64,000 bases of DNA, taken from NCBI GenBank assembly GCA_963843795.1, contig CAWJLW010000006.1, positions 1,240,001 to 1,304,000 of the forward strand, read 5' to 3'. Numbering within the stretch: the first letter of the stretch is position 1; the number at the start of each line of letters is the position of its first letter. Origin of the DNA: an uncultured bacterium. GTDB taxonomy: Bacteria > Armatimonadota > Abditibacteriia > Abditibacteriales > Abditibacteriaceae. This document shows positions 1-64,000 of this stretch, one piece after another. Made by a program: the position numbers and the translations under genes. The notes under the pieces were generated by a model. It saw only the letters and a list, made by a program, of their open reading frames with translations, had not been told where the DNA came from and did not search any database.

Positions 1-588
1 GTCGGCATTCCAAAAGATCAGCGCCTTGCCATGTCGGAGGCACCGGCTCGCCCCACTCGACCAATCGTCTGGTATGGGCACTCCATTACACAGGGAGGCT
101 GCGCTTCGCGACCGGGAATGGCGTGCACGAACCTCGTGTCGCGCGCTTTGGATCGAGAGATCATCAACCTGGGGTTCAGCGGCAGTGGGACGATGGATGA
201 AGGAATGGCTGGCGTGCTCGCCGAGCTGGACCCGGCAGTCTTCGTGCTCGACTGCGGCGCGAACATGACCGCTGAGCAAATCACTGCCCGCGTCGGACCG
301 TTCGTCCGGATCCTTAGAGCCGCGCATCCCGATACGCCGATCCTGCTGGTCGAGGAGTACCATTATCTGAATCTGAAGACGCTCAAGGGCGAGTTGCAGA
401 AGCAGGAGTACGATAAGCTGAAGGCAGCAGGCGACACTGACCTCCACTGGCTGCCCGCGGCTGGGATGCTGGGCGAAGACGGCGACGGAACCGTTGACGG
501 TGTTCATCCCAACGACGTGGGGATGGTGCGGCAGGCCAAGACCTTTGGCAACGCCCTATCGGAGATCCTGAAATCCGGCACGAAGTGA
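1..588 (+). CDS. SGNH/GDSL-family hydrolase (5'-truncated by window edge)
   Basis: Frame is open from base 1; motifs YGHSITQG, NLGFSG and DGVHP match SGNH blocks I, II and V. Confidence 0.8.
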   Translation, partial: VGIPKDQRLAMSEAPARPTRPIVWYGHSITQGGCASRPGMACTNLVSRALDREIINLGFSGSGTMDEGMAGVLAELDPAVFVLDCGANMTAEQITARVGPFVRILRAAHPDTPILLVEEYHYLNLKTLKGELQKQEYDKLKAAGDTDLHWLPAAGMLGEDGDGTVDGVHPNDVGMVRQAKTFGNALSEILKSGTK

Positions 589-609
589 TGATGTAGAGGC
601 GGGCGCAGT

Positions 610-1205
610 CGTGCACGCCGAATTGTGTCAACTACGGATTCTCGCCATAACATTCTGGTGCGGCGATATCACCTATCTGCCGACTGCCAGCGGCGGGGTT
701 TACTGGGCAATGATGAAAGACGTGTTCTCACGGCGCATTGTTGGCTAGATAGTCGATGACAACTTGGAAGCAACCAGTGTTGCTTCTGCATGGCAAAGTG
801 CTTTGGAAATACGTGGTTTTGGCACAGGTGAAGGGCCTGAACTTTACCACAGTGATCGCGGCAGTCGATACTGTGGCGGATTGTTCCAGAGCTACTCAAA
901 TATTCCGGCACGCTGCCCAGCCTGAGCGGCAAAGCAGAGAGCTTAGATAACGCCGTAGCAGAAAGTGTTTTGGCACCTTGAAAGCTGAAGTGCTGGCCGA
1001 TTAGCCCAGCAGTTGCTCTGCCAGCAAAATGGTGGCGGTGTTGCTGGTGGCGTTATTGGCGGGTGACTATATCGACAACTTTTACAACTCGATTCGCAAG
1101 CGTTCTGCGTTGGGCAACAAATGCCCAATTGCTTTTGAGTTGGCGTATCAGATCTATACACAATAGCTCTTATCTTGCTGCCCGCTTTTTGGGGTAGGGT
1201 TGGGT
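610..1205 (+). mobile_element. Degenerate IS3-family transposase (integrase core) remnant
   Basis: Manual translation across broken frames gives TTDSRHN, DITYLPT..YWAMMKDVFSRRIVG*, HSDRGSRYC, DNAVAES..LKAE and YIDNFYN; multiple stops and frameshifts; boundaries approximate. Confidence 0.8.
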
Positions 1206-1250
1206 CTCGCACTCCACCAGAGCGAAGAAGAGCGTCATTCTGATTTGTGT

Positions 1251-3621
1251 TTAGCGCGCCTTGACTTCAAATGAGCGCCTTTGCTCCAGGCGCAGGAAGC
1301 TGATTTGATCCCAACGCACACCCAGCGCACCGTCGGCACGTTTCCGTAATTTTAAATTCGGCGTCGCAACCCGCCATATTCCGTTTGACAAAGAAATCCA
1401 GCAAATTTCATGGCTCCTGTTTCTTCCGGGCATTGGCTGCGCCGTAATCTCAATCACGCTGAAACCGCCACTCGCCCGCCGAACCAGAACGTGCAGAACT
1501 TGATCGTGCCAGCCGATGCGATCAATGGAAAATTCCGGCCAATCCTGCGGCAAGCGTGGATCAAGCGAGAACCCGTCGCCCCGTGGTTTGAAGCCCATGA
1601 ATCCATCGATTAAGACTTGAGAAACTAAAACGCTTTCCTTGAATTCGTTGTCCAAGCCCAATCCACCAGCCTCTCCTCCTCCTTGCAAAGTCGCTCCGCC
1701 AGGGTGAGAGGCGTAAAAAGCGCGATAACCACCTGCCTCAGTGACTTCACCAAACCACTTGGCGATTTCTTTTAAGCGCCTCCAAGCGTCATCTGGGCCC
1801 TTGGTCTGGAGGCGCGCCATAAGATCGTGGTAGGAAAACGCCAACACCGCGCCTCCGTCTTGTACTTGATTGCCCCAGAGAGTGTTCTCAGGCTTGCCCC
1901 ACCAGAAGGTATAATAGTCGAGATTGCGCTTGGTCGTGGAGCGTGGCCCAAAACGCCAATGATAAATGTCGGCACCCTGTGATGTGTCGCCTGCCACGAT
2001 GCGCTGGCCATTCAGCCATTTCATAATCTGCTGCGCGTGAGTTTCGCTGGCCAGACCGTAATGGATGGCTTCGAGATTAACGAAAGTGAAGCCGTAATCG
2101 TAGGCTTTCCCCTTGTCGTCGATATTGGCAATAAAGCGCCCGGTCTGGGGATTCCAAAACAGTTGGTTGCTGATGCGTTTCACATGGGCCGCGTGTTTTT
2201 CCAGTGCGCGGATATCGAAACGCGCCTGGGCAGGAATTTTCCACTCGGGGTGAAGAACAATCTGGCGTTCGATGTCGATCATACGTTGCAGTGCGCCGTA
2301 ATACAAGATTGTCGCATAGGCGTCTTTGCCACCAAAGGGCAGCAAATCCCAGTAGTTGCTGCCTACACCGCGCCCCGCAAGTAACTTGCGCGGGACTAGC
2401 GCCGTTTCGCTCCAGGCCGCTTCCCCCCTCGTGACCCACCCAGTTCGTAGTGACATATCCGTTTTTCAGAGTGCCATACTCGTTTTGCATGAAGCGCAAG
2501 GCGCGGCGCATGCGCACCGCGTTTTCGCGCAAGAACGGGATGTCACCCGACCAGCCCAGATAGGTGGCGCAACCCATGATAAACGCCTGGTTATTGACAT
2601 TTTGGCGCGTGTCATACGATGAAACCAGCGCCTGCAAAACAGCACTTGCACCTGCATTCCGATTCCCGAAACCAATCCGTAACTGGCGAATATCACCCTT
2701 CCACGCCGGATGCTTCCACATCGCGATTGGTTCATAAGCGATGGCGTCATCTTCCAGAGCCTCCCTGCGCACTCGCGTGCCGTGATGGTGAAGCCGCACT
2801 TCGCCGGTCTCGGCAGTCGGGAAAGAGACGCGGCGCGTTTCGCTCCAATTCGGCTGGGCGGACGTTGTCCATTCGATGTATGGTTTCGCGTTGTTCAAAC
2901 TTTTCGAGTGCCAGAGCACCAGCAAAAACGGCATCTGAAACGCCTTCATTTCCTTAACTGGCGAGGTCACAAACGCGTCCGGCGCGTTCAGATTCAGATG
3001 CCAGCCGTCCTGTTCAACGCTGTGGTGGCCGATGCCATGCAACTCCCACCCCTCTGGCGTCGAAAGCGCGTCATAGCGATAAGGCGGGCCAATGGTTCCC
3101 TGAAAGGAAAAATGCCACTGCGCGCCACCTGCACCCCAGTATCCGGGCGGAAGCGGCCAACCCAGTGGGTGGGCCATCGAGATGTGTTGGTGAGTGCCGA
3201 CATATCCCTCGTCGCTCATGATGCGGGTGCTCAGTTGTTGTCTCCAACGCAGACGAGTCGCAGCATGGCCCGTCAGCCCCGTCGTGTCCGCTATGTTGGG
3301 TGGATTCGGCCCGGGAGCGAGCGGCGGAACAGCATCTTGAACAGTATCTTGAAGCGTAGCGGGCCATAACGCACCGCTCGCGAGCCAATCATCATACAAA
3401 GTTGGTGTCAAAGCTCGCGCTGCGGAAGGATAATGCAGCCAAAACAGATTTCGTATCGCGTCCATTTCCCTGTCAAAACCAGGCGCATGAAAGGTGGGGA
3501 AATCGGCAGGCACAGGTGGTGAAGGTGAAACGAGAGTCGAGCTTTGATCCCAAGCTGGCACTATAGAAACGGCAGCGAGCACGGCCAGAATGCCCCATTG
3601 GAAGCGCAGTGGAGTTTTCAT
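1251..3621 (-). pseudogene. Secreted (alpha/alpha)6-barrel glycoside hydrolase-like protein split by a 1-bp insertion at ~2383
   Basis: ORFs 2077..3864 and 1251..2456 join as ...GASPAQV|LAGRGVGSNYWDLLPFGG if one base is removed; signal-peptide-like MKTPLRFQWGILAVLAAV starts at 3621; NYWD, AYATILYYGAL and FWNPQTGRF motifs; may be an assembly error. Confidence 0.6.
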
Positions 3622-3987
3622 ACTTGTGTCGGAAAGTTGAATGAACGTTTGCCTTTCTCGCAGTTTTTCATAATTCCTTCGCTCGATTCCCCTGCGTTGC
3701 CGCTCGCGTCGGGCTTGGGCGCGCTGTTGGGCGTTGGGTTCAAAGACCGAATTCACCAAAGTATGGGCGCTCTTCATGCGTTCGGCCACCACTTCCTCTG
3801 CGCTCGCGCTGCGTTGGGCCCAGATCTGTGCTTCGTCGGCTCCAATAGAAAACCTGCGACTCATGAAAACGCCGATTTCCTAGCACGCCCGCGTTCCCTG
3901 AATGCAGCTTTCGAGGGCGGCGATTGCCATCTGCTCGCACTGGGTGCGGAATGCTGTGGTGGTAGATATTGTTGGCTTATTGTAATT

Positions 3988-4071
3988 AACCTAACAATAG
4001 GTATTTTGCAAAAATAGGACACGCTCCGTGGAAGTTTAGAGAAAAATTTTGATAAAACCTAACAATAGGTA
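3988..4071. promoter_or_regulatory. Two identical 16-bp boxes AACCTAACAATAGGTA (3988-4003, 4056-4071), each with dyad ACCTA-N4-TAGGT; putative operators
   Basis: Exact direct repeat read from the sequence in AT-rich intergenic DNA, directly upstream of the ATG at 4074. Confidence 0.55.
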
Positions 4072-4073
4072 AA

Positions 4074-4358
4074 ATGGAATTAATGAACGAGAGAAAACAG
4101 AAACCAGTGCTGCCAGAGCTGGTGGTATCCGAACTGGTGGTGTCCGATGCAGCGCGCCGGTTGGGGCAGGTTCGCACCGAAGCTAAGGCTGCTGCGTCGC
4201 GCAAAAATGGCAAGGCGGGCGGTCGTCCCGTCGGTAGCGTCAAGCCACTGTCTGAAATCGCCTGCACCTGCGGGAGGGAATCCGCGCCGCACCAATCGGG
4301 TTGTGCGGTCTCACGCGCCATCCGTTATCGCAAAACGAAGGGTTTGCCGCTCGTTTGA
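4074..4358 (+). CDS. Small basic hypothetical protein, possibly nucleic-acid binding
   Basis: 94 aa; EAKAAASRKNGKAGGRP basic motif followed by C-x-C-x6-H-x3-C. Confidence 0.5.
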   Translation: MELMNERKQKPVLPELVVSELVVSDAARRLGQVRTEAKAAASRKNGKAGGRPVGSVKPLSEIACTCGRESAPHQSGCAVSRAIRYRKTKGLPLV

Positions 4359-4762
4359 GGACGTAGCTGTAAACGCTTGCAAGTACTTGCGGGGTCAGAA
4401 TATGAGCGACCAATTCAGAGAGGAAAAGAAAACCACGTCCGCCGATTTCGTGAATCATATCGTTGTAGAAGGTGAGCCGTGTCCGCGCGGTATGGGAGCT
4501 CTGCAAGTACTTGCAGAGCGCTTTTTGATTTAAAAACTACTCGGATTAGGCTCTAAGCGTCTGAGACGGGGGCTTGCTCGAAATCTTTGCTGAGACAACA
4601 AAGCTTCCCTGTGCGCACCTCATCGACGTTATTCACCCATTGTTAATAATTTTAACGTTTTGGCAAATATGGTGTGTATACAAATGTATCGTGTTACGCA
4701 CTGGAAGAGAACTTCTAAAGCGTGCTCATATAATTCCACTACTTTGCTTGAAGTCAAGATTT

Positions 4763-7700
4763 ATGATCAAACCAAACTGCATTACAACATTCGCGTGCAC
4801 ATTATTAATCAGTGTGTTGCTGGGATTGAACAGCACAGCCCGAGCAGCGCTGTTGACTTGGACAGGCGACCAGTCGAGCGATGTGCTGAATGCGAATAAC
4901 TGGAGTCCAGTTCAAGTGCCGACCGAAGCGGACAGTCTCGTGATTAAAGGTAAAGCCGTCATCCTCAATTCCGACCTCACCGTCAGCGGGCTAGACATCT
5001 CGGGCGCAGGTGGCCTGCTTTCAGGTAGCGGCAATCTTTCTCTCACTTCGAGTTTCACAATCAGAGATGCTACAGTCAGTGGCACAGGTATTCTTACCCT
5101 CGGCTCAGGGTGTGTGAGTGATGTGCATGATCCCCATTTCGATCGCGTTGTCTACAACAATGGCCAAATGATTTGGAGCGGCAGCAATATTGACTTAAGC
5201 AAGAACTTTTACAATCAATTCGGCGCCCGTTTCAACATTCAAACAGATGGGCGCATTGAATCGAAGGTAAGCCCAATGCCGAGCTTTATCAATGCAGGGG
5301 AGTTCACCAAATCTGGTGCGAATGGCCAGACTGATGTGCGGGTTACCATGGAGAATAGTGGCGTTATTCGCTTCACTTCCGGTACCCTGAAGCTTCCTCC
5401 CGACTTTCGACAGACCGGTGGGCTTTTCGATATTACTGGCGATGTCAGCGGTTCAGCAGACTTCCCGTTGCTTATTTCTGGCGGTGTTTTAGTTGGAACA
5501 GGTAAGATTCAGGGCGATGTGATCAATGACGGTGGTGTGGTCGCAGCCGGGTATTCTCCTGGCAGCATTACTATCAACGGCAATTACACGCAAACTAGCA
5601 ACAGCACTTTGAACATGGAGATTGGTGGCACCAGTCCGGGCACCGGTTACGATCAGCTTGTGATCAACGGTTCGGCTTCTCTGGCTGGAACCATCAACCT
5701 TATCTCGTATAACAACTACCTCCCTCCCGTGGGCGCCAGTTTTAAGCTCATCACCTACTATTCGGTCGCTGGCTCCTTCAATACAATCAACGGTCTTACT
5801 CCCAGCAACGACCGCCGCTACAACGTCACTCAGGCACCCACCTATTTCCTGGCCAGTGTTGTGGCCTCCGAGGTGGCTTCGGCGGCTCCCGTAATCGGCC
5901 CCATTAGTGATCACAGCATCGATGAGGATACCGCGACGGGAGCTATCGCGTTCACGGTTAATGATAGCGACACCGATCCCAACACACTGACAGTTACCGC
6001 CACATCTTCGAATTCGGCTCTGGTGCCCGCTTCCGGTATCGTCTTAAGCGGCAGCGGCATCAGCCGCGTGATCTCCCTCATTCCCGCGGCCAACAAATAT
6101 GGTCGTGCGACCATCACGGTGCAGGCCAATGATGGCACCAGCACTTCAAGCGCTTCTTTTGTCTTGCAGGTTCTGCCCGTCAACGATGCGCCAGTGGCTG
6201 ATAACGACAGCGCAAGCACCAACGAAGATACGCTTCTGGATGTGACTGTCTTGGCCAACGACACCGATGTGGATGGTGATACCCTGCGCGTGGTGCGCGT
6301 GGCAACAGCGGCGAGCACCCATGGCAGCGTAAGCATCAACCCCGACGGCAAACTGCGTTTCATACCCGCAGCCAACTACAACGGCCCCAGCACATGGAGC
6401 TATACCATCAGCGATGGAGCCGTAGAAGCCACCGCTACGGTGACGGTGCAAGTACTTGCGGTGAACGATGCGCCCGTAGCGCACAGCCAAAGCATCCAAA
6501 CCGCAGCGGATACAGCGGTTTCTCTGGTGCTGAGTGCCAGTGACGTGGACGGCAACCCGCTTTCTTTCGAAATTGTCACTCCGCCATCTCATGGTAGCCT
6601 GTCGGGAACTGCTCCTAACCTGCGCTACACGCCGGCTGCCGGCTTCAGTGGAAGTGACTCGTTCTCCTTCCGCGCCAACGATGGCACCGCGCTCTCGGCT
6701 GTAGCCACCGTGACGCTGCAAGTCGCAGCCAAGCCCACACCAGTTCCGCCAACACCAGTTCCGCCGACACCAGTTCCGCCGACACCAGTTCCGCCGACAC
6801 CAGTTCCGCCGACACCGGAACCGCCTGTTACAGAACCGCCAACGCCAGTGCCGCCGACACCATCGCCGGATCACATCGCGCCCACCGCGAATTTCACAAC
6901 GCCGACGCACGGCGCGATTCTCAGCGCGCTGCCGCTTTTGCGTGGCCAGATGAGAGATAACGAAGGCGGTAGTGGTATAGCGGGCGTGCAAGTGGCAATT
7001 CAGCGCTTCGATGGCAAAACATGGTCGGGCAACAGTTGGGAAAGTAGCATTCAGCGCTTGCCGGGGCTAACCAGTGGCAGCAGCTGGGGCTTCAACAATG
7101 TGCCGCGCGCAGCGGATTTGGTCGATGGACCCTATCGCATGGCGGTTTGGCCTATTGACAACGCGGGCAACAAAGGCTTCACCCTGATTTCATTCCGCAT
7201 CGACGCCACAGCGCCACAATTGATGTGGGCCGCCCCGACGGCCAGCGCCAGCAACGCAGTCGGGCTACAATACGCGGTGCGCGCCAAAGATGCGGGCGGC
7301 ATGACCAGTGTAGAAATTTCGATTCAGCGCGGCAAAGATGGCGCTTATTGGAACGGGAGCGCTTGGCAGAGTGCGCCCGCAGCCCTTAGCACCGCTTTCG
7401 GTGGCGCTTATTGGGTGTTGCGCGCCGGTGCACCGCCGGCAATGGCGATGGACGCGGGCCGATACCAGTTAACGGCGACTGCTATCGATCACGCCGGTAA
7501 CAAAGCCATCGCGCGCCAACTCTTGACCTTGAGCGGCGCGGGCGGTTCGGCCACGACTTCCGCGGTGAGATTGTCGCGGGCAGCCGCGCGCGTTGCAGAC
7601 AACGCCATCGACCTATTCTTCACCGGGCCGCTGCAAATCGCCTCCTTGCGCGATGATGCAGAATTCAAAATACACATCAACGGAGCTGAAGTCGAAGTCG

Positions 7701-7864
7701 TGGAGAAATCGTATACAGCAGCGGGCAACCAGCTAACGCTGAGTTTGAGCGGTGGCGTCTTGGTGACAGGAGCGCGTGTCGAAGTGGTATGGGGCGGAAT
7801 CCGCGACGCCCAGGGTGCACCCTTAGCCTCGGGACAAGGAGCGTTTACGGCTGCTGCATCATAA
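4763..7864 (+). CDS. Large secreted/surface protein: autotransporter-like beta-strand region, tandem cadherin-like/Ig repeats, Pro-Thr linker, C-terminal Ig-like domains
   Basis: Signal peptide ending ARA-A; GYSPGSITINGNYTQ..LNMEIGG..YDQL; repeated VNDAPVA..EDT..DxDGD/N motifs; start chosen at MIKPN (4763). Confidence 0.75.
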   Translation: MIKPNCITTFACTLLISVLLGLNSTARAALLTWTGDQSSDVLNANNWSPVQVPTEADSLVIKGKAVILNSDLTVSGLDISGAGGLLSGSGNLSLTSSFTIRDATVSGTGILTLGSGCVSDVHDPHFDRVVYNNGQMIWSGSNIDLSKNFYNQFGARFNIQTDGRIESKVSPMPSFINAGEFTKSGANGQTDVRVTMENSGVIRFTSGTLKLPPDFRQTGGLFDITGDVSGSADFPLLISGGVLVGTGKIQGDVINDGGVVAAGYSPGSITINGNYTQTSNSTLNMEIGGTSPGTGYDQLVINGSASLAGTINLISYNNYLPPVGASFKLITYYSVAGSFNTINGLTPSNDRRYNVTQAPTYFLASVVASEVASAAPVIGPISDHSIDEDTATGAIAFTVNDSDTDPNTLTVTATSSNSALVPASGIVLSGSGISRVISLIPAANKYGRATITVQANDGTSTSSASFVLQVLPVNDAPVADNDSASTNEDTLLDVTVLANDTDVDGDTLRVVRVATAASTHGSVSINPDGKLRFIPAANYNGPSTWSYTISDGAVEATATVTVQVLAVNDAPVAHSQSIQTAADTAVSLVLSASDVDGNPLSFEIVTPPSHGSLSGTAPNLRYTPAAGFSGSDSFSFRANDGTALSAVATVTLQVAAKPTPVPPTPVPPTPVPPTPVPPTPVPPTPEPPVTEPPTPVPPTPSPDHIAPTANFTTPTHGAILSALPLLRGQMRDNEGGSGIAGVQVAIQRFDGKTWSGNSWESSIQRLPGLTSGSSWGFNNVPRAADLVDGPYRMAVWPIDNAGNKGFTLISFRIDATAPQLMWAAPTASASNAVGLQYAVRAKDAGGMTSVEISIQRGKDGAYWNGSAWQSAPAALSTAFGGAYWVLRAGAPPAMAMDAGRYQLTATAIDHAGNKAIARQLLTLSGAGGSATTSAVRLSRAAARVADNAIDLFFTGPLQIASLRDDAEFKIHINGAEVEVVEKSYTAAGNQLTLSLSGGVLVTGARVEVVWGGIRDAQGAPLASGQGAFTAAAS
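6734..6866 (+). repeat. 15-bp tandem repeat encoding a (PTPVP)n linker
   Basis: Repeated CCGACACCAGTTCCG-like units within the CDS. Confidence 0.9.
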
Positions 7865-7956
7865 TGGGTATGATTTGAAAGGGCGCCCTATCGAGTAAAT
7901 ACTCAATAAAATGGAGTGCGCCCCTGGCAGCTTATCTTGAACAGCCAGCATAGATA

Positions 7957-8418
7957 TGACCTGAATCTCAAGTTCATTCCATTTGAAATACGAGCTTCTG
8001 AGTTTGATTTTGGGCCCGGCTTACGGGCGATAAGTTGTTCAAGCTTGAGTGTGGCCTGAGCGTGTTGAAGTCGTAACGCCAGTTTGCGATGATGTCTCTG
8101 GCACTTTGCAAATCAGTGAACCATTCAAGGTTCAACATTCGTGCCCATAAGGCGCTTACGCATTTTGCCATTGAAAGATTCAATGACACCGTTCTGGGTT
8201 GGCTTATTTTTGCCATCACTCCCTTGAGGGAGGCGACATCAAGCCTCGCCAACAGTTTTTTAAGACGGGCGTTCTCCTGCTCCAGTTGGCGCAGACGCGT
8301 CGCCTCGTGCATCTGCCCAAGGGCACCTGATGCCGCCGAATTTGCTTTTTCTGCGGTCGGGTGTCCGTTGGGTGGATGCCTTACTCGCTCTTGGAAAATC
8401 CATTCCCAACAAGTTACA
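7957..8418 (-). mobile_element. Internally deleted IS3-family remnant
   Basis: OrfA-like EATRLRQLEQENARLKKLLA fused to OrfB C-terminus LNLEWFTDLQSARDIIANWRYDFNTLRPHSSL; catalytic core missing; ends approximate. Confidence 0.75.
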
Positions 8419-8440
8419 CTCACTCAAATTAAGTTCAGAA

Positions 8441-8965
8441 ATGAGAATGGCGACCAAAAAGAACCGAGAAATTATAGAAACTAAAAAGCCGCGCAAGACT
8501 AAAGCGGATGGAACATGGGGACAGTATCCCAAGAGCATTTCTCGCATCGAAACGCTCAAGCATAGCGCTTGGTATGTGCGGATTTTCTATCAGGGCGCGT
8601 ATGTACGCAAGACGTTTGCGGATACAATTTATGGCGGCAAAGAGAACGCTTTGACCGAAGCTGTGGCGTGGCGCGATGAGATGGAGAAAGCAATGGGCAA
8701 GCCACGCACGGATCGTTCGGTGCGCAAAAAGAACTTGGCCGAGGACGAATTTGCGGGCATTCATCGTCGCACTTTGAAAGCCAAAAATCGTGAGGGCAAA
8801 GAATATGAACGCGATGTGTATGAAATTACCTGGTCGCCCACGCCCGGCAAAGTGTCGCGCACAACGGTTTCAGTGACCAAGCATGGTGAAGAAAAAGCCT
8901 TGGAAATGGCGAAGGAAATTCGACGTGAAAAAGAACGCGAACTGTTTGGTAAAGAGATTACTTGA
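8441..8965 (+). CDS. Protein with two AP2-like DNA-binding domains
   Basis: Two repeats of the AP2 pattern: AWYVRIFYQG..RKTFAD..YGGKENALTEAVAWRDE and YEITWS..SRTTVSVTKHGEEKALEMAKEIR. Confidence 0.65.
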   Translation: MRMATKKNREIIETKKPRKTKADGTWGQYPKSISRIETLKHSAWYVRIFYQGAYVRKTFADTIYGGKENALTEAVAWRDEMEKAMGKPRTDRSVRKKNLAEDEFAGIHRRTLKAKNREGKEYERDVYEITWSPTPGKVSRTTVSVTKHGEEKALEMAKEIRREKERELFGKEIT

Positions 8966-8968
8966 ACA

Positions 8969-9006
8969 CACAAAAGGCGCTGCAAGTACTTGCAGCGCCT
9001 TTTGTG
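8969..9006. terminator. 38-bp perfect palindrome centred on TGCAAGTACTTGCA
   Basis: CACAAAAGGCGC-TGCAAGTACTTGCA-GCGCCTTTTGTG, just after the stop of the AP2-like gene. Confidence 0.7.
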
Positions 9007-9019
9007 CAAAGGAGGAGTG

Positions 9020-10597
9020 ATGAAATCTATGAGACAATGGTTAATCAGCGCAGTGGCGGTTTTAATGGCCAGCACCATCGGTTGCCATGCTCAGGACGCG
9101 CCCAAGAATGACGTGAACACGGCGCAATATGGCAATCGAGCGCGCATTGGAATTAACATCGCGGGCATCGCGGATTACAGTTCCGAACTGCCGTTTAATG
9201 ATATTTTTAAAACTTCGCGCGCCTGGATTAGCCAGCGCGAAGGTGCAGGTTGGGGGCAGGGGCCGAAACTGACTCTGGACAAAAACGGTTATGTAACGCA
9301 GTTACAAACCGATGCGCGCGCAGAAACGCCGATGTTGACCGATATTGGTGGCCACTTTCCGCAAGGTGAATATTTGCTGACTTATCAGGGCAAAGGCGAC
9401 ATTGACTTTAACAACGTGGCCGGAATTGTGTCGCGTGACGCGGGACGCATTGTATTTAAGCCCAAAGCCGAATCGGGCTTTTTCCTGCGCTTGAATAAGA
9501 TCGATGCTCAGAATCCAATTCGTGAAATTCGCATTCTTTTGCCCGGACAGCACGAAGGCAGAGCGGTTTTTAATCCGACATTTTTGCAACGCATTCAACC
9601 TTTTGGCGCGATTCGTTTTATGGATTGGGGCGCGACCAACGGTAGTCCTTTGGAAAAATGGGCGGATCGTCCACAATTATCGGATGCGAGTTGGAGCGTG
9701 GGCAAAGGTGTGCCAATTGAAAAGATGGTGGAATTGGCCAACGCACAAAAAAGCGGCGCTTGGTTTACGATTCCACATCGCGCCGATGAGGATTTCGTAC
9801 GCCGCATGGCGCAAATGGTGAAAGACACGCTTGATCCAACTTTAAAAATTTATATTGAATATTCCAACGAGGTATGGAACGGTCAGTTTGAACAGGCGCG
9901 TTATGCCTCAGAGCAGGGCAAAAAGTTGGGGTTATCGGACAACGATTTCCAGTCTCAACTGCGCTTTTATTCTCAGCGGTCGGTCGAAATTTATCGCATT
10001 TGGAAGGAAGTTTTCGGCCAGCAGAAAAACCGTTTGGTGTGCGTGATGGGCAGCCAATCGGTCAATCCTTGGGTGAGCGAACAGGTTTTAGGCTGGAAAG
10101 ATGCCTTTAAAGAAGTCGATGCGCTGGCTATCGCGCCGTATTTCGGTGGTCAATTCGGCGATCCTAAACGGCAAACTGAAGTCGCATCGTGGAGCGTCGA
10201 TCAGTTGATGAACAAGTTGGACGACGAAGTGAACGGACAAAATCGGCAAAACATCGCGGACATCGCCGCAGTAGCGAAGAAATTTCGCGTGAAAATGTTC
10301 GCTTACGAAGGCGGTCAGCATTTGGTCGGGCATGGTGGCGCGGAGAATAACCAGAAATTGCAAGATTTGTTCGTCGCGGCCAATCGCGATGCGCGCATGG
10401 AAACGTTATATCGCCAACATTTGACGAATTGGTTTGACCAAGGCGGCGATTTGTATATGGTGTTTTCCAGCGTCGGCGGGCCGAGCAAATGGGGCAGTTG
10501 GGGCGTTTTGGAATATCAAGATCAGCCGATAGAAGACGCACCGAAATATCGCGCCCTTGTTGATTTTGTGAAGAATGCGAAATTGCCTGCTTCGTGA
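9020..10597 (+). CDS. Secreted putative glycoside hydrolase ('cellulose-binding protein'-like family)
   Basis: GGAGGA RBS, signal peptide, motifs RFMDW, YIEYSNEVWN and YEGGQH. Confidence 0.65.
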   Translation: MKSMRQWLISAVAVLMASTIGCHAQDAPKNDVNTAQYGNRARIGINIAGIADYSSELPFNDIFKTSRAWISQREGAGWGQGPKLTLDKNGYVTQLQTDARAETPMLTDIGGHFPQGEYLLTYQGKGDIDFNNVAGIVSRDAGRIVFKPKAESGFFLRLNKIDAQNPIREIRILLPGQHEGRAVFNPTFLQRIQPFGAIRFMDWGATNGSPLEKWADRPQLSDASWSVGKGVPIEKMVELANAQKSGAWFTIPHRADEDFVRRMAQMVKDTLDPTLKIYIEYSNEVWNGQFEQARYASEQGKKLGLSDNDFQSQLRFYSQRSVEIYRIWKEVFGQQKNRLVCVMGSQSVNPWVSEQVLGWKDAFKEVDALAIAPYFGGQFGDPKRQTEVASWSVDQLMNKLDDEVNGQNRQNIADIAAVAKKFRVKMFAYEGGQHLVGHGGAENNQKLQDLFVAANRDARMETLYRQHLTNWFDQGGDLYMVFSSVGGPSKWGSWGVLEYQDQPIEDAPKYRALVDFVKNAKLPAS

Positions 10598-10600
10598 GGT

Positions 10601-12316
10601 TTAAAACAAGAAATAACGCTGCGCCATCGGCAATTCACTCGCTGGTTCGCAAGTCAAAAGCTCGCCATCGGCGCGCACTTCATAGGTTTCGGGATTGACT
10701 TCAATCTTCGGCGTCGCGTCGTTGCGAATCATATCTTTCTTTGCAACGGCACGGCAATCTTTGACAGCCACTATCATCTTCTGCAGTTGCAAACGTTCCG
10801 GCAATCCGTCTTCAATGGCCTGCTGTGATAAAAACGTAGCGCAAGTACTTGCGGGCGCGCGACCGAAGGCTCCGAACATCGGGCGGCTCCACACTGGCTG
10901 CGGTGTGGGAATTGAAGCGTTGGCGTCGCCCATTTGACTATACGAAATCGCGCCGCCTTTGATAATTAAATCCGGCTTGACGCCGAAATACGCGGGCGAC
11001 CAGATCACTAAATCGGCCAATTTGCCGCTTTCAATCGAGCCGACCAGATGCGAAATGCCATGCGTGCGCGCCGGATTAATCGTATATTTGGCCAAGTAAC
11101 GCTTGATGCGTTCGTTATCGCCATCGAGCGTTTCTTCGCTTAAAGCGCCGCGTTGTTGCTTCATTTTGTGCGCGGTTTGCCAGGTGCGCGTGATAACTTC
11201 ACCGATGCGGCCCATCGCTTGGGAATCGCTGCTCATCATAGAAAGCGCGCCCAAATCGTGCAGAATATCTTCCGCCGCGATGGTTTCACCGCGAATGCGC
11301 GAATCAGCAAATGCCACGTCTTCGGGAATATCGGGGTCGAGATGATGGCACACCATTAACATATCCAAATGTTCTTCCAAGGTGTTCATCGTGTAAGGCC
11401 GCGTCGGGTTGGTCGAAGAAGGCAGCACATTGGGATAACCCGCGACTTCTAAAATGTCGGGCGCGTGGCCACCGCCCGCGCCTTCGGTATGGAAGGTGTG
11501 AATGGTGCGCCCATCAATCGCGCGCAGCGTGTCCTGCACGAAACCGGCTTCATTCAGCGTATCGGTGTGAATGGCGACCTGCACATCCATTTCATCCGCA
11601 ACGCGCAAGCAAGTATCAATCGCTTTGGGCGTGGTGCCCCAATCTTCGTGCAATTTCAGTCCGATGACTCCTGCAAGTACTTGCTCGCGCAGCGGCGCTT
11701 CGCTGCTGGCGTTGCCCTTGCCGAAAAAGCCCAAGTTCATCGCAAACGCTTCGGCACTTTCCAACATGCGTGCGATGTGCCAAGCGCCCGGCGTGCAAGT
11801 CGTGGCGAGTGTGCCATGCGCCGGGCCGGTGCCGCCGCCGAGCATCGTGGTGATGCCGGACGTGGCCGCGACTTCGATTTGTTGCGGACAGATGAAATGA
11901 ATGTGTGAATCTATCGCGCCTGGCGTGACGATTTTGCCTTCGCCCGCGATGACTTCCGTACCCGCGCCGACAATTAAATTCGGGTCAACACCATCTTGAA
12001 TATCGGGATTGCCCGCCTTGCCGATGCCCACAATGCGCCCATCGCGCAGGCCAATATCGGCTTTCACGATGCCCCAATGGTCAATAATCAGCGCGTTGGT
12101 AATGACGGTATCGAGCGTGCCATCATTGCGCCCTAAACGCGAATTTTGGCCCATGCCGTCGCGGATGACTTTGCCACCGCCGAATTTAATTTCTTCGCCG
12201 TAAACGGTGTGGTCTTTCTCTACGACTGCCCATAAATCGGTGTCGGCCAGTCGAACGCGGTCGCCGGTCGTCGGCCCGAACATCGCGGCATAGGCCGCGC
12301 GCGAAATGCGGCTCAT
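10601..12316 (-). CDS. ureC: Urease subunit alpha
   Basis: [52 protein letters not shown] and SSDSQAMGR. Confidence 0.98.
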
Positions 12317-12678
12317 AATTGCTCCCACTTGTTCAAACGCTCGCGCGCTTCGCTGCAAGTACTTGCACCATCGCTGAGGCCATTCAAACCGAAAACTTTT
12401 TTCGCACCGCCGATTTCAACCAGCGTGATCATTTTGGTTTCGCCCGGTTCAAAACGCACCGCAGTTCCCGCCGCGATATCGAGACGCATATTGAAAGCGG
12501 CTTCGCGGTCGAACTGAAGGGCGCGATTGGTTTCGTAAAAGCAGAAATGCGAGCCGACTTGAATCGGACGGTCGCCGCTATTAGCAACTTCTATCTCGAT
12601 TGTCTGACGGTTCGCATTGAGTTCGAGAGTTTCGTCGGGAGTTTGAATTTCGCCGGGAGTGAACGGAGAATTTGTCAT
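12313..12678 (-). CDS. ureB: Urease subunit beta
   Basis: [16 protein letters not shown] and [16 protein letters not shown]; overlaps the ureC start by 4 bp. Confidence 0.95.
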
Positions 12679-12679
12679 T

Positions 12680-13396
12680 TTAAAAATGAAACCACGGAAT
12701 TTCGATGCCTTGAATCCAGCAAAAGCCAACGATGCATGAAAGCACGCCCGCAAGTACTTGCGCGCCGGTGGAAAGCGCGTTTAAACGTTTGCCGCCCCAT
12801 GTTATCGCGCCACCTAAGACTCCGGCATAAGCCGTCATCGACATCAAAACGCCCACGCTGAAAAACAGCGTATATAAAATCACAGCGCCATAAGTTTGCG
12901 AAACCGCGACTAACGCTTGTCCGACAAACGCCGCTGTGCCCGCCGCGCCGTGTAACATTCCCATCCACAACGATCCGCGACCGGCGTGTGTGTGTGTTGT
13001 TCCGTCGGCGTGCGTGTGAGTAGAAATTTTGCCGTCCGCGCTGTCGAAGTTTTCAGAGCCGTAATGATGATGATCGTGTGTGTGATGCCCGTGTCCGGGC
13101 ATCAATTGTAGCAGTGTCCAGATGCCAAGGCCGAGCAGAGCGAAGCCGACTAATTTTTCCAGCCCGCCCGAAGCCGTTTCGCTGATAGTAAGCTTCAGCG
13201 CGAACAAAATCAGACCGATGACAAACAAGCTGAAACCATGTCCAATGGCCCACTGCATTCCGAACTTTGCCGCTTGACGCGGCGAGGGGCGTCGCGCGAC
13301 GAAAGTTGTGACTGCCGTCATGTGATCCGGCTCGAAAGCGTGTGCGGCACCCAGCAGAAACGCGGTGCCATAAACTACCAACCAGTGCATATCCAA
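12680..13396 (-). CDS. UreH/HoxN-like nickel transporter (urease accessory membrane protein)
   Basis: [16 protein letters not shown], His-rich loop, GMLHGAAGT; about 6 TM segments; adjacent to ureB. Confidence 0.8.
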
Positions 13397-13442
13397 AGCG
13401 GCCTCCCCTCAAACGCAAATAGTTTATCTATTTCGCTCGGAG

Positions 13443-13546
13443 GCGCAGAGTTTTCGCAGAGTGCGCAAAGGTTTTTAAAGAAATTTTTTCTGGCAAGTAC
13501 TTGCCATATCTAATTCTCTCCAAAATTTTCTGCGAAAAATCTGCGA
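13443..13546. repeat. Imperfect inverted-repeat element (CGCAGAG-type arms) carrying TGGCAAGTACTTGCCA
   Basis: CGCAGAGTTTTCGCAGA ... TCTGCGAAAAATCTGCG arms; shares 21 bp TTTTTTCTGGCAAGTACTTGC with the 45765-45868 element. Confidence 0.6.
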
Positions 13547-13558
13547 GAAACGGGAAGC

Positions 13559-14263
13559 CTACACCGTTAAATGACTGCGCACCACGTCATCGCTCAATTC
13601 GTGCGGCGCGCCTTGCGCCACAACGGTGCCTTTATCCAAAACGTACGAATAATCGGCGATTGTCGTGGCGAATTCTAAACTTTGTTCGACTAAAACTACT
13701 GCCATATCTCCGCGCTTTTTCAATTTTTCAATCGCGCGCTCGATTTCCATTACCACCGAAGGCTGAATGCCTTCCATCGGCTCATCCAACAACAAGAGTT
13801 GCGGATTGGAAACCAGCGCGCGGCCAATCGCTAATTGTTGTTGTTGACCACCGCTGAGGCTGCCGCCTTTGCGATGCAGCATTTTGCCCAGCATCGGAAA
13901 CATATCGAACGCGATGTCGGGAACGATTTGGTCGCGGGCGCGCTTGCCGGGAATGGCCTCCAATCCGAGCAGTAGATTTTCCTCAACGCTCATTTGCGGA
14001 AAAATTTCGCGACCCTGCGGCACATAGGCGATGCCAGCGCGCGCCCGTTTATCCGTGCTTTGCTTGGTAATGTCGTCTTGCTGCCACCAAACTTGGCCTT
14101 GCGTGGGCCGCAACAAGCCCATGATGGTTTTCAACAAAGTCGTTTTGCCGACACCGTTGCGACCCATAATACAAACGCACTGACCGTTTTCGACCCGTGC
14201 ACTGAGATCGCGCAGAACGGGGCCACCACTATAACCGACTTCGAGATTTTTGATTTGTAACAT
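13559..14263 (-). CDS. urtE: Urea ABC transporter ATP-binding subunit
   Basis: GRNGVGKTT, YVPQGREIFP and LSGGQQQQLAIGRAL; operon position. Confidence 0.92.
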   Translation of the reverse strand: MLQIKNLEVGYSGGPVLRDLSARVENGQCVCIMGRNGVGKTTLLKTIMGLLRPTQGQVWWQQDDITKQSTDKRARAGIAYVPQGREIFPQMSVEENLLLGLEAIPGKRARDQIVPDIAFDMFPMLGKMLHRKGGSLSGGQQQQLAIGRALVSNPQLLLLDEPMEGIQPSVVMEIERAIEKLKKRGDMAVVLVEQSLEFATTIADYSYVLDKGTVVAQGAPHELSDDVVRSHLTV

Positions 14264-14305
14264 AAGTTGCACTTCGTGTGCTGCAAGTACTTGCAGCATC
14301 GAAAA

Positions 14306-15154
14306 TCACTCCGCTTCCACGCGCCGTCCCAGATACACATCTTTCACTTGTTCATTCGCCTGCACTTCGTCCATCGAGCCTTCGCAGAGTATTTTACCTT
14401 CGTGCATCACTGTCACACGGTGCGCGAAGCGGCGCACAAATTCCATGTCGTGTTCGACGACCAAAATCGAATGTTGCGCGGCGATGCGGTGCAACAGTTC
14501 GCCCATTTGTTCGGTTTCGTGATCGGTCATGCCCGCAGCGGGTTCGTCCAATAAAATGGCTTCAGGTTCCATCATCAAAATCATGCCGATTTCCAGCCAT
14601 TGTTTTTCACCGTGCGATAACGAACCGGCCATGATGTCGGCGCGTTCGGTTAATCCGACAGTTTCTAAACAATTGTTTACGCGCTCACCCGTTTTATCCG
14701 TGCGCTTGATTCGCAGATTGTGCCACACGCCGCGCGGATTTTTAGCGCATAAACCCAGATTCTCACGCGCGGTTAAAGACAGAAAAACCGATGGTGCTTG
14801 AAATTTGCGTCCGACGCCCAGACGCGCGATTTGGTGTTCCTGTAAACGCGTCAAATCGCGCTGGTTTTTGAAAACGACGCGGCCCGCTGTGGGTTTGGTG
14901 CGTCCGCACATCACGTCCAAAAGCGTCGTTTTTCCGGCTCCGTTGGGGCCGATGAGAAAGCGCACTTCGCCTAAATTAAGAGCGAAATTTAGGTCTTGCA
15001 CGGCTTTAAATCCATCGAAATCGACCGTCACATTTTCTGCGCGCAGAATGTCTTGCGCGTCCTTTAAGATGTCGCAAGTACTTGCAGGTGAGTTTCCAAG
15101 CCTTTCAGTTGTCGAGGATGGGTTGAGATTCGAGTTTGCCGGTGAATTGTTCAT
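14306..15154 (-). CDS. urtD: Urea ABC transporter ATP-binding subunit
   Basis: FDGFKAV, GPNGAGKTT, GRKFQ and LSHGEKQWLEIGM; start uncertain. Confidence 0.92.
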   Translation of the reverse strand: MNNSPANSNLNPSSTTERLGNSPASTCDILKDAQDILRAENVTVDFDGFKAVQDLNFALNLGEVRFLIGPNGAGKTTLLDVMCGRTKPTAGRVVFKNQRDLTRLQEHQIARLGVGRKFQAPSVFLSLTARENLGLCAKNPRGVWHNLRIKRTDKTGERVNNCLETVGLTERADIMAGSLSHGEKQWLEIGMILMMEPEAILLDEPAAGMTDHETEQMGELLHRIAAQHSILVVEHDMEFVRRFAHRVTVMHEGKILCEGSMDEVQANEQVKDVYLGRRVEAE

Positions 15155-16229
15155 TGGTTTGTTGTTTGCGTTGTAGCCATTTATCATTCAGGTCGCACCA
15201 CAAGCCGACAATGCCTTTGGGCATGAAAAGCACGGTCAGTAAAAAGCCGAAGCCGAGAAAATACTGCCACTGTGTCGGGAAACTTTCGCTGAGGAATGTT
15301 TCGCCGCTGCTTACTAATAACGCGCCGATCACCGCGCCGATCAAGGTACCACGTCCGCCGATGGCGACCCATAAAACGGCTTTGATCGAATTGGTAATGT
15401 CCATTTGCGAGGGCGTTATCAGGCCGACTTGCAAGACGAAGAGCATTCCAGCCAATCCCGCGAATAACGCCGATAGAGCATAGACGAAAATTTTATAAGC
15501 GGCGGGGTCGTAGCCGGTGAAGCGCACGCGGTTTTCGCCATCGCGTACCGCAACCAAAATGCGTCCGATTTTGCCATTCACCAGGGCGCGCGCCCCGAAA
15601 TATGTCGCGGCCAAAGCGACGAGCGTTATCCAATACAAAACGTGCTGCGTGCTCACGGCATTGAGATCGTGCCCGAGAATGGTTTTGAAGTCGGTCATGC
15701 CATTGGTGCCACCGGTGAAACCCTGCTGGCCGATGAACAAAGTCACCATCACAACGGCGAGCGCTTGCGAAAGAATCGAAAAGAATACGCCCGTCACGCG
15801 CGAACGAAACGAGAAGAAGCCCAGCGCGGTGGCAAAAATCGTCGGAATTAATAGAGCGCCTAAAATTGCCACAATGGGAAATTGGAAGGGTTGCCACCAT
15901 ACGGGCATGGTATCGACGCCGCTCCACGCCATAAAATCGGGCATTTTGCCGCCACTGGCTTCCAATTTCAAATACATCGCCGTGCAGTAAGCGCCCAATC
16001 CGAAATAAACGCCGTGTCCCAGGCTGAGGATGCCGGTGTAACCCCAGATCAAATCAATGCCGATGGCGAAAATCGCGTAGCACAAAAATCGTCCTAATAA
16101 TGCCAGGCGAAAATCGGGAATCGTGGGGATTAACGGTAAAGCCGCCAAAGCGATAAAACACAAAGCGCCGATCAATAGCGCCCACGATTTTCGCGGGACG
16201 GCTGGTTTGGCAGATAAAAGTTTGGACAT
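15105..16229 (-). CDS. urtC: Urea ABC transporter permease
   Basis: DLIWGYTGILSLGHGVYFGLGAY, MPDFM and RDGENRVRFTGY. Confidence 0.92.
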   Translation of the reverse strand: MSKLLSAKPAVPRKSWALLIGALCFIALAALPLIPTIPDFRLALLGRFLCYAIFAIGIDLIWGYTGILSLGHGVYFGLGAYCTAMYLKLEASGGKMPDFMAWSGVDTMPVWWQPFQFPIVAILGALLIPTIFATALGFFSFRSRVTGVFFSILSQALAVVMVTLFIGQQGFTGGTNGMTDFKTILGHDLNAVSTQHVLYWITLVALAATYFGARALVNGKIGRILVAVRDGENRVRFTGYDPAAYKIFVYALSALFAGLAGMLFVLQVGLITPSQMDITNSIKAVLWVAIGGRGTLIGAVIGALLVSSGETFLSESFPTQWQYFLGFGFLLTVLFMPKGIVGLWCDLNDKWLQRKQQTNEQFTGKLESQPILDN

Positions 16230-16295
16230 AAAAATTTTATTCAGAAATTGGTAATGGTCGCGGTGCAAGTACTTGCACCGCGATTCGGGCGCAGT

Positions 16296-17198
16296 TCAAT
16301 CCAATGCGCGCGTTTTGGTCGCAAATAAACCTTGTGGTTTCCACTGCAAAAACGCGATTACACAGACAAATGTGAGCACTTTGCCAAGCGAGGCCGTGGT
16401 TTCGTATTCCCACAGCGTATTCAAAGAACCCATTCCTAAGGCTCCGGCGAAGGTGCCGACCAAACGTCCGACGCCGCCCAAAACCACTACCATGAAGGAA
16501 TCGACGATGTATTTGGTGCCCATATTGGAATCAATTGAACCCAATAGTGTCAGCGCACCACCGGCCACACCGGCCAGACCTGAACCAACAGCGAAGGCGA
16601 GGGCGTCGATGCGGCGCGTCGAAATTCCTAAACACGCGGCCATACTGCGGTTTTGCATCACGGCCAAAATGCGTCGGCCATTGGAACTGTTATAGAGAAA
16701 TAGATACATCCCGAACAGGCAGGTCAGAGCAGTGCCGATAATGAAGAGACGCGTATAAGGCATCACCATCGTTGTCCACGTCAATTGGCCGTTTAGCCAA
16801 GGCGGGGCTTTCACATTGACGCCTAAAGAGCCAAAAATCGAGCGCGCGGCCTGTTGCAAAATGATGCTCACCCCCCACGTCGCCAAAAGCGTGTCCAATG
16901 GGCGACCATAAAGGCGGCGCACGACAATCGCTTCCAACGCCCAGCCCATCAACGCGGTGACAATGAAAGCAAAGGGTAATGCTAGAAGCAACGACCATGG
17001 CGCGAGAGCGGGCAGATACTGCGCGCAAATACCCTGCGTCACAAAAGCAGCATAAGCGCCTGCCATAATGAACTCCCCGTGCGCCATGTTGATGACACGC
17101 ATCAAACCAAAAGTGATCGCCAAACCCAGCGCGATTAAAAGCAAAATCGAACCTAAGCTAATCGAATTGAAGAGGTTGGAGAGAAAAGCGGTTTCCAT
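16296..17198 (-). CDS. urtB: Urea ABC transporter permease
   Basis: LGSILLLIALGLAITFGLMRVINMAHGEF and LYGRPLDTLLATWG. Confidence 0.92.
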   Translation of the reverse strand: METAFLSNLFNSISLGSILLLIALGLAITFGLMRVINMAHGEFIMAGAYAAFVTQGICAQYLPALAPWSLLLALPFAFIVTALMGWALEAIVVRRLYGRPLDTLLATWGVSIILQQAARSIFGSLGVNVKAPPWLNGQLTWTTMVMPYTRLFIIGTALTCLFGMYLFLYNSSNGRRILAVMQNRSMAACLGISTRRIDALAFAVGSGLAGVAGGALTLLGSIDSNMGTKYIVDSFMVVVLGGVGRLVGTFAGALGMGSLNTLWEYETTASLGKVLTFVCVIAFLQWKPQGLFATKTRALD

Positions 17199-17315
17199 AA
17201 AAAGAGAGGAGAAATGAGAAATGAGAGGAGAGATGCTCAGCAAGTACTTGCGGGTGAAGAAAGAGCGCTACAAGCCGTTTCTCTTTTCCTACTTCTCCCC
17301 TCCCATCTCTTTTTC

Positions 17316-18644
17316 TTACGAAGTCTTGAGTTTGTCCTTCAGGCCAGCGGCCCACGGATAGCCATCGAGATACGGGTCGGGCTTGACCGGCTCGCCGGAA
17401 TTCCACACTTCTTTGAACATACCGTCGGGCTGCACGACACCGATGCGCGCGGTTTTATACATGTGTTGGGTTTTGCCGTCGATTTTGACCTGGCCGCCGG
17501 GAGCGTCGAAGGTAATGCCGTCGCAAGCAGCGCGCACTTTGTCTACATCGAACGAACCGGCTTTTTCGACTGCGGCTTTCCACAGATAAACGCCGAAGTA
17601 GCCAGCTTCCATCGGGTCGTCGGTGACGGGAGTTTGGGGATACATCTTTTTGTAGTCGGCGACCCACTTTTTATTCTCGGGTGTGCTGGTGGTCTGGAAA
17701 TAGTTCCACGCCGCCCAGTGGCCGACCAAGTTGGCCGGGCCAATTGCTTGAACTTCGGGTTCGGCAATGGAAACCGACATCGTCGGCATATCTTTGGCCG
17801 ATAATCCAGCGGCTTTCATCTGCTTGAAAAATGCCACGTTCGAATCTCCATTCAAGGAATTGAACACGACATCCGGCTTGGCGGCTTTGATTTTATCAAC
17901 CAGAGTCGCGTAATCGGTGTGGCCCAGCGGCGTGTATTGCTCATCGACTAAAGTCGCGCCCATCGCTTTTAGCTGAGCCTTGATTTCGGCGTTCGCAGTG
18001 CGTGGGAACACGTAATCGGAGCCAAGCAGATAAAACTTCTTTAAGCCTTTTTCTTTAATTAGCCAGGTCACAGCGGGCGTGATTTGCTGGTTGGTCGTCG
18101 CGCCGGTATAGAAAATGTTGGGCGATGTTTCCATGCCTTCGTATTGCACTGGATACCAAAGCAAACCGTTATATTTCTCGAAGGTTGGAAGGACGGTTTT
18201 GCGCGAGACGCTCGTCCAGCAACCGAATACGGCAGCGACTTTGTCCTGTGTTAAGAGTTTTTCGGCTTTGGTTTTGAAGGTCGGCCAATCGCTGGCGCCA
18301 TCTTCAACAATCGGCTCGATTTGTTTGCCCATTACGCCGCCGCTATCGTTGATTTCTTTGATTGCCATCATTTCGGCGTCTTTGACCGAAGTTTCAGAAA
18401 TCGCCATCGTGCCCGAAAGCGAATGCAAAAGGCCGACTTTCACTTTATCGCCGTTAACATCTGGCGACACGGCATCGCCGCTGGCCATCTTGGTTTCATT
18501 GCCCGTTGAAGCCGTTGCATCGCCGCTGCCCGCGTTGGTTTGGGCCGAACCACAGCCACCCAAGCCCAGTGCGAATACCGATAAAGCCGCGCCTAACCAG
18601 AATTTAGTGGGCGGATTGACTGTTGTCGTAATCCAACTTCTCAT
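17316..18644 (-). CDS. urtA: Urea ABC transporter substrate-binding lipoprotein
   Basis: Lipobox-like [39 protein letters not shown] and YPVQYEG. Confidence 0.95.
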
Positions 18645-19142
18645 TAATTGCTCTCCGTAAAATTTGCGAATTTTGCGTCGCACCTTAAAAGTGCGGAACA
18701 GGCGCGACGACACTGTTCAAAATTCTAAGCGCCAAAAATTTCGGTCGCGTTAAGAAAACGTAAACGAAAAGTGTTTTTTAGGTTTCAATTGGCCGCAAAA
18801 CAGTTCTTCCGCGCCCGAAATTTCGGAACTGGCGCTGGCAAAGTCGGGAAATTAGCGACGTATTTATGCTGGCGTTATAAGGAAGGCGGGGAATCGACGG
18901 CGATTTGTTGGCCGATTAATCTGACGAAATGCGGCTTCGAAACTTGAAATCAACGCAAAGTTTTTCTATTGCACACGTCAGAGAAACATTTTTGAAACAT
19001 CTCTGGGCTAAATTTTGTGCAACGCCGCCAATAAGGGTGCAAAAGGCGTCGCGATGCGGGGCTGGAAACATGGAAACAGACCCCAAACATCGCAACGCCC
19101 AAGTACGATTATGTAGTGGCCATTATTTTTGGAGGTTGCATT

Positions 19143-19967
19143 TTGAGCAACAACATTTTGAGCAGCAAAAACTTGATGATGCGTCGTAGCGTTTTGGCCA
19201 GTGGCGCGCTGATGATGGCGCTGGGCGCCAGCCTGACGGTGGGTAGTGAAAAAGCCTCGGCCACTCCCGCTGGTTTGTCGAACTACCCTTCGACCGATAT
19301 TTACACCAAGCACAACTACCATTTTGACGCCGATACTTTCACCGATACCAGCGGCGACAGCCTGGGCACTTCGATGGGCTTAACTTATGGTCTTGGCCCG
19401 GAGCGCGATGGGGTTTTCGGCCGCAGCGAAATTGGCTTTGATTATGTGAGTTCTGCTGGTGGCGGCATTAATTTCGGCAAGCGCTTGTTGGCTAACGGCA
19501 AAACACAGTTGTACAACAACGATGCTTCGCAAACGCGTGTCGTTGCGGGCTTTTATGGCGTGGGCAGCAAAGCTATCGGAGCTGGCAACTGGATTTACTT
19601 GCTGGGTGCCAAAGCCTTTGATTTTGGGCGGGTTCACGTTGGAGTAGCACATGCGCTGCGCGATAGTGTGGTTACTGGGAATCAAACTGTGCTCCAACTG
19701 GGCTACGATAAAGCGTTGAACAAAGATTTTATCTTCGCTGTAGATTACCAGAGTGGAAGCGGTCAATTCATTGCGCCGGGCATTATCTACAACATCAACG
19801 ATAAAGCTGGCATTCAAGTTTCTTATCTGCGTGGCGGCAGCCAAATCGGCCCACGCAACCAGATTTACTTCGGCTTCGATTACAACTTCGGCAAAGTCGG
19901 TGCGCCAGCCACTGAAGGCGGCGGAGCCACTGACGGCGTCGGCGGTGCTGGTGGCGGCGGCGGTTAA
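19143..19967 (+). CDS. Secreted, probable outer-membrane beta-barrel-like hypothetical protein
   Basis: GGAGG RBS before TTG at 19143; signal peptide; amphipathic strands ending IYFGFDYNF, then a Gly-rich tail. Confidence 0.55.
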   Translation: MSNNILSSKNLMMRRSVLASGALMMALGASLTVGSEKASATPAGLSNYPSTDIYTKHNYHFDADTFTDTSGDSLGTSMGLTYGLGPERDGVFGRSEIGFDYVSSAGGGINFGKRLLANGKTQLYNNDASQTRVVAGFYGVGSKAIGAGNWIYLLGAKAFDFGRVHVGVAHALRDSVVTGNQTVLQLGYDKALNKDFIFAVDYQSGSGQFIAPGIIYNINDKAGIQVSYLRGGSQIGPRNQIYFGFDYNFGKVGAPATEGGGATDGVGGAGGGGG

Positions 19968-20190
19968 TTTGTCACTGCGAAACTGTAAATAGCGTCCTGG
20001 TAAGTACTTGCCAAGACGCTGGTTGATAAGCGGGCGATAAAAACGAGATAGTGTCTGAGAGTGCTACAATAAAAGTGGGCCGTTGATTGCCTTTTTAGGT
20101 GTTGACGGTCCACTTTTTGATTTTTGTAGCTCGCCGCTCACACTTTGTCTTGCACATCCTGAAAACTGTGGGCGGCGCAAGGAAACTTTT

Positions 20191-21765
20191 ATGCCTCGTT
20201 CACGCAATTCTGCCAGCAAAACAACTTCAACCAAACCGCGTTCCACGCCAACTGGTCAGCCCAAAGCCGGCGCTGTCGCAGCCGCGGCCTCGCCCAACTC
20301 CAGCGAAACTGTCACTCGGCTCACCGACAGTTGGTTTCAGGGCGCTCCCGGTGCTAAAAGCGACAACAGCGCCGAAGCTGCTAACGAAAACACTCCCGAA
20401 ACCGAAAGCGATTCCATGAAAACTGTTCCCGTTACCGCCAAGGATGGCGAAAAAAGTCGCGATTTCGTTCTCCGCACAGCGCGCGACCGCAAAGTCAAAT
20501 TCGTGCGTCTCTGGTTCACCGATATTTTGGGCATGCTCAAATCGACTGCGATTATCGCCGAAGAATTGGAAACGGCTCTTGATGAAGGCATTACCTTTGA
20601 CGGCAGCGCTATCGAAGGTTTTGCGCGCGAAGATGAAAGCGATATGATCGCTTTTCCCGATGCCAACACTTTTTCTCTTTTGCCGTTTCGCCCCACTGAA
20701 GGCGGCGCCGTGGCGCGTATGTTTTGTGATATTCGCAATCCCGATGGCACGCCCGGTGACACCGATCCGCGTCACATTCTGAAACGTCAGCTCAAGCAGG
20801 CGGCGGAATTGGGCTACACCTATTATGTTGGCCCCGAATGCGAATTTTTCTATTTCTGCGACCTGCCCGATGGCAGCGGTAAGCGGCCCGAGCCGCTCGA
20901 TCAGGGTGGATATTTCGATCAAACGCCTTTGGACATCGCCAGCCCGCTGCGCCGGCAGACTGCTTTGACTTTAGAACAGATGGATATCGGCGTCGAATCG
21001 AGCCACCATGAAGCCGCGCCCAGTCAACATGAAATCGATTTGCGCTATACGGACGCTTTGACTATGGCCGATAATTTGATGACATTCCGTTTGGTGGTCA
21101 AAGAAATTGCCAACGAAAGCGGCTATTACGCGACGTTCATGCCCAAGCCACTGGCCAGTTGCAATGGCAGCGGGCTACACATCAACATGAGCCTGTTCAA
21201 AGGTAGCAAAAACGTCTTCTACGACAAGAAAGATCCCGACCAGCTTTCGGATACCGCGCGCCATTACATCGCCGGTCTGTTGAAGCACGCGCGCGAACTG
21301 ACGCTGTTCACTAATCAATGGGTGAACTCGTATAAGCGTTTGGTGCCTGGCTTTGAAGCGCCGACGCGCGTGACGTGGGCGATGCGCAACCATTCGGATT
21401 TGGTGCGCGTCCCCGCCGCCAAACCGGGCCGTGAAGCCAGTCGGCGCGTCGAATATCGCTCTCCCGATCCGGCCTGCAATCCTTATCTGGTGTTCGCGCT
21501 TTTATTGGCCGCAGGTTTGGAAGGCATCAAGCACAAATACGAATTGGGGCCAGCGTGGACGAACGAGCAGGATGCCGGAGAATTTCAAGTGCTGCCCGCC
21601 GATTTGAACGAAGCCATCGCCGCCGCCGAGCAGGGCGAATTGGCGCGCCGCGTGTTAGGTGATACGCTGTTCAACAAATTTATCGCCAACAAGCGTATTG
21701 AATGGGAACAATATCGCGCTCAAGTCCACGATTATGAAATCGAACGCTACTTGGGGATTTTGTAA
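20191..21765 (+). CDS. glnA: Glutamine synthetase type I with low-complexity N-terminal extension
   Basis: RLWFTDILG, FDGSAIEGF, HHEAAPSQHEI, ATFMPKP..NGSGLH, NSYKRLVPGFEAP and EYRSPDPACNPYL. Confidence 0.93.
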   Translation: MPRSRNSASKTTSTKPRSTPTGQPKAGAVAAAASPNSSETVTRLTDSWFQGAPGAKSDNSAEAANENTPETESDSMKTVPVTAKDGEKSRDFVLRTARDRKVKFVRLWFTDILGMLKSTAIIAEELETALDEGITFDGSAIEGFAREDESDMIAFPDANTFSLLPFRPTEGGAVARMFCDIRNPDGTPGDTDPRHILKRQLKQAAELGYTYYVGPECEFFYFCDLPDGSGKRPEPLDQGGYFDQTPLDIASPLRRQTALTLEQMDIGVESSHHEAAPSQHEIDLRYTDALTMADNLMTFRLVVKEIANESGYYATFMPKPLASCNGSGLHINMSLFKGSKNVFYDKKDPDQLSDTARHYIAGLLKHARELTLFTNQWVNSYKRLVPGFEAPTRVTWAMRNHSDLVRVPAAKPGREASRRVEYRSPDPACNPYLVFALLLAAGLEGIKHKYELGPAWTNEQDAGEFQVLPADLNEAIAAAEQGELARRVLGDTLFNKFIANKRIEWEQYRAQVHDYEIERYLGIL

Positions 21766-21799
21766 AGCCACAATCACTTGCTGACAAAGTGATAATCAA

Positions 21800-21879
21800 A
21801 AAGCGCGCTGCAAGTACTTGCAGCGCGCTTTCAACAATTCAAACGTGCCGTGCAAGTACTTGCACGGCACGTTTGAATT
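21800..21879. terminator. Two tandem perfect palindromes (32 bp, 21800-21831; 44 bp, 21836-21879), each centred on TGCAAGTACTTGCA, between convergent glnA and gyrA
   Basis: Read directly from the sequence; the two arm sequences are unrelated. Confidence 0.75.
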
Positions 21880-24426
21880 TCAACCACCGGTCAAAGAAGC
21901 GATTGCGTCTTTGGCTTCTTCGCTTTGCTCTTCATTGCTGTCGTTGCCATCGTCGGCATCGCGCAGAATTTTTGCTACTGCTGCCACGCTATCGCCTTCG
22001 TTCAAGCGAATCAGAATGACGCCTTGTGCGTTGCGTCCGGTTTCCCGAATATCTTCGATGCCTTGTCGAATGATCACGCCGTTGTGCGTGATGATGAGTA
22101 ATTGTTCGTCTTCGTTCACGACGTGCAAGCTCACCAATTCGCCAGTATCTTCGGTCACTTTTTGCGTGATGACGCCTTTGCCACCGCGTGATTGATAACG
22201 ATAATCTTCGACGGATGTGCGTTTGCCACGACCTTTTTCTGTCACTGTCAACACCTGATCTTCGGGGCTGGCGACTGCCGCGCCGACGATGTAATCGTCT
22301 TTGGATTTGAAGCGCATCCCAGTCACGCCCTGCGTGTTGCGACTGGTCGGACGCACATCGTTTTCATCAAAGCGAATGCTCATGCCTTGTCGTGAAGCTA
22401 AAATTACGTCTTTTTTGCCGTCGGTCTGGAAAACAAAACTCAGTTCGTCTTTGCCCTGCAAGTTAATTGCAATCAAACCTTTCTGCATCCTCGTAGAGTA
22501 ATCAGATAGAGGCGTTTTCTTGACGGTGCCATTTTTTGTCACCATGAACAAGTAACGGCCTTCCGAAAAATCGGAAATATTCAAGACTGCGGTGATTTTC
22601 TCTCCGCGCTCTACTTGCAGCAAATTGACAATCGGTGTGCCTCGTCCCGTTCGGCTCGCGCTCGGTGCTTCATAAGCTTTCAATTGATAAACCTGACCGC
22701 GATTGGTGAAAATCAGCAGAATATTATGCGTTGAGCAAGTGAACAAATGTTCGACCTGATCTTCTTCCTTTTTGGTCAGGCCGATAATGCCTTTACCACC
22801 GCGATGCTGAACCTTGTAAGTGTCTTCCGGCAATTTTTTGATGTAGCCATCGCGTGTGATGGTAATGACAACATCTTCCTCAGCGATGAGGTCTTCGGGA
22901 TTAATATTGCTGGCTTCTACATCCGTGATGCGGGTGCGGCGTGGGTTGCTGTATTCTTTTTTGATGCGCGCCATGTCGGCTTTGATAATGCCGCGCACTT
23001 TCTGCACGTCTTCCAAAATGCTGCGCAGACGCGCGATGTCCTGCTGCAATTGATCGTATTCATCGTCGATTTTCATGCGATCCAACTGCGTCAGTTGGCC
23101 CAAACGCATATCCAAGACTGCGTTCGCTTGAATCTCGCTCAGCGTCACCATTTCATTCTGCTTCTTGCCATCGACGTATTTCGGTACGCCGCTTTCAATC
23201 AAGCGCGTGCGCGCATCCTCGCGGGATTCCGAAGCGCGAATGAGGGCGATTACGTCGTCAATCGAAGCCAAAATCGCGCGAAAACCTTCCAGAATATGTG
23301 CGCGCGCTTCAGCCTTTTTCAATTGAAAAACGCTGCGCCGCGTGATGACTTCTTCGCGGTGCCCGATAAACGCTTCCAAACTTTCGCGCAACGTCAAAAC
23401 TTTAGGCTGGCTTTCAATGAGGGCCAAGTTGATAATGCCAAAGCTAGAACGCAATTGCGTGTGCTTATACAACAAGTTCAAAACCAAGTGCGCATTGGCA
23501 TCGCGCTTGAGTTCGATCACGATGCGCATTCCCGTGCGGTCGCTTTCGTCCCGCATTTCACTAATGCCTTCGATGCGCTTTTCACGGTACAATCGTGCGA
23601 TATTTTCAATCAAAGTCGCTTTATTAACTTGATATGGTAATTCGGTCACGATAATGGCTTGTCGGCCATTGTCCATGGGTTCAATCGTCACGCGCGCTTG
23701 CATTACAATGCTGCCACGTCCGGTTTCGTAGGCTGAGCGAATGCCTTTGCGACCTAAAATCAAACCTGCAGTGGGAAAATCCGGGCCGGGCATGACTTCC
23801 AAAAGTTCATCCACGCTCGCGTCGGGCTTGTCGATGAGTTTAGCGACGGCATCACAAACTTCGCCCAGATTGTGCGGCGGAATGTTGGTCGCCATGCCGA
23901 CTGCAATACCAGCGCTGCCGTTGACGAGCATATTCGGGTAGACCGCAGGGAAAACGCTCGGTTCGACCGTTGACTCGGAAAAGTTGGGCACGAAATCGAC
24001 GGTTTCCATGTCGATGTCGCGCATCAATTCCATCGCAATCGGTGCTAAGCGCGCTTCGGTATAACGATAAGCCGCTGCCGGATCGCCATCGACCGAACCG
24101 AAGTTACCCTGTCCATCGATGAGTGGAAAGCGCATCGAGAAGTCCTGCGCCATGCGAACAAGTGCATCGTAGACCGATTGATCGCCGTGCGGATGATATT
24201 TTTTCAGCACTTCGCCCACAGCAGAGGCGCATTTTTCGCGCCTGCGATCGGGATACATATTCTGGTCGAACATCGCATACAAAATGCGGCGATGCACGGG
24301 CTTGAGGCCATCGCGCGCATCAGGCAACGCGCGACCGACGATCACGCTCATGGCGTAACGGGTGTAAGAAATGCGCATTTCGTCTTCGATGCGCATCGGA
24401 ATCACTTCGCGGGCAATTAGGGACAT
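21880..24426 (-). CDS. gyrA: DNA gyrase subunit A
   Basis: [30 protein letters not shown], GyrA-box QHRGGKG and CTD blades; AAGGAG RBS. Confidence 0.97.
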
Positions 24427-24505
24427 AAGGCTCCTTGAGTGTGGAATGTTAAGTCTGAAAACGTTGTTTTGTAATGAAAATTGTATAGATCGGTTCAAAA
24501 ATCAG

Positions 24506-24545
24506 CATTAATTGGCCCTGCAAGTACTTGCAGGGCCAATTAATG
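24506..24545. repeat. 40-bp perfect palindrome centred on TGCAAGTACTTGCA in the divergent gyrA / histidine kinase spacer
   Basis: CATTAATTGGCCC-TGCAAGTACTTGCA-GGGCCAATTAATG. Confidence 0.85.
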
Positions 24546-24725
24546 GCAAACTATTGAAAAATCTAATCATTATGGTATTGAATACAAAGCTAAGTTTATC
24601 GTAAATCGCGCTTAATTGCTTGTCTTTTTAATGAAAAAATTGAAAATAAAAGTAAGGTGAACGAATAAGCTCAATTGAAAGATGTAGTCCTATGGCGTTG
24701 TGCTTTGAAGTGCCCATTGAAAATT

Positions 24726-26645
24726 ATGAGAAAAAGCGACGATGGCCAGTGGGTTGAGGCGGCCCAGTTGCGAGAATTCGAGATGTACGAGCGCGCGGTA
24801 GACACTGTGCGCGAAGTAATTTTTCAGGTCGATGTGCAGGGCAACTGGCGATTTCTCAATGCCGCTTGGGAGCGCCTGACCGGATACAGTGCCGAAAGCG
24901 CGCTGGGCAGCAGTGTTTTGGAGTGGTTTCATCCCGATTTTCACGAGCAGGCGTTTGGTATGATGGGCGCATTGAGCGTAGGGAACTTGGAGGAATGCGA
25001 AAGCGAGGTGCGCCTGCGTTGTCGGGACGGGGCGGGCGAGGTGTGGCGAGACGTCGAAATCGTCAAGCGTCCCTTATGGGATGACGATGGCACATTCATC
25101 GGTGCAGCGGGCACGATGTCCGACATCAGCGCGCGCAAACTCGCCGAAAGCGAGCGCGAGCGCATCTCGCAGGCGTTGCGTGAAAACGAAGCCGAGCTGC
25201 GCACTTTGTTCAACGAAATGGAAGAATTGGTCATCACGCTCAGTCCCGAAGGTATTTATCTCAAAATCGCGCCTACCAGTCCGCACTTGTTGTATCGGTC
25301 GGCAATTCAACTTATTGGTCGGGAGTTTGGCGAGGTTTTGCCACCAGATAAAGCACGCCTGTTCACTGAAATTGTGGCCCGTGTCGCCCAAACCGGAGCG
25401 CGCGAAACCCTGCAATATGCTTTGTCTATCGAAGAAAGCGAAGTTTGGTTTGAAGCCGCGCTTTCTCGTTTAAGCGATGGTAACGTGTTGTGGGTGGCAC
25501 GCGATGTCACTAAAAGGCATCAGGCTGAACTAGCCTTGCGCCAGAGCGAAGAACATTTTCGCGCCTTTATGAACGCCGCGACTTTCATTGCTTTCATCAA
25601 AGATTCCGACGAGCGTTTTGTCTACTACAATCGCACATTGCAAGAGCGTTTTTGTAAGGATGGTGAGAGCTGGATTGGAAAAAGCGTTTTCGATGTATTT
25701 CCTCCGTCAATCGCGCAGAATCTGCACGAAAAAGATCAGCAGATTTTGCAGGGCGATGAACCCGTTGTAAGCTACGAAAATCTGCCGACCAACAATGGCG
25801 AAGAAATGACATTGTTGGTGTTCAAATTTCCACTTTACGATAGTAGCAGCCAAAAATTGCTGGGATCGATTGCCTTGGATGTCAGCGAGCAAAAGCGCGC
25901 CGAACGCGCCCTGGAACGGCTTTCGCTCGACCTCATTCGTTCGAATCGCGAATTGGCCAACTTTGCTTATATCGCATCGCACGATTTGCAGGAACCGTTG
26001 CGTATGGTGATCTCTTATTTGCAAATTTTGAAGCGCGATTACGGTGGTCGTATGAGCGAAGATGCCGATGAGATAATCGGTTTCGCGGTCGATGGCTCGC
26101 TCAGAATGCGCGATCTCATTGACGACTTACTGGATTATGCGCGCGTTGGATGGAACGAAGACAATTTCGAAATCATCGAAGGCGACAGCGTCATCGATGC
26201 CGCCTTGGCCAATTTAGATGTCGCAATTCGCGATAGTGAAGCGCGCATCGATCGCGATTCTTTGCCCGCTGTGCGCGGCGATTTTTCTCAATTAACCCAA
26301 GTGTGGCAAAATATGATTGCCAATTCCCTCAAATTTCGCAGCAGCGACGTTCCGCATTTGCAAATTCGTTCTCGTGATGCGAATGAAATGTGGGAATGGA
26401 GCCTAAGTGATAACGGGATTGGCATCGCTCCCGAAAATCATCAACGCATATTTGCGCCCTTTCAACGCTTGCATAGCAACGAACAGTTTTCGGGAACCGG
26501 AATTGGTTTGGCTATCGCGCAGAAAATCGCCGAAAATCACGGTGGGCGCATCCGCGTCGAATCGGAGCTGGGACAGGGAACGAAATTTATTCTGACTCTG
26601 CCTAAAGCAAACCTTAGAGAAAGCGTGGAGGCGATGAACCAGTAA
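24726..26645 (+). CDS. Multi-PAS sensor histidine kinase
   Basis: Three PAS-like segments; H-box FAYIASHDLQEPLR; N, G1, F and G2 boxes (DNGIGI, FQRLH, GTGIGL). Confidence 0.92.
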   Translation: MRKSDDGQWVEAAQLREFEMYERAVDTVREVIFQVDVQGNWRFLNAAWERLTGYSAESALGSSVLEWFHPDFHEQAFGMMGALSVGNLEECESEVRLRCRDGAGEVWRDVEIVKRPLWDDDGTFIGAAGTMSDISARKLAESERERISQALRENEAELRTLFNEMEELVITLSPEGIYLKIAPTSPHLLYRSAIQLIGREFGEVLPPDKARLFTEIVARVAQTGARETLQYALSIEESEVWFEAALSRLSDGNVLWVARDVTKRHQAELALRQSEEHFRAFMNAATFIAFIKDSDERFVYYNRTLQERFCKDGESWIGKSVFDVFPPSIAQNLHEKDQQILQGDEPVVSYENLPTNNGEEMTLLVFKFPLYDSSSQKLLGSIALDVSEQKRAERALERLSLDLIRSNRELANFAYIASHDLQEPLRMVISYLQILKRDYGGRMSEDADEIIGFAVDGSLRMRDLIDDLLDYARVGWNEDNFEIIEGDSVIDAALANLDVAIRDSEARIDRDSLPAVRGDFSQLTQVWQNMIANSLKFRSSDVPHLQIRSRDANEMWEWSLSDNGIGIAPENHQRIFAPFQRLHSNEQFSGTGIGLAIAQKIAENHGGRIRVESELGQGTKFILTLPKANLRESVEAMNQ

Positions 26646-26879
26646 AGCGATGAACCGAAAATTGTTACTGCAAGTACTTGCAAGGTCAAATTCGTGTATC
26701 CAGCTCGTTTGATATCCAACTCGTTTGATAAGATGTGTGAGCTTTTAAAAATATTGAAATCGCTTAAAATTCACCGATAAATCGTTTCCTGAATCCAAAT
26801 CATATGCGCGGGTGTTAGTGATGATAAAATGATTTACCTTTAAGGCATTGTGGAATGTCACGGGCCGCGATTGAAATTT

Positions 26880-27845
26880 ATGAATAATTTTTCTGCAACC
26901 AATTCTGAAATGTCTGAAATGCAGGCCAATTCTCCTGCGCGTGCCGTGCCGCGTCGGTACCGTGCTTTGGTTGTTGAAGATAACGCGGGCGATGTGCGCT
27001 TGCTGTGCGAGCCGCTTAAAAAAACAGAAATCGCCCATTTTGACATTGAGGTTGTGGGTCGTCTGGACGAAGCGATTTCGATGTTGCGTGCCCATGCGGC
27101 GCAAGATGCTTTCGATGTCGTTTTGCTCGATTTATCGCTGCCAGATGCTCAAGGTTTGGAAACTTTCAGCAATTTGTCGCGCGCAATTCCTGAAGTTCCG
27201 GTTGTAGTAGTGTCTGGCCTCAACGACAATGCGCTGGCTGTGCGCGCCGTGCAAAACGGGGCGCAGGATTATCTGGTGAAAGGGCAGGCTACGGATGGTG
27301 CTCTGGCGCGCTCGCTGGTTTTCGCCATCGAGCGCCACCGCATGAACGCGCAGCTGAAAGTGCTTTCCATCGTAGACGATCTAACGGGCTTGCATAATCG
27401 ACGTGGTTTCTGGACGCTGGCACCGCAACAGATGAAAAACGCCGCGCGCAACCGGCACAAAATGGCGCTTTATTACGCTGATTTGGATCGCTTGAAACAC
27501 ATCAACGATACTTTTGGTCATCAGAACGGCGATTGGGCTTTAACGCAAACCGCGCACGTCTTGCGTCAAACTTTTCGCGAATCTGATATTATCGCTCGCA
27601 TCGGTGGAGACGAATTTATCGTGCTGGCCATGACTCAATCAGCCGATGATATTGATACTGCTATTGAACGCCTTGATGACAATACTCAAACCTTGAATCT
27701 TCAAAACCAGCGTCCATTCGCATTGCAAATCAGCGTTGGATCCGTTCTGTTCGATCCCGCGCAAATCCAAAATATCGACGAACTGCTGGCACGCGCTGAT
27801 AAATCGCTTTACGAAGTCAAAAAACAAAAACAGCAGCCCAAATAA
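26880..27845 (+). CDS. Response regulator receiver + diguanylate cyclase (REC-GGDEF)
   Basis: LVVED, LLDLSLPD, DDLTGLHNRR, INDTFGH and RIGGDEF. Confidence 0.92.
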   Translation: MNNFSATNSEMSEMQANSPARAVPRRYRALVVEDNAGDVRLLCEPLKKTEIAHFDIEVVGRLDEAISMLRAHAAQDAFDVVLLDLSLPDAQGLETFSNLSRAIPEVPVVVVSGLNDNALAVRAVQNGAQDYLVKGQATDGALARSLVFAIERHRMNAQLKVLSIVDDLTGLHNRRGFWTLAPQQMKNAARNRHKMALYYADLDRLKHINDTFGHQNGDWALTQTAHVLRQTFRESDIIARIGGDEFIVLAMTQSADDIDTAIERLDDNTQTLNLQNQRPFALQISVGSVLFDPAQIQNIDELLARADKSLYEVKKQKQQPK

Positions 27846-27883
27846 ACCTCCAGAGCTCACTGGAATATTTTTAAACAATATCC

Positions 27884-27935
27884 AGCCAACGCAAAAGCGC
27901 CCTGCAAGTACTTGCAGGGCGCTTTTGCGTTGGCT
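27884..27935. terminator. 52-bp perfect palindrome centred on TGCAAGTACTTGCA between convergent GGDEF gene and gyrB
   Basis: AGCCAACGCAAAAGCGCCC-core-GGGCGCTTTTGCGTTGGCT. Confidence 0.75.
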
Positions 27936-27949
27936 TTACGCAGGCGAAT

Positions 27950-30385
<2,436 letters not shown>

Positions 30386-30568
30386 TTAAATTATAACAGT
30401 TTCCGAGGCTCACGACAACGTAAAAAGCACCTGCACATAAGGAGGACAGCGCTTGAAAAAGCGAACGCGAAAACTGCCCCGAAAGTGCTGCTTTTGGCCC
30501 GTGAAATTTCGGGCAAGTGCTTACCCGAAATCGCGAAGCTTCGAGTAAGCAGAAATTCACTCAAAACT

Positions 30569-31027
30569 TCAAATTCCGCCGCGCGCGCGCGTAATGAAAA
30601 ACGTCACCAGCAGGCAAATCAGAAAAGCGAGCAGATAAACGGCGAGAAAAAGGATGAAAGGGCGCAGATGTTGCGCTTTGTGTTCTTTGGCAACGCCTGC
30701 CAGCGCCAAGCGACTTCCCAGAAGCATAAAAACGTCGAGAAAAAGCGAAACCAGAATTGTAATGCCAATCGCAGCGCTGCCGACACCTCCGGCGTGTGCA
30801 ACCAGCATCGCAGGCGTCCACAGAAGGAGCGCAACCGGAAAACCGGCGCAGCCGCAGCCTATGGGACAACCGGTAGCTTCATCGTAGGGAACGTTTTTGC
30901 CGCCTTCGAGCTTGCGCAGAGCTTGAATCGGTAAGACGATATTGCGCGGTGATTTGTCTGGCGACGGGTGTCCGTTGGACGCGTGACCGTTGGAATCGGA
31001 GGGCGAAGGCGGAGGGATTTTGGGCAC
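30569..31027 (-). CDS. Hypothetical membrane protein
   Basis: Pro-rich N-terminus followed by about 3 hydrophobic segments; GTG start chosen tentatively. Confidence 0.5.
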   Translation of the reverse strand: MPKIPPPSPSDSNGHASNGHPSPDKSPRNIVLPIQALRKLEGGKNVPYDEATGCPIGCGCAGFPVALLLWTPAMLVAHAGGVGSAAIGITILVSLFLDVFMLLGSRLALAGVAKEHKAQHLRPFILFLAVYLLAFLICLLVTFFITRARGGI

Positions 31028-31196
31028 GTCAATAGTGTAGAATTTGAGCGCGCTGGCTGCCTGACAGTTTGGCAGGAAGTGAAATAAATTGAAAAAGGGT
31101 CGAGTTTTGGAAGCGTAGAGTCGGTCCGGCGCGTTGCATATAAGGGATTGACTTGTGACCAAGTCTCTTTTTACGATAAATGGCTAAAGGAATTTT

Positions 31197-31664
31197 ATGC
31201 AGCGCATAGAAATGTGGGCGAGCCGGATGCCCTTGATCTGGGGCGCGATTACCGGCTGGATCGCCGTTTTATTCATCGTGATGGGCTGGCTCGATTCAAC
31301 GGGCAAATGGATTGTCGCGCTACTTATCTGGAGCGAAGCGATTATTCTGTCGTGGCGCGCCGCGAATCAGGGCTTGTTTCTGGAAGACGACCGTCTGATT
31401 TATCAAGCGATGTTTTTACGCTACGAAATTCCTTACCAGCAAATTCGCTCGCTAAATGTCGCTGCCGTCGCGGGCATCAGCAACTACGAATTCTGGCTTT
31501 ACGTCGATGACGGCCACAGAATTCCCAAACGCATCAGTCTTCAATTTTTCGGTCGCACGGGTCGTCAGGAATTCTTCGATGCGCTCTGCGCGCGTGCGCC
31601 GCGTGCCGCTTTGGGCACCGGCGCACGCACGATCCGTGATCGCGGATTTGCGTGGTATCCGTAA
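31197..31664 (+). CDS. Hypothetical membrane protein (bacterial PH-like C-terminus)
   Basis: Two TM helices, then GLFLEDDRLIY..EIPYQQIRSL. Confidence 0.55.
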   Translation: MQRIEMWASRMPLIWGAITGWIAVLFIVMGWLDSTGKWIVALLIWSEAIILSWRAANQGLFLEDDRLIYQAMFLRYEIPYQQIRSLNVAAVAGISNYEFWLYVDDGHRIPKRISLQFFGRTGRQEFFDALCARAPRAALGTGARTIRDRGFAWYP

Positions 31665-31700
31665 AAAAACGGCCCTGCAAGTACTTGCAGGGCCGTTTTT
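31665..31700. terminator. 36-bp perfect palindrome with A/T-run ends between convergent genes
   Basis: AAAAACGGCCC-TGCAAGTACTTGCA-GGGCCGTTTTT. Confidence 0.8.
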
Positions 31701-31718
31701 GTGACTTTTACTTTTCCG

Positions 31719-33719
31719 TCAGCGTTCGTTTTTCGGTGGTTCAATGAACTGTAAAACCGCGACAGCATACGGCGGCAGCGTGATAGTTTGGAAGGGGCTT
31801 TTCGGTAATTCGACGAAACGCACACCGGTTGTCGGATCGACCGGGTCTTGTAAAACGCGCATTCGCGCTTGGCGCAAAACGCTGAAACCGCGAATTGTTA
31901 ATTTAGTGGTTACTGCTTCGCTGCTCGTATTCACCAGCAGCGCGTTATGCGAAGTCGGTGTATTGACGGCGCTGATTTGCAAGCCGCGCGGCGCGCCGGT
32001 GAGTTTCACGCCCACACGCACGCTGCCCGGCGGCAAATAGGTGTTCCACATCCACATCGCGTAGTACGACGGAAAAGCGCTGAATCGGTCGTTCAACAGG
32101 CCCCAATCGGAATTGGAAGCGTCGTTATAAAAAATCTGATCCGCCAGACGCGAGCCGTTGCTCATTAATGAGGCCCACCACGCGCCCGCAATCGCGCCGG
32201 TTAAGCGCCGGTCGGAAGGTGTTAGATTATCGGCGTTGCGCGCCGTGTTCATGCTGACGCTGGTGAGATAAAGCGGCACCAGCTTCCATTTGGACGCATC
32301 TAAAGCCGCCGCCGCTGAACGCACGCTGGGCAACGTTAAAGTCGCGTTCAACAGCACTGTGTCATCGGGGGCGCCGCTGTTGGCACCATTGAAAGGAATC
32401 GAGAGGAACTCCAGGCCGGGCGCGCTTTTAAGCAGTGCATTGATCGTTCCGACGTTTGCCGTGTTGATGCCACCGACGCGCGCGGTTTTGACGACGCTTT
32501 TGATGGCGCGATAGCCGCGATTATAAAATGTGATGGCGGAGCTCGGATCGAGCGAGCCGGTCGTTAATTCAAAATAAATCACCGCTTTGGGATTGCGTAG
32601 CGCCTGCGCGGTTTGCGCGGCGAACGATGCGTAAGCGTTTTCTGTCAACCCCCACGCTGCTGGTGCGGGAACGGAGATCAGCGGCTCGGAGCCAATCGAA
32701 CGCACCTGCGAAACCGCTTCTTGCAAACGCGAAAAATCGAAAGCCGGACGCGATGAATCCAATAAGTCGACCATTGTGCCCGCGTCCAAGCGCACGAAGC
32801 GCGGATGCAGGGTTTTGATGGCTTTGCGGAAATCGCGTTCTTCGCGCAACGGTTGCGCGCTGCTGCCATCAGGGCCAGGATACTGCGCCCCGACCGTGAC
32901 GTTAGCCGCCGAGCGAATCGTGTTCTGCACTTTCAAGAAGTCGATTTCAATGCCAACGGTGCTTGAATCAACTGGCGTATCGACATTGATGAGCGGCGCG
33001 GTCGTCGCTTTAGGCGCGGTGGTGGGCGCGAGCGCAATGGGTACACCATTGCCGATAACCCGCAAATCGTCGAGAGTGAAAAAGCGCGAACTCCAGTTCC
33101 CGCGTTCGACGAACTGCAACAGATAAACACCGGCCAAATTTTTAATGGCCTGATTACCTGCGCTATCGCGAAAATCGGCGATGGGAATCGCGACCTGACG
33201 CCAGTTGCGCGTATCCAATTTGATGGTTTTGGGCTTCTTGGTGACCGGATCAATCGGCAACTCGTAAGTGATGTCACGCGTTGAGCCGTCGGGATTACGG
33301 CCGGTGCCGCGCAGCATGATTTCAATGCCGGGCGTTTCGCCATCAGCGTTAATCCAAAAATTAATGGTGCGTGCGCCGATTTTGGCCCACTCGCTGCCAG
33401 TGACTTTTAAACTCGCCGACGCCCACGATTTCTGGGCCGACTTGAAAGCGAATAAGGCCGCACCTTTGGAACCCGGCGCGCCGCCTCCAGTGGGCCGCGT
33501 TGCCTGCACGTCGACCAACAAAACCGTGCCGGAAGCGTTTTCCGATTTCAGCTTGTCGTTGCGTGTCCACGCCGCAACGCCGTCTTCGAAATCGTCCAGC
33601 ACCAGGGTTTTCGTTTGCGCCCGCGCGCTGGTTGCGCCCATAGTCGCGCTGAGGAAAACCGTCAATAAACCGAGTCCGGCACCGCGCCATGGACGACGCG
33701 AAAAAGCAAACATTTTCAT
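31719..33719 (-). CDS. Secreted protein: carbohydrate-binding (CBM11/CIA30-like) domain plus GH39-like domain
   Basis: Signal peptide, LVLDDFEDG, WRQVAIPIADF, FDFSRL and C-terminal ITLPPYAVAVL; catalytic NEP-like motif not evident. Confidence 0.55.
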   Translation of the reverse strand: MKMFAFSRRPWRGAGLGLLTVFLSATMGATSARAQTKTLVLDDFEDGVAAWTRNDKLKSENASGTVLLVDVQATRPTGGGAPGSKGAALFAFKSAQKSWASASLKVTGSEWAKIGARTINFWINADGETPGIEIMLRGTGRNPDGSTRDITYELPIDPVTKKPKTIKLDTRNWRQVAIPIADFRDSAGNQAIKNLAGVYLLQFVERGNWSSRFFTLDDLRVIGNGVPIALAPTTAPKATTAPLINVDTPVDSSTVGIEIDFLKVQNTIRSAANVTVGAQYPGPDGSSAQPLREERDFRKAIKTLHPRFVRLDAGTMVDLLDSSRPAFDFSRLQEAVSQVRSIGSEPLISVPAPAAWGLTENAYASFAAQTAQALRNPKAVIYFELTTGSLDPSSAITFYNRGYRAIKSVVKTARVGGINTANVGTINALLKSAPGLEFLSIPFNGANSGAPDDTVLLNATLTLPSVRSAAAALDASKWKLVPLYLTSVSMNTARNADNLTPSDRRLTGAIAGAWWASLMSNGSRLADQIFYNDASNSDWGLLNDRFSAFPSYYAMWMWNTYLPPGSVRVGVKLTGAPRGLQISAVNTPTSHNALLVNTSSEAVTTKLTIRGFSVLRQARMRVLQDPVDPTTGVRFVELPKSPFQTITLPPYAVAVLQFIEPPKNER

Positions 33720-33815
33720 AACAATTGATTGGCACACTACGTTTTGTGCCCGTTAAATTATAACGAAAGCGGTCAAAAAATGCCCAAAGCTGTGCGGAAC
33801 TATTAAAGTACTTAT

Positions 33816-34719
33816 ATGAACTCTTCTCCCGAAAACTCGCCGGAATCAAAAAGTTTGACCGAAAATGCCGATACCGTTTCGCCCGGCCAAAATCCGGCGC
33901 CTAAAAACGAAATTCAAGCCGTGCCGGGCAGCGCATTGGAAGCGCCTGCCGAACAAATGCAGCAAGCCGCGCGCAAGACCGACGATTTCGCTCTATTGAA
34001 TCCCAACGATCCGCAGTGGATACGCGAAAACTGGACACAAAGCGATACCTGGCGCGTGTTCCGCATTATGTCCGAGTTCGTGCAGGCTTTTGAAACCATG
34101 ACGCGCATCGGCCCCGCCGTAGCGGTTTTCGGCTCGGCGCGTTTGGATGAGGCCAGCCCATATTTCGAAGCCGCTGCCGAAAACTTCGCGTTTGCTGGTC
34201 GATGACAACTGGGCGGTTATCACCGGCGGAGGGCCGGGTTTGATGCAGGCCGCCAATCGCGGTGCCCATTTGCAGGCCGTCAAAAAGCGCGATGAAGCCG
34301 CGCAAAATGGCGCGCCTGTGGATGAAAGCTGGCGGCGACTGTCGGTCGGTTTAAATATCGAACTGCCGTTCGAGCAGGGCACCAATCCCTATGTCGATAC
34401 TTCGCTCGATTTCCACTACTTCTTTTGTCGCAAAACTATTTTTGTGAAATATGCTTCGGCTTTTGTAATTTTCCCCGGTGGTTTTGGCACTTTGGACGAA
34501 CTGTTTGAATCGCTCACGTTGGTGCAAACACACAAAATTCAAAACTTTCCGATTGTCTTGTTTGGCCGCGCGTATTGGGAAGGTTTGCTCGACTGGATTG
34601 AAAGCGTGATGGTGCCGCGCGGCACCATTTTGCCTGCCGATTTGAAGTTGATTCATCTCACCGACGACCCCGAAGAAGTTGTCAGTTATATCCGTCAACG
34701 CACCGACGCATTGAAATAA
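33816..34719 (+). CDS. LOG family (TIGR00730-like) protein, frameshifted at the A4 run 34180-34183
   Basis: [37 protein letters not shown] and [12 protein letters not shown] across two frames. Confidence 0.85.
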
Positions 34720-35018
34720 CACCGCATTCTGCTGTGTATCGGGCCGGAGTGTTGTGCGGGCGAAGCCGGACTGGAGACTTGGGAATTTCTCAAAAGCGCT
34801 TGAAAGAGCTGGGGCCGAATTTTGGCGTGTATCGTTCCAAAGTCGGCTGTCTGCGCATTTGCTCGCGTGGGCCCATTGCACTGGTCTATCCCGATGACGT
34901 CTGGTACCATAGCGTTTCGCCAGAAGTGTGCGAGCGCATCGTGGACGAACATTTGATCGGCGGCGCAGTGGTAAGCAAATACGCGTTTGCGCTGAATCCG
35001 TTGAACGAAGCAACATAA
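34720..35018 (+). CDS. Thioredoxin-like [2Fe-2S] ferredoxin, frameshifted at the A4 run 34792-34795; start unclear
   Basis: [17 protein letters not shown] joins [33 protein letters not shown]. Confidence 0.75.
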
Positions 35019-35059
35019 AACCAAAGGCCACTGCAAGTACTTGCAGTGGCCTTTGGTTT
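35018..35059. terminator. 42-bp perfect palindrome centred on TGCAAGTACTTGCA between convergent genes
   Basis: AAACCAAAGGCCAC-core-GTGGCCTTTGGTTT. Confidence 0.75.
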
Positions 35060-35083
35060 GAAGCGAAGTGTGACAAATTCCAT

Positions 35084-37772
35084 TTAACGCCAGAACTTGC
35101 CGTCGAGCTTCAGATCGCTGATCCAGAACTCGCCCGGTCGCTTGCCATCGGACATGAATTGCCAGCCGCGAATCTGATTGAAATCTTTGTCTTGAAACGG
35201 TAGGTCGGTAAAAACTTGTTTTTTGCCATCGGGTGTTTTCACTTCGACGCGATAAGTGCCATCAGCTCCCGCGCCCGTAGGCGCGATGACATTGACGCGC
35301 AGCCATTGTTGCAAGGGAAAGCGCCCCAGTTCACGCGTACCTGCGCTCAGCACACCTCCATCGAAAACAATGTTGGCGCCGACCTGACCATTGGTGCCGC
35401 CCCACAGATGGCGAAACACTGAACCTTCGCCTAACTTCACCGCGAATTGGCTATCGGCCACGCCTTTGGCCAAACGCGTATCGTAGCTCAAGGCGGGCCA
35501 ATCGGCCCACTCCGCAGTGCCATTTTCTGTGAAGTGTAGGCTGCGTTTCGATTGGGTTTCCGGTGTTTCCACGACGCGAATATCGGTGACTTCTGGCGTC
35601 TCGGTGGCGAGGCGCATATTCATCTTACGCGGGCCAATCGGACGTGCGCCGATGGTTTGGTTGGGCCAATCGAAGGTCAGTGCGCCGCGTGGCTTCACGG
35701 GTGGAAATGTCGCGTTGGGCGGCAATTTTTTACGATCTAACACTTTGGACTCGACGCGCGGGCCAGCGGCGACTTCAAACGGCTCGAAGCCCACTTTGCG
35801 GGCCGGTGAATTGGAACGCACCCGAAAATCGTCGCGAGCCGCGTTGACAAACAACGGATCGGCGACGAGCGAACCCGCATCGTGGCCGGAATCTTTTTGC
35901 CACTCCGCCAGAGTTTTACTGCCGGGAAAGCGCAGGTTTTGGCCAAAGCGCGTGTTCCAGTACAGATTATTTTTCAGCACGAAGTTGTCGCCCGTCCAAT
36001 CCGCGCCGAGCAGAACGGTGTCATCTTGCCAGAAGATGATGTTGCGCTGAATCATGAACGACAATTCATCTTTGAGCACGGGTGCGGCCTCGTCGTTGTT
36101 GTCGCTGCGTGTGCGCATCATCAGCGCGTCGCCACCCACGGCAAAAACGTTGTTTTCGACTTTGTTGCGTACCCCGAAATGCTGGTCGAAGGGCGAAGTG
36201 TTGCAGCGATAAACCACGTTGTGATGAATTGACACGTCGCTCGAACCTTCGTCGGTGTAAATGCCCCATCCGCCGTAATCGAAGGCATCGACATCGTGAA
36301 TCACGTTGTAGGACAGCTCGTTGCCCGTACCGATTCCCAGATGATAAATGCCGCCCATATCCGACATTACGCCCTGACCGATTTTGTGAATGCGGTTGTG
36401 GCTGAGCGTGTTGTGGTGCGTGTTGTTGGGCGCGTAGCCCCACGTCCAGCCGCACGAAATTCCCGAATAATACCAGTCGTAAATATCGTTCCACTCGATC
36501 TTGTTGTGCGGGCTCTGGCCGACCCACACGCCAACAGCCGAAGGATGTACGCGCCCGCCTTGAGCGATGAGACAATCGCGCACTACGTTGTGGGCCGTGA
36601 TCTGGCTTTCGTCGGCCTGATAAGTTTCGGTTCCGATGCGCACGCCGCCCGCGCCCAAGTCGCGCAGCACAGATTTTTCGATGCGGCAGTAGCGCGCACC
36701 ATCGCCCAGCGCGATGCCCGCTGTCCCGACGTTTTGCACGCGACAATTCTCAAAAGCCACACGTAGTGATTTTGTGACCTGAATCGCGGCGGGAATCTGA
36801 ATTTCGGCCTGGCGCTCGGAGTAGCCGGTTGGCGCCAACTCCCACGCGCTGTGCGAGAATTGCAGCCCGCGCAACCACATCGCGCACATTATTCATCTGC
36901 AACAGCGAATTTAAACGTGGTGCGACCACGCGGCTACGATTGGGATTTTCGCCCGGACGCGACAAATAAGTCAGCACGCCGGTCGGTCGGTCGAGATACC
37001 ACTGGCCCGGCTGCGACAAGTTTTCCTTGACATTCTCGATCAGATAACGCTGTCCTAAAGCCAGCGGTTTGACCACGAAGCGCCGCGCGTGCGGCCCGTG
37101 AAAGTGATGTTGCGCTGCGTGTTGTCGATGTCCTGGATGTGCTGGCGCGTCATCGTCCAGATTTGAAAGCCCAACACTTCGAGTTCGCCACGATTGGCCC
37201 AGTCGGCGCGCACATCACCCGCGCGAAAGCCAATGCGGTCGAAGCCCTTGTCTTTGGCTTTGGGCGAGGCCTCAACTTCGCGCTCGATGTGGAAGTAGCC
37301 GCTTTGCGGCGCGCGCGGACGCATCCGCCGCTCATCGTCGAAATACAACTGCTGAAAATTGCGTTCGCCTTTGGCCACTTGAGGCAGTGTGACTTCCCAT
37401 CGCCCGGGCGCGCGCTCTTTCCAGTCGGTCAAACGTTCGCCGCCCGAAATGATCGGCAGTTCGTTCTTTTCGGCTTCAATTACCAACGGCGTCGCGCTCG
37501 TCCAATCGTCGAAGCGCAGCGGCTCGGCAAGTTCATAAACGCCACCGCGCACGCGAATCGTGCAGCCCGCGGGCGATTGAACAGCCCGTTGTTTCATCCA
37601 GTTCCAGGCGAATTGTAGCGTGGCAAATGGACGCGCTTTGTGCCCGCGTTGCTGTCTTTGCCGGTCGGTGAAACATAGCAGACGAGCGGCTGGTTTTTGG
37701 ATGCTGATTGTGCCTGAGCGGTCGTGTTCAGAAGCAGAAACGCAAGGCGAAATAACTGAGAAGGTGTTTCAT
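35084..37772 (-). pseudogene. Secreted right-handed beta-helix (pectin-lyase-fold) protein with four apparent frameshifts
   Basis: Fragments MKHLLSYF, YVSPTGKDSNAGT, PFATL..IRVRGGVY..PIISGG, RYLIEN..PGQWYLD and SDMGGIY..GWGIYTDEGS; breaks near 37745, 37637, 37070 and 36877; possibly assembly errors. Confidence 0.7.
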
Positions 37773-37987
37773 GGAAAAGTTAAAGGCTGCAAGTACTTGC
37801 AGCGAGGAATTGGGTCATTGATACGACAACGCATGCCCTGCAAGTACTTGCAGGGCATGCGAAGCGCTAAAGTGTGTTGAACAAGCTTTTACCTAATCTT
37901 GTTCGATGAAACTTGCGCGAGTTTGGCTCGCAATATCCAGCGCAAATTTAAAGCACATCTGATGCTTTGCAAGGAAGCCAAGCCATA

Positions 37988-39826
37988 TTATTTCGACAAA
38001 ATGCCCAACTGCACGCCGGGCACTTCGCCTTTGGGATAAGCGTTCATTTTCAAGCGCGGGCGAATTGGAGGGCACACGGAAATCGCGCGCCAAATAATCG
38101 CCGAACACCAATGGCGCGATAACGCCGCCTTTTTCAAGACCCAGTTCGCTGCGCAAACGCCCCAAATCGTTATAGGCTTTGTTGCGCTTCCATTCCGCTC
38201 CCCAATGGAAAACATCTTGATTGGGCGCTACCGCATAAACGTTGTTGCTAATCGAGAAATTGAGCTTTTCCAGAGACAGGCCAACCGGCTGCCCCGTGTT
38301 ATCTTTGGCGCCATAGGGAGCAGCATTATCAACGGCGGAACGGGTATTGTCCACCTTGTTTTCCTGCATCGCTACGGGCCACATCCGTTCGTCGTTCACA
38401 TCGAACCAGCCCCAGAGTTGCGCATCGCGATTATAGGCCATTACGTTGTTGCGGATGGTGTTGTTACGATTCCAGATCGCAATTTCTTTTGCGCCCTTCT
38501 TGAAATCTAAACGCCAGGTCGTGCGCGCTTGCTCGCGGAACTGAAAGCCTTCTTTGTTGCCAATCATCAGATTGCGCTCGATGACGCTATCTTCGCTTGA
38601 TGAAAAGTTATCGCGCCGTTCATCGCCCACGAACCGGGTGTTCCCGCCAAGCCATTACCGACGATGACATTATCGTGAGCTTTCAGGCCATAGGAAATCT
38701 CGTAAAAGATGCCCGAATCTTCGTTGTCGGCGATGAGGCAATTGCGCACAATGTTGTTTTCGTTGCCTATGTCGAACCAGATGCCGATGCCGCGATTACC
38801 GATAAAGCGCGATTTTTCGATGATAATATTGCGACACAACACGATTTTATCGCCTCCCGCCTCCCAGCCACGGGGGAAATTCTTAGTATTGTTGTCGCGT
38901 GTCAAATTGCCGGTGAATAGCAGGCTGTGCGCACCATTGGCCGTCCAGCCCATCTGACCGTTTTCCTCAAAGCTACAACGTCGCACAATCTGATTGGGCG
39001 CCGCAAACGAAGCGCCGACACCGTTAGTGCGCTCGAAAACGCAATCTTCGATGACATCGCCTCGCCCTTTGAACTGTGCCGCGCCTTCTTGAGCGCGGTT
39101 GGCCGCATAGCGAAAACGGATGCCGCGCGTATGGACGTAATCGCCCGTTACTTCCCACAACACCGAACGCGTCGAAGCTTCGATGCGTGGCCCTTCGCCG
39201 ACATTTTTACTGGGTGCAACACTCTTGGTCGTCCAAACATAAAGTCGTTTATTTTCGGTGTCGGCGAAGAACGAACCACGCACCAATTGGTCGCGCGACA
39301 AAACCTGAAACATCGGGTAGCCGTCGCAGAGCACTTGTTCATTGCGCCCAATCAAGCGGAACGGTTCTTCGCCAGGATGACTACCGTTTTCGGAAAACAA
39401 ATTGAAGCGATAGGGCCACGGCGTCGAGTGAATCGCCGAACCTTGCGGGCCGGTTTCGGGCGTCCATTCCAACAAACGGTCGGTGGCGGTCACCATCACG
39501 TTGGCGGCAGTCGCGGCTTCAAAGCGAATTGGTTTATCAGCCGTACCGCTGTTTTTAATCTGCACGCTTTCGCGGTAGACGCCATTGGAAATCAAAACAG
39601 TGTCGCCCGGTTGAGCAACGGCAGCGGCAGCGGAAATCGTGCGGAACTGCATATTGGGCGCGATGGTATCAATCGCTTTGGGCGAAACGTGAAGCGTGCG
39701 CCCAGTCGTGGCTTTGCTCGCTTTCGGCGGTGCGGCGTTTGGTGCATTTTGCGCCTGACAAACCGAGAAGCCGTTGGCGGCAAGCAAAAGAGCGGGAATA
39801 AGAGGAGTGATGAAAATGAAATTCAT
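37988..39826 (-). pseudogene. Secreted right-handed beta-helix protein (DUF1565-like start) with two apparent frameshifts
   Basis: FRTISAAAAVAQPGDTVLISNGVYRE, GWEAGGDK, GIWFDIGN and GIFYEISY; breaks near 38605 and 38052. Confidence 0.7.
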
Positions 39827-39886
39827 AGAAATATTTGAGGCAAGCATCTTGTGTAATGAGCGATCTAGAACCGCCTTGCGTCATTA

Positions 39887-40717
39887 TCAATGATCTTTGG
39901 CGAAAACCGACCACATTCCACAGGGCGCGTCTGGTTTTGGGTCTCCCCACCAGGCACATGGCTTGGTGCCAATGGTGCGCAGAGGAGCAATCGCTTTGAC
40001 GTGGCCATCAGCGAAGAGATAATTGAAGGTGCCAAGATGATAGGCATCGCTGACGCCGTTAGCTGGATTAATTTGAGGCCCCCAGTTGCATCCGTTGATC
40101 GCACCACAGGCAACAGAAGCCGTCTCACTGCCGTTGGCCGCGCCAAAGACGTTGGCATCGACGACGCGCTCGGTCAGCATGAGCGTGCCCGAAGGATCCT
40201 CCAGAGACGCCAGTGGACGTCCTGGAGAATAGCTCTTCCCGTTGGGGTCTATCGTTCTGCGCATGCTGAAGAAAAGGTCATCGTTAGCGCCTGGGTAGTA
40301 AGGCATCGAATAGGAGCGCGGCGCGATATCGCCCGCACCGTAGCGAGTGATGGAATCGGAAGGACACTTCATGATGCTGCTGTTCTGATTGCGTACCGAA
40401 GTCGCGTTTTGGATTTTTCCAACGCCCAGATAAGGTTGTATAAACGCATCAAAAGAGAGAGCCTGGGCGGTCGAGTAGCGCATCGGATAAGTTTCATCGT
40501 AATCCTGGGAGTACTGTATAAACGCTAGTCCGATTTGCTTCAGATTCGATTGGCAGCTGGTGCGCCGTGCGTTTTCGCGTGCCCGTGCGAAAACCGGGAA
40601 CAATATTGCTGCCAAAATGGCAATAATCGCTATCACCACTAAAAGCTCGATGAGAGTAAAAGCTGCGCGTGAGGAGCGGACCGAGTGTCGGGTGAGGGGT
40701 GACATTGAAATTTTCAT
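39887..40717 (-). CDS. DUF1559-type prepilin N-terminal cleavage/methylation protein with H-X9-DG motif
   Basis: [66 protein letters not shown]. Confidence 0.92.
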
Positions 40718-40797
40718 CTGCGTTTTGTCCTTTGGGTCAAGACCCTGAATAAAAATGATGTCCAAGTACAAGGGAAATTTCGGGGAAACGCGGGGTT

Positions 40798-41865
40798 TCA
40801 AGCTTGAGCGTCGGGAATAGAGGCGAGCGGGCGGGCACTAAGGCCCGGATGCCATCTGAAAGGAATGGGACGTGGCGAAAATGAGCGGGTGGGATCGTCA
40901 ATTTTCTGCAACAACAATTCGGTCGCACAGCGCGCGATTTCTTGCTGGGGTTCGAGCATCATTGCCGCTTCTGTCATGCCGAAATTCTCGACTTGAGCGC
41001 CAAAGCTCACAATTGACAAATCATCGGGCACGCGCAATCCCAAACGTTCGACTGCGAAAGCTAAGGGAGTCATGTCCCAGATCGCGTAGCCCACGAAGGC
41101 AGTAGCACGTGGCTCCGCAAGCAAAAACTGCGCACAGGCCTCGACACGCTTTTCTGTGGGCAAGTGGCGACCACGAAATTCGCGGGGCAACAAGTTGGCT
41201 TCTTGCATCGCGCTTTCATAGCCGCGCCAGCGTTCGTCCACACTGTAATGGATGCCGGAGTGAAAGGCTACGTTGGCGAAATCGAAGAACACGATTTGTC
41301 GGTGTCCCATAGCAATTAAATGCTCCGTTGCTTGCTTCGATGCGCCGAAATCGTCGGGATAAACGCAATCTTCGGACTGCTGCGAATTGATCCATATCGC
41401 CGGAATACGATGTCGTGCAATCAGATCGACCATTTCTTGTGGATAATCGGCGATGTAGTCGATCAGTAGGCCATCGCACATATTTTCGCGCAGAATTTTT
41501 GGGAGCTTGGAAGCATCGGTCAAGGTGTCATCTGGCAAACGAAAAATGCTCAGTGTGGAATCGACTTCTTTCAAAGCGTCGTGCAAACCAAACAAAAGTT
41601 GGTGTGGCAAATAACTGTTGTAATCTTTGGGGGTCAGCAGCAGTCCCACATTGCCGAAACGTCCGGTGCGAATGGTGTGCGCCGAACCGTTACGACGGTA
41701 ACCTAATTGCTGCGCCGCTTCCACAATGCGCTGGCGCGCACTGGACGAAACGCCCGCGCTCGAACACGAACCATTCAAAACAACCGAAACACTGGACGTA
41801 TGCACGCCTGCCAACTGCGCGACATCCTTCATCGTCACTCCACGCGTCGTCACCGGCTTCGACAT
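40798..41865 (-). CDS. LacI-family transcriptional regulator
   Basis: [52 protein letters not shown]. Confidence 0.92.
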
Positions 41866-42145
41866 TCTTGTCACCTCCACTCCTCTAAAATATCAAACGT
41901 ATAATAACTATAACCCATGCACCGAAAATTGTAACCTTTTGTGAAAAATAAAAAACGCTTACCTTTATTTATGGTGTGTGCGTGGAATCGAAAAGTGTAG
42001 AAACTCTGGTTGTGAGTCACTCTCAGCCACTCTTTTGGATAAGATATTGTTAAGTATGGGTTCGAAAGCCGCTCGCATTGTGTAGCGTTCCCATAAAATT
42101 GTCCCTGCCAGTCGTTGCAAGTACTTGCAACGCCATTTCTCTCTC

Positions 42146-42979
42146 ATGAAACCACGTTTACAACGTTTATTCGCTTCTGATGGCAATTGTTTCGACGTCG
42201 CGGTCGATCACGGATTTTTCAATCAAGCTTCTTTTCTCGGCGGGATTGAAAATATGCAATCCGCCGTAGCAACTTTAATTGAAGCCGCGCCGGATGCAAT
42301 TCAACTCACCATCGGCCAAGCACACTGGCTACAAAATGTGGCCTCGCCTCACAAGCCCGCACTCGTTTTACGAACTGACGTAGCCAATGTTTATGGGCGC
42401 GAATTACCAGAAACTTTGTTTTCTCTGCTCATCGAAGACGCCGTCGAGCAAGCCGTACGTTTCGACGCGGCGTGTGTGGTGGTGAATTTGTTTCAAATTC
42501 CCAATCAGCCCACTGTCACGCGCGAATGCATCACCAATATCAACCGTTTGAAGCCACTCTGCGAGCGTTTTGCTATGCCGCTAATGATCGAGCCATTAGT
42601 GTTCGCGCCCAACGCGCGCGATGGCGGTTACATGGTCGATGGCGATGTCGAGAAAATCGTGCCTCTGGTGCGTCAAGCCGTCGAATTGGGCGCCGATGTG
42701 GTGAAAGCTGATCCAACCGATGATGCTTCGCTTTATCATCGCGTGATTGAAACTGCGGGCCGCGTTCCGGTTTTGGTGCGCGGCGGCGGCAAAGCCGCAG
42801 AAAGCGAAATTTTAGCGCGCACGCATCAGCTTATGCAGCAGGGCGCGCGTGGCATTGTTTATGGGCGCAACATCATTCAACATCCGCAACCAGCGCGCAT
42901 GACGCGCGCTCTGATGAGCATTGTGCACGACGGCGCCAGCGTCGAAAGCGCGTTGCAAATTCTGCGAGGTGAAAATTGA
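42146..42979 (+). CDS. Class I aldolase (DhnA/LsrF-like)
   Basis: VAVDHG, ELGADVVKA, PVLVRGG and GIVYGRNIIQ. Confidence 0.88.
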   Translation: MKPRLQRLFASDGNCFDVAVDHGFFNQASFLGGIENMQSAVATLIEAAPDAIQLTIGQAHWLQNVASPHKPALVLRTDVANVYGRELPETLFSLLIEDAVEQAVRFDAACVVVNLFQIPNQPTVTRECITNINRLKPLCERFAMPLMIEPLVFAPNARDGGYMVDGDVEKIVPLVRQAVELGADVVKADPTDDASLYHRVIETAGRVPVLVRGGGKAAESEILARTHQLMQQGARGIVYGRNIIQHPQPARMTRALMSIVHDGASVESALQILRGEN

Positions 42980-44127
42980 TGGCTAAGAGAATGATTTCCT
43001 TTGGCGTAATCGGTTGCGGTTTGATGGGGCGCGAATTCGCTTCGGCTGCGGCGCGCTGGTGCCACCTACAAAACCTTGATTTTCAACCGCAAATTGTCGC
43101 CGCCTGTGATGCCAATCCGCAAATGACCGACTGGTTTGCGCAAAATGTCCCCAGCATTAAACGCACCACAACCGATTATCAAGAATTGTTAAACGACGAT
43201 TCGATTGAAGCGATTTACTGCGCGGTGCCGCATCATTTGCACAGCGAAATTTACGGTGACATCCTGCGCGCGGGCAAACATTTACTGGGCGAAAAACCGT
43301 TTGGCATTGACCAAGCCGCGAATCAAAAAATTAACGCGGCCATTCAGGAGCATCCGCAAGTACTTGCACGTTGCAGTTCGGAGTTTCCTTTTTATCCGGG
43401 CGCGTTTCGCTTGCAAAACTGGATCAAGGAAAATCGTTTCGGTCGCATCATCGAAGTCGAAGCCGGTTTCTGGCATAGCAGCGATCTCGACCCCAAAAAG
43501 CCCATTAATTGGAAGCGCCGCATTGCCACTAATGGCGAATATGGTTGCATGGGCGATTTGGGTTTGCACGTTTTGCACTTGCCGCTGCGCTACGGTTGGA
43601 AGCCGAAAAATGTGCGCGCCCTGTTATCGAAAATCGTTGCGCAACGACCGGACGGGCAGGGCCAGATGGCGAATTGTGAAACCTGGGACAACGCGATTTT
43701 AGCGTGTGAGGTGGAAACGGAATCGCAAAGGTTTCCGATGACGCTCTCAACCAAACGTATCGCGCCGGGTCATGCCAACACATGGTTTTTGCGCGTGTGG
43801 GGCACAGAATTTTCTGCGCAATTTTCCACACAAAACCCGAAACAAATTCAATTTATGCCTTATCAAGCGGGCGATGAACAAGCGTGGCGCACGCTGGATA
43901 TGCCATATCAATCGGCATATGAAACGATTACTGGTGGTATTTTCGAGTTCGGCTTTTCCGATTCGATTTTGCAAATGTGGGCCGCATTCTGCGATGAAAT
44001 TACACACGGCGATGATATGATCGGCGTGTTTCGATGCGCTTTGCCAAGCGAAGCCGCACTGTCGCACGAGATTTTTAGCGCCGCATTGCAATCGCAGCGC
44101 GAAGGCCAAACTGTGAAATTAACATGA
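42979..44127 (+). CDS. Gfo/Idh/MocA family oxidoreductase
   Basis: GVIGCGLMG, AVPHHLH, GKHLLGEKP and DLGLH. Confidence 0.9.
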   Translation: MAKRMISFGVIGCGLMGREFASAAARWCHLQNLDFQPQIVAACDANPQMTDWFAQNVPSIKRTTTDYQELLNDDSIEAIYCAVPHHLHSEIYGDILRAGKHLLGEKPFGIDQAANQKINAAIQEHPQVLARCSSEFPFYPGAFRLQNWIKENRFGRIIEVEAGFWHSSDLDPKKPINWKRRIATNGEYGCMGDLGLHVLHLPLRYGWKPKNVRALLSKIVAQRPDGQGQMANCETWDNAILACEVETESQRFPMTLSTKRIAPGHANTWFLRVWGTEFSAQFSTQNPKQIQFMPYQAGDEQAWRTLDMPYQSAYETITGGIFEFGFSDSILQMWAAFCDEITHGDDMIGVFRCALPSEAALSHEIFSAALQSQREGQTVKLT

Positions 44128-45224
44128 GTGAATCGGTTCCACTTTGTCTTGTCGCGGGCCACATTTGCCTCGACATCATTCCGCAATTAGCCGCGCGTCA
44201 TGGTGAAAATTTGGGCCTGGTGCCAGGCAAGTTGGTCAATGTTGGTGCGGCGCAACTGGCGACGGGCGGCGTGGTTTCCAACACCGGTTTAGCGCTGTAT
44301 CGACTGGGCGCACCGGTGCGTTTGCTGGGCAAAGTCGGCGACGACGAATTAGGTCATATCATTCTGCACATTTTGAGCGCCCACAATGAAATACTGGCGC
44401 GCGACATGATTTGCGCGCGTGACGAATCGAGTTCCTACACTTTAGTTTTTAGCCCGCCCGATGTAGACCGAATGTTTCTGCATCATTCGGGTGCCAACGA
44501 CACCTTTTGCGCCGCCGATGTGCCCGATGAAATGATGCAAGACGCCGCATTACTGCATTTTGGCTATCCGCCGCTGATGAAGGCGATGCGCGAAAACGGT
44601 GGCGCCGAATTAGAAACTTTGTTTCGGCGCGCGAAAGCGCAATCTCTTACCACATCGCTCGATATGACTTTGCCCGATCCCAACGCGGAATCGGTCGATT
44701 GGCCCGCGCTTTTAGCACGCGTGCTGCCGCACGTCGATCTGTTTCTGCCCTCGTTGGATGAGCTGGTGTGGATGATTGACCGCGAAAATTTCGGACGCTT
44801 AAACAATGGAATTCCTGATGCTGCTTGGCTGCAAGTACTTGCAGAGCGCGTTTTGGAATTGGGGGCGGCCATTGTAGTCATCAAACTGGGCGCACGCGGT
44901 TTGTATGCGCGAGTTAGCGAAAATGCAGCGCGTTTGGAGCGAATGGGACGTGGGGCGCCGCGCGATGTGGAAGCATGGCGCGGGCGTGAAAGGCGAATCG
45001 CGCCATTTGAAATCGAAGTCGCGGGCACGACCGGCGCGGGTGATGCGGCAATTGCCGGTTTTCTTTTCGGCTTATTGAACGGTTTTTCTTTACAGCAAAC
45101 TTTGGTCGCAGCAGCGGCGAGTGGCGCGTGTTGTTGCGAATTTTCGGATGCAACGACGGGCGTGCGGTCGTGGCCGGAAATCGAGGCGCGTTTGCAAAAC
45201 GGTTGGGCACAACAAGCGATTTGA
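44124..45224 (+). CDS. PfkB-family carbohydrate kinase
   Basis: GGVVSNTG, LGKVGDDELG and GTTGAGDA. Confidence 0.9.
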   Translation: MSESVPLCLVAGHICLDIIPQLAARHGENLGLVPGKLVNVGAAQLATGGVVSNTGLALYRLGAPVRLLGKVGDDELGHIILHILSAHNEILARDMICARDESSSYTLVFSPPDVDRMFLHHSGANDTFCAADVPDEMMQDAALLHFGYPPLMKAMRENGGAELETLFRRAKAQSLTTSLDMTLPDPNAESVDWPALLARVLPHVDLFLPSLDELVWMIDRENFGRLNNGIPDAAWLQVLAERVLELGAAIVVIKLGARGLYARVSENAARLERMGRGAPRDVEAWRGRERRIAPFEIEVAGTTGAGDAAIAGFLFGLLNGFSLQQTLVAAAASGACCCEFSDATTGVRSWPEIEARLQNGWAQQAI

Positions 45225-45253
45225 CAGGGTGTAAGTACTTGCAATGCGTGTGG

Positions 45254-45744
45254 CTACTCGACGTAATTATCGACATCATGCTGACGCAGCGCGGAAAGCA
45301 CAATTCGGCCCATCAGCTTGACGGTGTTGATAATTTGAAACGCACTGATGCCGCGCGTGTAAGGCAGATAGTAATCGGCGACCAACATTTCGCCTTCGGA
45401 AACCGCAAAGCGCACCAGAACCATATCGGCATTGATGGTGTTGACCAGACGAATTTTTTCAACTTCGGTCACTTCCTCGCGCAGACGATACAGTGTCACC
45501 AGACGCAACATTTTGGCGCCTTCGTGAAGAGAAAGGAAAATGCGCGGCCCCGCATCCGAAGCGATGCGCAAGTCGCTATCATCGTCTAAATCGCACTCCA
45601 TATAGGCGGCATCGAACACTTCGTGCAAGTGTTCAATGGTCACTTCCTCCTCGCCCAGGAACTTCATGGCGGCTTTCTCCTCGCCCGCTTTCATTTCCGC
45701 ATCGACATCAAGCCCAGATGCTGCCAAAAATCGCGCTCGTCCAT
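45254..45744 (-). CDS. YbjN-like domain protein; probable start at 45744 with a homopolymer slip at 45726-45730
   Basis: LDDDSDLRI..LVNTINADMVLVRF..DYYL pattern; one extra T restores MDERDFLAASGLDVDAEMK. Confidence 0.6.
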
Positions 45745-45764
45745 AAGTTTTTGCCCTTTGAAAT

Positions 45765-45868
45765 CACCGCAAAGAACGCAAAGGACGCAAAGATTTTGAA
45801 AAGGTATTTCTTTTTTCTGGCAAGTACTTGCAAAGCGCAATTTATAAAACTTTGCGCTCATTGCGGTG
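45765..45868. repeat. Imperfect inverted-repeat element (CGCAAAG-type arms) carrying GCAAGTACTTGC
   Basis: CACCGCAAAGAACGCAAAGGACGCAAAG ... CTTTGCGCTCATTGCGGTG. Confidence 0.65.
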
Positions 45869-45871
45869 TAT

Positions 45872-47719
45872 TCATTTTGTGTCTACTGGTTTTTTGCGCT
45901 CGCCAAATAGCCAGGTGTGAAGCGCTAGCATCATAAAACGTGGCACATACCCCATGCGTTTCCAGCGTGAAGGATCGATCCAAACGCGATACAGCCATTC
46001 CATGCCCAAGCGTTGCACGCGCTCGGGCGCGCGATTGAATTTGCCCGAGTAAACATCGAAGCTGCCACCGACACCGATGGCAACTGGAACGTTCATGCGT
46101 TCCAACTGCGCCGCGATAAATTTCTCCTGCATGGGAATTCCCATTGCTACGAAAAGTACGTCTGGCGCGGCGCGACGAATTTCGTCCGCCATTTTCGCAT
46201 CGGCTTCTTCGACGCTTAAACCCGCTTCTTTGCCGTCGCGTCGCCAAAATCCATGATAGGTGGCGACGACATTAAGCCCCGGATATTTCTGGGTCAGGTT
46301 GGCGGCTGCAGTGGCTGCGACGCCGGGTTCGGAACCCAGAATACAAATGCGGTAACCCTTTTCGGCAGCGCGGCTGCAAATGCCGGTCACCATATCAACA
46401 CCGGTCACGCGCTCGTATATTGGTAAATTCATCAAGCGGATACCCCAGATCACGCCGTAGCCATCGGGCGTAATCAGTGCGGCATTCTGCAGAATTTGAG
46501 CATATTCGGGATCGGCGCGCGCTGTTAGAATCGCGTTGGCGTCGCTGGTAGCGACGTGATGTGGTTTGCGCGATGCGATAAATTCATCGACTTTGTCCAG
46601 CGCCTCATCCATCGTGACTGCGCTAATTTTCACTCCGAAAGCTTCAACGCTTTCCGGCACACGCTCGCTGGCGCCGCGCCGCATTAAAATGCGTGTGACC
46701 GAAAGAAAAGCGATGAAAAGCGTGCTTAATAGCGCGGCCAAAAACAGCAGGCGAAGCGGCAAATACCACGCTTTAGTTGCGACGACGAGTACGCCAACTC
46801 CGCACAGGCTGGCAGCGAACACAAGATATAAAAGGCTCACTTTGGCGGGCGAAAAACCGCGTTCCAGTAAGGCTTCGTGCAAGCGCGTTCGCTTTTCTTG
46901 CCACTTGACGTTTTGACCGCGTCGCGCCGCGCGCAGATGATAAAACGAAACGTCCAGAACCGGCAGACCAAACACCAGCAGCAGCAAAGCCATGATGGTG
47001 AAAGCGAGATATTTGGAAAGGCTGGCGACTGCGATTTGCGCCATCAAAAAACCCATCGCAAAGCTGGCGGGCCAACCCAGATTAAATTCGCGCGTTTTGA
47101 GGCCCATCAGCAAAGACGCCAGACCGCTGCCAGTCAGAGCCGCGCACGCCATGCGGCCAAAAGCCGGATCGACTTCCCAGCCGCTGGCCGGGCTTTGCTG
47201 CGCGCCCAGATAATCGGCAGCTAAAAGCGTCAGCGCCACGATGCCCAGATAACCGCCGGTGACCAGTGGCGTGCGATTAAGCGAAGCTGTCATGCGCGAA
47301 ATCGACCACACAAAGAAAACCGTAAACGCCGTAGTGCCAGCGCCCAGACTGACCCATTGCTGAGAAAATGGGAAGCGCATTCCGGTAATGGCGGGCGCAC
47401 CAAACCATTTGATAACGCCAATGGCCGCTATCACAATCAAAACGTCGGCGATCCAGGATGGCCAGCGCCGCGAACCGCGTAACGCGAGCAAAACGTAAAG
47501 CGCAGCGCACACGGCAAGTAATTGCAAGGCAAAATCGGGCGCGATTTGGTTGACCGGACGCGCGGTGGTGAGAAAGCCCACAGCGGCTGTCAACAAAGTC
47601 ACAAAGACGAAAGCAAAGCCTTCGCGGCGAAAGCCGGTGCGGCGACGGTCGCGCACCGGAAATAGGCGCACGCCGAACAAAAATAGAATGGCGGCGGCGG
47701 CCATAGTAGCGAAAATCAT
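45872..47719 (-). CDS. Fusion of a degenerate WecA/MraY-like membrane domain and a WecG/TagA/CpsF glycosyltransferase
   Basis: C-terminal PDGYGV, RVTGVD, LFVAMGIPMQE, GVGGSFD and RLGMEWLYR; multi-TM N-terminus with GLPVLD and LHEALL. Confidence 0.8.
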   Translation of the reverse strand: MIFATMAAAAILFLFGVRLFPVRDRRRTGFRREGFAFVFVTLLTAAVGFLTTARPVNQIAPDFALQLLAVCAALYVLLALRGSRRWPSWIADVLIVIAAIGVIKWFGAPAITGMRFPFSQQWVSLGAGTTAFTVFFVWSISRMTASLNRTPLVTGGYLGIVALTLLAADYLGAQQSPASGWEVDPAFGRMACAALTGSGLASLLMGLKTREFNLGWPASFAMGFLMAQIAVASLSKYLAFTIMALLLLVFGLPVLDVSFYHLRAARRGQNVKWQEKRTRLHEALLERGFSPAKVSLLYLVFAASLCGVGVLVVATKAWYLPLRLLFLAALLSTLFIAFLSVTRILMRRGASERVPESVEAFGVKISAVTMDEALDKVDEFIASRKPHHVATSDANAILTARADPEYAQILQNAALITPDGYGVIWGIRLMNLPIYERVTGVDMVTGICSRAAEKGYRICILGSEPGVAATAAANLTQKYPGLNVVATYHGFWRRDGKEAGLSVEEADAKMADEIRRAAPDVLFVAMGIPMQEKFIAAQLERMNVPVAIGVGGSFDVYSGKFNRAPERVQRLGMEWLYRVWIDPSRWKRMGYVPRFMMLALHTWLFGERKKPVDTK

Positions 47720-48149
47720 GATTTGTTCCAGCCATCACACTGCAAATCTTCCTCGTCAACGTGGCAGGTAATAACTGGCGTAAAAATAGTTGCGAAGCAC
47801 TCACGAGGCTTCTGGCAGTGATGAAGACCAGTGTGCGTCCATCTCACCGCAGACTATGAGACAGCCGAAAACCTCTAAAATTCTCGGCAAAAATGAGACC
47901 ATTTGGATTCTATGTGTGAGTTCGGCAGTCTGTGATGATTTGTAATAGTGACGAAATATGCCTCGCCTATTATATCAAATGGTTCCAAAACTCTGTAATG
48001 TCAGTATTGCTGTTCAGGGCAAGTAATTGCAGAACGCCAACAGTGAGGTTTTCGTCATTTTTGACAAATAATTCAATAACGTGCCCAAAAATGCGCTTTT
48101 TGCTGTCAGAATAAGAAGTGTTGAGGGTATCCTTAATAAGGTATGTCGG

Positions 48150-49460
48150 ATGATGAGTTTTCTTATGCTTCATGTCATTTGTAAATCGCACCGCAACCAT
48201 TTGCGTGCTGGAACCGCCGAGCCGCAAAAAGTTTTCACCATGCTGCGTCTGCGGCCCGATGGCACGCTTTCGCCCTTGCGACCGCCGCTCGCTTTCGTTT
48301 TGCTCATCGATACCAGCACCTCAATGCGTTCCTACAGCGGCGAGTCCAAGCTCGACCAGGCTATCGCCGCCGCTCACGCTCTTATAGATGATCCGCAACT
48401 TACGCCCAATGATGCCATCGCCATAATCGGTTTTGATGGCGACGAACATCTGGTGTGGCCGCTTTCCCCTGTCGTTGATCGTTTGTCTGCTCATCAGGCT
48501 ATCGAAGGTTTGCGCAACTTCAAAGGTCGAACGCGCATGGGGCGCGGCCTGCAATGCGCTTTGGGCCAACTGCAAAACGCTCATCCCAACGCCGCTCGCC
48601 GCGTGGTTTTGCTGACCGACGGTCAGACCGAAGACGAACCCGATTGCCATCGTTTATCTGCGCAACTGGCGCAAATGAACGCGCCGCTCATCGCGATGGG
48701 CGTTGGCGTTTCTTACAACGAAGAACTTTTGCGCGACATGGCCGAACACGCGACCGGTCGGCCTTATCATCTCGATGCGATGGAGCAGTGGAACATGCTG
48801 CTGGGCATTGAAATGCGCGCTTCATCGCGCGAAGTTTTGCTCGATGTGACGTGTCAATTCGGTGGCGTGCGCGGCGTGACTTTAGACAGTTGCGCGCGCG
48901 TATATCCTTCGCTTTCGGCCTTGGAAATGGGGCCGCAAGGTTTACGACTGGGCAACTTGAACGCCGACGATGACACGGTTTTCCTGTTTGAATGGAGCGT
49001 TGGCGGCTGGGAGCGCCCGCCCGTTCGTGCCCGTTTGGCGCAATTGTCGCTGAGTGGTACGGCGTGCGACGGTCGTCCACTACAAGTTCCGCCGCAGGAA
49101 CTGATTCTTGATTTTACGCGCGATGAAGCTTTGACAGTTCAAGTCGATAGCGAAGTTCTAGGCTATGTCCAACAAAAAAGTTTGGATCGCGCTCTGCAAC
49201 AGGCCGGACGCGAGGAAGGCGCGCGGGCGAGCGGCAGTTTGCAGCAAGCGCTCGCCATGTCGAAACGTTTGCACAATCCCTCTGTTACTCAAATTGTCGA
49301 AAATGCTTTGAGTGAAGTGCAGAAAACCGGTAAATTATCGCCCGGCACGCGTAAATCGGTGCTGCTGAAACCGCGCACACAAACGATTAAAATCGGCGGC
49401 AATGGCGCGGGAGGCCTGGTGCCCGACGATGAAGCGATTCGGCGCATGACCGGCGCTTAA
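48150..49460 (+). CDS. von Willebrand factor A domain protein
   Basis: MIDAS residues LIDTSTSM, GRT and LLTDGQT; GVGVSYNEELL; start uncertain (48150 or 48165). Confidence 0.88.
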   Translation: MMSFLMLHVICKSHRNHLRAGTAEPQKVFTMLRLRPDGTLSPLRPPLAFVLLIDTSTSMRSYSGESKLDQAIAAAHALIDDPQLTPNDAIAIIGFDGDEHLVWPLSPVVDRLSAHQAIEGLRNFKGRTRMGRGLQCALGQLQNAHPNAARRVVLLTDGQTEDEPDCHRLSAQLAQMNAPLIAMGVGVSYNEELLRDMAEHATGRPYHLDAMEQWNMLLGIEMRASSREVLLDVTCQFGGVRGVTLDSCARVYPSLSALEMGPQGLRLGNLNADDDTVFLFEWSVGGWERPPVRARLAQLSLSGTACDGRPLQVPPQELILDFTRDEALTVQVDSEVLGYVQQKSLDRALQQAGREEGARASGSLQQALAMSKRLHNPSVTQIVENALSEVQKTGKLSPGTRKSVLLKPRTQTIKIGGNGAGGLVPDDEAIRRMTGA

Positions 49461-49533
49461 AACACGCTGCAAGTACTTGCCAATGCCGCTGCGCATAATA
49501 TGCGCCCAAAGATAACGAATTGAAGCTGAGCCT

Positions 49534-51987
49534 ATGAAACCCCTTACTTGTTCGTGGTGCGATGCGTCCAACATTGCGGGCGCAACGACATGTGCCAGTT
49601 GCGGCGCGCCCTTGCGCGAGGAAGGTGCGCGCTTGGTAATGGAATCGGTCGCGCGCGCCCTGCCGCCCGACACCGTGCTGCGCGATGGCGATTATAAAAT
49701 TCTTGCGATTTTAGGACAGGGCGGATTTGGCATCACTTATCGCGCCCTCAATTCTCGCCTGGGACGCGAAGTGGCGATCAAAGAATTTTTTCCGTCTTCG
49801 TGCGACCGCGAAGGTTTGTTAGTTTCCCCTTCGGGCGGCACGACAGCGATTGATTATGAAAATGGCAAAGCGGCGTTTTTGAGCGAGGCGCGCGTTTTGG
49901 CGCGCTTCGATCATCCGGCGATTGTGCGCGTGTTCGGCGCGTGGGAAGAAAATCGCAGCGCTTACATGGAAATGGAACTGCTGCGCGGCCAAACTCTGGC
50001 GCACGTTCTTGAACAGTATCGCCGCCTCAGCCCCAGCGATGTGCTGCGCTTGTTCGGCCCAATTTTGGATGCCCTGCAAGTACTTCATAACGAAGGTTAT
50101 CTTCACCGCGATATCAAGCCGCAAAACCTGATGTTGTGCGCTGTTGCGCAAGGCGCGACCGATGCTGAGGGTTGCGTGCGTCACGCGCGCGCCGTGCTGC
50201 TCGATTTTGGAGCCGCGCATCATGTCGGCAGCGGCGTGTCGCAAGCCTTATCGGTCGTGGTCACGCCCGGTTACGCTCCGTTGGAACAATACGCAGTGCG
50301 CGCTCGCCGCGGCGCTTTTACCGATATTTACGCCCTGTGCGCGACGTTGTATCACGCTTTGAGTGGGCAAGCACCGCCCCCTGCTTCAGATCGCGCCATC
50401 GGTCAAGCCTTGACGCCCTTAGAAGATTTGGTTTCGGGCTTACCCAAAGAATGGTATCGCGCCATCAACGCCGGTTTGCAAACCGAAATCGCCAAACGCC
50501 CGCAATCGGTGGGCGAATTGCGCGCGCTGATGGGCGGCCAAAATCCATCCGCGCCGCCACCGTATCAGCCTTATCAAAGCGCGCCCAAACCGTATGGTGT
50601 TGATGATTCATCGAAAATCCTGAATCCTTCGCAGCCTATTGGCGCGAACAATCCCAGTTCGCAAGCACAATCCCTCATCGCCCAATCGTTGATGAACGCC
50701 GTGCCCGACCCGAACGCGCCGCAAGTACTTGCAGCGCCCAATCTCAATCTGCAGCATCCGCTGAGCGCGTCGGGCACATCGCCCGCGTTGTCGCAGCCGG
50801 GCAGCGTGCAAATGGTGCCCCCACAGGCCTCGCAAAACGCCGGAAATCAGCCCAGCACCGCGCAGCAACACGCGCAAAATCAAACGCAGCTCAACAACGC
50901 GGCCAACGACGTGCGCATGCGCCAAATCGCCGCGCTGTTGTACTTGGGAAGTCCGATTGTGTTCGCGCTGCTGTGGTGGCTGTTTGCGGTTTCTCAAGGC
51001 CCGCACGCTGGCCCGCCGCCGATGCCGATGGAAGTCTCGCCACCAATTACGCGACCGTATGAGCTATCGGCTCCCATTAGCAAACCTTTCAGTCCGCTGC
51101 CCCCGATTACCAAGCCTTATAATTCGTCGCCGGTTGCGCCTATCACTTTATCTTCGCCGCCACAAATGCGGTTTTCGATGACCAAACCGTTCTTGGATGA
51201 CGAAGGCAAACGTTTGTCTGTGCCAAGTGCAAAACCAGAATGGTCCCTGAAAACCATTGACGGCAATATAGCCAGTTTCTCAAATTACGCCAACAAGAAA
51301 AGTTTGCAGTGGATTGTCGATGCTAGCGAAGACTTTCGCATTGATAGTTTTCAATTCGCGCCTGATAACAGTTGGGTAATGGCGCGTATCTATCGTAATC
51401 GTGCTGGAAACAGCAGTGAGCGTATCGTATTTTTTGACTTGCAAACTGGCAAACCTTTCAGCAATTGGAAGAACGAGCCTTCCCCTTATTACGGTAAAGA
51501 GTTCGATTTCACTATTTCGCCCAAAGGTCGTTATGTTGTGATTCGCAATGGAATTAACGCGTTGCGGATTTGGAATGTGCGGACGCACGATGATCTGATT
51601 TTACAGTGGGATTCTCCACACAGAAATTACTATCAGCCTTATCGTACGCATAATGAAGAGCGACTTTTAGGTAATCGCCTGACTTTTTCGCCCGATGAAA
51701 GCAAAATCGTTATGATAGATGGCCCAGAAATTTCTGAAAATCTCCGTTTGGGTGGATTTGGTGCAGATCCGCGCGATAAAATTCGTCTGATCGACTTGGT
51801 CACAAATCAGGTGCGCGAAGTAGCCAGTCCGCATAATATTTCCAGCTTAAAACTGCAGTTCACACCTGAGGTCAAGTCGGTCGCGTGGTTTGATAGCGGC
51901 ACTTATCAACTGGGGGACCTAAAATTGGCGGCGTTCACCAATCCTGTGCCGGTGCAAGTACTTGCAGGTGGCCCGCCAACGCCGTAA
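49534..51987 (+). CDS. Ser/Thr protein kinase with N-terminal Zn ribbon, TM helix and beta-propeller-like C-terminus
   Basis: CxxC..CxxC, LGQGGFGITY, AIKE, HRDIKPQN, DFG and GYAPLEQ. Confidence 0.9.
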   Translation: MKPLTCSWCDASNIAGATTCASCGAPLREEGARLVMESVARALPPDTVLRDGDYKILAILGQGGFGITYRALNSRLGREVAIKEFFPSSCDREGLLVSPSGGTTAIDYENGKAAFLSEARVLARFDHPAIVRVFGAWEENRSAYMEMELLRGQTLAHVLEQYRRLSPSDVLRLFGPILDALQVLHNEGYLHRDIKPQNLMLCAVAQGATDAEGCVRHARAVLLDFGAAHHVGSGVSQALSVVVTPGYAPLEQYAVRARRGAFTDIYALCATLYHALSGQAPPPASDRAIGQALTPLEDLVSGLPKEWYRAINAGLQTEIAKRPQSVGELRALMGGQNPSAPPPYQPYQSAPKPYGVDDSSKILNPSQPIGANNPSSQAQSLIAQSLMNAVPDPNAPQVLAAPNLNLQHPLSASGTSPALSQPGSVQMVPPQASQNAGNQPSTAQQHAQNQTQLNNAANDVRMRQIAALLYLGSPIVFALLWWLFAVSQGPHAGPPPMPMEVSPPITRPYELSAPISKPFSPLPPITKPYNSSPVAPITLSSPPQMRFSMTKPFLDDEGKRLSVPSAKPEWSLKTIDGNIASFSNYANKKSLQWIVDASEDFRIDSFQFAPDNSWVMARIYRNRAGNSSERIVFFDLQTGKPFSNWKNEPSPYYGKEFDFTISPKGRYVVIRNGINALRIWNVRTHDDLILQWDSPHRNYYQPYRTHNEERLLGNRLTFSPDESKIVMIDGPEISENLRLGGFGADPRDKIRLIDLVTNQVREVASPHNISSLKLQFTPEVKSVAWFDSGTYQLGDLKLAAFTNPVPVQVLAGGPPTP

Positions 51988-52009
51988 ACACTGCTTTTAC
52001 GCAAATTTC

Positions 52010-53704
52010 ATGGACGCCATCCTTTGTCCCGCTTGCCAAACACCCAACGCGCCTGAGGTTGGGTTTTGTCACGTCTGCGGCACGCCCTTCGACGAGATTG
52101 ACGCTGGTTTTGCGCCGCTGCCAGCGGGCACTTTGGTGCGCGACCAAACGCTGCGCATCGAAGAATTGTTGGGGCAGGGTGGTTTTGGCATTTCTTATCG
52201 CGCGACTGAAATTTCCAGCGGGCGCATCGTCGCGGTAAAGGAATTTTTTCCGTTTGGTTGCGTGCGCCAAAACGGACAGGTGCGCGCCTCGGCGCTGATG
52301 GACGCGGACGAATGGCGCGAAGCGCGCGACGATTTTGTGCGCGAAGCGCGGCTTTTGATGGGCCACGCGCATCCTAACATCGTGCAAGTACTTGAAGTGT
52401 GGCAAGAACGCGGCACGGCTCTACTGGCGATGGAATTTCTGCGTGGCGAAACAATGGCAGCACGCTTGAAACGCGGGCCGCTGCGCGAAAGCGAAGTGCT
52501 GCCATTGTTGGAACACATCGGCGGCGCGCTGCAAACTTTGCACGCCCATTCTCTCCTTCACCGCGACATCAAGCCCGACAACATCATGCTGTGCGAAAGC
52601 GATGATGAGCATAACAGCGAAAAGCGCGCGGTGTTGCTCGACTTCGGTGCGGCGCGTCATTTTCATGGTACGCGCACGCAAACCATGACGCAAATCGTGA
52701 CGCCGGGTTATGCGCCACTGGAACAATACGGCTCGCACGCGCGCTTTGGCACTTATACCGATTTGTATGCTCTGGGCGCGACAATGTATCACGCGCTAAC
52801 CGGACGTGCGCCCGCTTCGGCGACCGACCGCGCGATTGGCGAAACCGTACCCGCGCCCGAAAGCGTCAATCCGCATATCAGCCATCGCTTGAGCGACGCC
52901 GTGATGTGGGCGCTGCAAATGCGTGTCTATGAACGTCCCCAATCGGTCGCGCAATGGCTGGACGCTGTGCGTTACGGAGGTCGCGAAACCGTTCCGGAAA
53001 AGGCTGCGGTCGAAGAAATTGTCGATGACGAAACTGTTAATGCCGCGTCAGCAGGTGCTTCGCTATCTTCAGTGCGCTCGAACCAAAATCCGCCGCGCGC
53101 GAATAGCAGCAAACGCGATGAGATTTTGAACTTGCCTGTTTTGAGTTCCGACAGCGAAATCTGGTATCGCGTGAAAATTGACGCGTTGCGCGTGACGTGG
53201 CCCAAACGCTGCGCGTGCTGTCTTTCGCCGCTGGTAACAACTTTGGACGTGCGCACACCCAAAGTTTGGTGGCAAATTCCTTACTGCGCCGAATGTCGCG
53301 CGCACGCTGAAAAGGGTCAGAACATCGAAGGCGTCTCGACCGCAGCGGCCATCGCCAGCGGCGTGGTGGGACTGATGTTGTGCGCGGGCGAAGCCTTGCG
53401 GCCCGGATTAATGTTTTTGCTGGGCGGCCCCTTAGTTTTGCGGGGCGGAGCCGAGTTGTGGCTGCAAATTCAATCGTGGAACTATCAGAGACAGCACAAG
53501 GCGTGCGAAAATTTTCGGCCCGCCGCACGCTGTCTGGGCAAGGAAGGCGAGGCTTACGTATGGGAATTTCGCAATCGCGCTTACGCCGAAGAATTCTGCC
53601 GCGTCAATACACTGGCCGAGCGCACAAACAACGTTTATCGCCCTTTCGATAAAGAAGCTATTCAAGCCAAACGCGAACAGCGCGCCCGCCCGCCTTTGCT
53701 GTGA
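52010..53704 (+). CDS. Ser/Thr protein kinase with Zn ribbon and C-terminal Cys-rich/TM region
   Basis: CPAC..CHVC, LGQGGFG, AVKE, HRDIKPDN, DFG and YAPLEQ. Confidence 0.9.
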   Translation: MDAILCPACQTPNAPEVGFCHVCGTPFDEIDAGFAPLPAGTLVRDQTLRIEELLGQGGFGISYRATEISSGRIVAVKEFFPFGCVRQNGQVRASALMDADEWREARDDFVREARLLMGHAHPNIVQVLEVWQERGTALLAMEFLRGETMAARLKRGPLRESEVLPLLEHIGGALQTLHAHSLLHRDIKPDNIMLCESDDEHNSEKRAVLLDFGAARHFHGTRTQTMTQIVTPGYAPLEQYGSHARFGTYTDLYALGATMYHALTGRAPASATDRAIGETVPAPESVNPHISHRLSDAVMWALQMRVYERPQSVAQWLDAVRYGGRETVPEKAAVEEIVDDETVNAASAGASLSSVRSNQNPPRANSSKRDEILNLPVLSSDSEIWYRVKIDALRVTWPKRCACCLSPLVTTLDVRTPKVWWQIPYCAECRAHAEKGQNIEGVSTAAAIASGVVGLMLCAGEALRPGLMFLLGGPLVLRGGAELWLQIQSWNYQRQHKACENFRPAARCLGKEGEAYVWEFRNRAYAEEFCRVNTLAERTNNVYRPFDKEAIQAKREQRARPPLL

Positions 53705-53937
53705 AACTGCTGTGATACGCAGTGCAAGTACTTGCGGCTCGCTTCGTAATCCATAATGCAATTATGCACCCGTTGCTGCATAAGCCACCATCCAAAGGTT
53801 CTGACTTTGAACGTTGTTCGGTAGAGCGCGGATCTTGTGATTTTGTTGGGATAAATGCAATTATGCGGTATGGCAAGTACTTGCCCTGCTGGCAAATTTT
53901 GACCCGCACGCTGTGCCGCGTCACACTGTACCCAGAC

Positions 53938-55764
53938 ATGAAATTCTGCCGCTTCTGCGCCACACAAAACAGTGCTCAGGCCACGCATTGCGTCGCCTGC
54001 GGAGCGTCGTTGGATGCGCCACAGGCCGCTGCTCCAAAACCTGTCGTGCCGCCCACGCCTTTGTCGCAACCTGCGCCTTTGTCGCAACCTGCGCCTTTGT
54101 CGCAACCTGCGCCTTTGTCGCAACCTGCGCCTTTGTCGCAACCTGCGCCTTTGTCGCAACCTGCGCCGTATCAACCGCCGAATTATTACCGGCAAGCGCC
54201 GGCCACGCCACCACCGTCCGCGACTTTGCCTCCGTTGCCCTATGCACCATCCGTGAGTCCGGCAGTTCATCAAGCGAATCACGAGGCTGCGCACGCAGGC
54301 ATGATCACTTTGGCTCAAGTGCTGCGCGAGCGCAAAAGGCTGTCGGCACGCGATGCGGCGGTTTATCTTAGCGATATCAGCACGGCGCTGCACGCTTATC
54401 ATCAGACCGGACGCGCTCACGGCGATATTCGTCTCGATTCGATTCGCCTCAGCACGCAAGGTGTGCATTTGTCTTCAGGCACTGGGGCGGCGCTGACGGC
54501 TTCGGCACGCGCTGCCGATTACCGCGCGGTTCTGGCTCTTCTCACGCCGCTATGCAATGCGCAGGGCTGGCAGTTGAACACGCTCGACCGCGAATTTCCG
54601 CCCGCTTTGGCGGCTTTTGCACGCGCGATGCTCACGTCGCCGCTCGAAATCGAAAGCCATGCTCACACATTACGCATTGCCGCGCACAACCCCGATGACA
54701 CCGCGTTCACGCTGTCGCACGGCTCGGTTGCCAGGCCGATGGCTTCGATTCTGGCTGGCTCGCTGCCCCAAAACCCCAATTTCCAACCCCCCGAAAAATC
54801 GCCCGAACCCGCGCCCAAATCGCCGGTGAAACGCGCGATTTCGCAGCGCGCTTCGCAGCTTGATGTCGAGAAAACCAAGCTCAGCGCGGTGCGGCGTTTG
54901 AATCGTGGCGCATCGTGTGTGCGCGTGGCTTGGACAGGCGATGAACGCGAACTGTGGTGTGGTGGCGAAAACGGCCTGATTTCGATCTGGAGCGCAGCGA
55001 CCGGCGCGCAGGGCGTGCGCATGGAAACGCATTTTCGCGGTGCTCAAGTCACCAGTCTCGCCTTCGATACCGAAGCGGGTGTGGCGGTCGGCGGCTACGA
55101 AGATGGTCGAGTGCGTTTCTGGGAGCCGCGCGCCAATCGGATGCGCCACGTTATCGATGCGCATGAAGGCCGGGTTTCCAGTCTGGATTTCGGTCTCACT
55201 CGCGCTGGTCGTCCGATTGTAGCCAGCGGTGGCAGCGACGGACAGTTGCGCGCGTGGGACGTGGCCAAAGGCACGCGCAGCGGCTATCTCGAAGCCGAAA
55301 TGGTCAATATCCGCGCGGTCGCGCTGGCGAGTGACGGCGTTCATGTCGCCCTTGGCGGCGATAGTGGCGCGCTGGAACTTTGGAACTGGCCTGCTGCGCT
55401 GCCGATCTGGTCGAGTCACGAACACAGTTTCTGGCTGACCGCGCTACGTTTCTCGCCCGACAACCGCATTCTGGCCAGCGGTGCTTACGACCGCACGATT
55501 CGTTTGTGGTCGGTCGGCGATGGCCGCTGCGGTCGCGAAATCACCTGCCACGACGCGTTCATCACGAGCTTGGATTTCTCGCCCTGCGGCACGCGTTTGT
55601 TATCGAGCGGCGCCGATGGCGCAGTGTGGCTGCACGATTGGCGCGCCCACAAATCGCGGCGCCTACTGGTCGAAGACAATGCGTGCGATGTCGCGTGGTG
55701 CGGAGATGGCGCGCACTTCGCCGTCGCGGGCGCCGACGGGCTTTCGTTATGGCGCTTGGACTAA
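53938..55764 (+). CDS. Zn-ribbon / degenerate kinase C-lobe / WD40-repeat protein
   Basis: CRFC..CVAC; HGDIRLDSI kinase-like remnant; WD40 repeats such as ASGGSDGQLRAWD and ASGAYDRTIRLWS. Confidence 0.8.
   Translation: MKFCRFCATQNSAQATHCVACGASLDAPQAAAPKPVVPPTPLSQPAPLSQPAPLSQPAPLSQPAPLSQPAPLSQPAPYQPPNYYRQAPATPPPSATLPPLPYAPSVSPAVHQANHEAAHAGMITLAQVLRERKRLSARDAAVYLSDISTALHAYHQTGRAHGDIRLDSIRLSTQGVHLSSGTGAALTASARAADYRAVLALLTPLCNAQGWQLNTLDREFPPALAAFARAMLTSPLEIESHAHTLRIAAHNPDDTAFTLSHGSVARPMASILAGSLPQNPNFQPPEKSPEPAPKSPVKRAISQRASQLDVEKTKLSAVRRLNRGASCVRVAWTGDERELWCGGENGLISIWSAATGAQGVRMETHFRGAQVTSLAFDTEAGVAVGGYEDGRVRFWEPRANRMRHVIDAHEGRVSSLDFGLTRAGRPIVASGGSDGQLRAWDVAKGTRSGYLEAEMVNIRAVALASDGVHVALGGDSGALELWNWPAALPIWSSHEHSFWLTALRFSPDNRILASGAYDRTIRLWSVGDGRCGREITCHDAFITSLDFSPCGTRLLSSGADGAVWLHDWRAHKSRRLLVEDNACDVAWCGDGAHFAVAGADGLSLWRLD
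54057..54167 (+). repeat. Six perfect 18-bp tandem repeats GCCTTTGTCGCAACCTGC encoding (PLSQPA)6
   Basis: Read directly from the sequence. Confidence 0.95.
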
Positions 55765-56396
55765 TTGGATTGCGATTTTGTCCAAATGCGTCGCGCCCAC
55801 AACCACAATCGTGGCAAAAACACGCCTTCGCGCAACTGTGCACTTGCCCAGCCGAAAACAATTCCGACCGCTGCGCCGCTCAAAACTTGATACGCGTAAT
55901 GATCGTGCGTGGCGATTCTGGCCCAACCGATAAAAACGGCGAGCGCGAACCATAACGCGGAAAGTTTTGGTAGCGTGCGCCAAACCAACCACGAGATTGC
56001 GAACGACGAAACCATATGACCGCTCGGGAAACCGCCCAAATCGGGTAGTGAAGTGCCCGGCGGACGCGAAAACGGAATTGTATATTGCAGCAGCGGAACC
56101 ACGCTGTAAGTAAACGCAATCGCATCGAACCAACTCCACGCATCCGGCGCGCGTTGCGGCGCGAAAATTCCCCAGCGCGCGGCCAGCCAGCGCGACGATT
56201 GAGGCCACAAAACGATCAAGCTGCTGCCCAGAAACCACGCATAAGCGACTTTCCAGAATAGCTCGCCGCCCGCCAATTCTATTGGCGACCAGCGCGGCAG
56301 TGCGCACACCATCACTAAAAGTAATGCTGCGCATATCGGCTGAAATTTTTGCCATCGCGAAAGGTTTGTGGACGCAGATTCTGGATTGATTTTCAT
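55761..56396 (-). CDS. PAP2-family membrane phosphatase
   Basis: RP..GFPSGH..ARIATHDHY..VLSG motifs. Confidence 0.85.
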   Translation of the reverse strand: MKINPESASTNLSRWQKFQPICAALLLVMVCALPRWSPIELAGGELFWKVAYAWFLGSSLIVLWPQSSRWLAARWGIFAPQRAPDAWSWFDAIAFTYSVVPLLQYTIPFSRPPGTSLPDLGGFPSGHMVSSFAISWLVWRTLPKLSALWFALAVFIGWARIATHDHYAYQVLSGAAVGIVFGWASAQLREGVFLPRLWLWARRIWTKSQSN

Positions 56397-57178
56397 GATT
56401 GTGGCCCTGCAAGTACTTGCAGCGTGCAATGCGATTGCAAACGTGCGCGCGAAGCACCGCGAAAGCGTCCGCTGTGCGGCAGAACATCGCGATAATCGCG
56501 CCCATGTGCTACCGCGACATTGATTTCACCGATTTCGCGCCCGTGCGTCGGGTCGAAAGCGCGCCATTTTTCATTCACCAAAACTTCCACCCACGCGTGC
56601 ATTTGCCCTTCCTGAGCGCCGTAACCCGCGACGTAACGCGCCGCAAAACCAGCTGCACGGCATAAGGCAATCATCAAGTGAGCGTAATCCTGACACACGC
56701 CCGCGCCTATTTTCAAGGCTTGCGAAGCCGTCGTATCGGCACTAGTCGCGCCAGTTTCGTAGCGCAAACTTTGGTGCGCCAATTGATTTAGCTTCTGAAC
56801 CTTTTCTAAATCGCAGCAAGTGCTTGCAGACGCCATCTGGCAAATTTCCGGCGTGCGCTCGCACAACGCCGAAGGCAAACGCCACGCACCGAGATTATTT
56901 TCTACTTTTAGAGCCGAATTTTCTGCGCGATCTTCAACCGTGAAATCGCAGAAAAATCGCAACGATTTCAGCGCGCGATGTTGTAGTTGCAACACGCGAT
57001 TGCCACCTTCATCAATCCAATCGCGCGCATCGTCGGGCGCGGGTTCGCAGTTCCAATCGTACGAAATGAGCTTTTGTGCGCCGCGCAATTGCGGCGGCAA
57101 AATGCGCAGTTCGCGCACGCAATCGCGCGCCGTTTGATTGTAGCGCACGCAAAGAGTTTGATGAACGCGACGCATCAT
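56393..57178 (-). CDS. Transglutaminase-like family protein
   Basis: GVCQDYAH, ARYVAGY, HAWVEV, FDPT and GRDYRDV. Confidence 0.9.
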   Translation of the reverse strand: MMRRVHQTLCVRYNQTARDCVRELRILPPQLRGAQKLISYDWNCEPAPDDARDWIDEGGNRVLQLQHRALKSLRFFCDFTVEDRAENSALKVENNLGAWRLPSALCERTPEICQMASASTCCDLEKVQKLNQLAHQSLRYETGATSADTTASQALKIGAGVCQDYAHLMIALCRAAGFAARYVAGYGAQEGQMHAWVEVLVNEKWRAFDPTHGREIGEINVAVAHGRDYRDVLPHSGRFRGASRARLQSHCTLQVLAGPQS

Positions 57179-57188
57179 GAGAAGAGAA

Positions 57189-57218
57189 AAGCGTCCTGCA
57201 AGTACTTGCAGGACGCTT
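57189..57218. terminator. 30-bp perfect palindrome centred on TGCAAGTACTTGCA downstream of gltX
   Basis: AAGCGTCC-core-GGACGCTT. Confidence 0.65.
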
Positions 57219-57240
57219 GGGTTTGCACATTCGCAAAAAT

Positions 57241-58707
57241 TCAAGCGCGCAATTGTTTCGCTGTGCGCTCTAAACGCGACAAAACGCGTTCGCGGCCCAG
57301 CACATTCAACAAATCGAAAACCGATGGCCCGACGCCGCGACCCGAAACCGCCAAGCGCGCCGGATGAATGAGCGCGGCGGGCTTGACGCCCAAACTTTCG
57401 GCTTCCTCGCGCAACGCCGCTTCAATCGCATCGTGATTCCAATCGTCGAGTTTGGCTAAACGGTCGTGCAAATTTTGCAAATTCGCGCCGGCTTCGGGCG
57501 AAAAATGCTTGGCGGCCGCTTTTTCTTCGGTCGGAAATTCGTCGCTGAAAAAGCTCTGCGTCGCGGCTTCGATATCGGAAAGATGAAAAATGCGGTCGCG
57601 GCTCAAGTCAATCGCCGTGCGCTCATAATCGCTGATTTCCTGCGAAACCAGAGGCAAATGCGGGCGCGCGAGTTCGATGAATTGGTCGATGGGCATTTGC
57701 TTCAAAAACTGCAAATTCATCCACTGCAATTTTTCGATGTCGAAAATCGCACCGGCTTTATTGACGCCTTCAAGAGAAAACTTTTCGACCAATTCTTCGC
57801 GCGAGAAAATTTCCTGCGTTTCGCCGCCGCCCGGATTCCAGCCCAAAAGCGCGAGATAGGAAAGCATCGCGTCGGGATAAATGCCGCGTTCGCGTAAGTC
57901 GAGCAGGTTGGAATCTTGGTTGCGCTTCGACAATTTCTTGCGGTCTGGCCCCAGCAAAAACGGCAGATGCGCGAAAACCGGTTCGTCAGCGCCCAGCGCA
58001 CGGTAAATTTGAATCTGGCGCGGCGTGTTATTCAAACCATCTTCACCACGAATGACGTGCGAAATTTGCATCAGCCAATCATCGACGACGCAGGCGAAAT
58101 TATAAGTCGGGCCGCCATCGCTTTTCAGCAAAACGAAGTCGTCCAATTCGGTGTTTTTGACCGAAATTTTGCCGTAAACCGCATCGTCCCATGTGGTTTC
58201 GCCTTCGTCGGATACGCGCAAACGCAGCACGAAAGGCCGGCCTTCGGCTTCGTACCGTTCACGTTGTTCCGAACTTAAATCGCGGTGCGCGCCGGTGTAA
58301 CGCGGCGGCAATTTACGCGCTTGCTGATCGGCACGCATCGCGGCCAATTCTTCGGCGGTCTCATAAGCGCGATAAGCGTGGCCGTTGGCTTCGAGCTGCA
58401 CAGCGTGTTGACGATACAAATGTGTGCGCTCTGATTGACGATAAGGCCCAAATTCGGCAGCGTTGTTTGGACCTTCGTCGGCGTCAAGTCCGAGCCATTC
58501 CATCGCTTCGTAAATGATGGCTTCGTAAGCGTCGTCGTTGCGCGCTTGGTCGGTGTCTTCGATGCGCAAAACGAACGCGCCGTTGTGATGGCGCGCGAAA
58601 AGATAATTGAACAGCGCGGTGCGTGCGGTGCCGACGTGAAAAAATCCGGTCGGACTGGGCGCCATGCGCACGCGCACAGGGCGAGAAGTGTTGTGATTTG
58701 ATGTCAT
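57241..58707 (-). CDS. gltX: Glutamate--tRNA ligase
   Basis: RMAPSPTGFFHVG, LRIEDTD, GPYRQSER, HVIRGED and KLSKR, plus anticodon-binding domain. Confidence 0.96.
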   Translation of the reverse strand: MTSNHNTSRPVRVRMAPSPTGFFHVGTARTALFNYLFARHHNGAFVLRIEDTDQARNDDAYEAIIYEAMEWLGLDADEGPNNAAEFGPYRQSERTHLYRQHAVQLEANGHAYRAYETAEELAAMRADQQARKLPPRYTGAHRDLSSEQRERYEAEGRPFVLRLRVSDEGETTWDDAVYGKISVKNTELDDFVLLKSDGGPTYNFACVVDDWLMQISHVIRGEDGLNNTPRQIQIYRALGADEPVFAHLPFLLGPDRKKLSKRNQDSNLLDLRERGIYPDAMLSYLALLGWNPGGGETQEIFSREELVEKFSLEGVNKAGAIFDIEKLQWMNLQFLKQMPIDQFIELARPHLPLVSQEISDYERTAIDLSRDRIFHLSDIEAATQSFFSDEFPTEEKAAAKHFSPEAGANLQNLHDRLAKLDDWNHDAIEAALREEAESLGVKPAALIHPARLAVSGRGVGPSVFDLLNVLGRERVLSRLERTAKQLRA

Positions 58708-58790
58708 TGTGCGCCAGTTTATCAGGCGTGGGCGATAATTTTACGCTGCAAGTACTTGCAGCGTGTTTTTTGCTTTTCAATTAACATTTG

Positions 58791-59558
58791 TCATCCACCA
58801 TAATCGCGATAGCTGCGTCCGGTGGGGTAGCCCATGCGTTGCGCGACGCGTTCTTTCACTTGGCGGTTGCGGAACAAAAATACCAATACAATTCCTGCAA
58901 GCGCGCCGCCCAGATGTGCCCAATAGGCGATGCCACCACCACCGGTTTCGTCGGTGTAGGCAATCGAAGCCACGCTGCTCAAGCCTTGCACAATAATCCA
59001 GCCGCCGATCACTAAAAATGCAGGCAGGTGAAAAATGCCGAACCAGCCGAACAAAACGCGCACGTAGCGCGTGGGGTAAAGCATCAGATAGGCGCCCAAA
59101 ACGCCCGCAATCGCCCCCGATGCGCCCAGTGAAGGAATCAGCGAATTCGGGCCGGAAGCGATGTGCGCGGCGGTCGCGACCAATCCGCATAGCAGGTAGA
59201 AAATCAGGAATTTGACGTGGCCCATCGCGTCTTCGATGTTGTCGCCGAAAATCCACAGATACAGCATATTGCCGCCCAAATGCGCCCAGCCGCCGTGCAT
59301 AAACATCGCGGTCAGAATCGTCAGATAAATCGGCTGCGGTCCTGGCGCTTGCGGAATCGCGCCGCCCGCCACTTTCACGCCTTGCGTAATATCGGTGTTG
59401 CGCATAATTTCTTGCGGAATGACCGAAAATCCGTAAGTGAACGCGTCGTTGGGCAGTTGCAGAAGCACGAAAACCGCGATGTTAATCGCGATGAGTGCAT
59501 AAGTCACATACGGCGTGATAACGCGTTGCGTGTTGTCATCACCAATTGGTAAAAGCAT
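58791..59558 (-). CDS. Rhomboid family intramembrane serine protease
   Basis: MFMHGGWAHLGGNMLYLWIFGDNIED, GASGA and AHLGG. Confidence 0.93.
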   Translation of the reverse strand: MLLPIGDDNTQRVITPYVTYALIAINIAVFVLLQLPNDAFTYGFSVIPQEIMRNTDITQGVKVAGGAIPQAPGPQPIYLTILTAMFMHGGWAHLGGNMLYLWIFGDNIEDAMGHVKFLIFYLLCGLVATAAHIASGPNSLIPSLGASGAIAGVLGAYLMLYPTRYVRVLFGWFGIFHLPAFLVIGGWIIVQGLSSVASIAYTDETGGGGIAYWAHLGGALAGIVLVFLFRNRQVKERVAQRMGYPTGRSYRDYGG

Positions 59559-59740
59559 AGCTAAAATTTCCTCGTGAAAGCGTCTGGCAAGTACTTGCGG
59601 AGCGCGCCATTACAACAGGAATCGTGCCAATATGGGAACGCTATGAAGCTGGAAGTTTTAGGAATTAAAATTCTGGCATGAATGCCAACGAATTCGTTGT
59701 TTGAAAGCTCAGGATACGACAAACACAAAACTTGAAACAC

Positions 59741-59784
59741 AAAAAAGCCCATTGTCACTGCTTTGGCAGTGACAACGGGCTTTT
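59741..59784 (-). terminator. Intrinsic terminator of csp copy 1 (near-identical copy at 60361-60404)
   Basis: GCCC(A/G)TTGTCACTGC / GCAGTGACAACGGGC stem followed by a U-tract on the minus strand. Confidence 0.8.
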
Positions 59785-59803
59785 GGTTTTTGGGTTAAAG
59801 AAC

Positions 59804-60010
59804 TCAGCCAGTGGCGCGAACGTTGGCCGCACGCAGACCTTTGGGTTCCTGGTTGATGTCGAATTCGACTTTGCTGCCTTCCTGCAAGGAACGGTAGCCA
59901 TCGCTCATGATCGCGCTGTGATGCACGAACACGTCTTCGCCGCCATTGTCCTGTTCGATGAAGCCGAAGCCCTTCGAATCGTTAAACCACTTCACTGTAC
60001 CTGTTGCCAT
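59804..60010 (-). CDS. Cold-shock protein (CspA family), copy 1
   Basis: [27 protein letters not shown] (RNP1 and RNP2 motifs). Confidence 0.97.
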
Positions 60011-60197
60011 TTGTGACTTTCTCCTGTGCTGTTGAATCTGTGCGCGTGTGTCCAAAACCAGAAGAACGACCATGAAAACAACCTGGCACTGTTACGGTTC
60101 GATGCGACTCGCGTGGGTCAATCAGCAAAAATAACTGCCTTCGTCTACGCCGCAAACTTTTATTAGAAATTTTTGTGCGTCGCGAAAAGCCCTCCAA

Positions 60198-60226
60198 ACT
60201 ATACGACGTTTTCGCAATTCATGCAA
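60198..60226 (-). promoter_or_regulatory. Sigma70-type promoter of csp copy 1 (TTGCAT-17-TATAGT)
   Basis: Near-consensus boxes with 17-bp spacing, conserved in the duplicate. Confidence 0.7.
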
Positions 60227-60423
60227 GGGCCACCATCTAAAAAATCGAAATTTTTTCAGGTTCCCTTTATTTTCTACATCGCTTGGAATTAACAAAGGCA
60301 ATCTTGAGCGGGATGATATCTCAGCGTTGATCGAAAATATTGCCGCAAAACGCAAATCACAAAAAAGCCCGTTGTCACTGCTTTGGCAGTGACAACGGGC
60401 TTTTGGTTTTTGGGTTAAAGAAC

Positions 60424-60630
60424 TCAGCCAGTGGCGCGAACGTTGGCCGCACGCAGACCTTTGGGTTCCTGGTTGATGTCATATTCGACTTTGCTGCCTT
60501 CCTGCAAGGAACGGTAGCCATCGCTCATGATCGCGCTGTGATGCACGAACACGTCTTCGCCGCCGTCGTCCTGTTCGATGAAGCCGAAGCCCTTCGAATC
60601 GTTAAACCACTTCACTGTACCTGTTGCCAT
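60424..60630 (-). CDS. Cold-shock protein (CspA family), copy 2
   Basis: Differs from copy 1 at only two residues (N/D and F/Y). Confidence 0.97.
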
Positions 60631-60833
60631 TTGTGACTTTCTCCTGTGCTGTTGAATCTGTGCGCGTGTGTCCAAAACCAGAAGAACAAACGTCGTAACG
60701 ACTTGGCTCAAAAACGGTTTAATGCGACTCGCGTGGGTCAATCAGCAAAAATAACTGCCCTTCGTCTTTTACGCCACAAGTTCTCAATAAAATTTTATTA
60801 GAAAACTTCGTGCATCGCGAAGGGCCTTCCAAC

Positions 60834-60862
60834 ACTATACGACGTTTGCAAAATTTCTGCAA
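60834..60862 (-). promoter_or_regulatory. Sigma70-type promoter of csp copy 2 (TTGCAG-17-TATAGT)
   Basis: Same geometry as the copy 1 promoter. Confidence 0.7.
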
Positions 60863-60877
60863 TAAATACGAAGAGAA

Positions 60878-61381
60878 TTAATATTGCCAATTGTTATGCT
60901 CGGCATAAGCCAAAATTCCCAGCAAGCATTCGGGACTGGGACGACCACGCGGGCCGGACAAAATCCACGAACAACTCACTTTGCCCTCGGCATCGATTAA
61001 AACCACCGAAGGCGCGGTGTAATTTTTATAATCGTCACGCTTCATATCGCGCGAATTGACACCATAAACGCCGTATTTCTCGCCAACTTCGCCATCATCA
61101 TCAATCAAAAGTGGCGCGCGTAAACGAAAATTTTCGTGAAATTTAGCGTGCTCTTCGCGTCCGCCGTTCACGATAAACGCCAGTTCGCAGTTCATTTTTT
61201 TGAACAGATGGTTGAAATTGCTCCAGTAGGGAAATTCGCCCTGTGTCGTCGGACAATACTCGCCGCGACAAAAATGCAGAATTACCATTTTGCCCCTATG
61301 GTCGCTCAATTTCCAGCCATCACCATTGGTGTCAATAAGCAAAAAATCGGGTGCGTCTTCTCCATTGATTAAAACCGCCAT
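60878..61381 (-). CDS. AhpC/TSA (peroxiredoxin/redoxin) family protein
   Basis: APDFLLIDTNG..LSDHRGK..RGEYCPTT..LIDAEGKV. Confidence 0.8.
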   Translation of the reverse strand: MAVLINGEDAPDFLLIDTNGDGWKLSDHRGKMVILHFCRGEYCPTTQGEFPYWSNFNHLFKKMNCELAFIVNGGREEHAKFHENFRLRAPLLIDDDGEVGEKYGVYGVNSRDMKRDDYKNYTAPSVVLIDAEGKVSCSWILSGPRGRPSPECLLGILAYAEHNNWQY

Positions 61382-61435
61382 AATCTTTCTCCTCGTTTTG
61401 GCCCAGATGAGCCGTTTTTGACTACACTTGAATTG

Positions 61436-62077
61436 ATGAATAACCCCACAAATTCCTCCGCAAGTACTTGCCCGCCATCTTGCCGTGTCGCGCTCAAAGA
61501 ATGGTCGGCGACCTGTCGCGCTTTGGACGTTGGACGTCAGATCATACTGCTGCGCAAAGGTGGCATTTTAGACGCCGATGGCGTTTTTGAACTTGAACAA
61601 CCGCAATTCTGGCTCTTACCAACGTGGTTTCATCAAGACACCGCGCTATTGCAAAATTCTGACCGCCATTTCTTAGACAGTCCGCAAAACCAAGATAAAA
61701 CGCTGCATTTGCAATGGCTCGCGCAGGTCGCGCGCGTGTGGGCGATTGATGATGCCGATGATGAAAGAGCTCTGCAAGTACTTGCCAGTTTGCCGCACAT
61801 CTGGAGCGAGCGTTATTTGCAGACGCGCGTCCGTTACAAGCCCGATCATCCGTTACTATGTGTAGCGCTGCGTTTATGGAAAGTGCCGCAGGCGCACGTT
61901 GTGGAATCGCATCCAAGTTATTTTGGCTGTCGGAGTTGGATCGAGTTGGACGAAGATTTGCCGCTCAACGACCTGCGCCCCGCGATGGAAGACGAGGAAT
62001 TTGCGATTCAAGTCGGGCAGTTAGATGCGGCTCTGCAAGCTGTGGCGCGCGGCACAAAATCCCAAATGCTGGCTTGA
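61436..62077 (+). CDS. DUF1802-like protein
   Basis: ALKEW..GRQIILLRKGGI..FWLLPTWFHQ..YFGCRSWIEL. Confidence 0.8.
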   Translation: MNNPTNSSASTCPPSCRVALKEWSATCRALDVGRQIILLRKGGILDADGVFELEQPQFWLLPTWFHQDTALLQNSDRHFLDSPQNQDKTLHLQWLAQVARVWAIDDADDERALQVLASLPHIWSERYLQTRVRYKPDHPLLCVALRLWKVPQAHVVESHPSYFGCRSWIELDEDLPLNDLRPAMEDEEFAIQVGQLDAALQAVARGTKSQMLA

Positions 62078-62128
62078 ATTGATACACTGCGGGCGAAAAT
62101 TCACTTTAATTTAAAAGGACAAAACTTT

Positions 62129-62797
62129 ATGGCAGACGAACGCGAAGAAGGCATTAACATCATCGATAGTCGTGGTAGCGCGACTTCTACGAACGAAAAT
62201 GCCGCTGAAACCAATGAAGAAACTTCCACTGAAACCTCTAACGGCCCCGGCTTGCAATTGATCGGCGGCGGCTCTGATGATTCCGGTGCTGATGCCGAAA
62301 TGGTTGTAGGCGACGAAGGTGAAATGGGCGACGAGCCGGAGATGACGCCCGAACAACAGGAAGAATTGCGCGTGGCGATGGAAGAAGAGCAGTTCGCTTC
62401 AATTCAAGAACGTATCGGTCGCGAACTGACTGATGAAGAAAAAGATCAGGTGCGCGAGCAGATGGAAGCGCAGGCACAGGCGCAAATCAATCTCGAAGTC
62501 GCACCGATGTTGCTCGAAATGATGGTGCGTTTGCCGCAATACGCCGCAGTTCACTTGGGCCTAACCGCCAATCCTTATACGCAGCTTATCGCGCGCAACG
62601 ACGAAAACGCGCGCATGGCAATTGACGCTTTCGGCGGCATGTATGATACGGTGAAATCGCACCTCGACAACAACAGTCGTCGCGAATTCGAGCGCGTGCT
62701 GAACGATTTGCGCGTCAATTACACGCGCATCACCGGCCAGCCCATCGGCCCGGCTGGCGGCCCGTCGATCATCACTGGCCCGCGCATTATTCGCTAA
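62129..62797 (+). CDS. Acidic protein with DUF1844-like C-terminal domain
   Basis: HLGLTANP..ARMAID..LNDLRVNY; AAAGGA RBS. Confidence 0.65.
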   Translation: MADEREEGINIIDSRGSATSTNENAAETNEETSTETSNGPGLQLIGGGSDDSGADAEMVVGDEGEMGDEPEMTPEQQEELRVAMEEEQFASIQERIGRELTDEEKDQVREQMEAQAQAQINLEVAPMLLEMMVRLPQYAAVHLGLTANPYTQLIARNDENARMAIDAFGGMYDTVKSHLDNNSRREFERVLNDLRVNYTRITGQPIGPAGGPSIITGPRIIR

Positions 62798-62845
62798 ACA
62801 ATCAAACCGGTTCTGCAAGTACTTGCAGAACCGGTTTGATTGTTT
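62796..62845. terminator. 50-bp perfect palindrome centred on TGCAAGTACTTGCA
   Basis: AAACAATCAAACCGGTTC-core-GAACCGGTTTGATTGTTT, followed by further T residues. Confidence 0.75.
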
Positions 62846-62863
62846 TTGCCTTCCGCTAACAAT

Positions 62864-63937
62864 ATGAAGTGGATCATTCTCGAAGAAGCGCCGGTTGAAA
62901 ATTTCTGGCCGCTTTCGCGCACGCGCCCGACGTGGGAATTGCGCTTTGGGGCGTGGTCGCCCTTGGAACGCGCGCGCATGGAAACGTGTCATCTCGCGTT
63001 GCGCGTGCGTCCCGAACTGGCTGCATACGCGCGTATTTCGACCGGCTTGCCGGTTAACGAAGATATTGAAGCGCAAAATATTAGTGGTGAAACACGTCAT
63101 GGTTTGCCGTATTTGTGGCCGTGGCAAATTCTCGCCAATTCAGACAAATTAATCGAAGCCGATTACGAGCAATGGATGGCCTCGCATTTCAACTGTCGCG
63201 AAGACATTGTGCTGGATGGCGTACATTTAATTGGCGATCGTGAGCAAATTTACATCGGTGCTGGTGCAACTGTACAAGCGGGCTGCGTGTTGGACGCCAG
63301 TCACGGGCCGATTATTGTTGGCGAACGCGCCGAAATTCAATGGTCGCACATTCAAGGGCCGGTTTTCATCGGTGCTGATTGCAACATTCACGGCGCGCGC
63401 GTGCGGCCGGGCACGAGCATCGGTCACGCTTGTAAAATCGGCGGCGAAATTTCCGCTTCGATTTTTCAAAGCCGCGTCAATAAAGCGCACGATGGTTTCG
63501 TCGGCCACAGTTGGGCCGGTCGCTGGGTGAATTTTGGCGCGCTGGCTACCACGAGCAACCTGAAGAATAATTATGGAAAGGTGCGCGTTTCGCAAACTTT
63601 GGAAACTTCTATCGATACCGAACAGCAATTTTTAGGGAGCTTGATTGGCGACCATACGAAAATCGGTATCGGGCAGATGCTGACGACCGGTAGCCACATC
63701 GGGCCGGGCTGCAATCTTTTTGGTGGTGGTGTCGCACCTAAATATGTGCCCGCGTTTTGTTGGGGTGGTGTCGAAGGTTGGGCCGAGCATCGTTTGGACG
63801 ATTGTTTGAAAACTGCGCGCGCTGTAACCGGACGGCGTTCGTTCGAGTTGCGCGTGCAAAGCGAAGCCGTGCTGCGCAATGTGTTCGCGCAAACGTCAAA
63901 AGAGCGCGCCGTGTTTTTGCAAATGCTGCGCGCCTGA
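62864..63937 (+). CDS. GlmU-related putative sugar nucleotidyltransferase / left-handed beta-helix protein
   Basis: PLSRTRPTWELRFG, hexapeptide repeats, NKAHDGFVGHS, SNLKNNYG and GDHTKIGI. Confidence 0.8.
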   Translation: MKWIILEEAPVENFWPLSRTRPTWELRFGAWSPLERARMETCHLALRVRPELAAYARISTGLPVNEDIEAQNISGETRHGLPYLWPWQILANSDKLIEADYEQWMASHFNCREDIVLDGVHLIGDREQIYIGAGATVQAGCVLDASHGPIIVGERAEIQWSHIQGPVFIGADCNIHGARVRPGTSIGHACKIGGEISASIFQSRVNKAHDGFVGHSWAGRWVNFGALATTSNLKNNYGKVRVSQTLETSIDTEQQFLGSLIGDHTKIGIGQMLTTGSHIGPGCNLFGGGVAPKYVPAFCWGGVEGWAEHRLDDCLKTARAVTGRRSFELRVQSEAVLRNVFAQTSKERAVFLQMLRA

Positions 63938-64000
63938 TTTGGATGGGAAATTAAAAACCAATGCCGTTATTTGAATTTCGATGTTTAGATTGTGACAAGC

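Follow-up and report, generated by a model that had tools for sequence, protein, structure and literature searches.

A genome-wide palindrome in an Abditibacteriaceae bacterium, its counterparts in the family and a possible role as a self tag

Abundance and spacing of the palindrome

The window, meaning the whole 64,000-nt stretch that was analyzed, carries urease and urt genes, glnA, gyrA, gyrB and gltX, and a self-complementary 12-mer recurs within and between its genes (Table 1). A first-pass annotation had counted 38 copies and proposed a genome-wide signal. All 38 listed starts match the 12-mer exactly, while 100 dinucleotide shuffles of the window gave a mean of 0.01 copies and at most 1. 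The proposal holds at full scale, with 2,567 exact copies in the 4.3-Mb source genome (G000; its GyrB relatives place it in Abditibacteriaceae) against 0.1 expected from a fourth-order Markov model with the motif masked, and 762 to 763 coding copies against 2 to 7 after synonymous resampling. The palindrome is the most frequent 12-mer of this genome and is present on all 11 contigs; the most frequent 16-mer is CTGCAAGTACTTGCAG (n = 879).

Table 1. Copies of the 12-mer in the window. Classes rest on our own gene calls; the copy start is given where it is not the first coordinate.
Coordinates	Copy start	Context	Extension or other feature
4379..4390		intergenic	no extension
4503..4514		within doubtful 44-codon ORF	5 bp extension, T-run
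6448..6459		coding, large repeat protein	
8969..9006	8982		centre of perfect terminator-like hairpin, 13 bp extension; RNA z -8.6
10841..10852		coding, urease alpha	no extended hairpin, z -0.8; X1 contig crosses without differences
11673..11684		coding, urease alpha	
12355..12366		coding, gene upstream of urease alpha	
12750..12761		coding, nickel-transporter-like gene	
13493..13504		intergenic, tandem	
14283..14294		coding, urtE 5' end	
15074..15085		urtC/urtD junction	
16258..16283	16265	urtB-urtC gap	7 bp extension
17240..17251		urtA-urtB gap	
21800..21831	21810	convergent glnA/gyrA gap	hairpin, 10 bp extension
21836..21879	21852	convergent glnA/gyrA gap	second hairpin, 16 bp extension
24506..24545	24520	divergent region upstream of gyrA	hairpin, 14 bp extension
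26670..26681		intergenic, tandem	crossed by X1 contig
27884..27935	27904	convergent GGDEF gene/gyrB gap	perfect 52-nt hairpin, 20 bp extension; RNA z -11.6
31665..31700	31677	convergent	hairpin, 12 bp extension; RNA z -7.3
35018..35059	35033	convergent	hairpin, 15 bp extension
37789..37800		intergenic	
37830..37861	37840		hairpin, 10 bp extension
42117..42128		divergent region	
43356..43367		coding, dehydrogenase	
44831..44842		coding, sugar kinase	
45820..45831		intergenic, tandem	
49469..49480		intergenic, tandem	
50721..50732		coding, Ser/Thr kinase	weak imperfect hairpin, z -2.6
51954..51965		coding, kinase 3' end	
53724..53735		intergenic, tandem	
53873..53884		intergenic, tandem	
56409..56420		coding, gene 3' end	
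57189..57218	57198	downstream of gltX	hairpin, 9 bp extension
58743..58764	58748	upstream of gltX	5 bp extension, T-run
59587..59598		intergenic	
61460..61471		divergent region	
61774..61785		coding, DUF1802 gene	
62796..62845	62815	intergenic, tandem	hairpin, 19 bp extension

Perfect copies outnumber one-mismatch copies 2,567 to 506 (0.1 and 5 expected), the central spacing of the two arms is fixed, and one-mismatch counts show the core to be no more stringent than the arms. The word needs both arms: forms with the right eight bases perfect and the left arm wrong at three or four places number just 91 (28 expected).

As first annotated, the motif lies both in genes and between them. Seventy percent of copies fall outside genes, where density is 9- to 22-fold that within genes, at about 0.6 copy per intergenic region of any length. 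Counts per 2 kb are under-dispersed (variance/mean of 0.60; four control 8-mers, 0.99 to 1.05). The coding rate rises from 0.10 per kb at less than 250 bp from the nearest intergenic copy to 0.47 at 2 to 3 kb; the rate is 0.10 per kb in genes that have a copy on either side and 0.18 to 0.21 in other genes; and QVL is written as the motif in 84 of 174 instances (48%) near an intergenic copy versus 163 of 213 (77%) far from one (P = 3e-10). Coding copies thus fill gaps between intergenic copies, and this, with the ratio of perfect to one-mismatch copies, supports the earlier suggestion that the motif is maintained. The distribution along the chromosome is uniform and even across the GC-skew switch, with no trend relative to ori or ter. 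Copies are scarce in islands, and the two longest motif-free gaps on contig C6 contain, by eye, transposase-like and restriction-like genes.

Coding copies and hairpins

Coding copies occupy the three frames 503, 145 and 114 times, and QVLA is encoded 576 times in the proteome against 38 expected; USS likewise reshape the proteome of their hosts, according to PMC2817400. In site-by-genome comparisons with orthologues, 114 of 127 sites are ungapped over the 12-mer (congener G001, 23 of 23; metagenome relatives, 17 of 19). Coding copies therefore originated mostly by substitution, and insertion may account for some, since gaps are commoner at motif sites (13 of 127) than at random 12-mers (1 to 5%). 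At about 64% protein identity, site positions are kept at 5 of 23 sites in the congener and 9 of 19 in the metagenome relatives (control, 0.1%), which may reflect convergence on permissive codons.

In about one-fifth of copies, perfect symmetry continues for at least 7 bp beyond the motif on each side; among coding copies this holds for only 13 of 762. Among 951 terminator-like hairpins, called by a simple rule of our own and not by TransTermHP, 650 contain AAGTACTT, and long hairpins make up 189 of the 303 copies between convergent genes. When folded, three examples proved far more stable than their shuffled versions. Such hairpins presumably terminate transcription; passages of PMC1852404 put the share of Neisseria terminators containing DUS at about 55%. 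The flanks had been called unrelated, and flanking sequence does differ among hairpin copies, but a loose symmetric consensus exists: CT/AG, a GC-rich stretch, then an A-tract on the left and a T-tract on the right at 8 to 11 bp, about 15 bp from the dyad. These tracts are kept in coding and non-hairpin copies.

Words and candidate readers in the family

The exact 12-mer has 0 to 3 copies in each of 40 relatives. A dense word of their own, at about 2,000 to 4,700 copies, occurs in 11 of 27 family genomes, comprising six palindromes with an AGTACT core, one GTAC hairpin and four nonpalindromic words. The congener has AAAGTACTTT (n = 1,987); G009, G015 and G019 have TCGAGTACTCGA (2,770, 2,510 and 2,261 copies); G006 has AGTACGGTCG (2,567 arms), its element being a REP-sized hairpin; G020 has CACAAAAAATG (n = 2,478), which contains no GTAC; and G007, G016 and G018 have CAGCCACG (2,676 to 3,503 copies). 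The word changes wholesale between close genera. The nonpalindromic words of genus g2, present as single copies on both strands within each locus (small counts), presumably belong to the same phenomenon. No dense word was seen in samples of 23 to 76 kb from the other 16 genomes, and GTAC is nearly absent (observed/expected, 0 to 0.06) from 10 family genomes without an AGTACT word.

The factor types that the first-pass annotation had named for maintenance fared less well. The sole N6/N4 methyltransferase match in the source genome is an orphan beta-class enzyme with DPPY (C6:2517365-2518135), which 18 of 23 other family genomes share (in two of them broken or partial), whereas matches in the rest of 251 phylum genomes do not exceed 39% identity. 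Genomes that lack an AGTACT word also have it, G020 carries the nearest orthologue within the family (75%), and G016 has a dense word and no match. No C5 or Dam-type enzyme (PF00145, PF02086) was found in the source genome, which is 92% complete. MutL, in all five genomes checked, does not track the motif. ComEC (27 of 27), ComEA (25 of 27) and DprA (5 of 5 checked) do not discriminate, since competence genes are equally present in the 16 genomes where no dense word was seen. A pilus-like operon was noted by eye at C6:385-402 kb; none of 57 prepilin-like ORFs stood out by charge, one frameshifted ORF being set aside, and no reader was found among these ORFs, the methyltransferases and the competence genes examined. 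A literature search on competence in Abditibacteriaceae listed nothing relevant. No recombinase or transposase was linked to the motif: the single weak Y1 fragment of the source genome has three copies in its vicinity (C6:750-752 kb), a density ordinary for this genome, G006 has no such fragment, and the two GIY-YIG matches of the source genome sit in 450- and 672-aa frames, not Ssn-sized. G009 has two small GIY-YIG matches.

A candidate self tag and its alternatives

The explanation we favor, at about even confidence, is that biased uptake or recombination maintains the palindrome as a DUS/USS-like, species-specific self tag, which terminators have also recruited. A sequence-specific protein of natural transformation, acting in uptake or in the hand-over of DNA to recombination, would favor fragments bearing the word, and point mutations toward it would be fixed wherever tolerated until most stretches of 1 to 3 kb had one. 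The inverted pair of DUS would collapse into one extended palindrome because the word is self-complementary, and most intrinsic terminators would then have recruited this as their stem-loop.

Likeness to DUS and USS, as papers on them describe these words (PMC3630211, PMC2817400, PMC1852404), is broad: a short word repeated with high conservation at least 1,000 times in a genome, buildup by substitution in tolerant coding positions with encoded peptides in excess, co-option into terminators, scarcity in foreign DNA, A/T-rich flanks like the extended USS motif, competence machinery, and dialects around a common core, paralleled here by the AGTACT-core words. The differences lie in sequence and phylum, in the intergenic majority and in unrelated words within one family; the known systems have a ComP/ComN-like receptor, and the 57 prepilin-like ORFs listed here yielded no such candidate. 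Moreover, DUS and USS words quoted in those papers are nonpalindromic, whereas one copy of the present word forms a hairpin. The annotation's comparison with HIP1 and DUS is supported, as are its statements that the sequence is none of HIP1, DUS or USS and, given substitution, dialects, terminators and islands, neither a CRISPR repeat nor an IS end; no match to the 12-mer was found in the literature searched. Against a self tag, a strict two-arm palindrome suits a dimeric protein equally well, the intergenic excess and constant number per intergenic region could reflect selection at gene ends, and gap-filling is also predicted by repair.

That last reading, which we consider unlikely, follows Elhai's model for HIP1: the orphan methyltransferase would mark GTAC/AGTACT, a nicking partner would recognize the methylated core together with its surroundings, and mismatch repair, being biased, would drive flanks to the word until about one site per kb is reached. 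Passages of PMC4390886 give the model's saturation as near one site per 1,000 nt, with fixation as palindromes, matching the density, evenness and gap-filling seen here. The restriction of the enzyme largely to the family, the near absence of GTAC from AGTACT-less genomes, which implies a special status for the core, and the presence of MutL also fit. However, the methyltransferase and the word do not occur together consistently, the core is kept no more strictly than the arms, a single enzyme could not methylate nonpalindromic words symmetrically, and C5 and Dam-type enzymes were not found. HIP1 itself, as described in PMC4390886, PMC5861425 and PMC13756078, resembles the present word: both are perfect palindromes met roughly once per kb inside genes as well as outside them, both have spread by substitution without indels (for the most part here), some positions are kept from one species to another, and each lineage has variant and extended words along with an orphan methyltransferase that is conserved. 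HIP1 and the alternate HIPs are nevertheless GCGATCGC and its listed variants, and belong to cyanobacteria that have DmtA/DmtC-type enzymes. Their periodicity is one of 10 to 90 kb, whereas evenness was measured here at short range; the present word is 12 to 16 bp with an AGTACT core, far denser between genes and built into terminators.

Rather improbable is a binding site for an abundant dimeric chromosome-organizing protein, the role Xu, Lawrence and Durand proposed for HIP1, with selection keeping spacing regular. The two-arm palindrome with fixed spacing, the symmetric A/T tracts, the uniform distribution and the positions kept between species are consistent with it, and PMC5861425 reads HIP1 conservation as selection. 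Word swaps between close genera and the 16 genomes with no dense word seen fit an essential site badly, the shared positions may be convergent, and no candidate protein emerged.

We give little credence to a Chi-like recombination hot spot that the nuclease of double-strand-break repair would read and that biased gene conversion would spread, although the species-specific word, its substitution origin and its saturating spacing speak for it. Chi sites are polar and strand-biased, whereas this word is palindromic and uniform across the GC-skew switch, those of g2 lie on both strands (small counts), and co-option by terminators is not a Chi feature. For HIP1, 10.1101/2024.09.10.611283 suggests two mechanisms, of which a Chi-like role is one.

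It is very unlikely that the copies form a family of REP-like or terminator repeats that acts at the RNA level and owes its spread to a transposase or single-strand nuclease (RAYT, Ssn). The intergenic excess, the long hairpins among convergent copies, the three stable folds, the G006 element and the Y1 fragment near three copies recall it, and passages of PMC11893778 describe species-specific intergenic hairpins in hundreds of copies for REP/RAYT and NTS/SRM. Those systems, however, have a conserved 20- to 40-bp extragenic hairpin beside an intact Y1 transposase, or a GIY-YIG nuclease of roughly 95 aa flanked by the repeat; here stems and flanks vary, just the 12- to 16-bp centre is conserved, and neither enzyme was found in that form in G000. 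For coding copies, in all three frames, rarely extended and mostly ungapped, such spread is largely refuted. An artefact can be practically dismissed: the assembly contains some frameshifts and relatives nearly lack the exact 12-mer, but X1 short-read contigs cross copies 10841 and 26670 with the motif unchanged (X1 may be the source sample), in independent public assemblies of other species the core recurs roughly once per kb, in many cases in the same codons, and copies leave reading frames intact and favor one frame.

Two proteobacterial families are established cases of DNA uptake that selects by sequence, and cyanobacterial HIP1 is a suspected one; thirty years on, the function of HIP1 is still debated (PMC13756078), and its methylated form raises transformation in a cyanobacterium, according to 10.1101/2024.09.10.611283. 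On a bolder reading of the self tag, which we propose tentatively and at somewhat less than even confidence, Abditibacteriaceae would represent a third, independently evolved uptake-sequence system outside Proteobacteria and cyanobacteria. Its reader would shift specificity so freely that the species barcodes of neighboring genera range from AGTACT palindromes through a GTAC hairpin to unrelated words, each rewriting terminators and thousands of codons. The gap-filling scale of 1 to 3 kb is a number for uptake and repair models to reproduce, and the 11 word-bearing and 16 apparently word-free genomes form a natural experiment whose comparison could name the reader. The words serve as species-level binning markers and probably matter for making Abditibacteriaceae transformable.

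An iterated palindrome across the genome

All 38 starts of the 12-mer counted by hand in the first-pass annotation are exact, against 0.01 in shuffled sequence, and the proposal of a genome-wide signal holds well beyond the window. The genome under study (G000, 4.3 Mb, 92% complete, its named GyrB relatives for the most part Abditibacteriaceae) contains 2,567 copies where 0.1 would be expected, and all 11 of its contigs carry some. Forms with one mismatch number 506 (5 expected) and those with two 371 (106 expected), and the arms keep a constant distance: 2,652 occurrences have two central bases and at most 70 any other spacer. Along contig C6, density is flat across the GC-skew switch (179-205 copies per 300 kb), as regards distribution relative to origin and terminus. 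An assembly or adapter artefact had been named as a possible source of the copies; short-read contigs from sequencing run X1, possibly the source sample, span two copies unchanged, and among the pieces listed for runs X2 and X3 none bridges a copy. No RNA run appears among those listed. The iterated word in G000 is real.

The extended consensus is symmetric, running from A-tract through GC-rich arm, CT, core, AG and GC-rich arm to T-tract. As first described, it lies both in genes and between them: by our own approximate calls (3,630 genes), the 2,563 copies that could be classified comprise 762 coding ones and, between genes, 1,215 in tandem, 303 in convergent and 263 in divergent arrangement, with densities of 0.2 per kb inside genes versus 1.8-4.5 per kb between them. 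Perfect extension of at least 7 bp is commonest in convergent copies (62%), followed by tandem (24%), divergent (9%) and coding ones (2%). Scored by a simple rule at 2,934 gene ends, terminator-like hairpins occur at 951, and AAGTACTT lies within 650 of these; on RNA folding, three hairpin examples gave z of -7 to -12 and two coding copies -0.8 and -2.6. The T-tract (+8 to +10) occurs in 36% of coding and 54% of non-hairpin intergenic copies and is nearly equal on either side of tandem hairpins, which argues that it is part of the word and does not serve termination alone.

We found no earlier description of the word, or of iterated words in Abditibacteriaceae, in a literature whose coverage was incomplete and excluded supplements. 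Neither GCAAGTACTTGC nor, as this repeat, AAGTACTT was described there; searches on over-represented palindromes and uptake, GTAC methylation in Armatimonadota and A. utsteinense competence did not recover it, nor did the available portions of PMC11893778, PMC1939737, PMC8919816 and 10.64898/2026.06.24.734251. Of the at least 36 matches in a GTDB scan for the 16-mer, 35 of the 36 loci listed carry a single 12-mer copy and one 2.9-kb contig carries three, so that this listing says little about other phyla. A viral scan gave two copies in 12 of 134 loci, on AT-rich contigs without similarity to G000. Several GTGCAAGTACTTGCAC sites, possibly phage operators, stand in apparently intergenic stretches of six AT-rich viral contigs (L293, L300, L312, L313, L320, L357) in which similarity to G000 was not found. 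In four short contigs (L152, L173, L185, L438) with little or no similarity to G000, two or three 12-mer copies fall within 1-3.6 kb; of these, L438, labelled Gemmatimonadaceae, may be mis-binned.

Dialects in relatives

Presence of the motif in related genomes had been posed as a check. Each of the 40 relatives has 0-3 copies of the exact 12-mer, yet dialects built on AGTACT are present: the hexamer reaches 2,813-4,733 copies in G009, G012, G015 and G019 and does not exceed 1,197 in any other genome of the phylum sample (251 genomes). Of the 27 family genomes, 11 have a dense word; samples of 23-76 kb from the remaining 16 showed none, which is no proof of absence. The words of genus g2 (G020, G007, G016, G018; L061, L147, L065, L075-L080, L066, L133) are unrelated and non-palindromic, with 2,478-3,503 copies, and are nearest in form to classical DUS. 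As singles inside genes they align ungapped with G000 orthologues in 37 of 37 cases; inverted pairs are found chiefly in G016 and G020. The arms of the hairpin in G006 are paired in 64 of 101 sampled instances, and its coding copies are ungapped in 8 of 8.

Some site positions are shared with altered arms (5 of 23 in G001, 2 of 35 in G009, and 9 of 19 in metagenome relatives, whose loci were selected for carrying the 16-mer; control about 0.1%), and this may reflect convergence on permissive codons. Repeats in G002, G005, G008, G010, G014, G017, G024, G025 and G041 were rejected as dialects, being local arrays or longer repeats. A longer repeat in single orientation recurs every 0.7-1.5 kb in L041 of G017; it resembles an integron cassette array, with a possible likeness to attC.

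Locations and words of the features discussed
Feature	Location	Strand	Sequence	Remarks
The window	C6:1240001-1304000			
Urease, urtABCDE, glutamine synthetase cluster	window 10601-21765			
5_ureB_sRNA	window 11869-12167			antisense inside urease alpha; the one Rfam match in the window; unrelated to motif
GyrB without intein	window 27950-30238			98%-identical database protein P0002 has intein domain
Cluster resembling, by eye, a contractile injection system or phage tail	C3:2600-27300			
Orphan beta-class DNA methyltransferase (DPPY)	C6:2517365-2518135 = L048:7365-8135	minus		family-restricted
215-244 aa protein near methyltransferase	L067:5613-6347 (G003); L054:7048-7761 (G017); L061:2414-3061 (G020)			nuclease-like by eye; two copies with signal-peptide-like start; no Pfam match in the two of three copies scanned
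G001 dialect			CAAAGTACTTTG	AAAGTACTTT 1,987 copies
G009, G015, G019 dialect			TCGAGTACTCGA	2,770, 2,510, 2,261 copies
G012 dialect			CGAGTACTCG	
Dialect of relative with 60-70% GC			CAAGTACTTG	three public metagenome assemblies
G020 word			CACAAAAAATG	2,478 copies vs 3-17 in four congeners
G007, G016, G018 word			CAGCCACG	2,676-3,503 copies vs 131-529 in other 24 genomes
G006 GTAC hairpin, ~24 bp	L055, L068-L071		AGTACGGTCGA-WT-TCGACCGTACT	2,567 arms genome-wide

Spacing of the copies

Copies are spread more evenly than random placement by class would have them, with 80 motif-free gaps above 4 kb versus 230, or versus 128 when coding copies alone are randomized. The variance-to-mean ratio of counts per 2 kb is 0.60 for the motif and about 1.0 for control words, and for relatives' words it is 0.38 (G009), 0.29 (G006) and 1.16 (G007). 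As the nearest intergenic copy becomes more distant, the coding rate climbs from 0.10 to 0.47 per kb; it drops again past 3-5 kb, where the islands are. At constant protein opportunity, two islands being excluded, the peptide QVL is encoded as the motif in 84 of 174, 103 of 215, 126 of 203 and 163 of 213 cases with increasing distance (p 3e-10); KYL follows the same trend (p 0.03), and the third frame falls short of significance (p 0.3). These trends indicate that whatever favors a copy has a range of 1-3 kb, works at the level of DNA and reaches saturation. By eye, transposase-like and restriction-like genes are present in the two longest stretches free of the motif (26 kb each), and motif copies are absent from the first 32 kb of contig C3.

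Maintenance of the word and its mark on the proteome

By analogy, the word would work like DUS/USS and HIP1, being a member of neither because both word and lineage differ. With DUS/USS, as described in PMC1852404, PMC2817400 and PMC3630211, it has in common an excess of perfect copies, origin by substitution, bias in the encoded peptides, dialects, A/T flanks, co-option into terminators and scarcity in islands; with HIP1 it has in common palindromic form, density and shared positions (PMC4390886, PMC5861425 and PMC13756078). Methylated HIP1 raises transformation in a cyanobacterium (10.1101/2024.09.10.611283). An uptake- or recombination-biased drive may well maintain the word, a reading to which we give about an even chance. 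Of the cognate factors sought, competence genes are present (ComEC in 27 of 27 genomes, ComEA in 25 of 27, DprA in 5 of 5) but do not discriminate word-bearing genomes, and MutL (5 of 5 tested) is likewise permissive and not discriminating. A pilin reader did not emerge: by charge, none could be singled out among 57 prepilin-like ORFs of G000, the majority sharing one near-identical N-terminus, and the only strongly basic candidate was rejected as a frameshift read-through.

That a methylation-repair ratchet maintains the word seems unlikely. A search for co-occurring methyltransferases, as proposed in the first-pass annotation, gave one orphan N6/N4 match in G000 (C5 and Dam-type enzymes gave no match in this 92% complete genome). 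This enzyme is present both in genomes that have AGTACT words and in others that lack them; the family orthologue closest to it belongs to G020, and no match was found in G016. Its family orthologues share 56-75% identity and lie in varying neighborhoods. It was not supported as the determinant: its neighbors are not conserved, and an Mrr/HARE-HTH gene adjoins it in G005, G014 and G041 only. The solved proteins most closely related to it, among them M.RsrI, belong to the beta class and do not reveal its target. A possible link to methylation stays alive because GTAC is nearly missing (O/E 0-0.06) in samples of ten family genomes without an AGTACT word (G005, G008, G011, G013, G014, G016, G022, G024, G041, G042). 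In other families, AGTACT has 0-54 copies per genome (f11 and f34), f19 being likewise AGTACT-poor. An architectural site is a somewhat more doubtful explanation, and a Chi-like site is improbable. A mobile or terminator repeat is the least credible, with neither an intact RAYT nor an Ssn-sized nuclease found in G000 to support a RAYT/Ssn origin.

Of 1,501 alignments, 589 were retained (identity at least 45%, best per region); they give 127 site-by-genome comparisons with orthologues for coding copies, 114 of them ungapped over the 12-mer, including 23 of 23 with the congener G001. Gaps are more frequent at motif sites (10%) than at random 12-mers (1-5%) and identity to orthologues is lower (4-6 of 12 versus 7-8 of 12), which places the copies in variable stretches. 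Synonymous resampling yields 2-7 coding copies versus 763 observed, the three reading frames holding 503, 145 and 114, and QVLA occurs 576 times in the proteome where 38 would be expected. The word bends the proteome of G000.

Follow-up and report, generated by a model that had tools for sequence, protein, structure and literature searches.

A single DNA tag, the 12-bp perfect palindrome GCAAGTACTTGC, has replaced amino acids in genes throughout the genome of a soil-type member of the Abditibacteriaceae, mostly without change in protein length. The palindrome occurs 38 times in the window (the whole stretch of DNA analysed, 64,000 nt) and as 2,563 exact copies in the genome, against 0.004 and 0.25 copies expected from base composition, which excludes chance. 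Its abundance, strict consensus, even spacing and scarcity in IS-rich islands, together with substitution at most aligned coding sites, dialects around an AGTAC core in relatives and the presence of transformation genes, lead us to read it, with a probability of roughly 55%, as a species-specific tag of the DUS/USS or HIP1 kind by which DNA from kin is preferentially taken up or recombined during natural transformation. DNA uptake would then be the drive behind accumulation of the motif. Such a tag would be maintained at a density of roughly one copy in 1-2 kb and read as a 12-mer by an as yet putative protein; site-bearing fragments would re-enter the chromosome more often, so that point mutations towards the motif would spread and tolerant codons would be overwritten, mainly via base substitution. 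As a second site near a first would add little, intergenic room would be filled first, with the copies there doubling as predicted stems of terminators, and coding copies would arise for the most part in places without an intergenic one nearby. With lesser weight, we suggest that the family's orphan DPPY adenine methylase possibly methylates the GTAC core, in which case the tag would depend on methylation as HIP1 does. To our knowledge, self-DNA uptake tags are so far known from just a few unrelated bacterial groups.

Copies between genes and their spacing

The density of GCAAGTACTTGC is 0.6 per kb here, with 0.7-1.2 per kb for the motifs of relatives, and its consensus is strict, 2,563 perfect copies standing against 506 with one mismatch (337 of them transitions). 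By our own gene calls, 25 of the 38 window copies and 1,799 of the 2,563 genome copies (70%) are intergenic, a count in which up to 159 non-coding calls are possibly 5' coding extensions; the frequency is 2.84 per kb in intergenic and 0.21 per kb in coding DNA, a 14-fold difference. This predominance was overlooked by the initial annotation, which had dwelt on the coding minority. Many intergenic copies lie within 30-50-bp perfect palindromes, at the tips of predicted terminator-like hairpins. In the window, a 52-bp perfect palindrome downstream of gyrB and a convergent GGDEF gene (27884..27935, copy at 27904) is predicted to form such a hairpin, and one of 50 bp spans 62796..62845 (copy at 62815). 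Two hairpin copies, at 21810 (arms 10 bp) and 21852 (arms 16 bp), lie between convergent glnA and gyrA (21800..21879), and another at 31677 (31665..31700; arms 12 bp, with an A-run and a T-run) also lies between convergent genes; further hairpin copies are found at 8982 (8969..9006; 13-bp perfect arms), 24520 (24506..24545; arms 14 bp) and 35033 (35018..35059; arms 15 bp). The other intergenic copies, in the range 4379..59598, are at 4379, 4503, 13493, 15074, 16265, 17240, 26670, 37789, 37840, 42117, 45820, 49469, 53724, 53873, 57198, 58748 and 59587. Genome-wide, arms of at least 6 bp occur in 549 of the 1,799 intergenic copies, at a median of 27.5 bp past a stop codon and with A- and T-runs, and these long-armed copies are enriched between convergent genes. 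This would suit a motif that is primarily an RNA terminator stem-loop, with coding copies as spill-over, but we consider this very improbable: about 70% of the copies between genes and 98% of those within them have no long arms, such arms are rare in samples of the related genomes G009 and G012, where coding copies make up at least half, and the use of rare codons in genes and the filling of gaps described below would be left unexplained.

Copies of GCAAGTACTTGC are spaced more evenly than random (CV 0.89, against 1.20 in a null that preserves the genic/intergenic split), with 338 gaps of less than 400 bp against 780 in the null; in the G009 sample the CV is 0.65. Coding copies fill gaps in this even spacing, a feature that had been missed. 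Interior coding sites number 0.303, 0.201 and 0.107 per kb in genes with 0, 1 and 2 site-carrying flanks, a fall that exceeds all 2,000 length-stratified permutations, and three control hexamers showed no comparable fall with flank occupancy. The same series in G009 is 0.72, 0.50 and 0.27. Gap filling is weaker in genes whose two spacers each measure 40 bp or more (0.182, 0.176, 0.100) and the trend is absent in genes longer than 2.4 kb; we count this weakening in subsets against an uptake tag. Even spacing, similarly counted because it fits a role in chromosome structure too, and gap filling speak for a rather unlikely alternative, in which GCAAGTACTTGC is bound by a protein that organises the nucleoid or maintains the chromosome and requires a landmark every 1-2 kb, and host selection writes copies into genes. 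Resident mobile DNA would likewise acquire host sites, and a structural role has been proposed for HIP1 from its periodicity, as described in PMC5861425. The E. coli SlmA-binding sites, as they appear in PMC3020112, are also 12-bp palindromes with an AGTACT centre. Unlike SlmA sites, which avoid the terminus, GCAAGTACTTGC has thousands of copies and no terminus gap, its density remaining flat (54-66 per 100 kb) where the GC skew of the main contig switches, at about 1.5-1.6 Mb. TetR_N gave no match in the window's own genome (labelled G000 in our comparisons) or in G006, so no SlmA-type protein was found in either, nor any TetR-family protein in G000. A landmark role is also at odds with sister taxa that switch between palindromic and polar spellings, and with 21 of the order's 28 genomes having no such motif in the sequence searched. 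The uptake reading, for its part, draws on the scarcity of GCAAGTACTTGC in IS-rich islands; two 26-kb stretches are free of the motif and hold ORFs that appear to be transposase-like and restriction-modification-like.

Copies within genes

All 12 full in-gene copies listed in the initial annotation are exact GCAAGTACTTGC 12-mers, although the first begins at 6448 and not at 6447, where the range had been started, and their peptides read as claimed in host ORFs that Pfam allowed us to name. The QVLA frame is used at 6448..6459 (TVQVLAV) in a Big_9/cadherin surface protein (4814-7864, + strand), at 11673..11684 (EQVLAG) in the urease alpha subunit UreC, directly before GLKLHEDWG, at 12750..12761 (AQVLAG) in a NicO/UreH-like protein, at 43356..43367 (PQVLAR) in a Gfo/Idh/MocA oxidoreductase (GFO_IDH_MocA), at 44831..44842 (LQVLAE) in a PfkB kinase, at 50721..50732 (PQVLAA) in the linker and 51954..51965 (VQVLAG) in the C-terminal tail of a Ser/Thr kinase (Pkinase; 49534-51987, + strand), at 56409..56420 (LQVLAG) in the final residues of a transglutaminase-like protein, and at 61774..61785 (LQVLAS) in a DUF1802 protein. 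The ASTC frame is used at 10841..10852 (PASTCAT) in UreC, at 12355..12366 (GASTCSE) close to the C-terminus of the urease beta subunit UreB and, likely, at 61460..61471 (ASTCP) at the DUF1802 N-terminus, given an ATG start at 61436. As the DUF1802 Pfam match already starts upstream of the later start given by our own gene caller, the earlier coding assignment is likely right. One coding copy had escaped notice, at 14283..14294 (MLQVLAA, QVLA frame), where an ABC ATPase (13559-14299, - strand) begins. The partial copies GCAAGTACTTCA (50075..50086, LQVLH) and GCAAGTACTTGA (52383..52394, VQVLE) both lie within Pkinase matches, as had been claimed, the latter in a second kinase domain.

Genome-wide, the 757 coding copies are read as QVLA in 501 cases, as xKYL in 142 and as ASTC in 114. 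The third frame, xKYL, had been reported as unseen, which is true of the window (0 of 13 coding copies) but not of the genome, and 21 of the 94 sites in genes with aligned orthologues use it too. No tetrapeptides of the proteome are more over-represented than QVLA and ASTC, at about 15- to 33-fold over composition. Codon choice is clearly abnormal: 510 of 574 QVLA peptides are encoded by CAA-GTA-CTT-GCN against 0.4% expected, and 114 of 132 ASTC peptides by the exact 12-mer against 0.2% expected, and the codons that the motif imposes on QVLA are rare ones. These peptides are missing in sister taxa, each proteome being enriched in the peptides of its own dialect.

Neither UreC site shows a gap against its covering orthologues (10 of 10 and 9 of 9). 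At 10841, T-S-[L/I/V]-[T/S]-F in 8 of 9 orthologues corresponds to T-C-A-T-F here, and at 11673 orthologues read EQ[I/V][R/Q/E/V]AG where this protein has EQVLAG. The initial annotation had proposed substitution rather than insertion, and 74 of 94 orthologue-covered sites are indeed gap-free; the other 20 have a gap within 3 residues of the site, 2.5 times the 8.1 expected from flank-matched controls, so substitution is dominant yet not the whole story. This genome is longer at 16 of the 20, by 1-6 residues, and some copies thus accompany short length gains. The excess of gapped sites is without explanation and is counted against an uptake tag. AGTAC is present at 10 of the 94 orthologous places, at genus-to-family distance; for a comparison of site conservation, no genome that is both close and shares the dialect was found. 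Because QVLA and ASTC depart from normal codon usage and the alignments do not show the motifs to be generally inserted residues, the core claim that the motif is written into proteins stands, while the insertion-free picture, the absence of the third frame and the emphasis on coding copies do not.

The sites at which this genome is longer, and the 30-50-bp palindromes around many intergenic copies, would also be seen if copies were a mobile palindromic element of REP/RAYT, Rickettsia RPE or NTS/Ssn type inserted in genes and spacers. Short palindromes at hairpin tips, intergenic and near stop codons, are features of RPE and RAYT. NTS/Ssn elements, as described in PMC11893778, share this likeness. 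For most coding sites, such insertion is largely refuted already by the gap-free alignments; a 4-residue gain occurs at just 3 of the 94 sites, and coding sites show target duplications no more often than expected. Unlike these elements, the copies show no clustering, mostly leave protein length unchanged and have no constant arms, the left 8-mers of 499 long arms being of 264 kinds, which argues against derivation from one element. No fitting transposase or small nuclease was found in G000, which has a single weak Y1_Tnp match (E 4e-7) and GIY-YIG frames of 672 and 450 aa, neither of the small Ssn size. Little probability is therefore left to a mobile element as the source of the motif.

Dialects, competence genes and the orphan methylase

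Among the 28 genomes of the order, 7 carry motifs around an AGTAC core, in five dialects. Besides GCAAGTACTTGC these are CAAAGTACTTTG in G001, TCGAGTACTCGA common to G009, G015 and G019, a loose CGAGTACTCG in G012, and the polar AGTACGGTCGA in G006, with 1,260 forward and 1,307 reverse copies; 80 kb of this genome with 60 copies contain 19 inverted pairs. Metagenome loci carry at least three dialects with AGTAC: AAAAGTACTTTT, ATGAGTACTCAT and the polar AAAAGTACGCC. Polar dialects were found only in G006 and the locus L285, both of which form inverted pairs. The relatives' own spellings around a shared core point to a likely species-specific tag for the uptake of kin DNA. The palindromic form of most dialects is an observation that we count on the other side. 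Three short, likely mobile loci have 16, 15 and 10 RAGTAC sites in 2-3 kb, where fewer than one is expected, and on each locus these sites belong to several dialects, side by side.

All 28 genomes have ComEC; of 5 genomes, all have ComEA and a PilB-type domain and 4 have DprA, and there is a type IV pilus operon (PilB/T/C/D). Competence genes and pilus operon also occur in motif-less genomes. In this assembly PilC and a PilX/PilY-like gene are frameshifted, as are 6 of 82 other orthologues. The ComP_DUS family matched 0 of 5 genomes, control genomes being equally silent, and we found neither a candidate receptor nor a gene separating motif-bearing from motif-less genomes. The missing receptor, the competence genes of motif-less genomes and the PilC frameshift were all counted against an uptake tag.

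An orphan beta-class DPPY adenine methylase is found in 7 of 7 motif genomes, on the mixed-dialect loci and also in 14 motif-less genomes, the last again counted against an uptake tag. Its closest solved enzymes (E 1e-36 to 1e-30) do not fix its target, which we infer only from GTAC depletion to be possibly GTAC. GTAC is depleted outside the motif, with a pooled O/E near methylase homologues of 0.40 against 0.78 in controls; CTAG is down as much there (0.43 against 0.74), and GTAC is low in G002 (0.25) and G013 (0.19) despite no methylase match. CGATCG is depleted in this genome as well (O/E 0.2). Since GTAC is kept in all dialects, is depleted elsewhere and is accompanied by this methylase, the motif might have arisen incidentally from methylation-directed repair at GTAC, as a mutational ratchet, or be the strand signal of such repair, with no role in uptake. 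Elhai reportedly proposed a mutational ratchet for HIP1. Cyanobacterial HIP variants track methylases, according to PMC4390886. We regard a repair origin as quite unlikely, as the methylase occurs without the motif in the 14 genomes, a four-base mark leaves strict species-specific flanks and polar dialects unexplained, and a neutral ratchet predicts neither gap filling nor changes at conserved UreC positions; in addition, MutH had no match in G000, G009 or G006, and MethyltransfD12 none in G000.

Relation to known sequence tags

As an uptake tag, GCAAGTACTTGC would be comparable to the Neisseriaceae DUS, GCCGTCTGAA with eight dialects, and the Pasteurellaceae USS, AAGTGCGGT and ACAAGCGGT, as described in PMC2817400 and PMC3630211. 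With the DUS/USS of these accounts the motifs share about 0.6-1 copy per kb, a length of 10-12 bp, substitution origin, spacing more even than random, under-representation in coding DNA, enrichment of the peptides they encode, a bias in reading frame, dialects built on a conserved core and foreign ('peregrine') dialects in some DNA. Further likenesses are the use of both strands, evident from the G006 counts, scarcity in IS-rich islands, inverted pairs at predicted terminators (here in G006 and L285) and competence machinery in the genome. They differ in their phylum, Armatimonadota, in a core that is possibly methylated, and in mostly palindromic dialects that switch to polar between sister taxa, whereas known DUS/USS as presented in PMC2817400 are not palindromic. 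Peptide enrichment is also higher, at about 15- to 33-fold for tetrapeptides against about 2-fold for the DUS/USS tripeptides of PMC2817400 and PMC3630211, although the measures differ.

HIP1 (GCGATCGC) increases transformation in a way that depends on methylation, as reported in 10.1101/2024.09.10.611283. Like HIP1 as portrayed in PMC4390886, PMC5861425 and PMC13756078, GCAAGTACTTGC is a palindrome with several hundred to more than 1,000 copies per Mb, in and between genes; it shares with the HIP1 of PMC4390886 a four-base core, an orphan methylase in the genome and variant spellings in relatives. Spacing is regular in both, here in the sense of evenness by CV and in PMC5861425 in the strict sense of periodicity. 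GCAAGTACTTGC is neither GCGATCGC nor a close variant, having 12 bp rather than 8 and a GTAC rather than a GATC core, and it further differs from HIP1 in its 14-fold intergenic bias, hairpin extension, polar dialects and patchy occurrence within one family.

A bolder and, taken as a whole, only tentative possibility is that the Abditibacteriaceae evolved an independent DNA-uptake language uniting the HIP1 and DUS kinds. The GTAC core would be marked by a family-specific adenine methylase, as in HIP1, and the species-specific flanks read by a putative receptor, as in DUS, in at least eight dialects, with switches from palindromic to polar or back among sister species. Broad-host-range mobile elements would be polyglot, with their own methylase copy and every host's dialect at up to five sites per kb, and if this is true such polyglot sets would let them enter or persist in several hosts. 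The polar dialect of G006, AAGTACGGT, is one base off the USS core that PMC2817400 prints for H. influenzae.

Coding copies of the motif

The palindrome GCAAGTACTTGC occurs as 38 exact copies in the window, where base composition predicts 0.004, and as 2,563 non-overlapping copies in the assembly of the genome that contains the window (G000; 4.30 Mb, 11 contigs). One-mismatch variants number 506 in this genome, 337 of them transitions; these are raw counts, as Markov expectations for such variants were biased by masking and were set aside. The 12 full in-gene copies listed in the initial annotation are all present in the window with the peptides assigned to them, the labels of their host reading frames are consistent with Pfam names, and both partial copies sit within kinase domains; an additional coding copy lies at 14283. 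Genome-wide, 757 copies are coding (in 608 genes), 1,799 are intergenic and 7 fall on a boundary, giving a density of 2.84 per kb in intergenic DNA versus 0.21 per kb in genes. These figures depend on dicodon-model gene calls (3,372 genes, 85% coding) whose starts may be late, such that up to 159 copies called non-coding may lie in 5' coding extensions. None of the 48 tRNA and tmRNA genes has a site. Two 26-kb stretches of G000 are without the motif and contain reading frames that we take to be transposase-like and restriction-modification-like. The 40.6-kb contig C3 of G000, with what is presumably a phage-tail-like gene cluster, has just 3 copies and as such was likely acquired recently.

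The coding copies are read as QVLA in 501 cases, as xKYLx in 142 and as ASTC in 114, and the reported absence of the third frame (xKYL) therefore holds for the coding copies of the window but not for the genome as a whole. No tetrapeptides in G000 are more over-represented than QVLA (574 occurrences vs 38 expected) and ASTC (132 vs 4); KYLQ and CKYL come next. The suggestion that the palindrome is written into proteins at the DNA level was borne out by codon choice, with QVLA spelled CAA-GTA-CTT-GCN in 510 of 574 cases against 0.4% expected from codon usage and ASTC encoded by the exact 12-mer in 114 of 132 against 0.2%, and also by sister taxa: QVLA reaches 47 per 100,000 residues in G000, compared with 0.8 and 5 in the relatives G007 and G009, each sampled at about 115,000 residues. 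The same G009 sample is rich in peptides of its own, RVLE, IEYS and SSTR, at 39.5, 22.8 and 42 per 100,000 residues (3.1, 0.4 and 1.7 in G000).

It had also been proposed that sites accumulate by point substitution rather than insertion, with no apparent length change in UreC. The two UreC sites indeed align without gaps to all covering orthologues (10 of 10 and 9 of 9), and at the second site G000 has T-C-A-T-F where eight of nine orthologues have T-S-[L/I/V]-[T/S]-F, the ninth having a broken frame; a DNA-level signal here overrides conserved urease residues. A wider comparison with 356 fetched loci (3.08 Mb) provided an orthologue at 50-97% identity for 94 of the 757 coding sites, and 74 of these had no gap within 3 residues. 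The remaining 20 exceed the 8.1 gapped sites expected from control windows matched for flank identity (13 of 57 sites were gapped in an earlier, smaller pass); G000 is the longer in 16 and the shorter in 4, and only 3 are 4-residue gains. Sites agree with the orthologue less than controls do, both in residue identity (0.36 vs 0.63) and in matching bases (5.4 vs 7.9 of 12). As the alignments are mostly gap-free and target duplications show no excess at G000 coding sites, substitution at tolerant places is the rule, although the excess of short length gains departs from the original claim and may stem from loops or from insertion as a minor route. Comparison of G000 with itself gave 16 alignments, all at 67-76% identity, and no near-duplicate pair of which one member has a site and the other lacks it. 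One DNA sequencing run, possibly of the source sample (0.35 of words), gave short pieces with no usable variation at sites, and no RNA run was among those listed.

Insertion of a mobile element would find some favour in these length gains, and intergenic sites do show apparent 4- and 6-bp target duplications, which we provisionally put down to self-complementary GC arms. However, the arms of the hairpin copies vary (264 distinct left 8-mers among 499), and they are therefore not one mobile element. With most sites gap-free and arms diverse, insertion was rejected as the main explanation and is very improbable. Separately, the + strand of the window has an Rfam 5_ureB_sRNA match at 11869-12167, in antisense to the 5' portion of the gene for urease alpha; coding-sequence likeness may be all that it reflects.

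Intergenic hairpins and spacing

Perfect symmetry extends by at least 6 bp in 549 of 1,799 intergenic copies vs 15 of 757 coding copies. The long-arm intergenic copies lie a median 27.5 bp past a stop codon with A- and T-runs, and favour convergent genes; five copies in the window are predicted to form long hairpins with the core at the tip (z -6.8 to -11.4). Such hairpin copies are predicted to act as terminators. An origin in termination alone, the reading on which these copies bear most directly, was rejected as the main explanation of the motif and we regard it as highly improbable. Coding copies with arms of at least 5 bp number 30 vs about 5 expected; the count takes in gene ends as well as weak gene calls, and was set aside. 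Perfect palindromes of at least 50 bp at 27884-27935 and 62796-62845 extend beyond the T-tract, more than a terminator needs, and the longest arms in G000 reach 33 bp. Hairpins can be perfected by template switching, and these long palindromes may have been perfected in this way.

Spacing on the main contig of G000 is more even than in a null that keeps the genic/intergenic split (CV 0.89 vs 1.20), with 338 gaps below 400 bp vs 780. Coding copies avoid intergenic ones, with a dose-response to those nearby: in genes of 0.3-2.4 kb, interior sites occur at 0.303, 0.201 and 0.107 per kb with 0, 1 and 2 motif-bearing flanks, a fall beyond all 2,000 permutations, and three control hexamers gave no comparable fall with site-bearing flanks. 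A G009 sample behaves alike (0.72, 0.50 and 0.27). With both spacers 40 bp or longer the trend is weaker (0.182, 0.176 and 0.100), and for genes above 2.4 kb it is absent. Motif density does not change across the GC-skew switch of G000, and for this reason, and because TetR_N has no match in this genome, a SlmA-type site was rejected as the main explanation. That the motif is some landmark of chromosome structure is possible but unlikely.

Dialects in relatives and a methylase

The organisms named for homologues of the methylase discussed below put G000 within the Abditibacteriaceae or next to them. The exact 12-mer is abundant in G000 only (0-3 copies in 40 relatives), and related genomes have dialects of their own. 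Among 28 genomes of the order, RAGTACTY is found 2,695-4,371 times in five further genomes and 0-117 times in the other 22; it is spelled CAAAGTACTTTG in G001, TCGAGTACTCGA in G009, G015 and G019, and loosely CGAGTACTCG in G012. The dialect of G006 is polar, that is, non-palindromic (AGTACGGTCG; 1,260 forward and 1,307 reverse copies), nearly absent elsewhere and often paired in inverted orientation (80 kb with 60 copies has 19 such pairs), so that the common core is AGTAC and not AGTACT; the lack of strand bias in G006 led us to reject a polar signal of the Chi/KOPS type as the main explanation. Metagenome loci found via this methylase had motifs by eye in 17 of 80 cases, and yielded the spellings AAAAGTACTTTT in 7 loci and ATGAGTACTCAT in 2 short ones, as well as another polar dialect, AAAAGTACGCC, in locus L285. 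In a GyrB tree of 27 rows (G014 missing) the six palindromic genomes do not form one clade, requiring at least 2 changes, and G006 is sister to the TCGA group with support 100/100. In 64 kb of G017 we saw no motif specific to that genome. Among 251 genomes of the phylum, enrichment was confined to the family, as judged with a pattern that would miss polar dialects. A scan of genome contigs with a 16-mer gave at least 36 loci in unrelated taxa, with one site each.

We note that the G006 form (loci L166-L168 and L273) is a single base away from the H. influenzae USS core as given in PMC2817400, which is probably convergence or chance. The GyrB frames of G007, G016, G010 and G013 (L208, L209, L210 and L212) are 1,020-1,178 aa long and their match breaks at residue 453, which suggests an inserted domain, e.g. 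an intein. On a contig of G016 (C1; L078) a unit at the 12-mer level is repeated 107 times in 7.9 kb, perhaps as a tandem array or a CRISPR-like one.

G000 has one N6_N4 methylase, a beta-class orphan with a DPPY motif and no conserved neighbour (contig C6, 2517365-2518135; L099). All 7 motif-bearing genomes have it, as do 14 of the 21 that lack the motif, and homologues at 56-65% identity lie on many other metagenome contigs; the copy in G022 has stops. Near these homologues GTAC is depleted, with a pooled observed/expected ratio (O/E) of 0.40 in 63 loci without the motif vs 0.78 in 36 unrelated control loci, as is CTAG (0.43 vs 0.74). In five genomes lacking a methylase match, GTAC O/E is 0.62-0.90 in three and 0.19-0.25 in two. 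From these sequence comparisons GTAC is a plausible target of the methylase; homology does not give the target, as searches of plasmids, phages and PDB returned only 28-36% matches or generic names. A ratchet of methylation and repair would fit the presence of the methylase in all motif-bearing genomes, but the gene is also found in 14 genomes without the motif, and we judge this origin distinctly unlikely. Neither MethyltransfD12 nor MutH has a match in G000. Samples of G005, G008, G014, G007 and G022 have GTAC O/E of 0-0.13 (G022 contigs totalling 49 kb lack it altogether) and also strongly avoid CTAG and several six-base palindromes.

A possible transformation tag and mixed-dialect DNA

Two proteobacterial families are known to use sequence-specific uptake tags (DUS and USS), and the link between HIP1 and transformation is recent. 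The pattern described here is real, and we interpret the motif as a transformation tag with a probability of roughly 0.55. In the simplest account, such a tag would be read at about one copy per 1-2-kb DNA fragment; sites would arise via point change, would occupy intergenic room first, doubling there as terminator stems, and would enter proteins where spacing demands and the protein tolerates it. The motif of G000 agrees point by point with the features of DUS/USS listed in PMC2817400 and PMC3630211, palindromy excepted, and the polar dialects of relatives remove much of that difference. With HIP1 it has palindromy and a methylase link in common, according to PMC4390886 and PMC5861425, and HIP1 when methylated aids transformation, as reported in 10.1101/2024.09.10.611283 and PMC13756078. 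We class the motif neither as DUS nor as HIP1, because its symmetry sets it apart from DUS and its sequence from HIP1, and its role in uptake is one that we infer. If the methylase does mark GTAC, the DUS and HIP1 kinds would be linked. Searches of the main texts of open-licence PMC and bioRxiv articles turned up no mention of this motif or of uptake sequences in the lineage, string matches being on unrelated topics by title; subscription papers or supplementary motif-survey tables could hold it.

All 28 genomes encode ComEC. Of five genomes compared, each has ComEA and a PilB-type domain and four have DprA, and the type IV pilus operon is conserved (in G000 at contig C6, 385799-402501, L271, with four pilin-like genes); competence gene and pilus operon content did not differ between the motif-bearing and motif-less genomes compared. 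Frameshifts, possibly assembly errors, interrupt PilC and a 1,270-aa PilX/PilY-like gene in G000; 6 of 82 other orthologues are likewise frameshifted. The ComP_DUS family gave no match in five genomes, control genomes being equally silent. No strongly basic candidate was seen among 42 pilin-like proteins of G000 found by pattern, and this genome gave no convincing Y1 transposase and no small GIY-YIG nuclease.

With presence and absence of the motif inside one genus, many dialects and a switch from palindrome to polar form between sister taxa, the Abditibacteriaceae make the origin, respelling and protein entry of such motifs testable by comparison. Three short metagenome loci, L292, L316 and L326, have 16, 15 and 10 RAGTAC sites vs less than 1 expected, at up to 5 per kb, with spellings of G000, G001, G012 and G006 and AAAA side by side. 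In all three the methylase gene adjoins a YdjM fusion, and in L292 and L316 an outer-membrane-efflux-type protein lies upstream. The long YdjM fusion is patchy across the order and present in three copies in G022, which adjoin resolvase, DUF3854, DnaB and Toprim genes and have zero GTAC; this distribution and these neighbours make it likely that the methylase/YdjM module is mobile. Foreign spellings also occur in contigs of the motif-less G017 (L509 and L510) and in the small G000 contigs C2, C5 and C9, all chosen for having matches and as such not a random sample. The three loci could also come from one species whose consensus is loose; mixed-dialect DNA is likely mobile, and would offer a route to tracing gene flow among uncultured hosts. 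Scans of viral sequences gave 2 distant loci with the methylase, 6 loci of one site each with the 16-mer, and 107 stretches with the polar 14-mer, several copies being found on two contigs only. The 58-kb viral contig IMGVR_UViG_3300034031_000030 (L432 and L433) bears the G006 polar form at about 1 per kb, a dialect that points to the host group of the virus.
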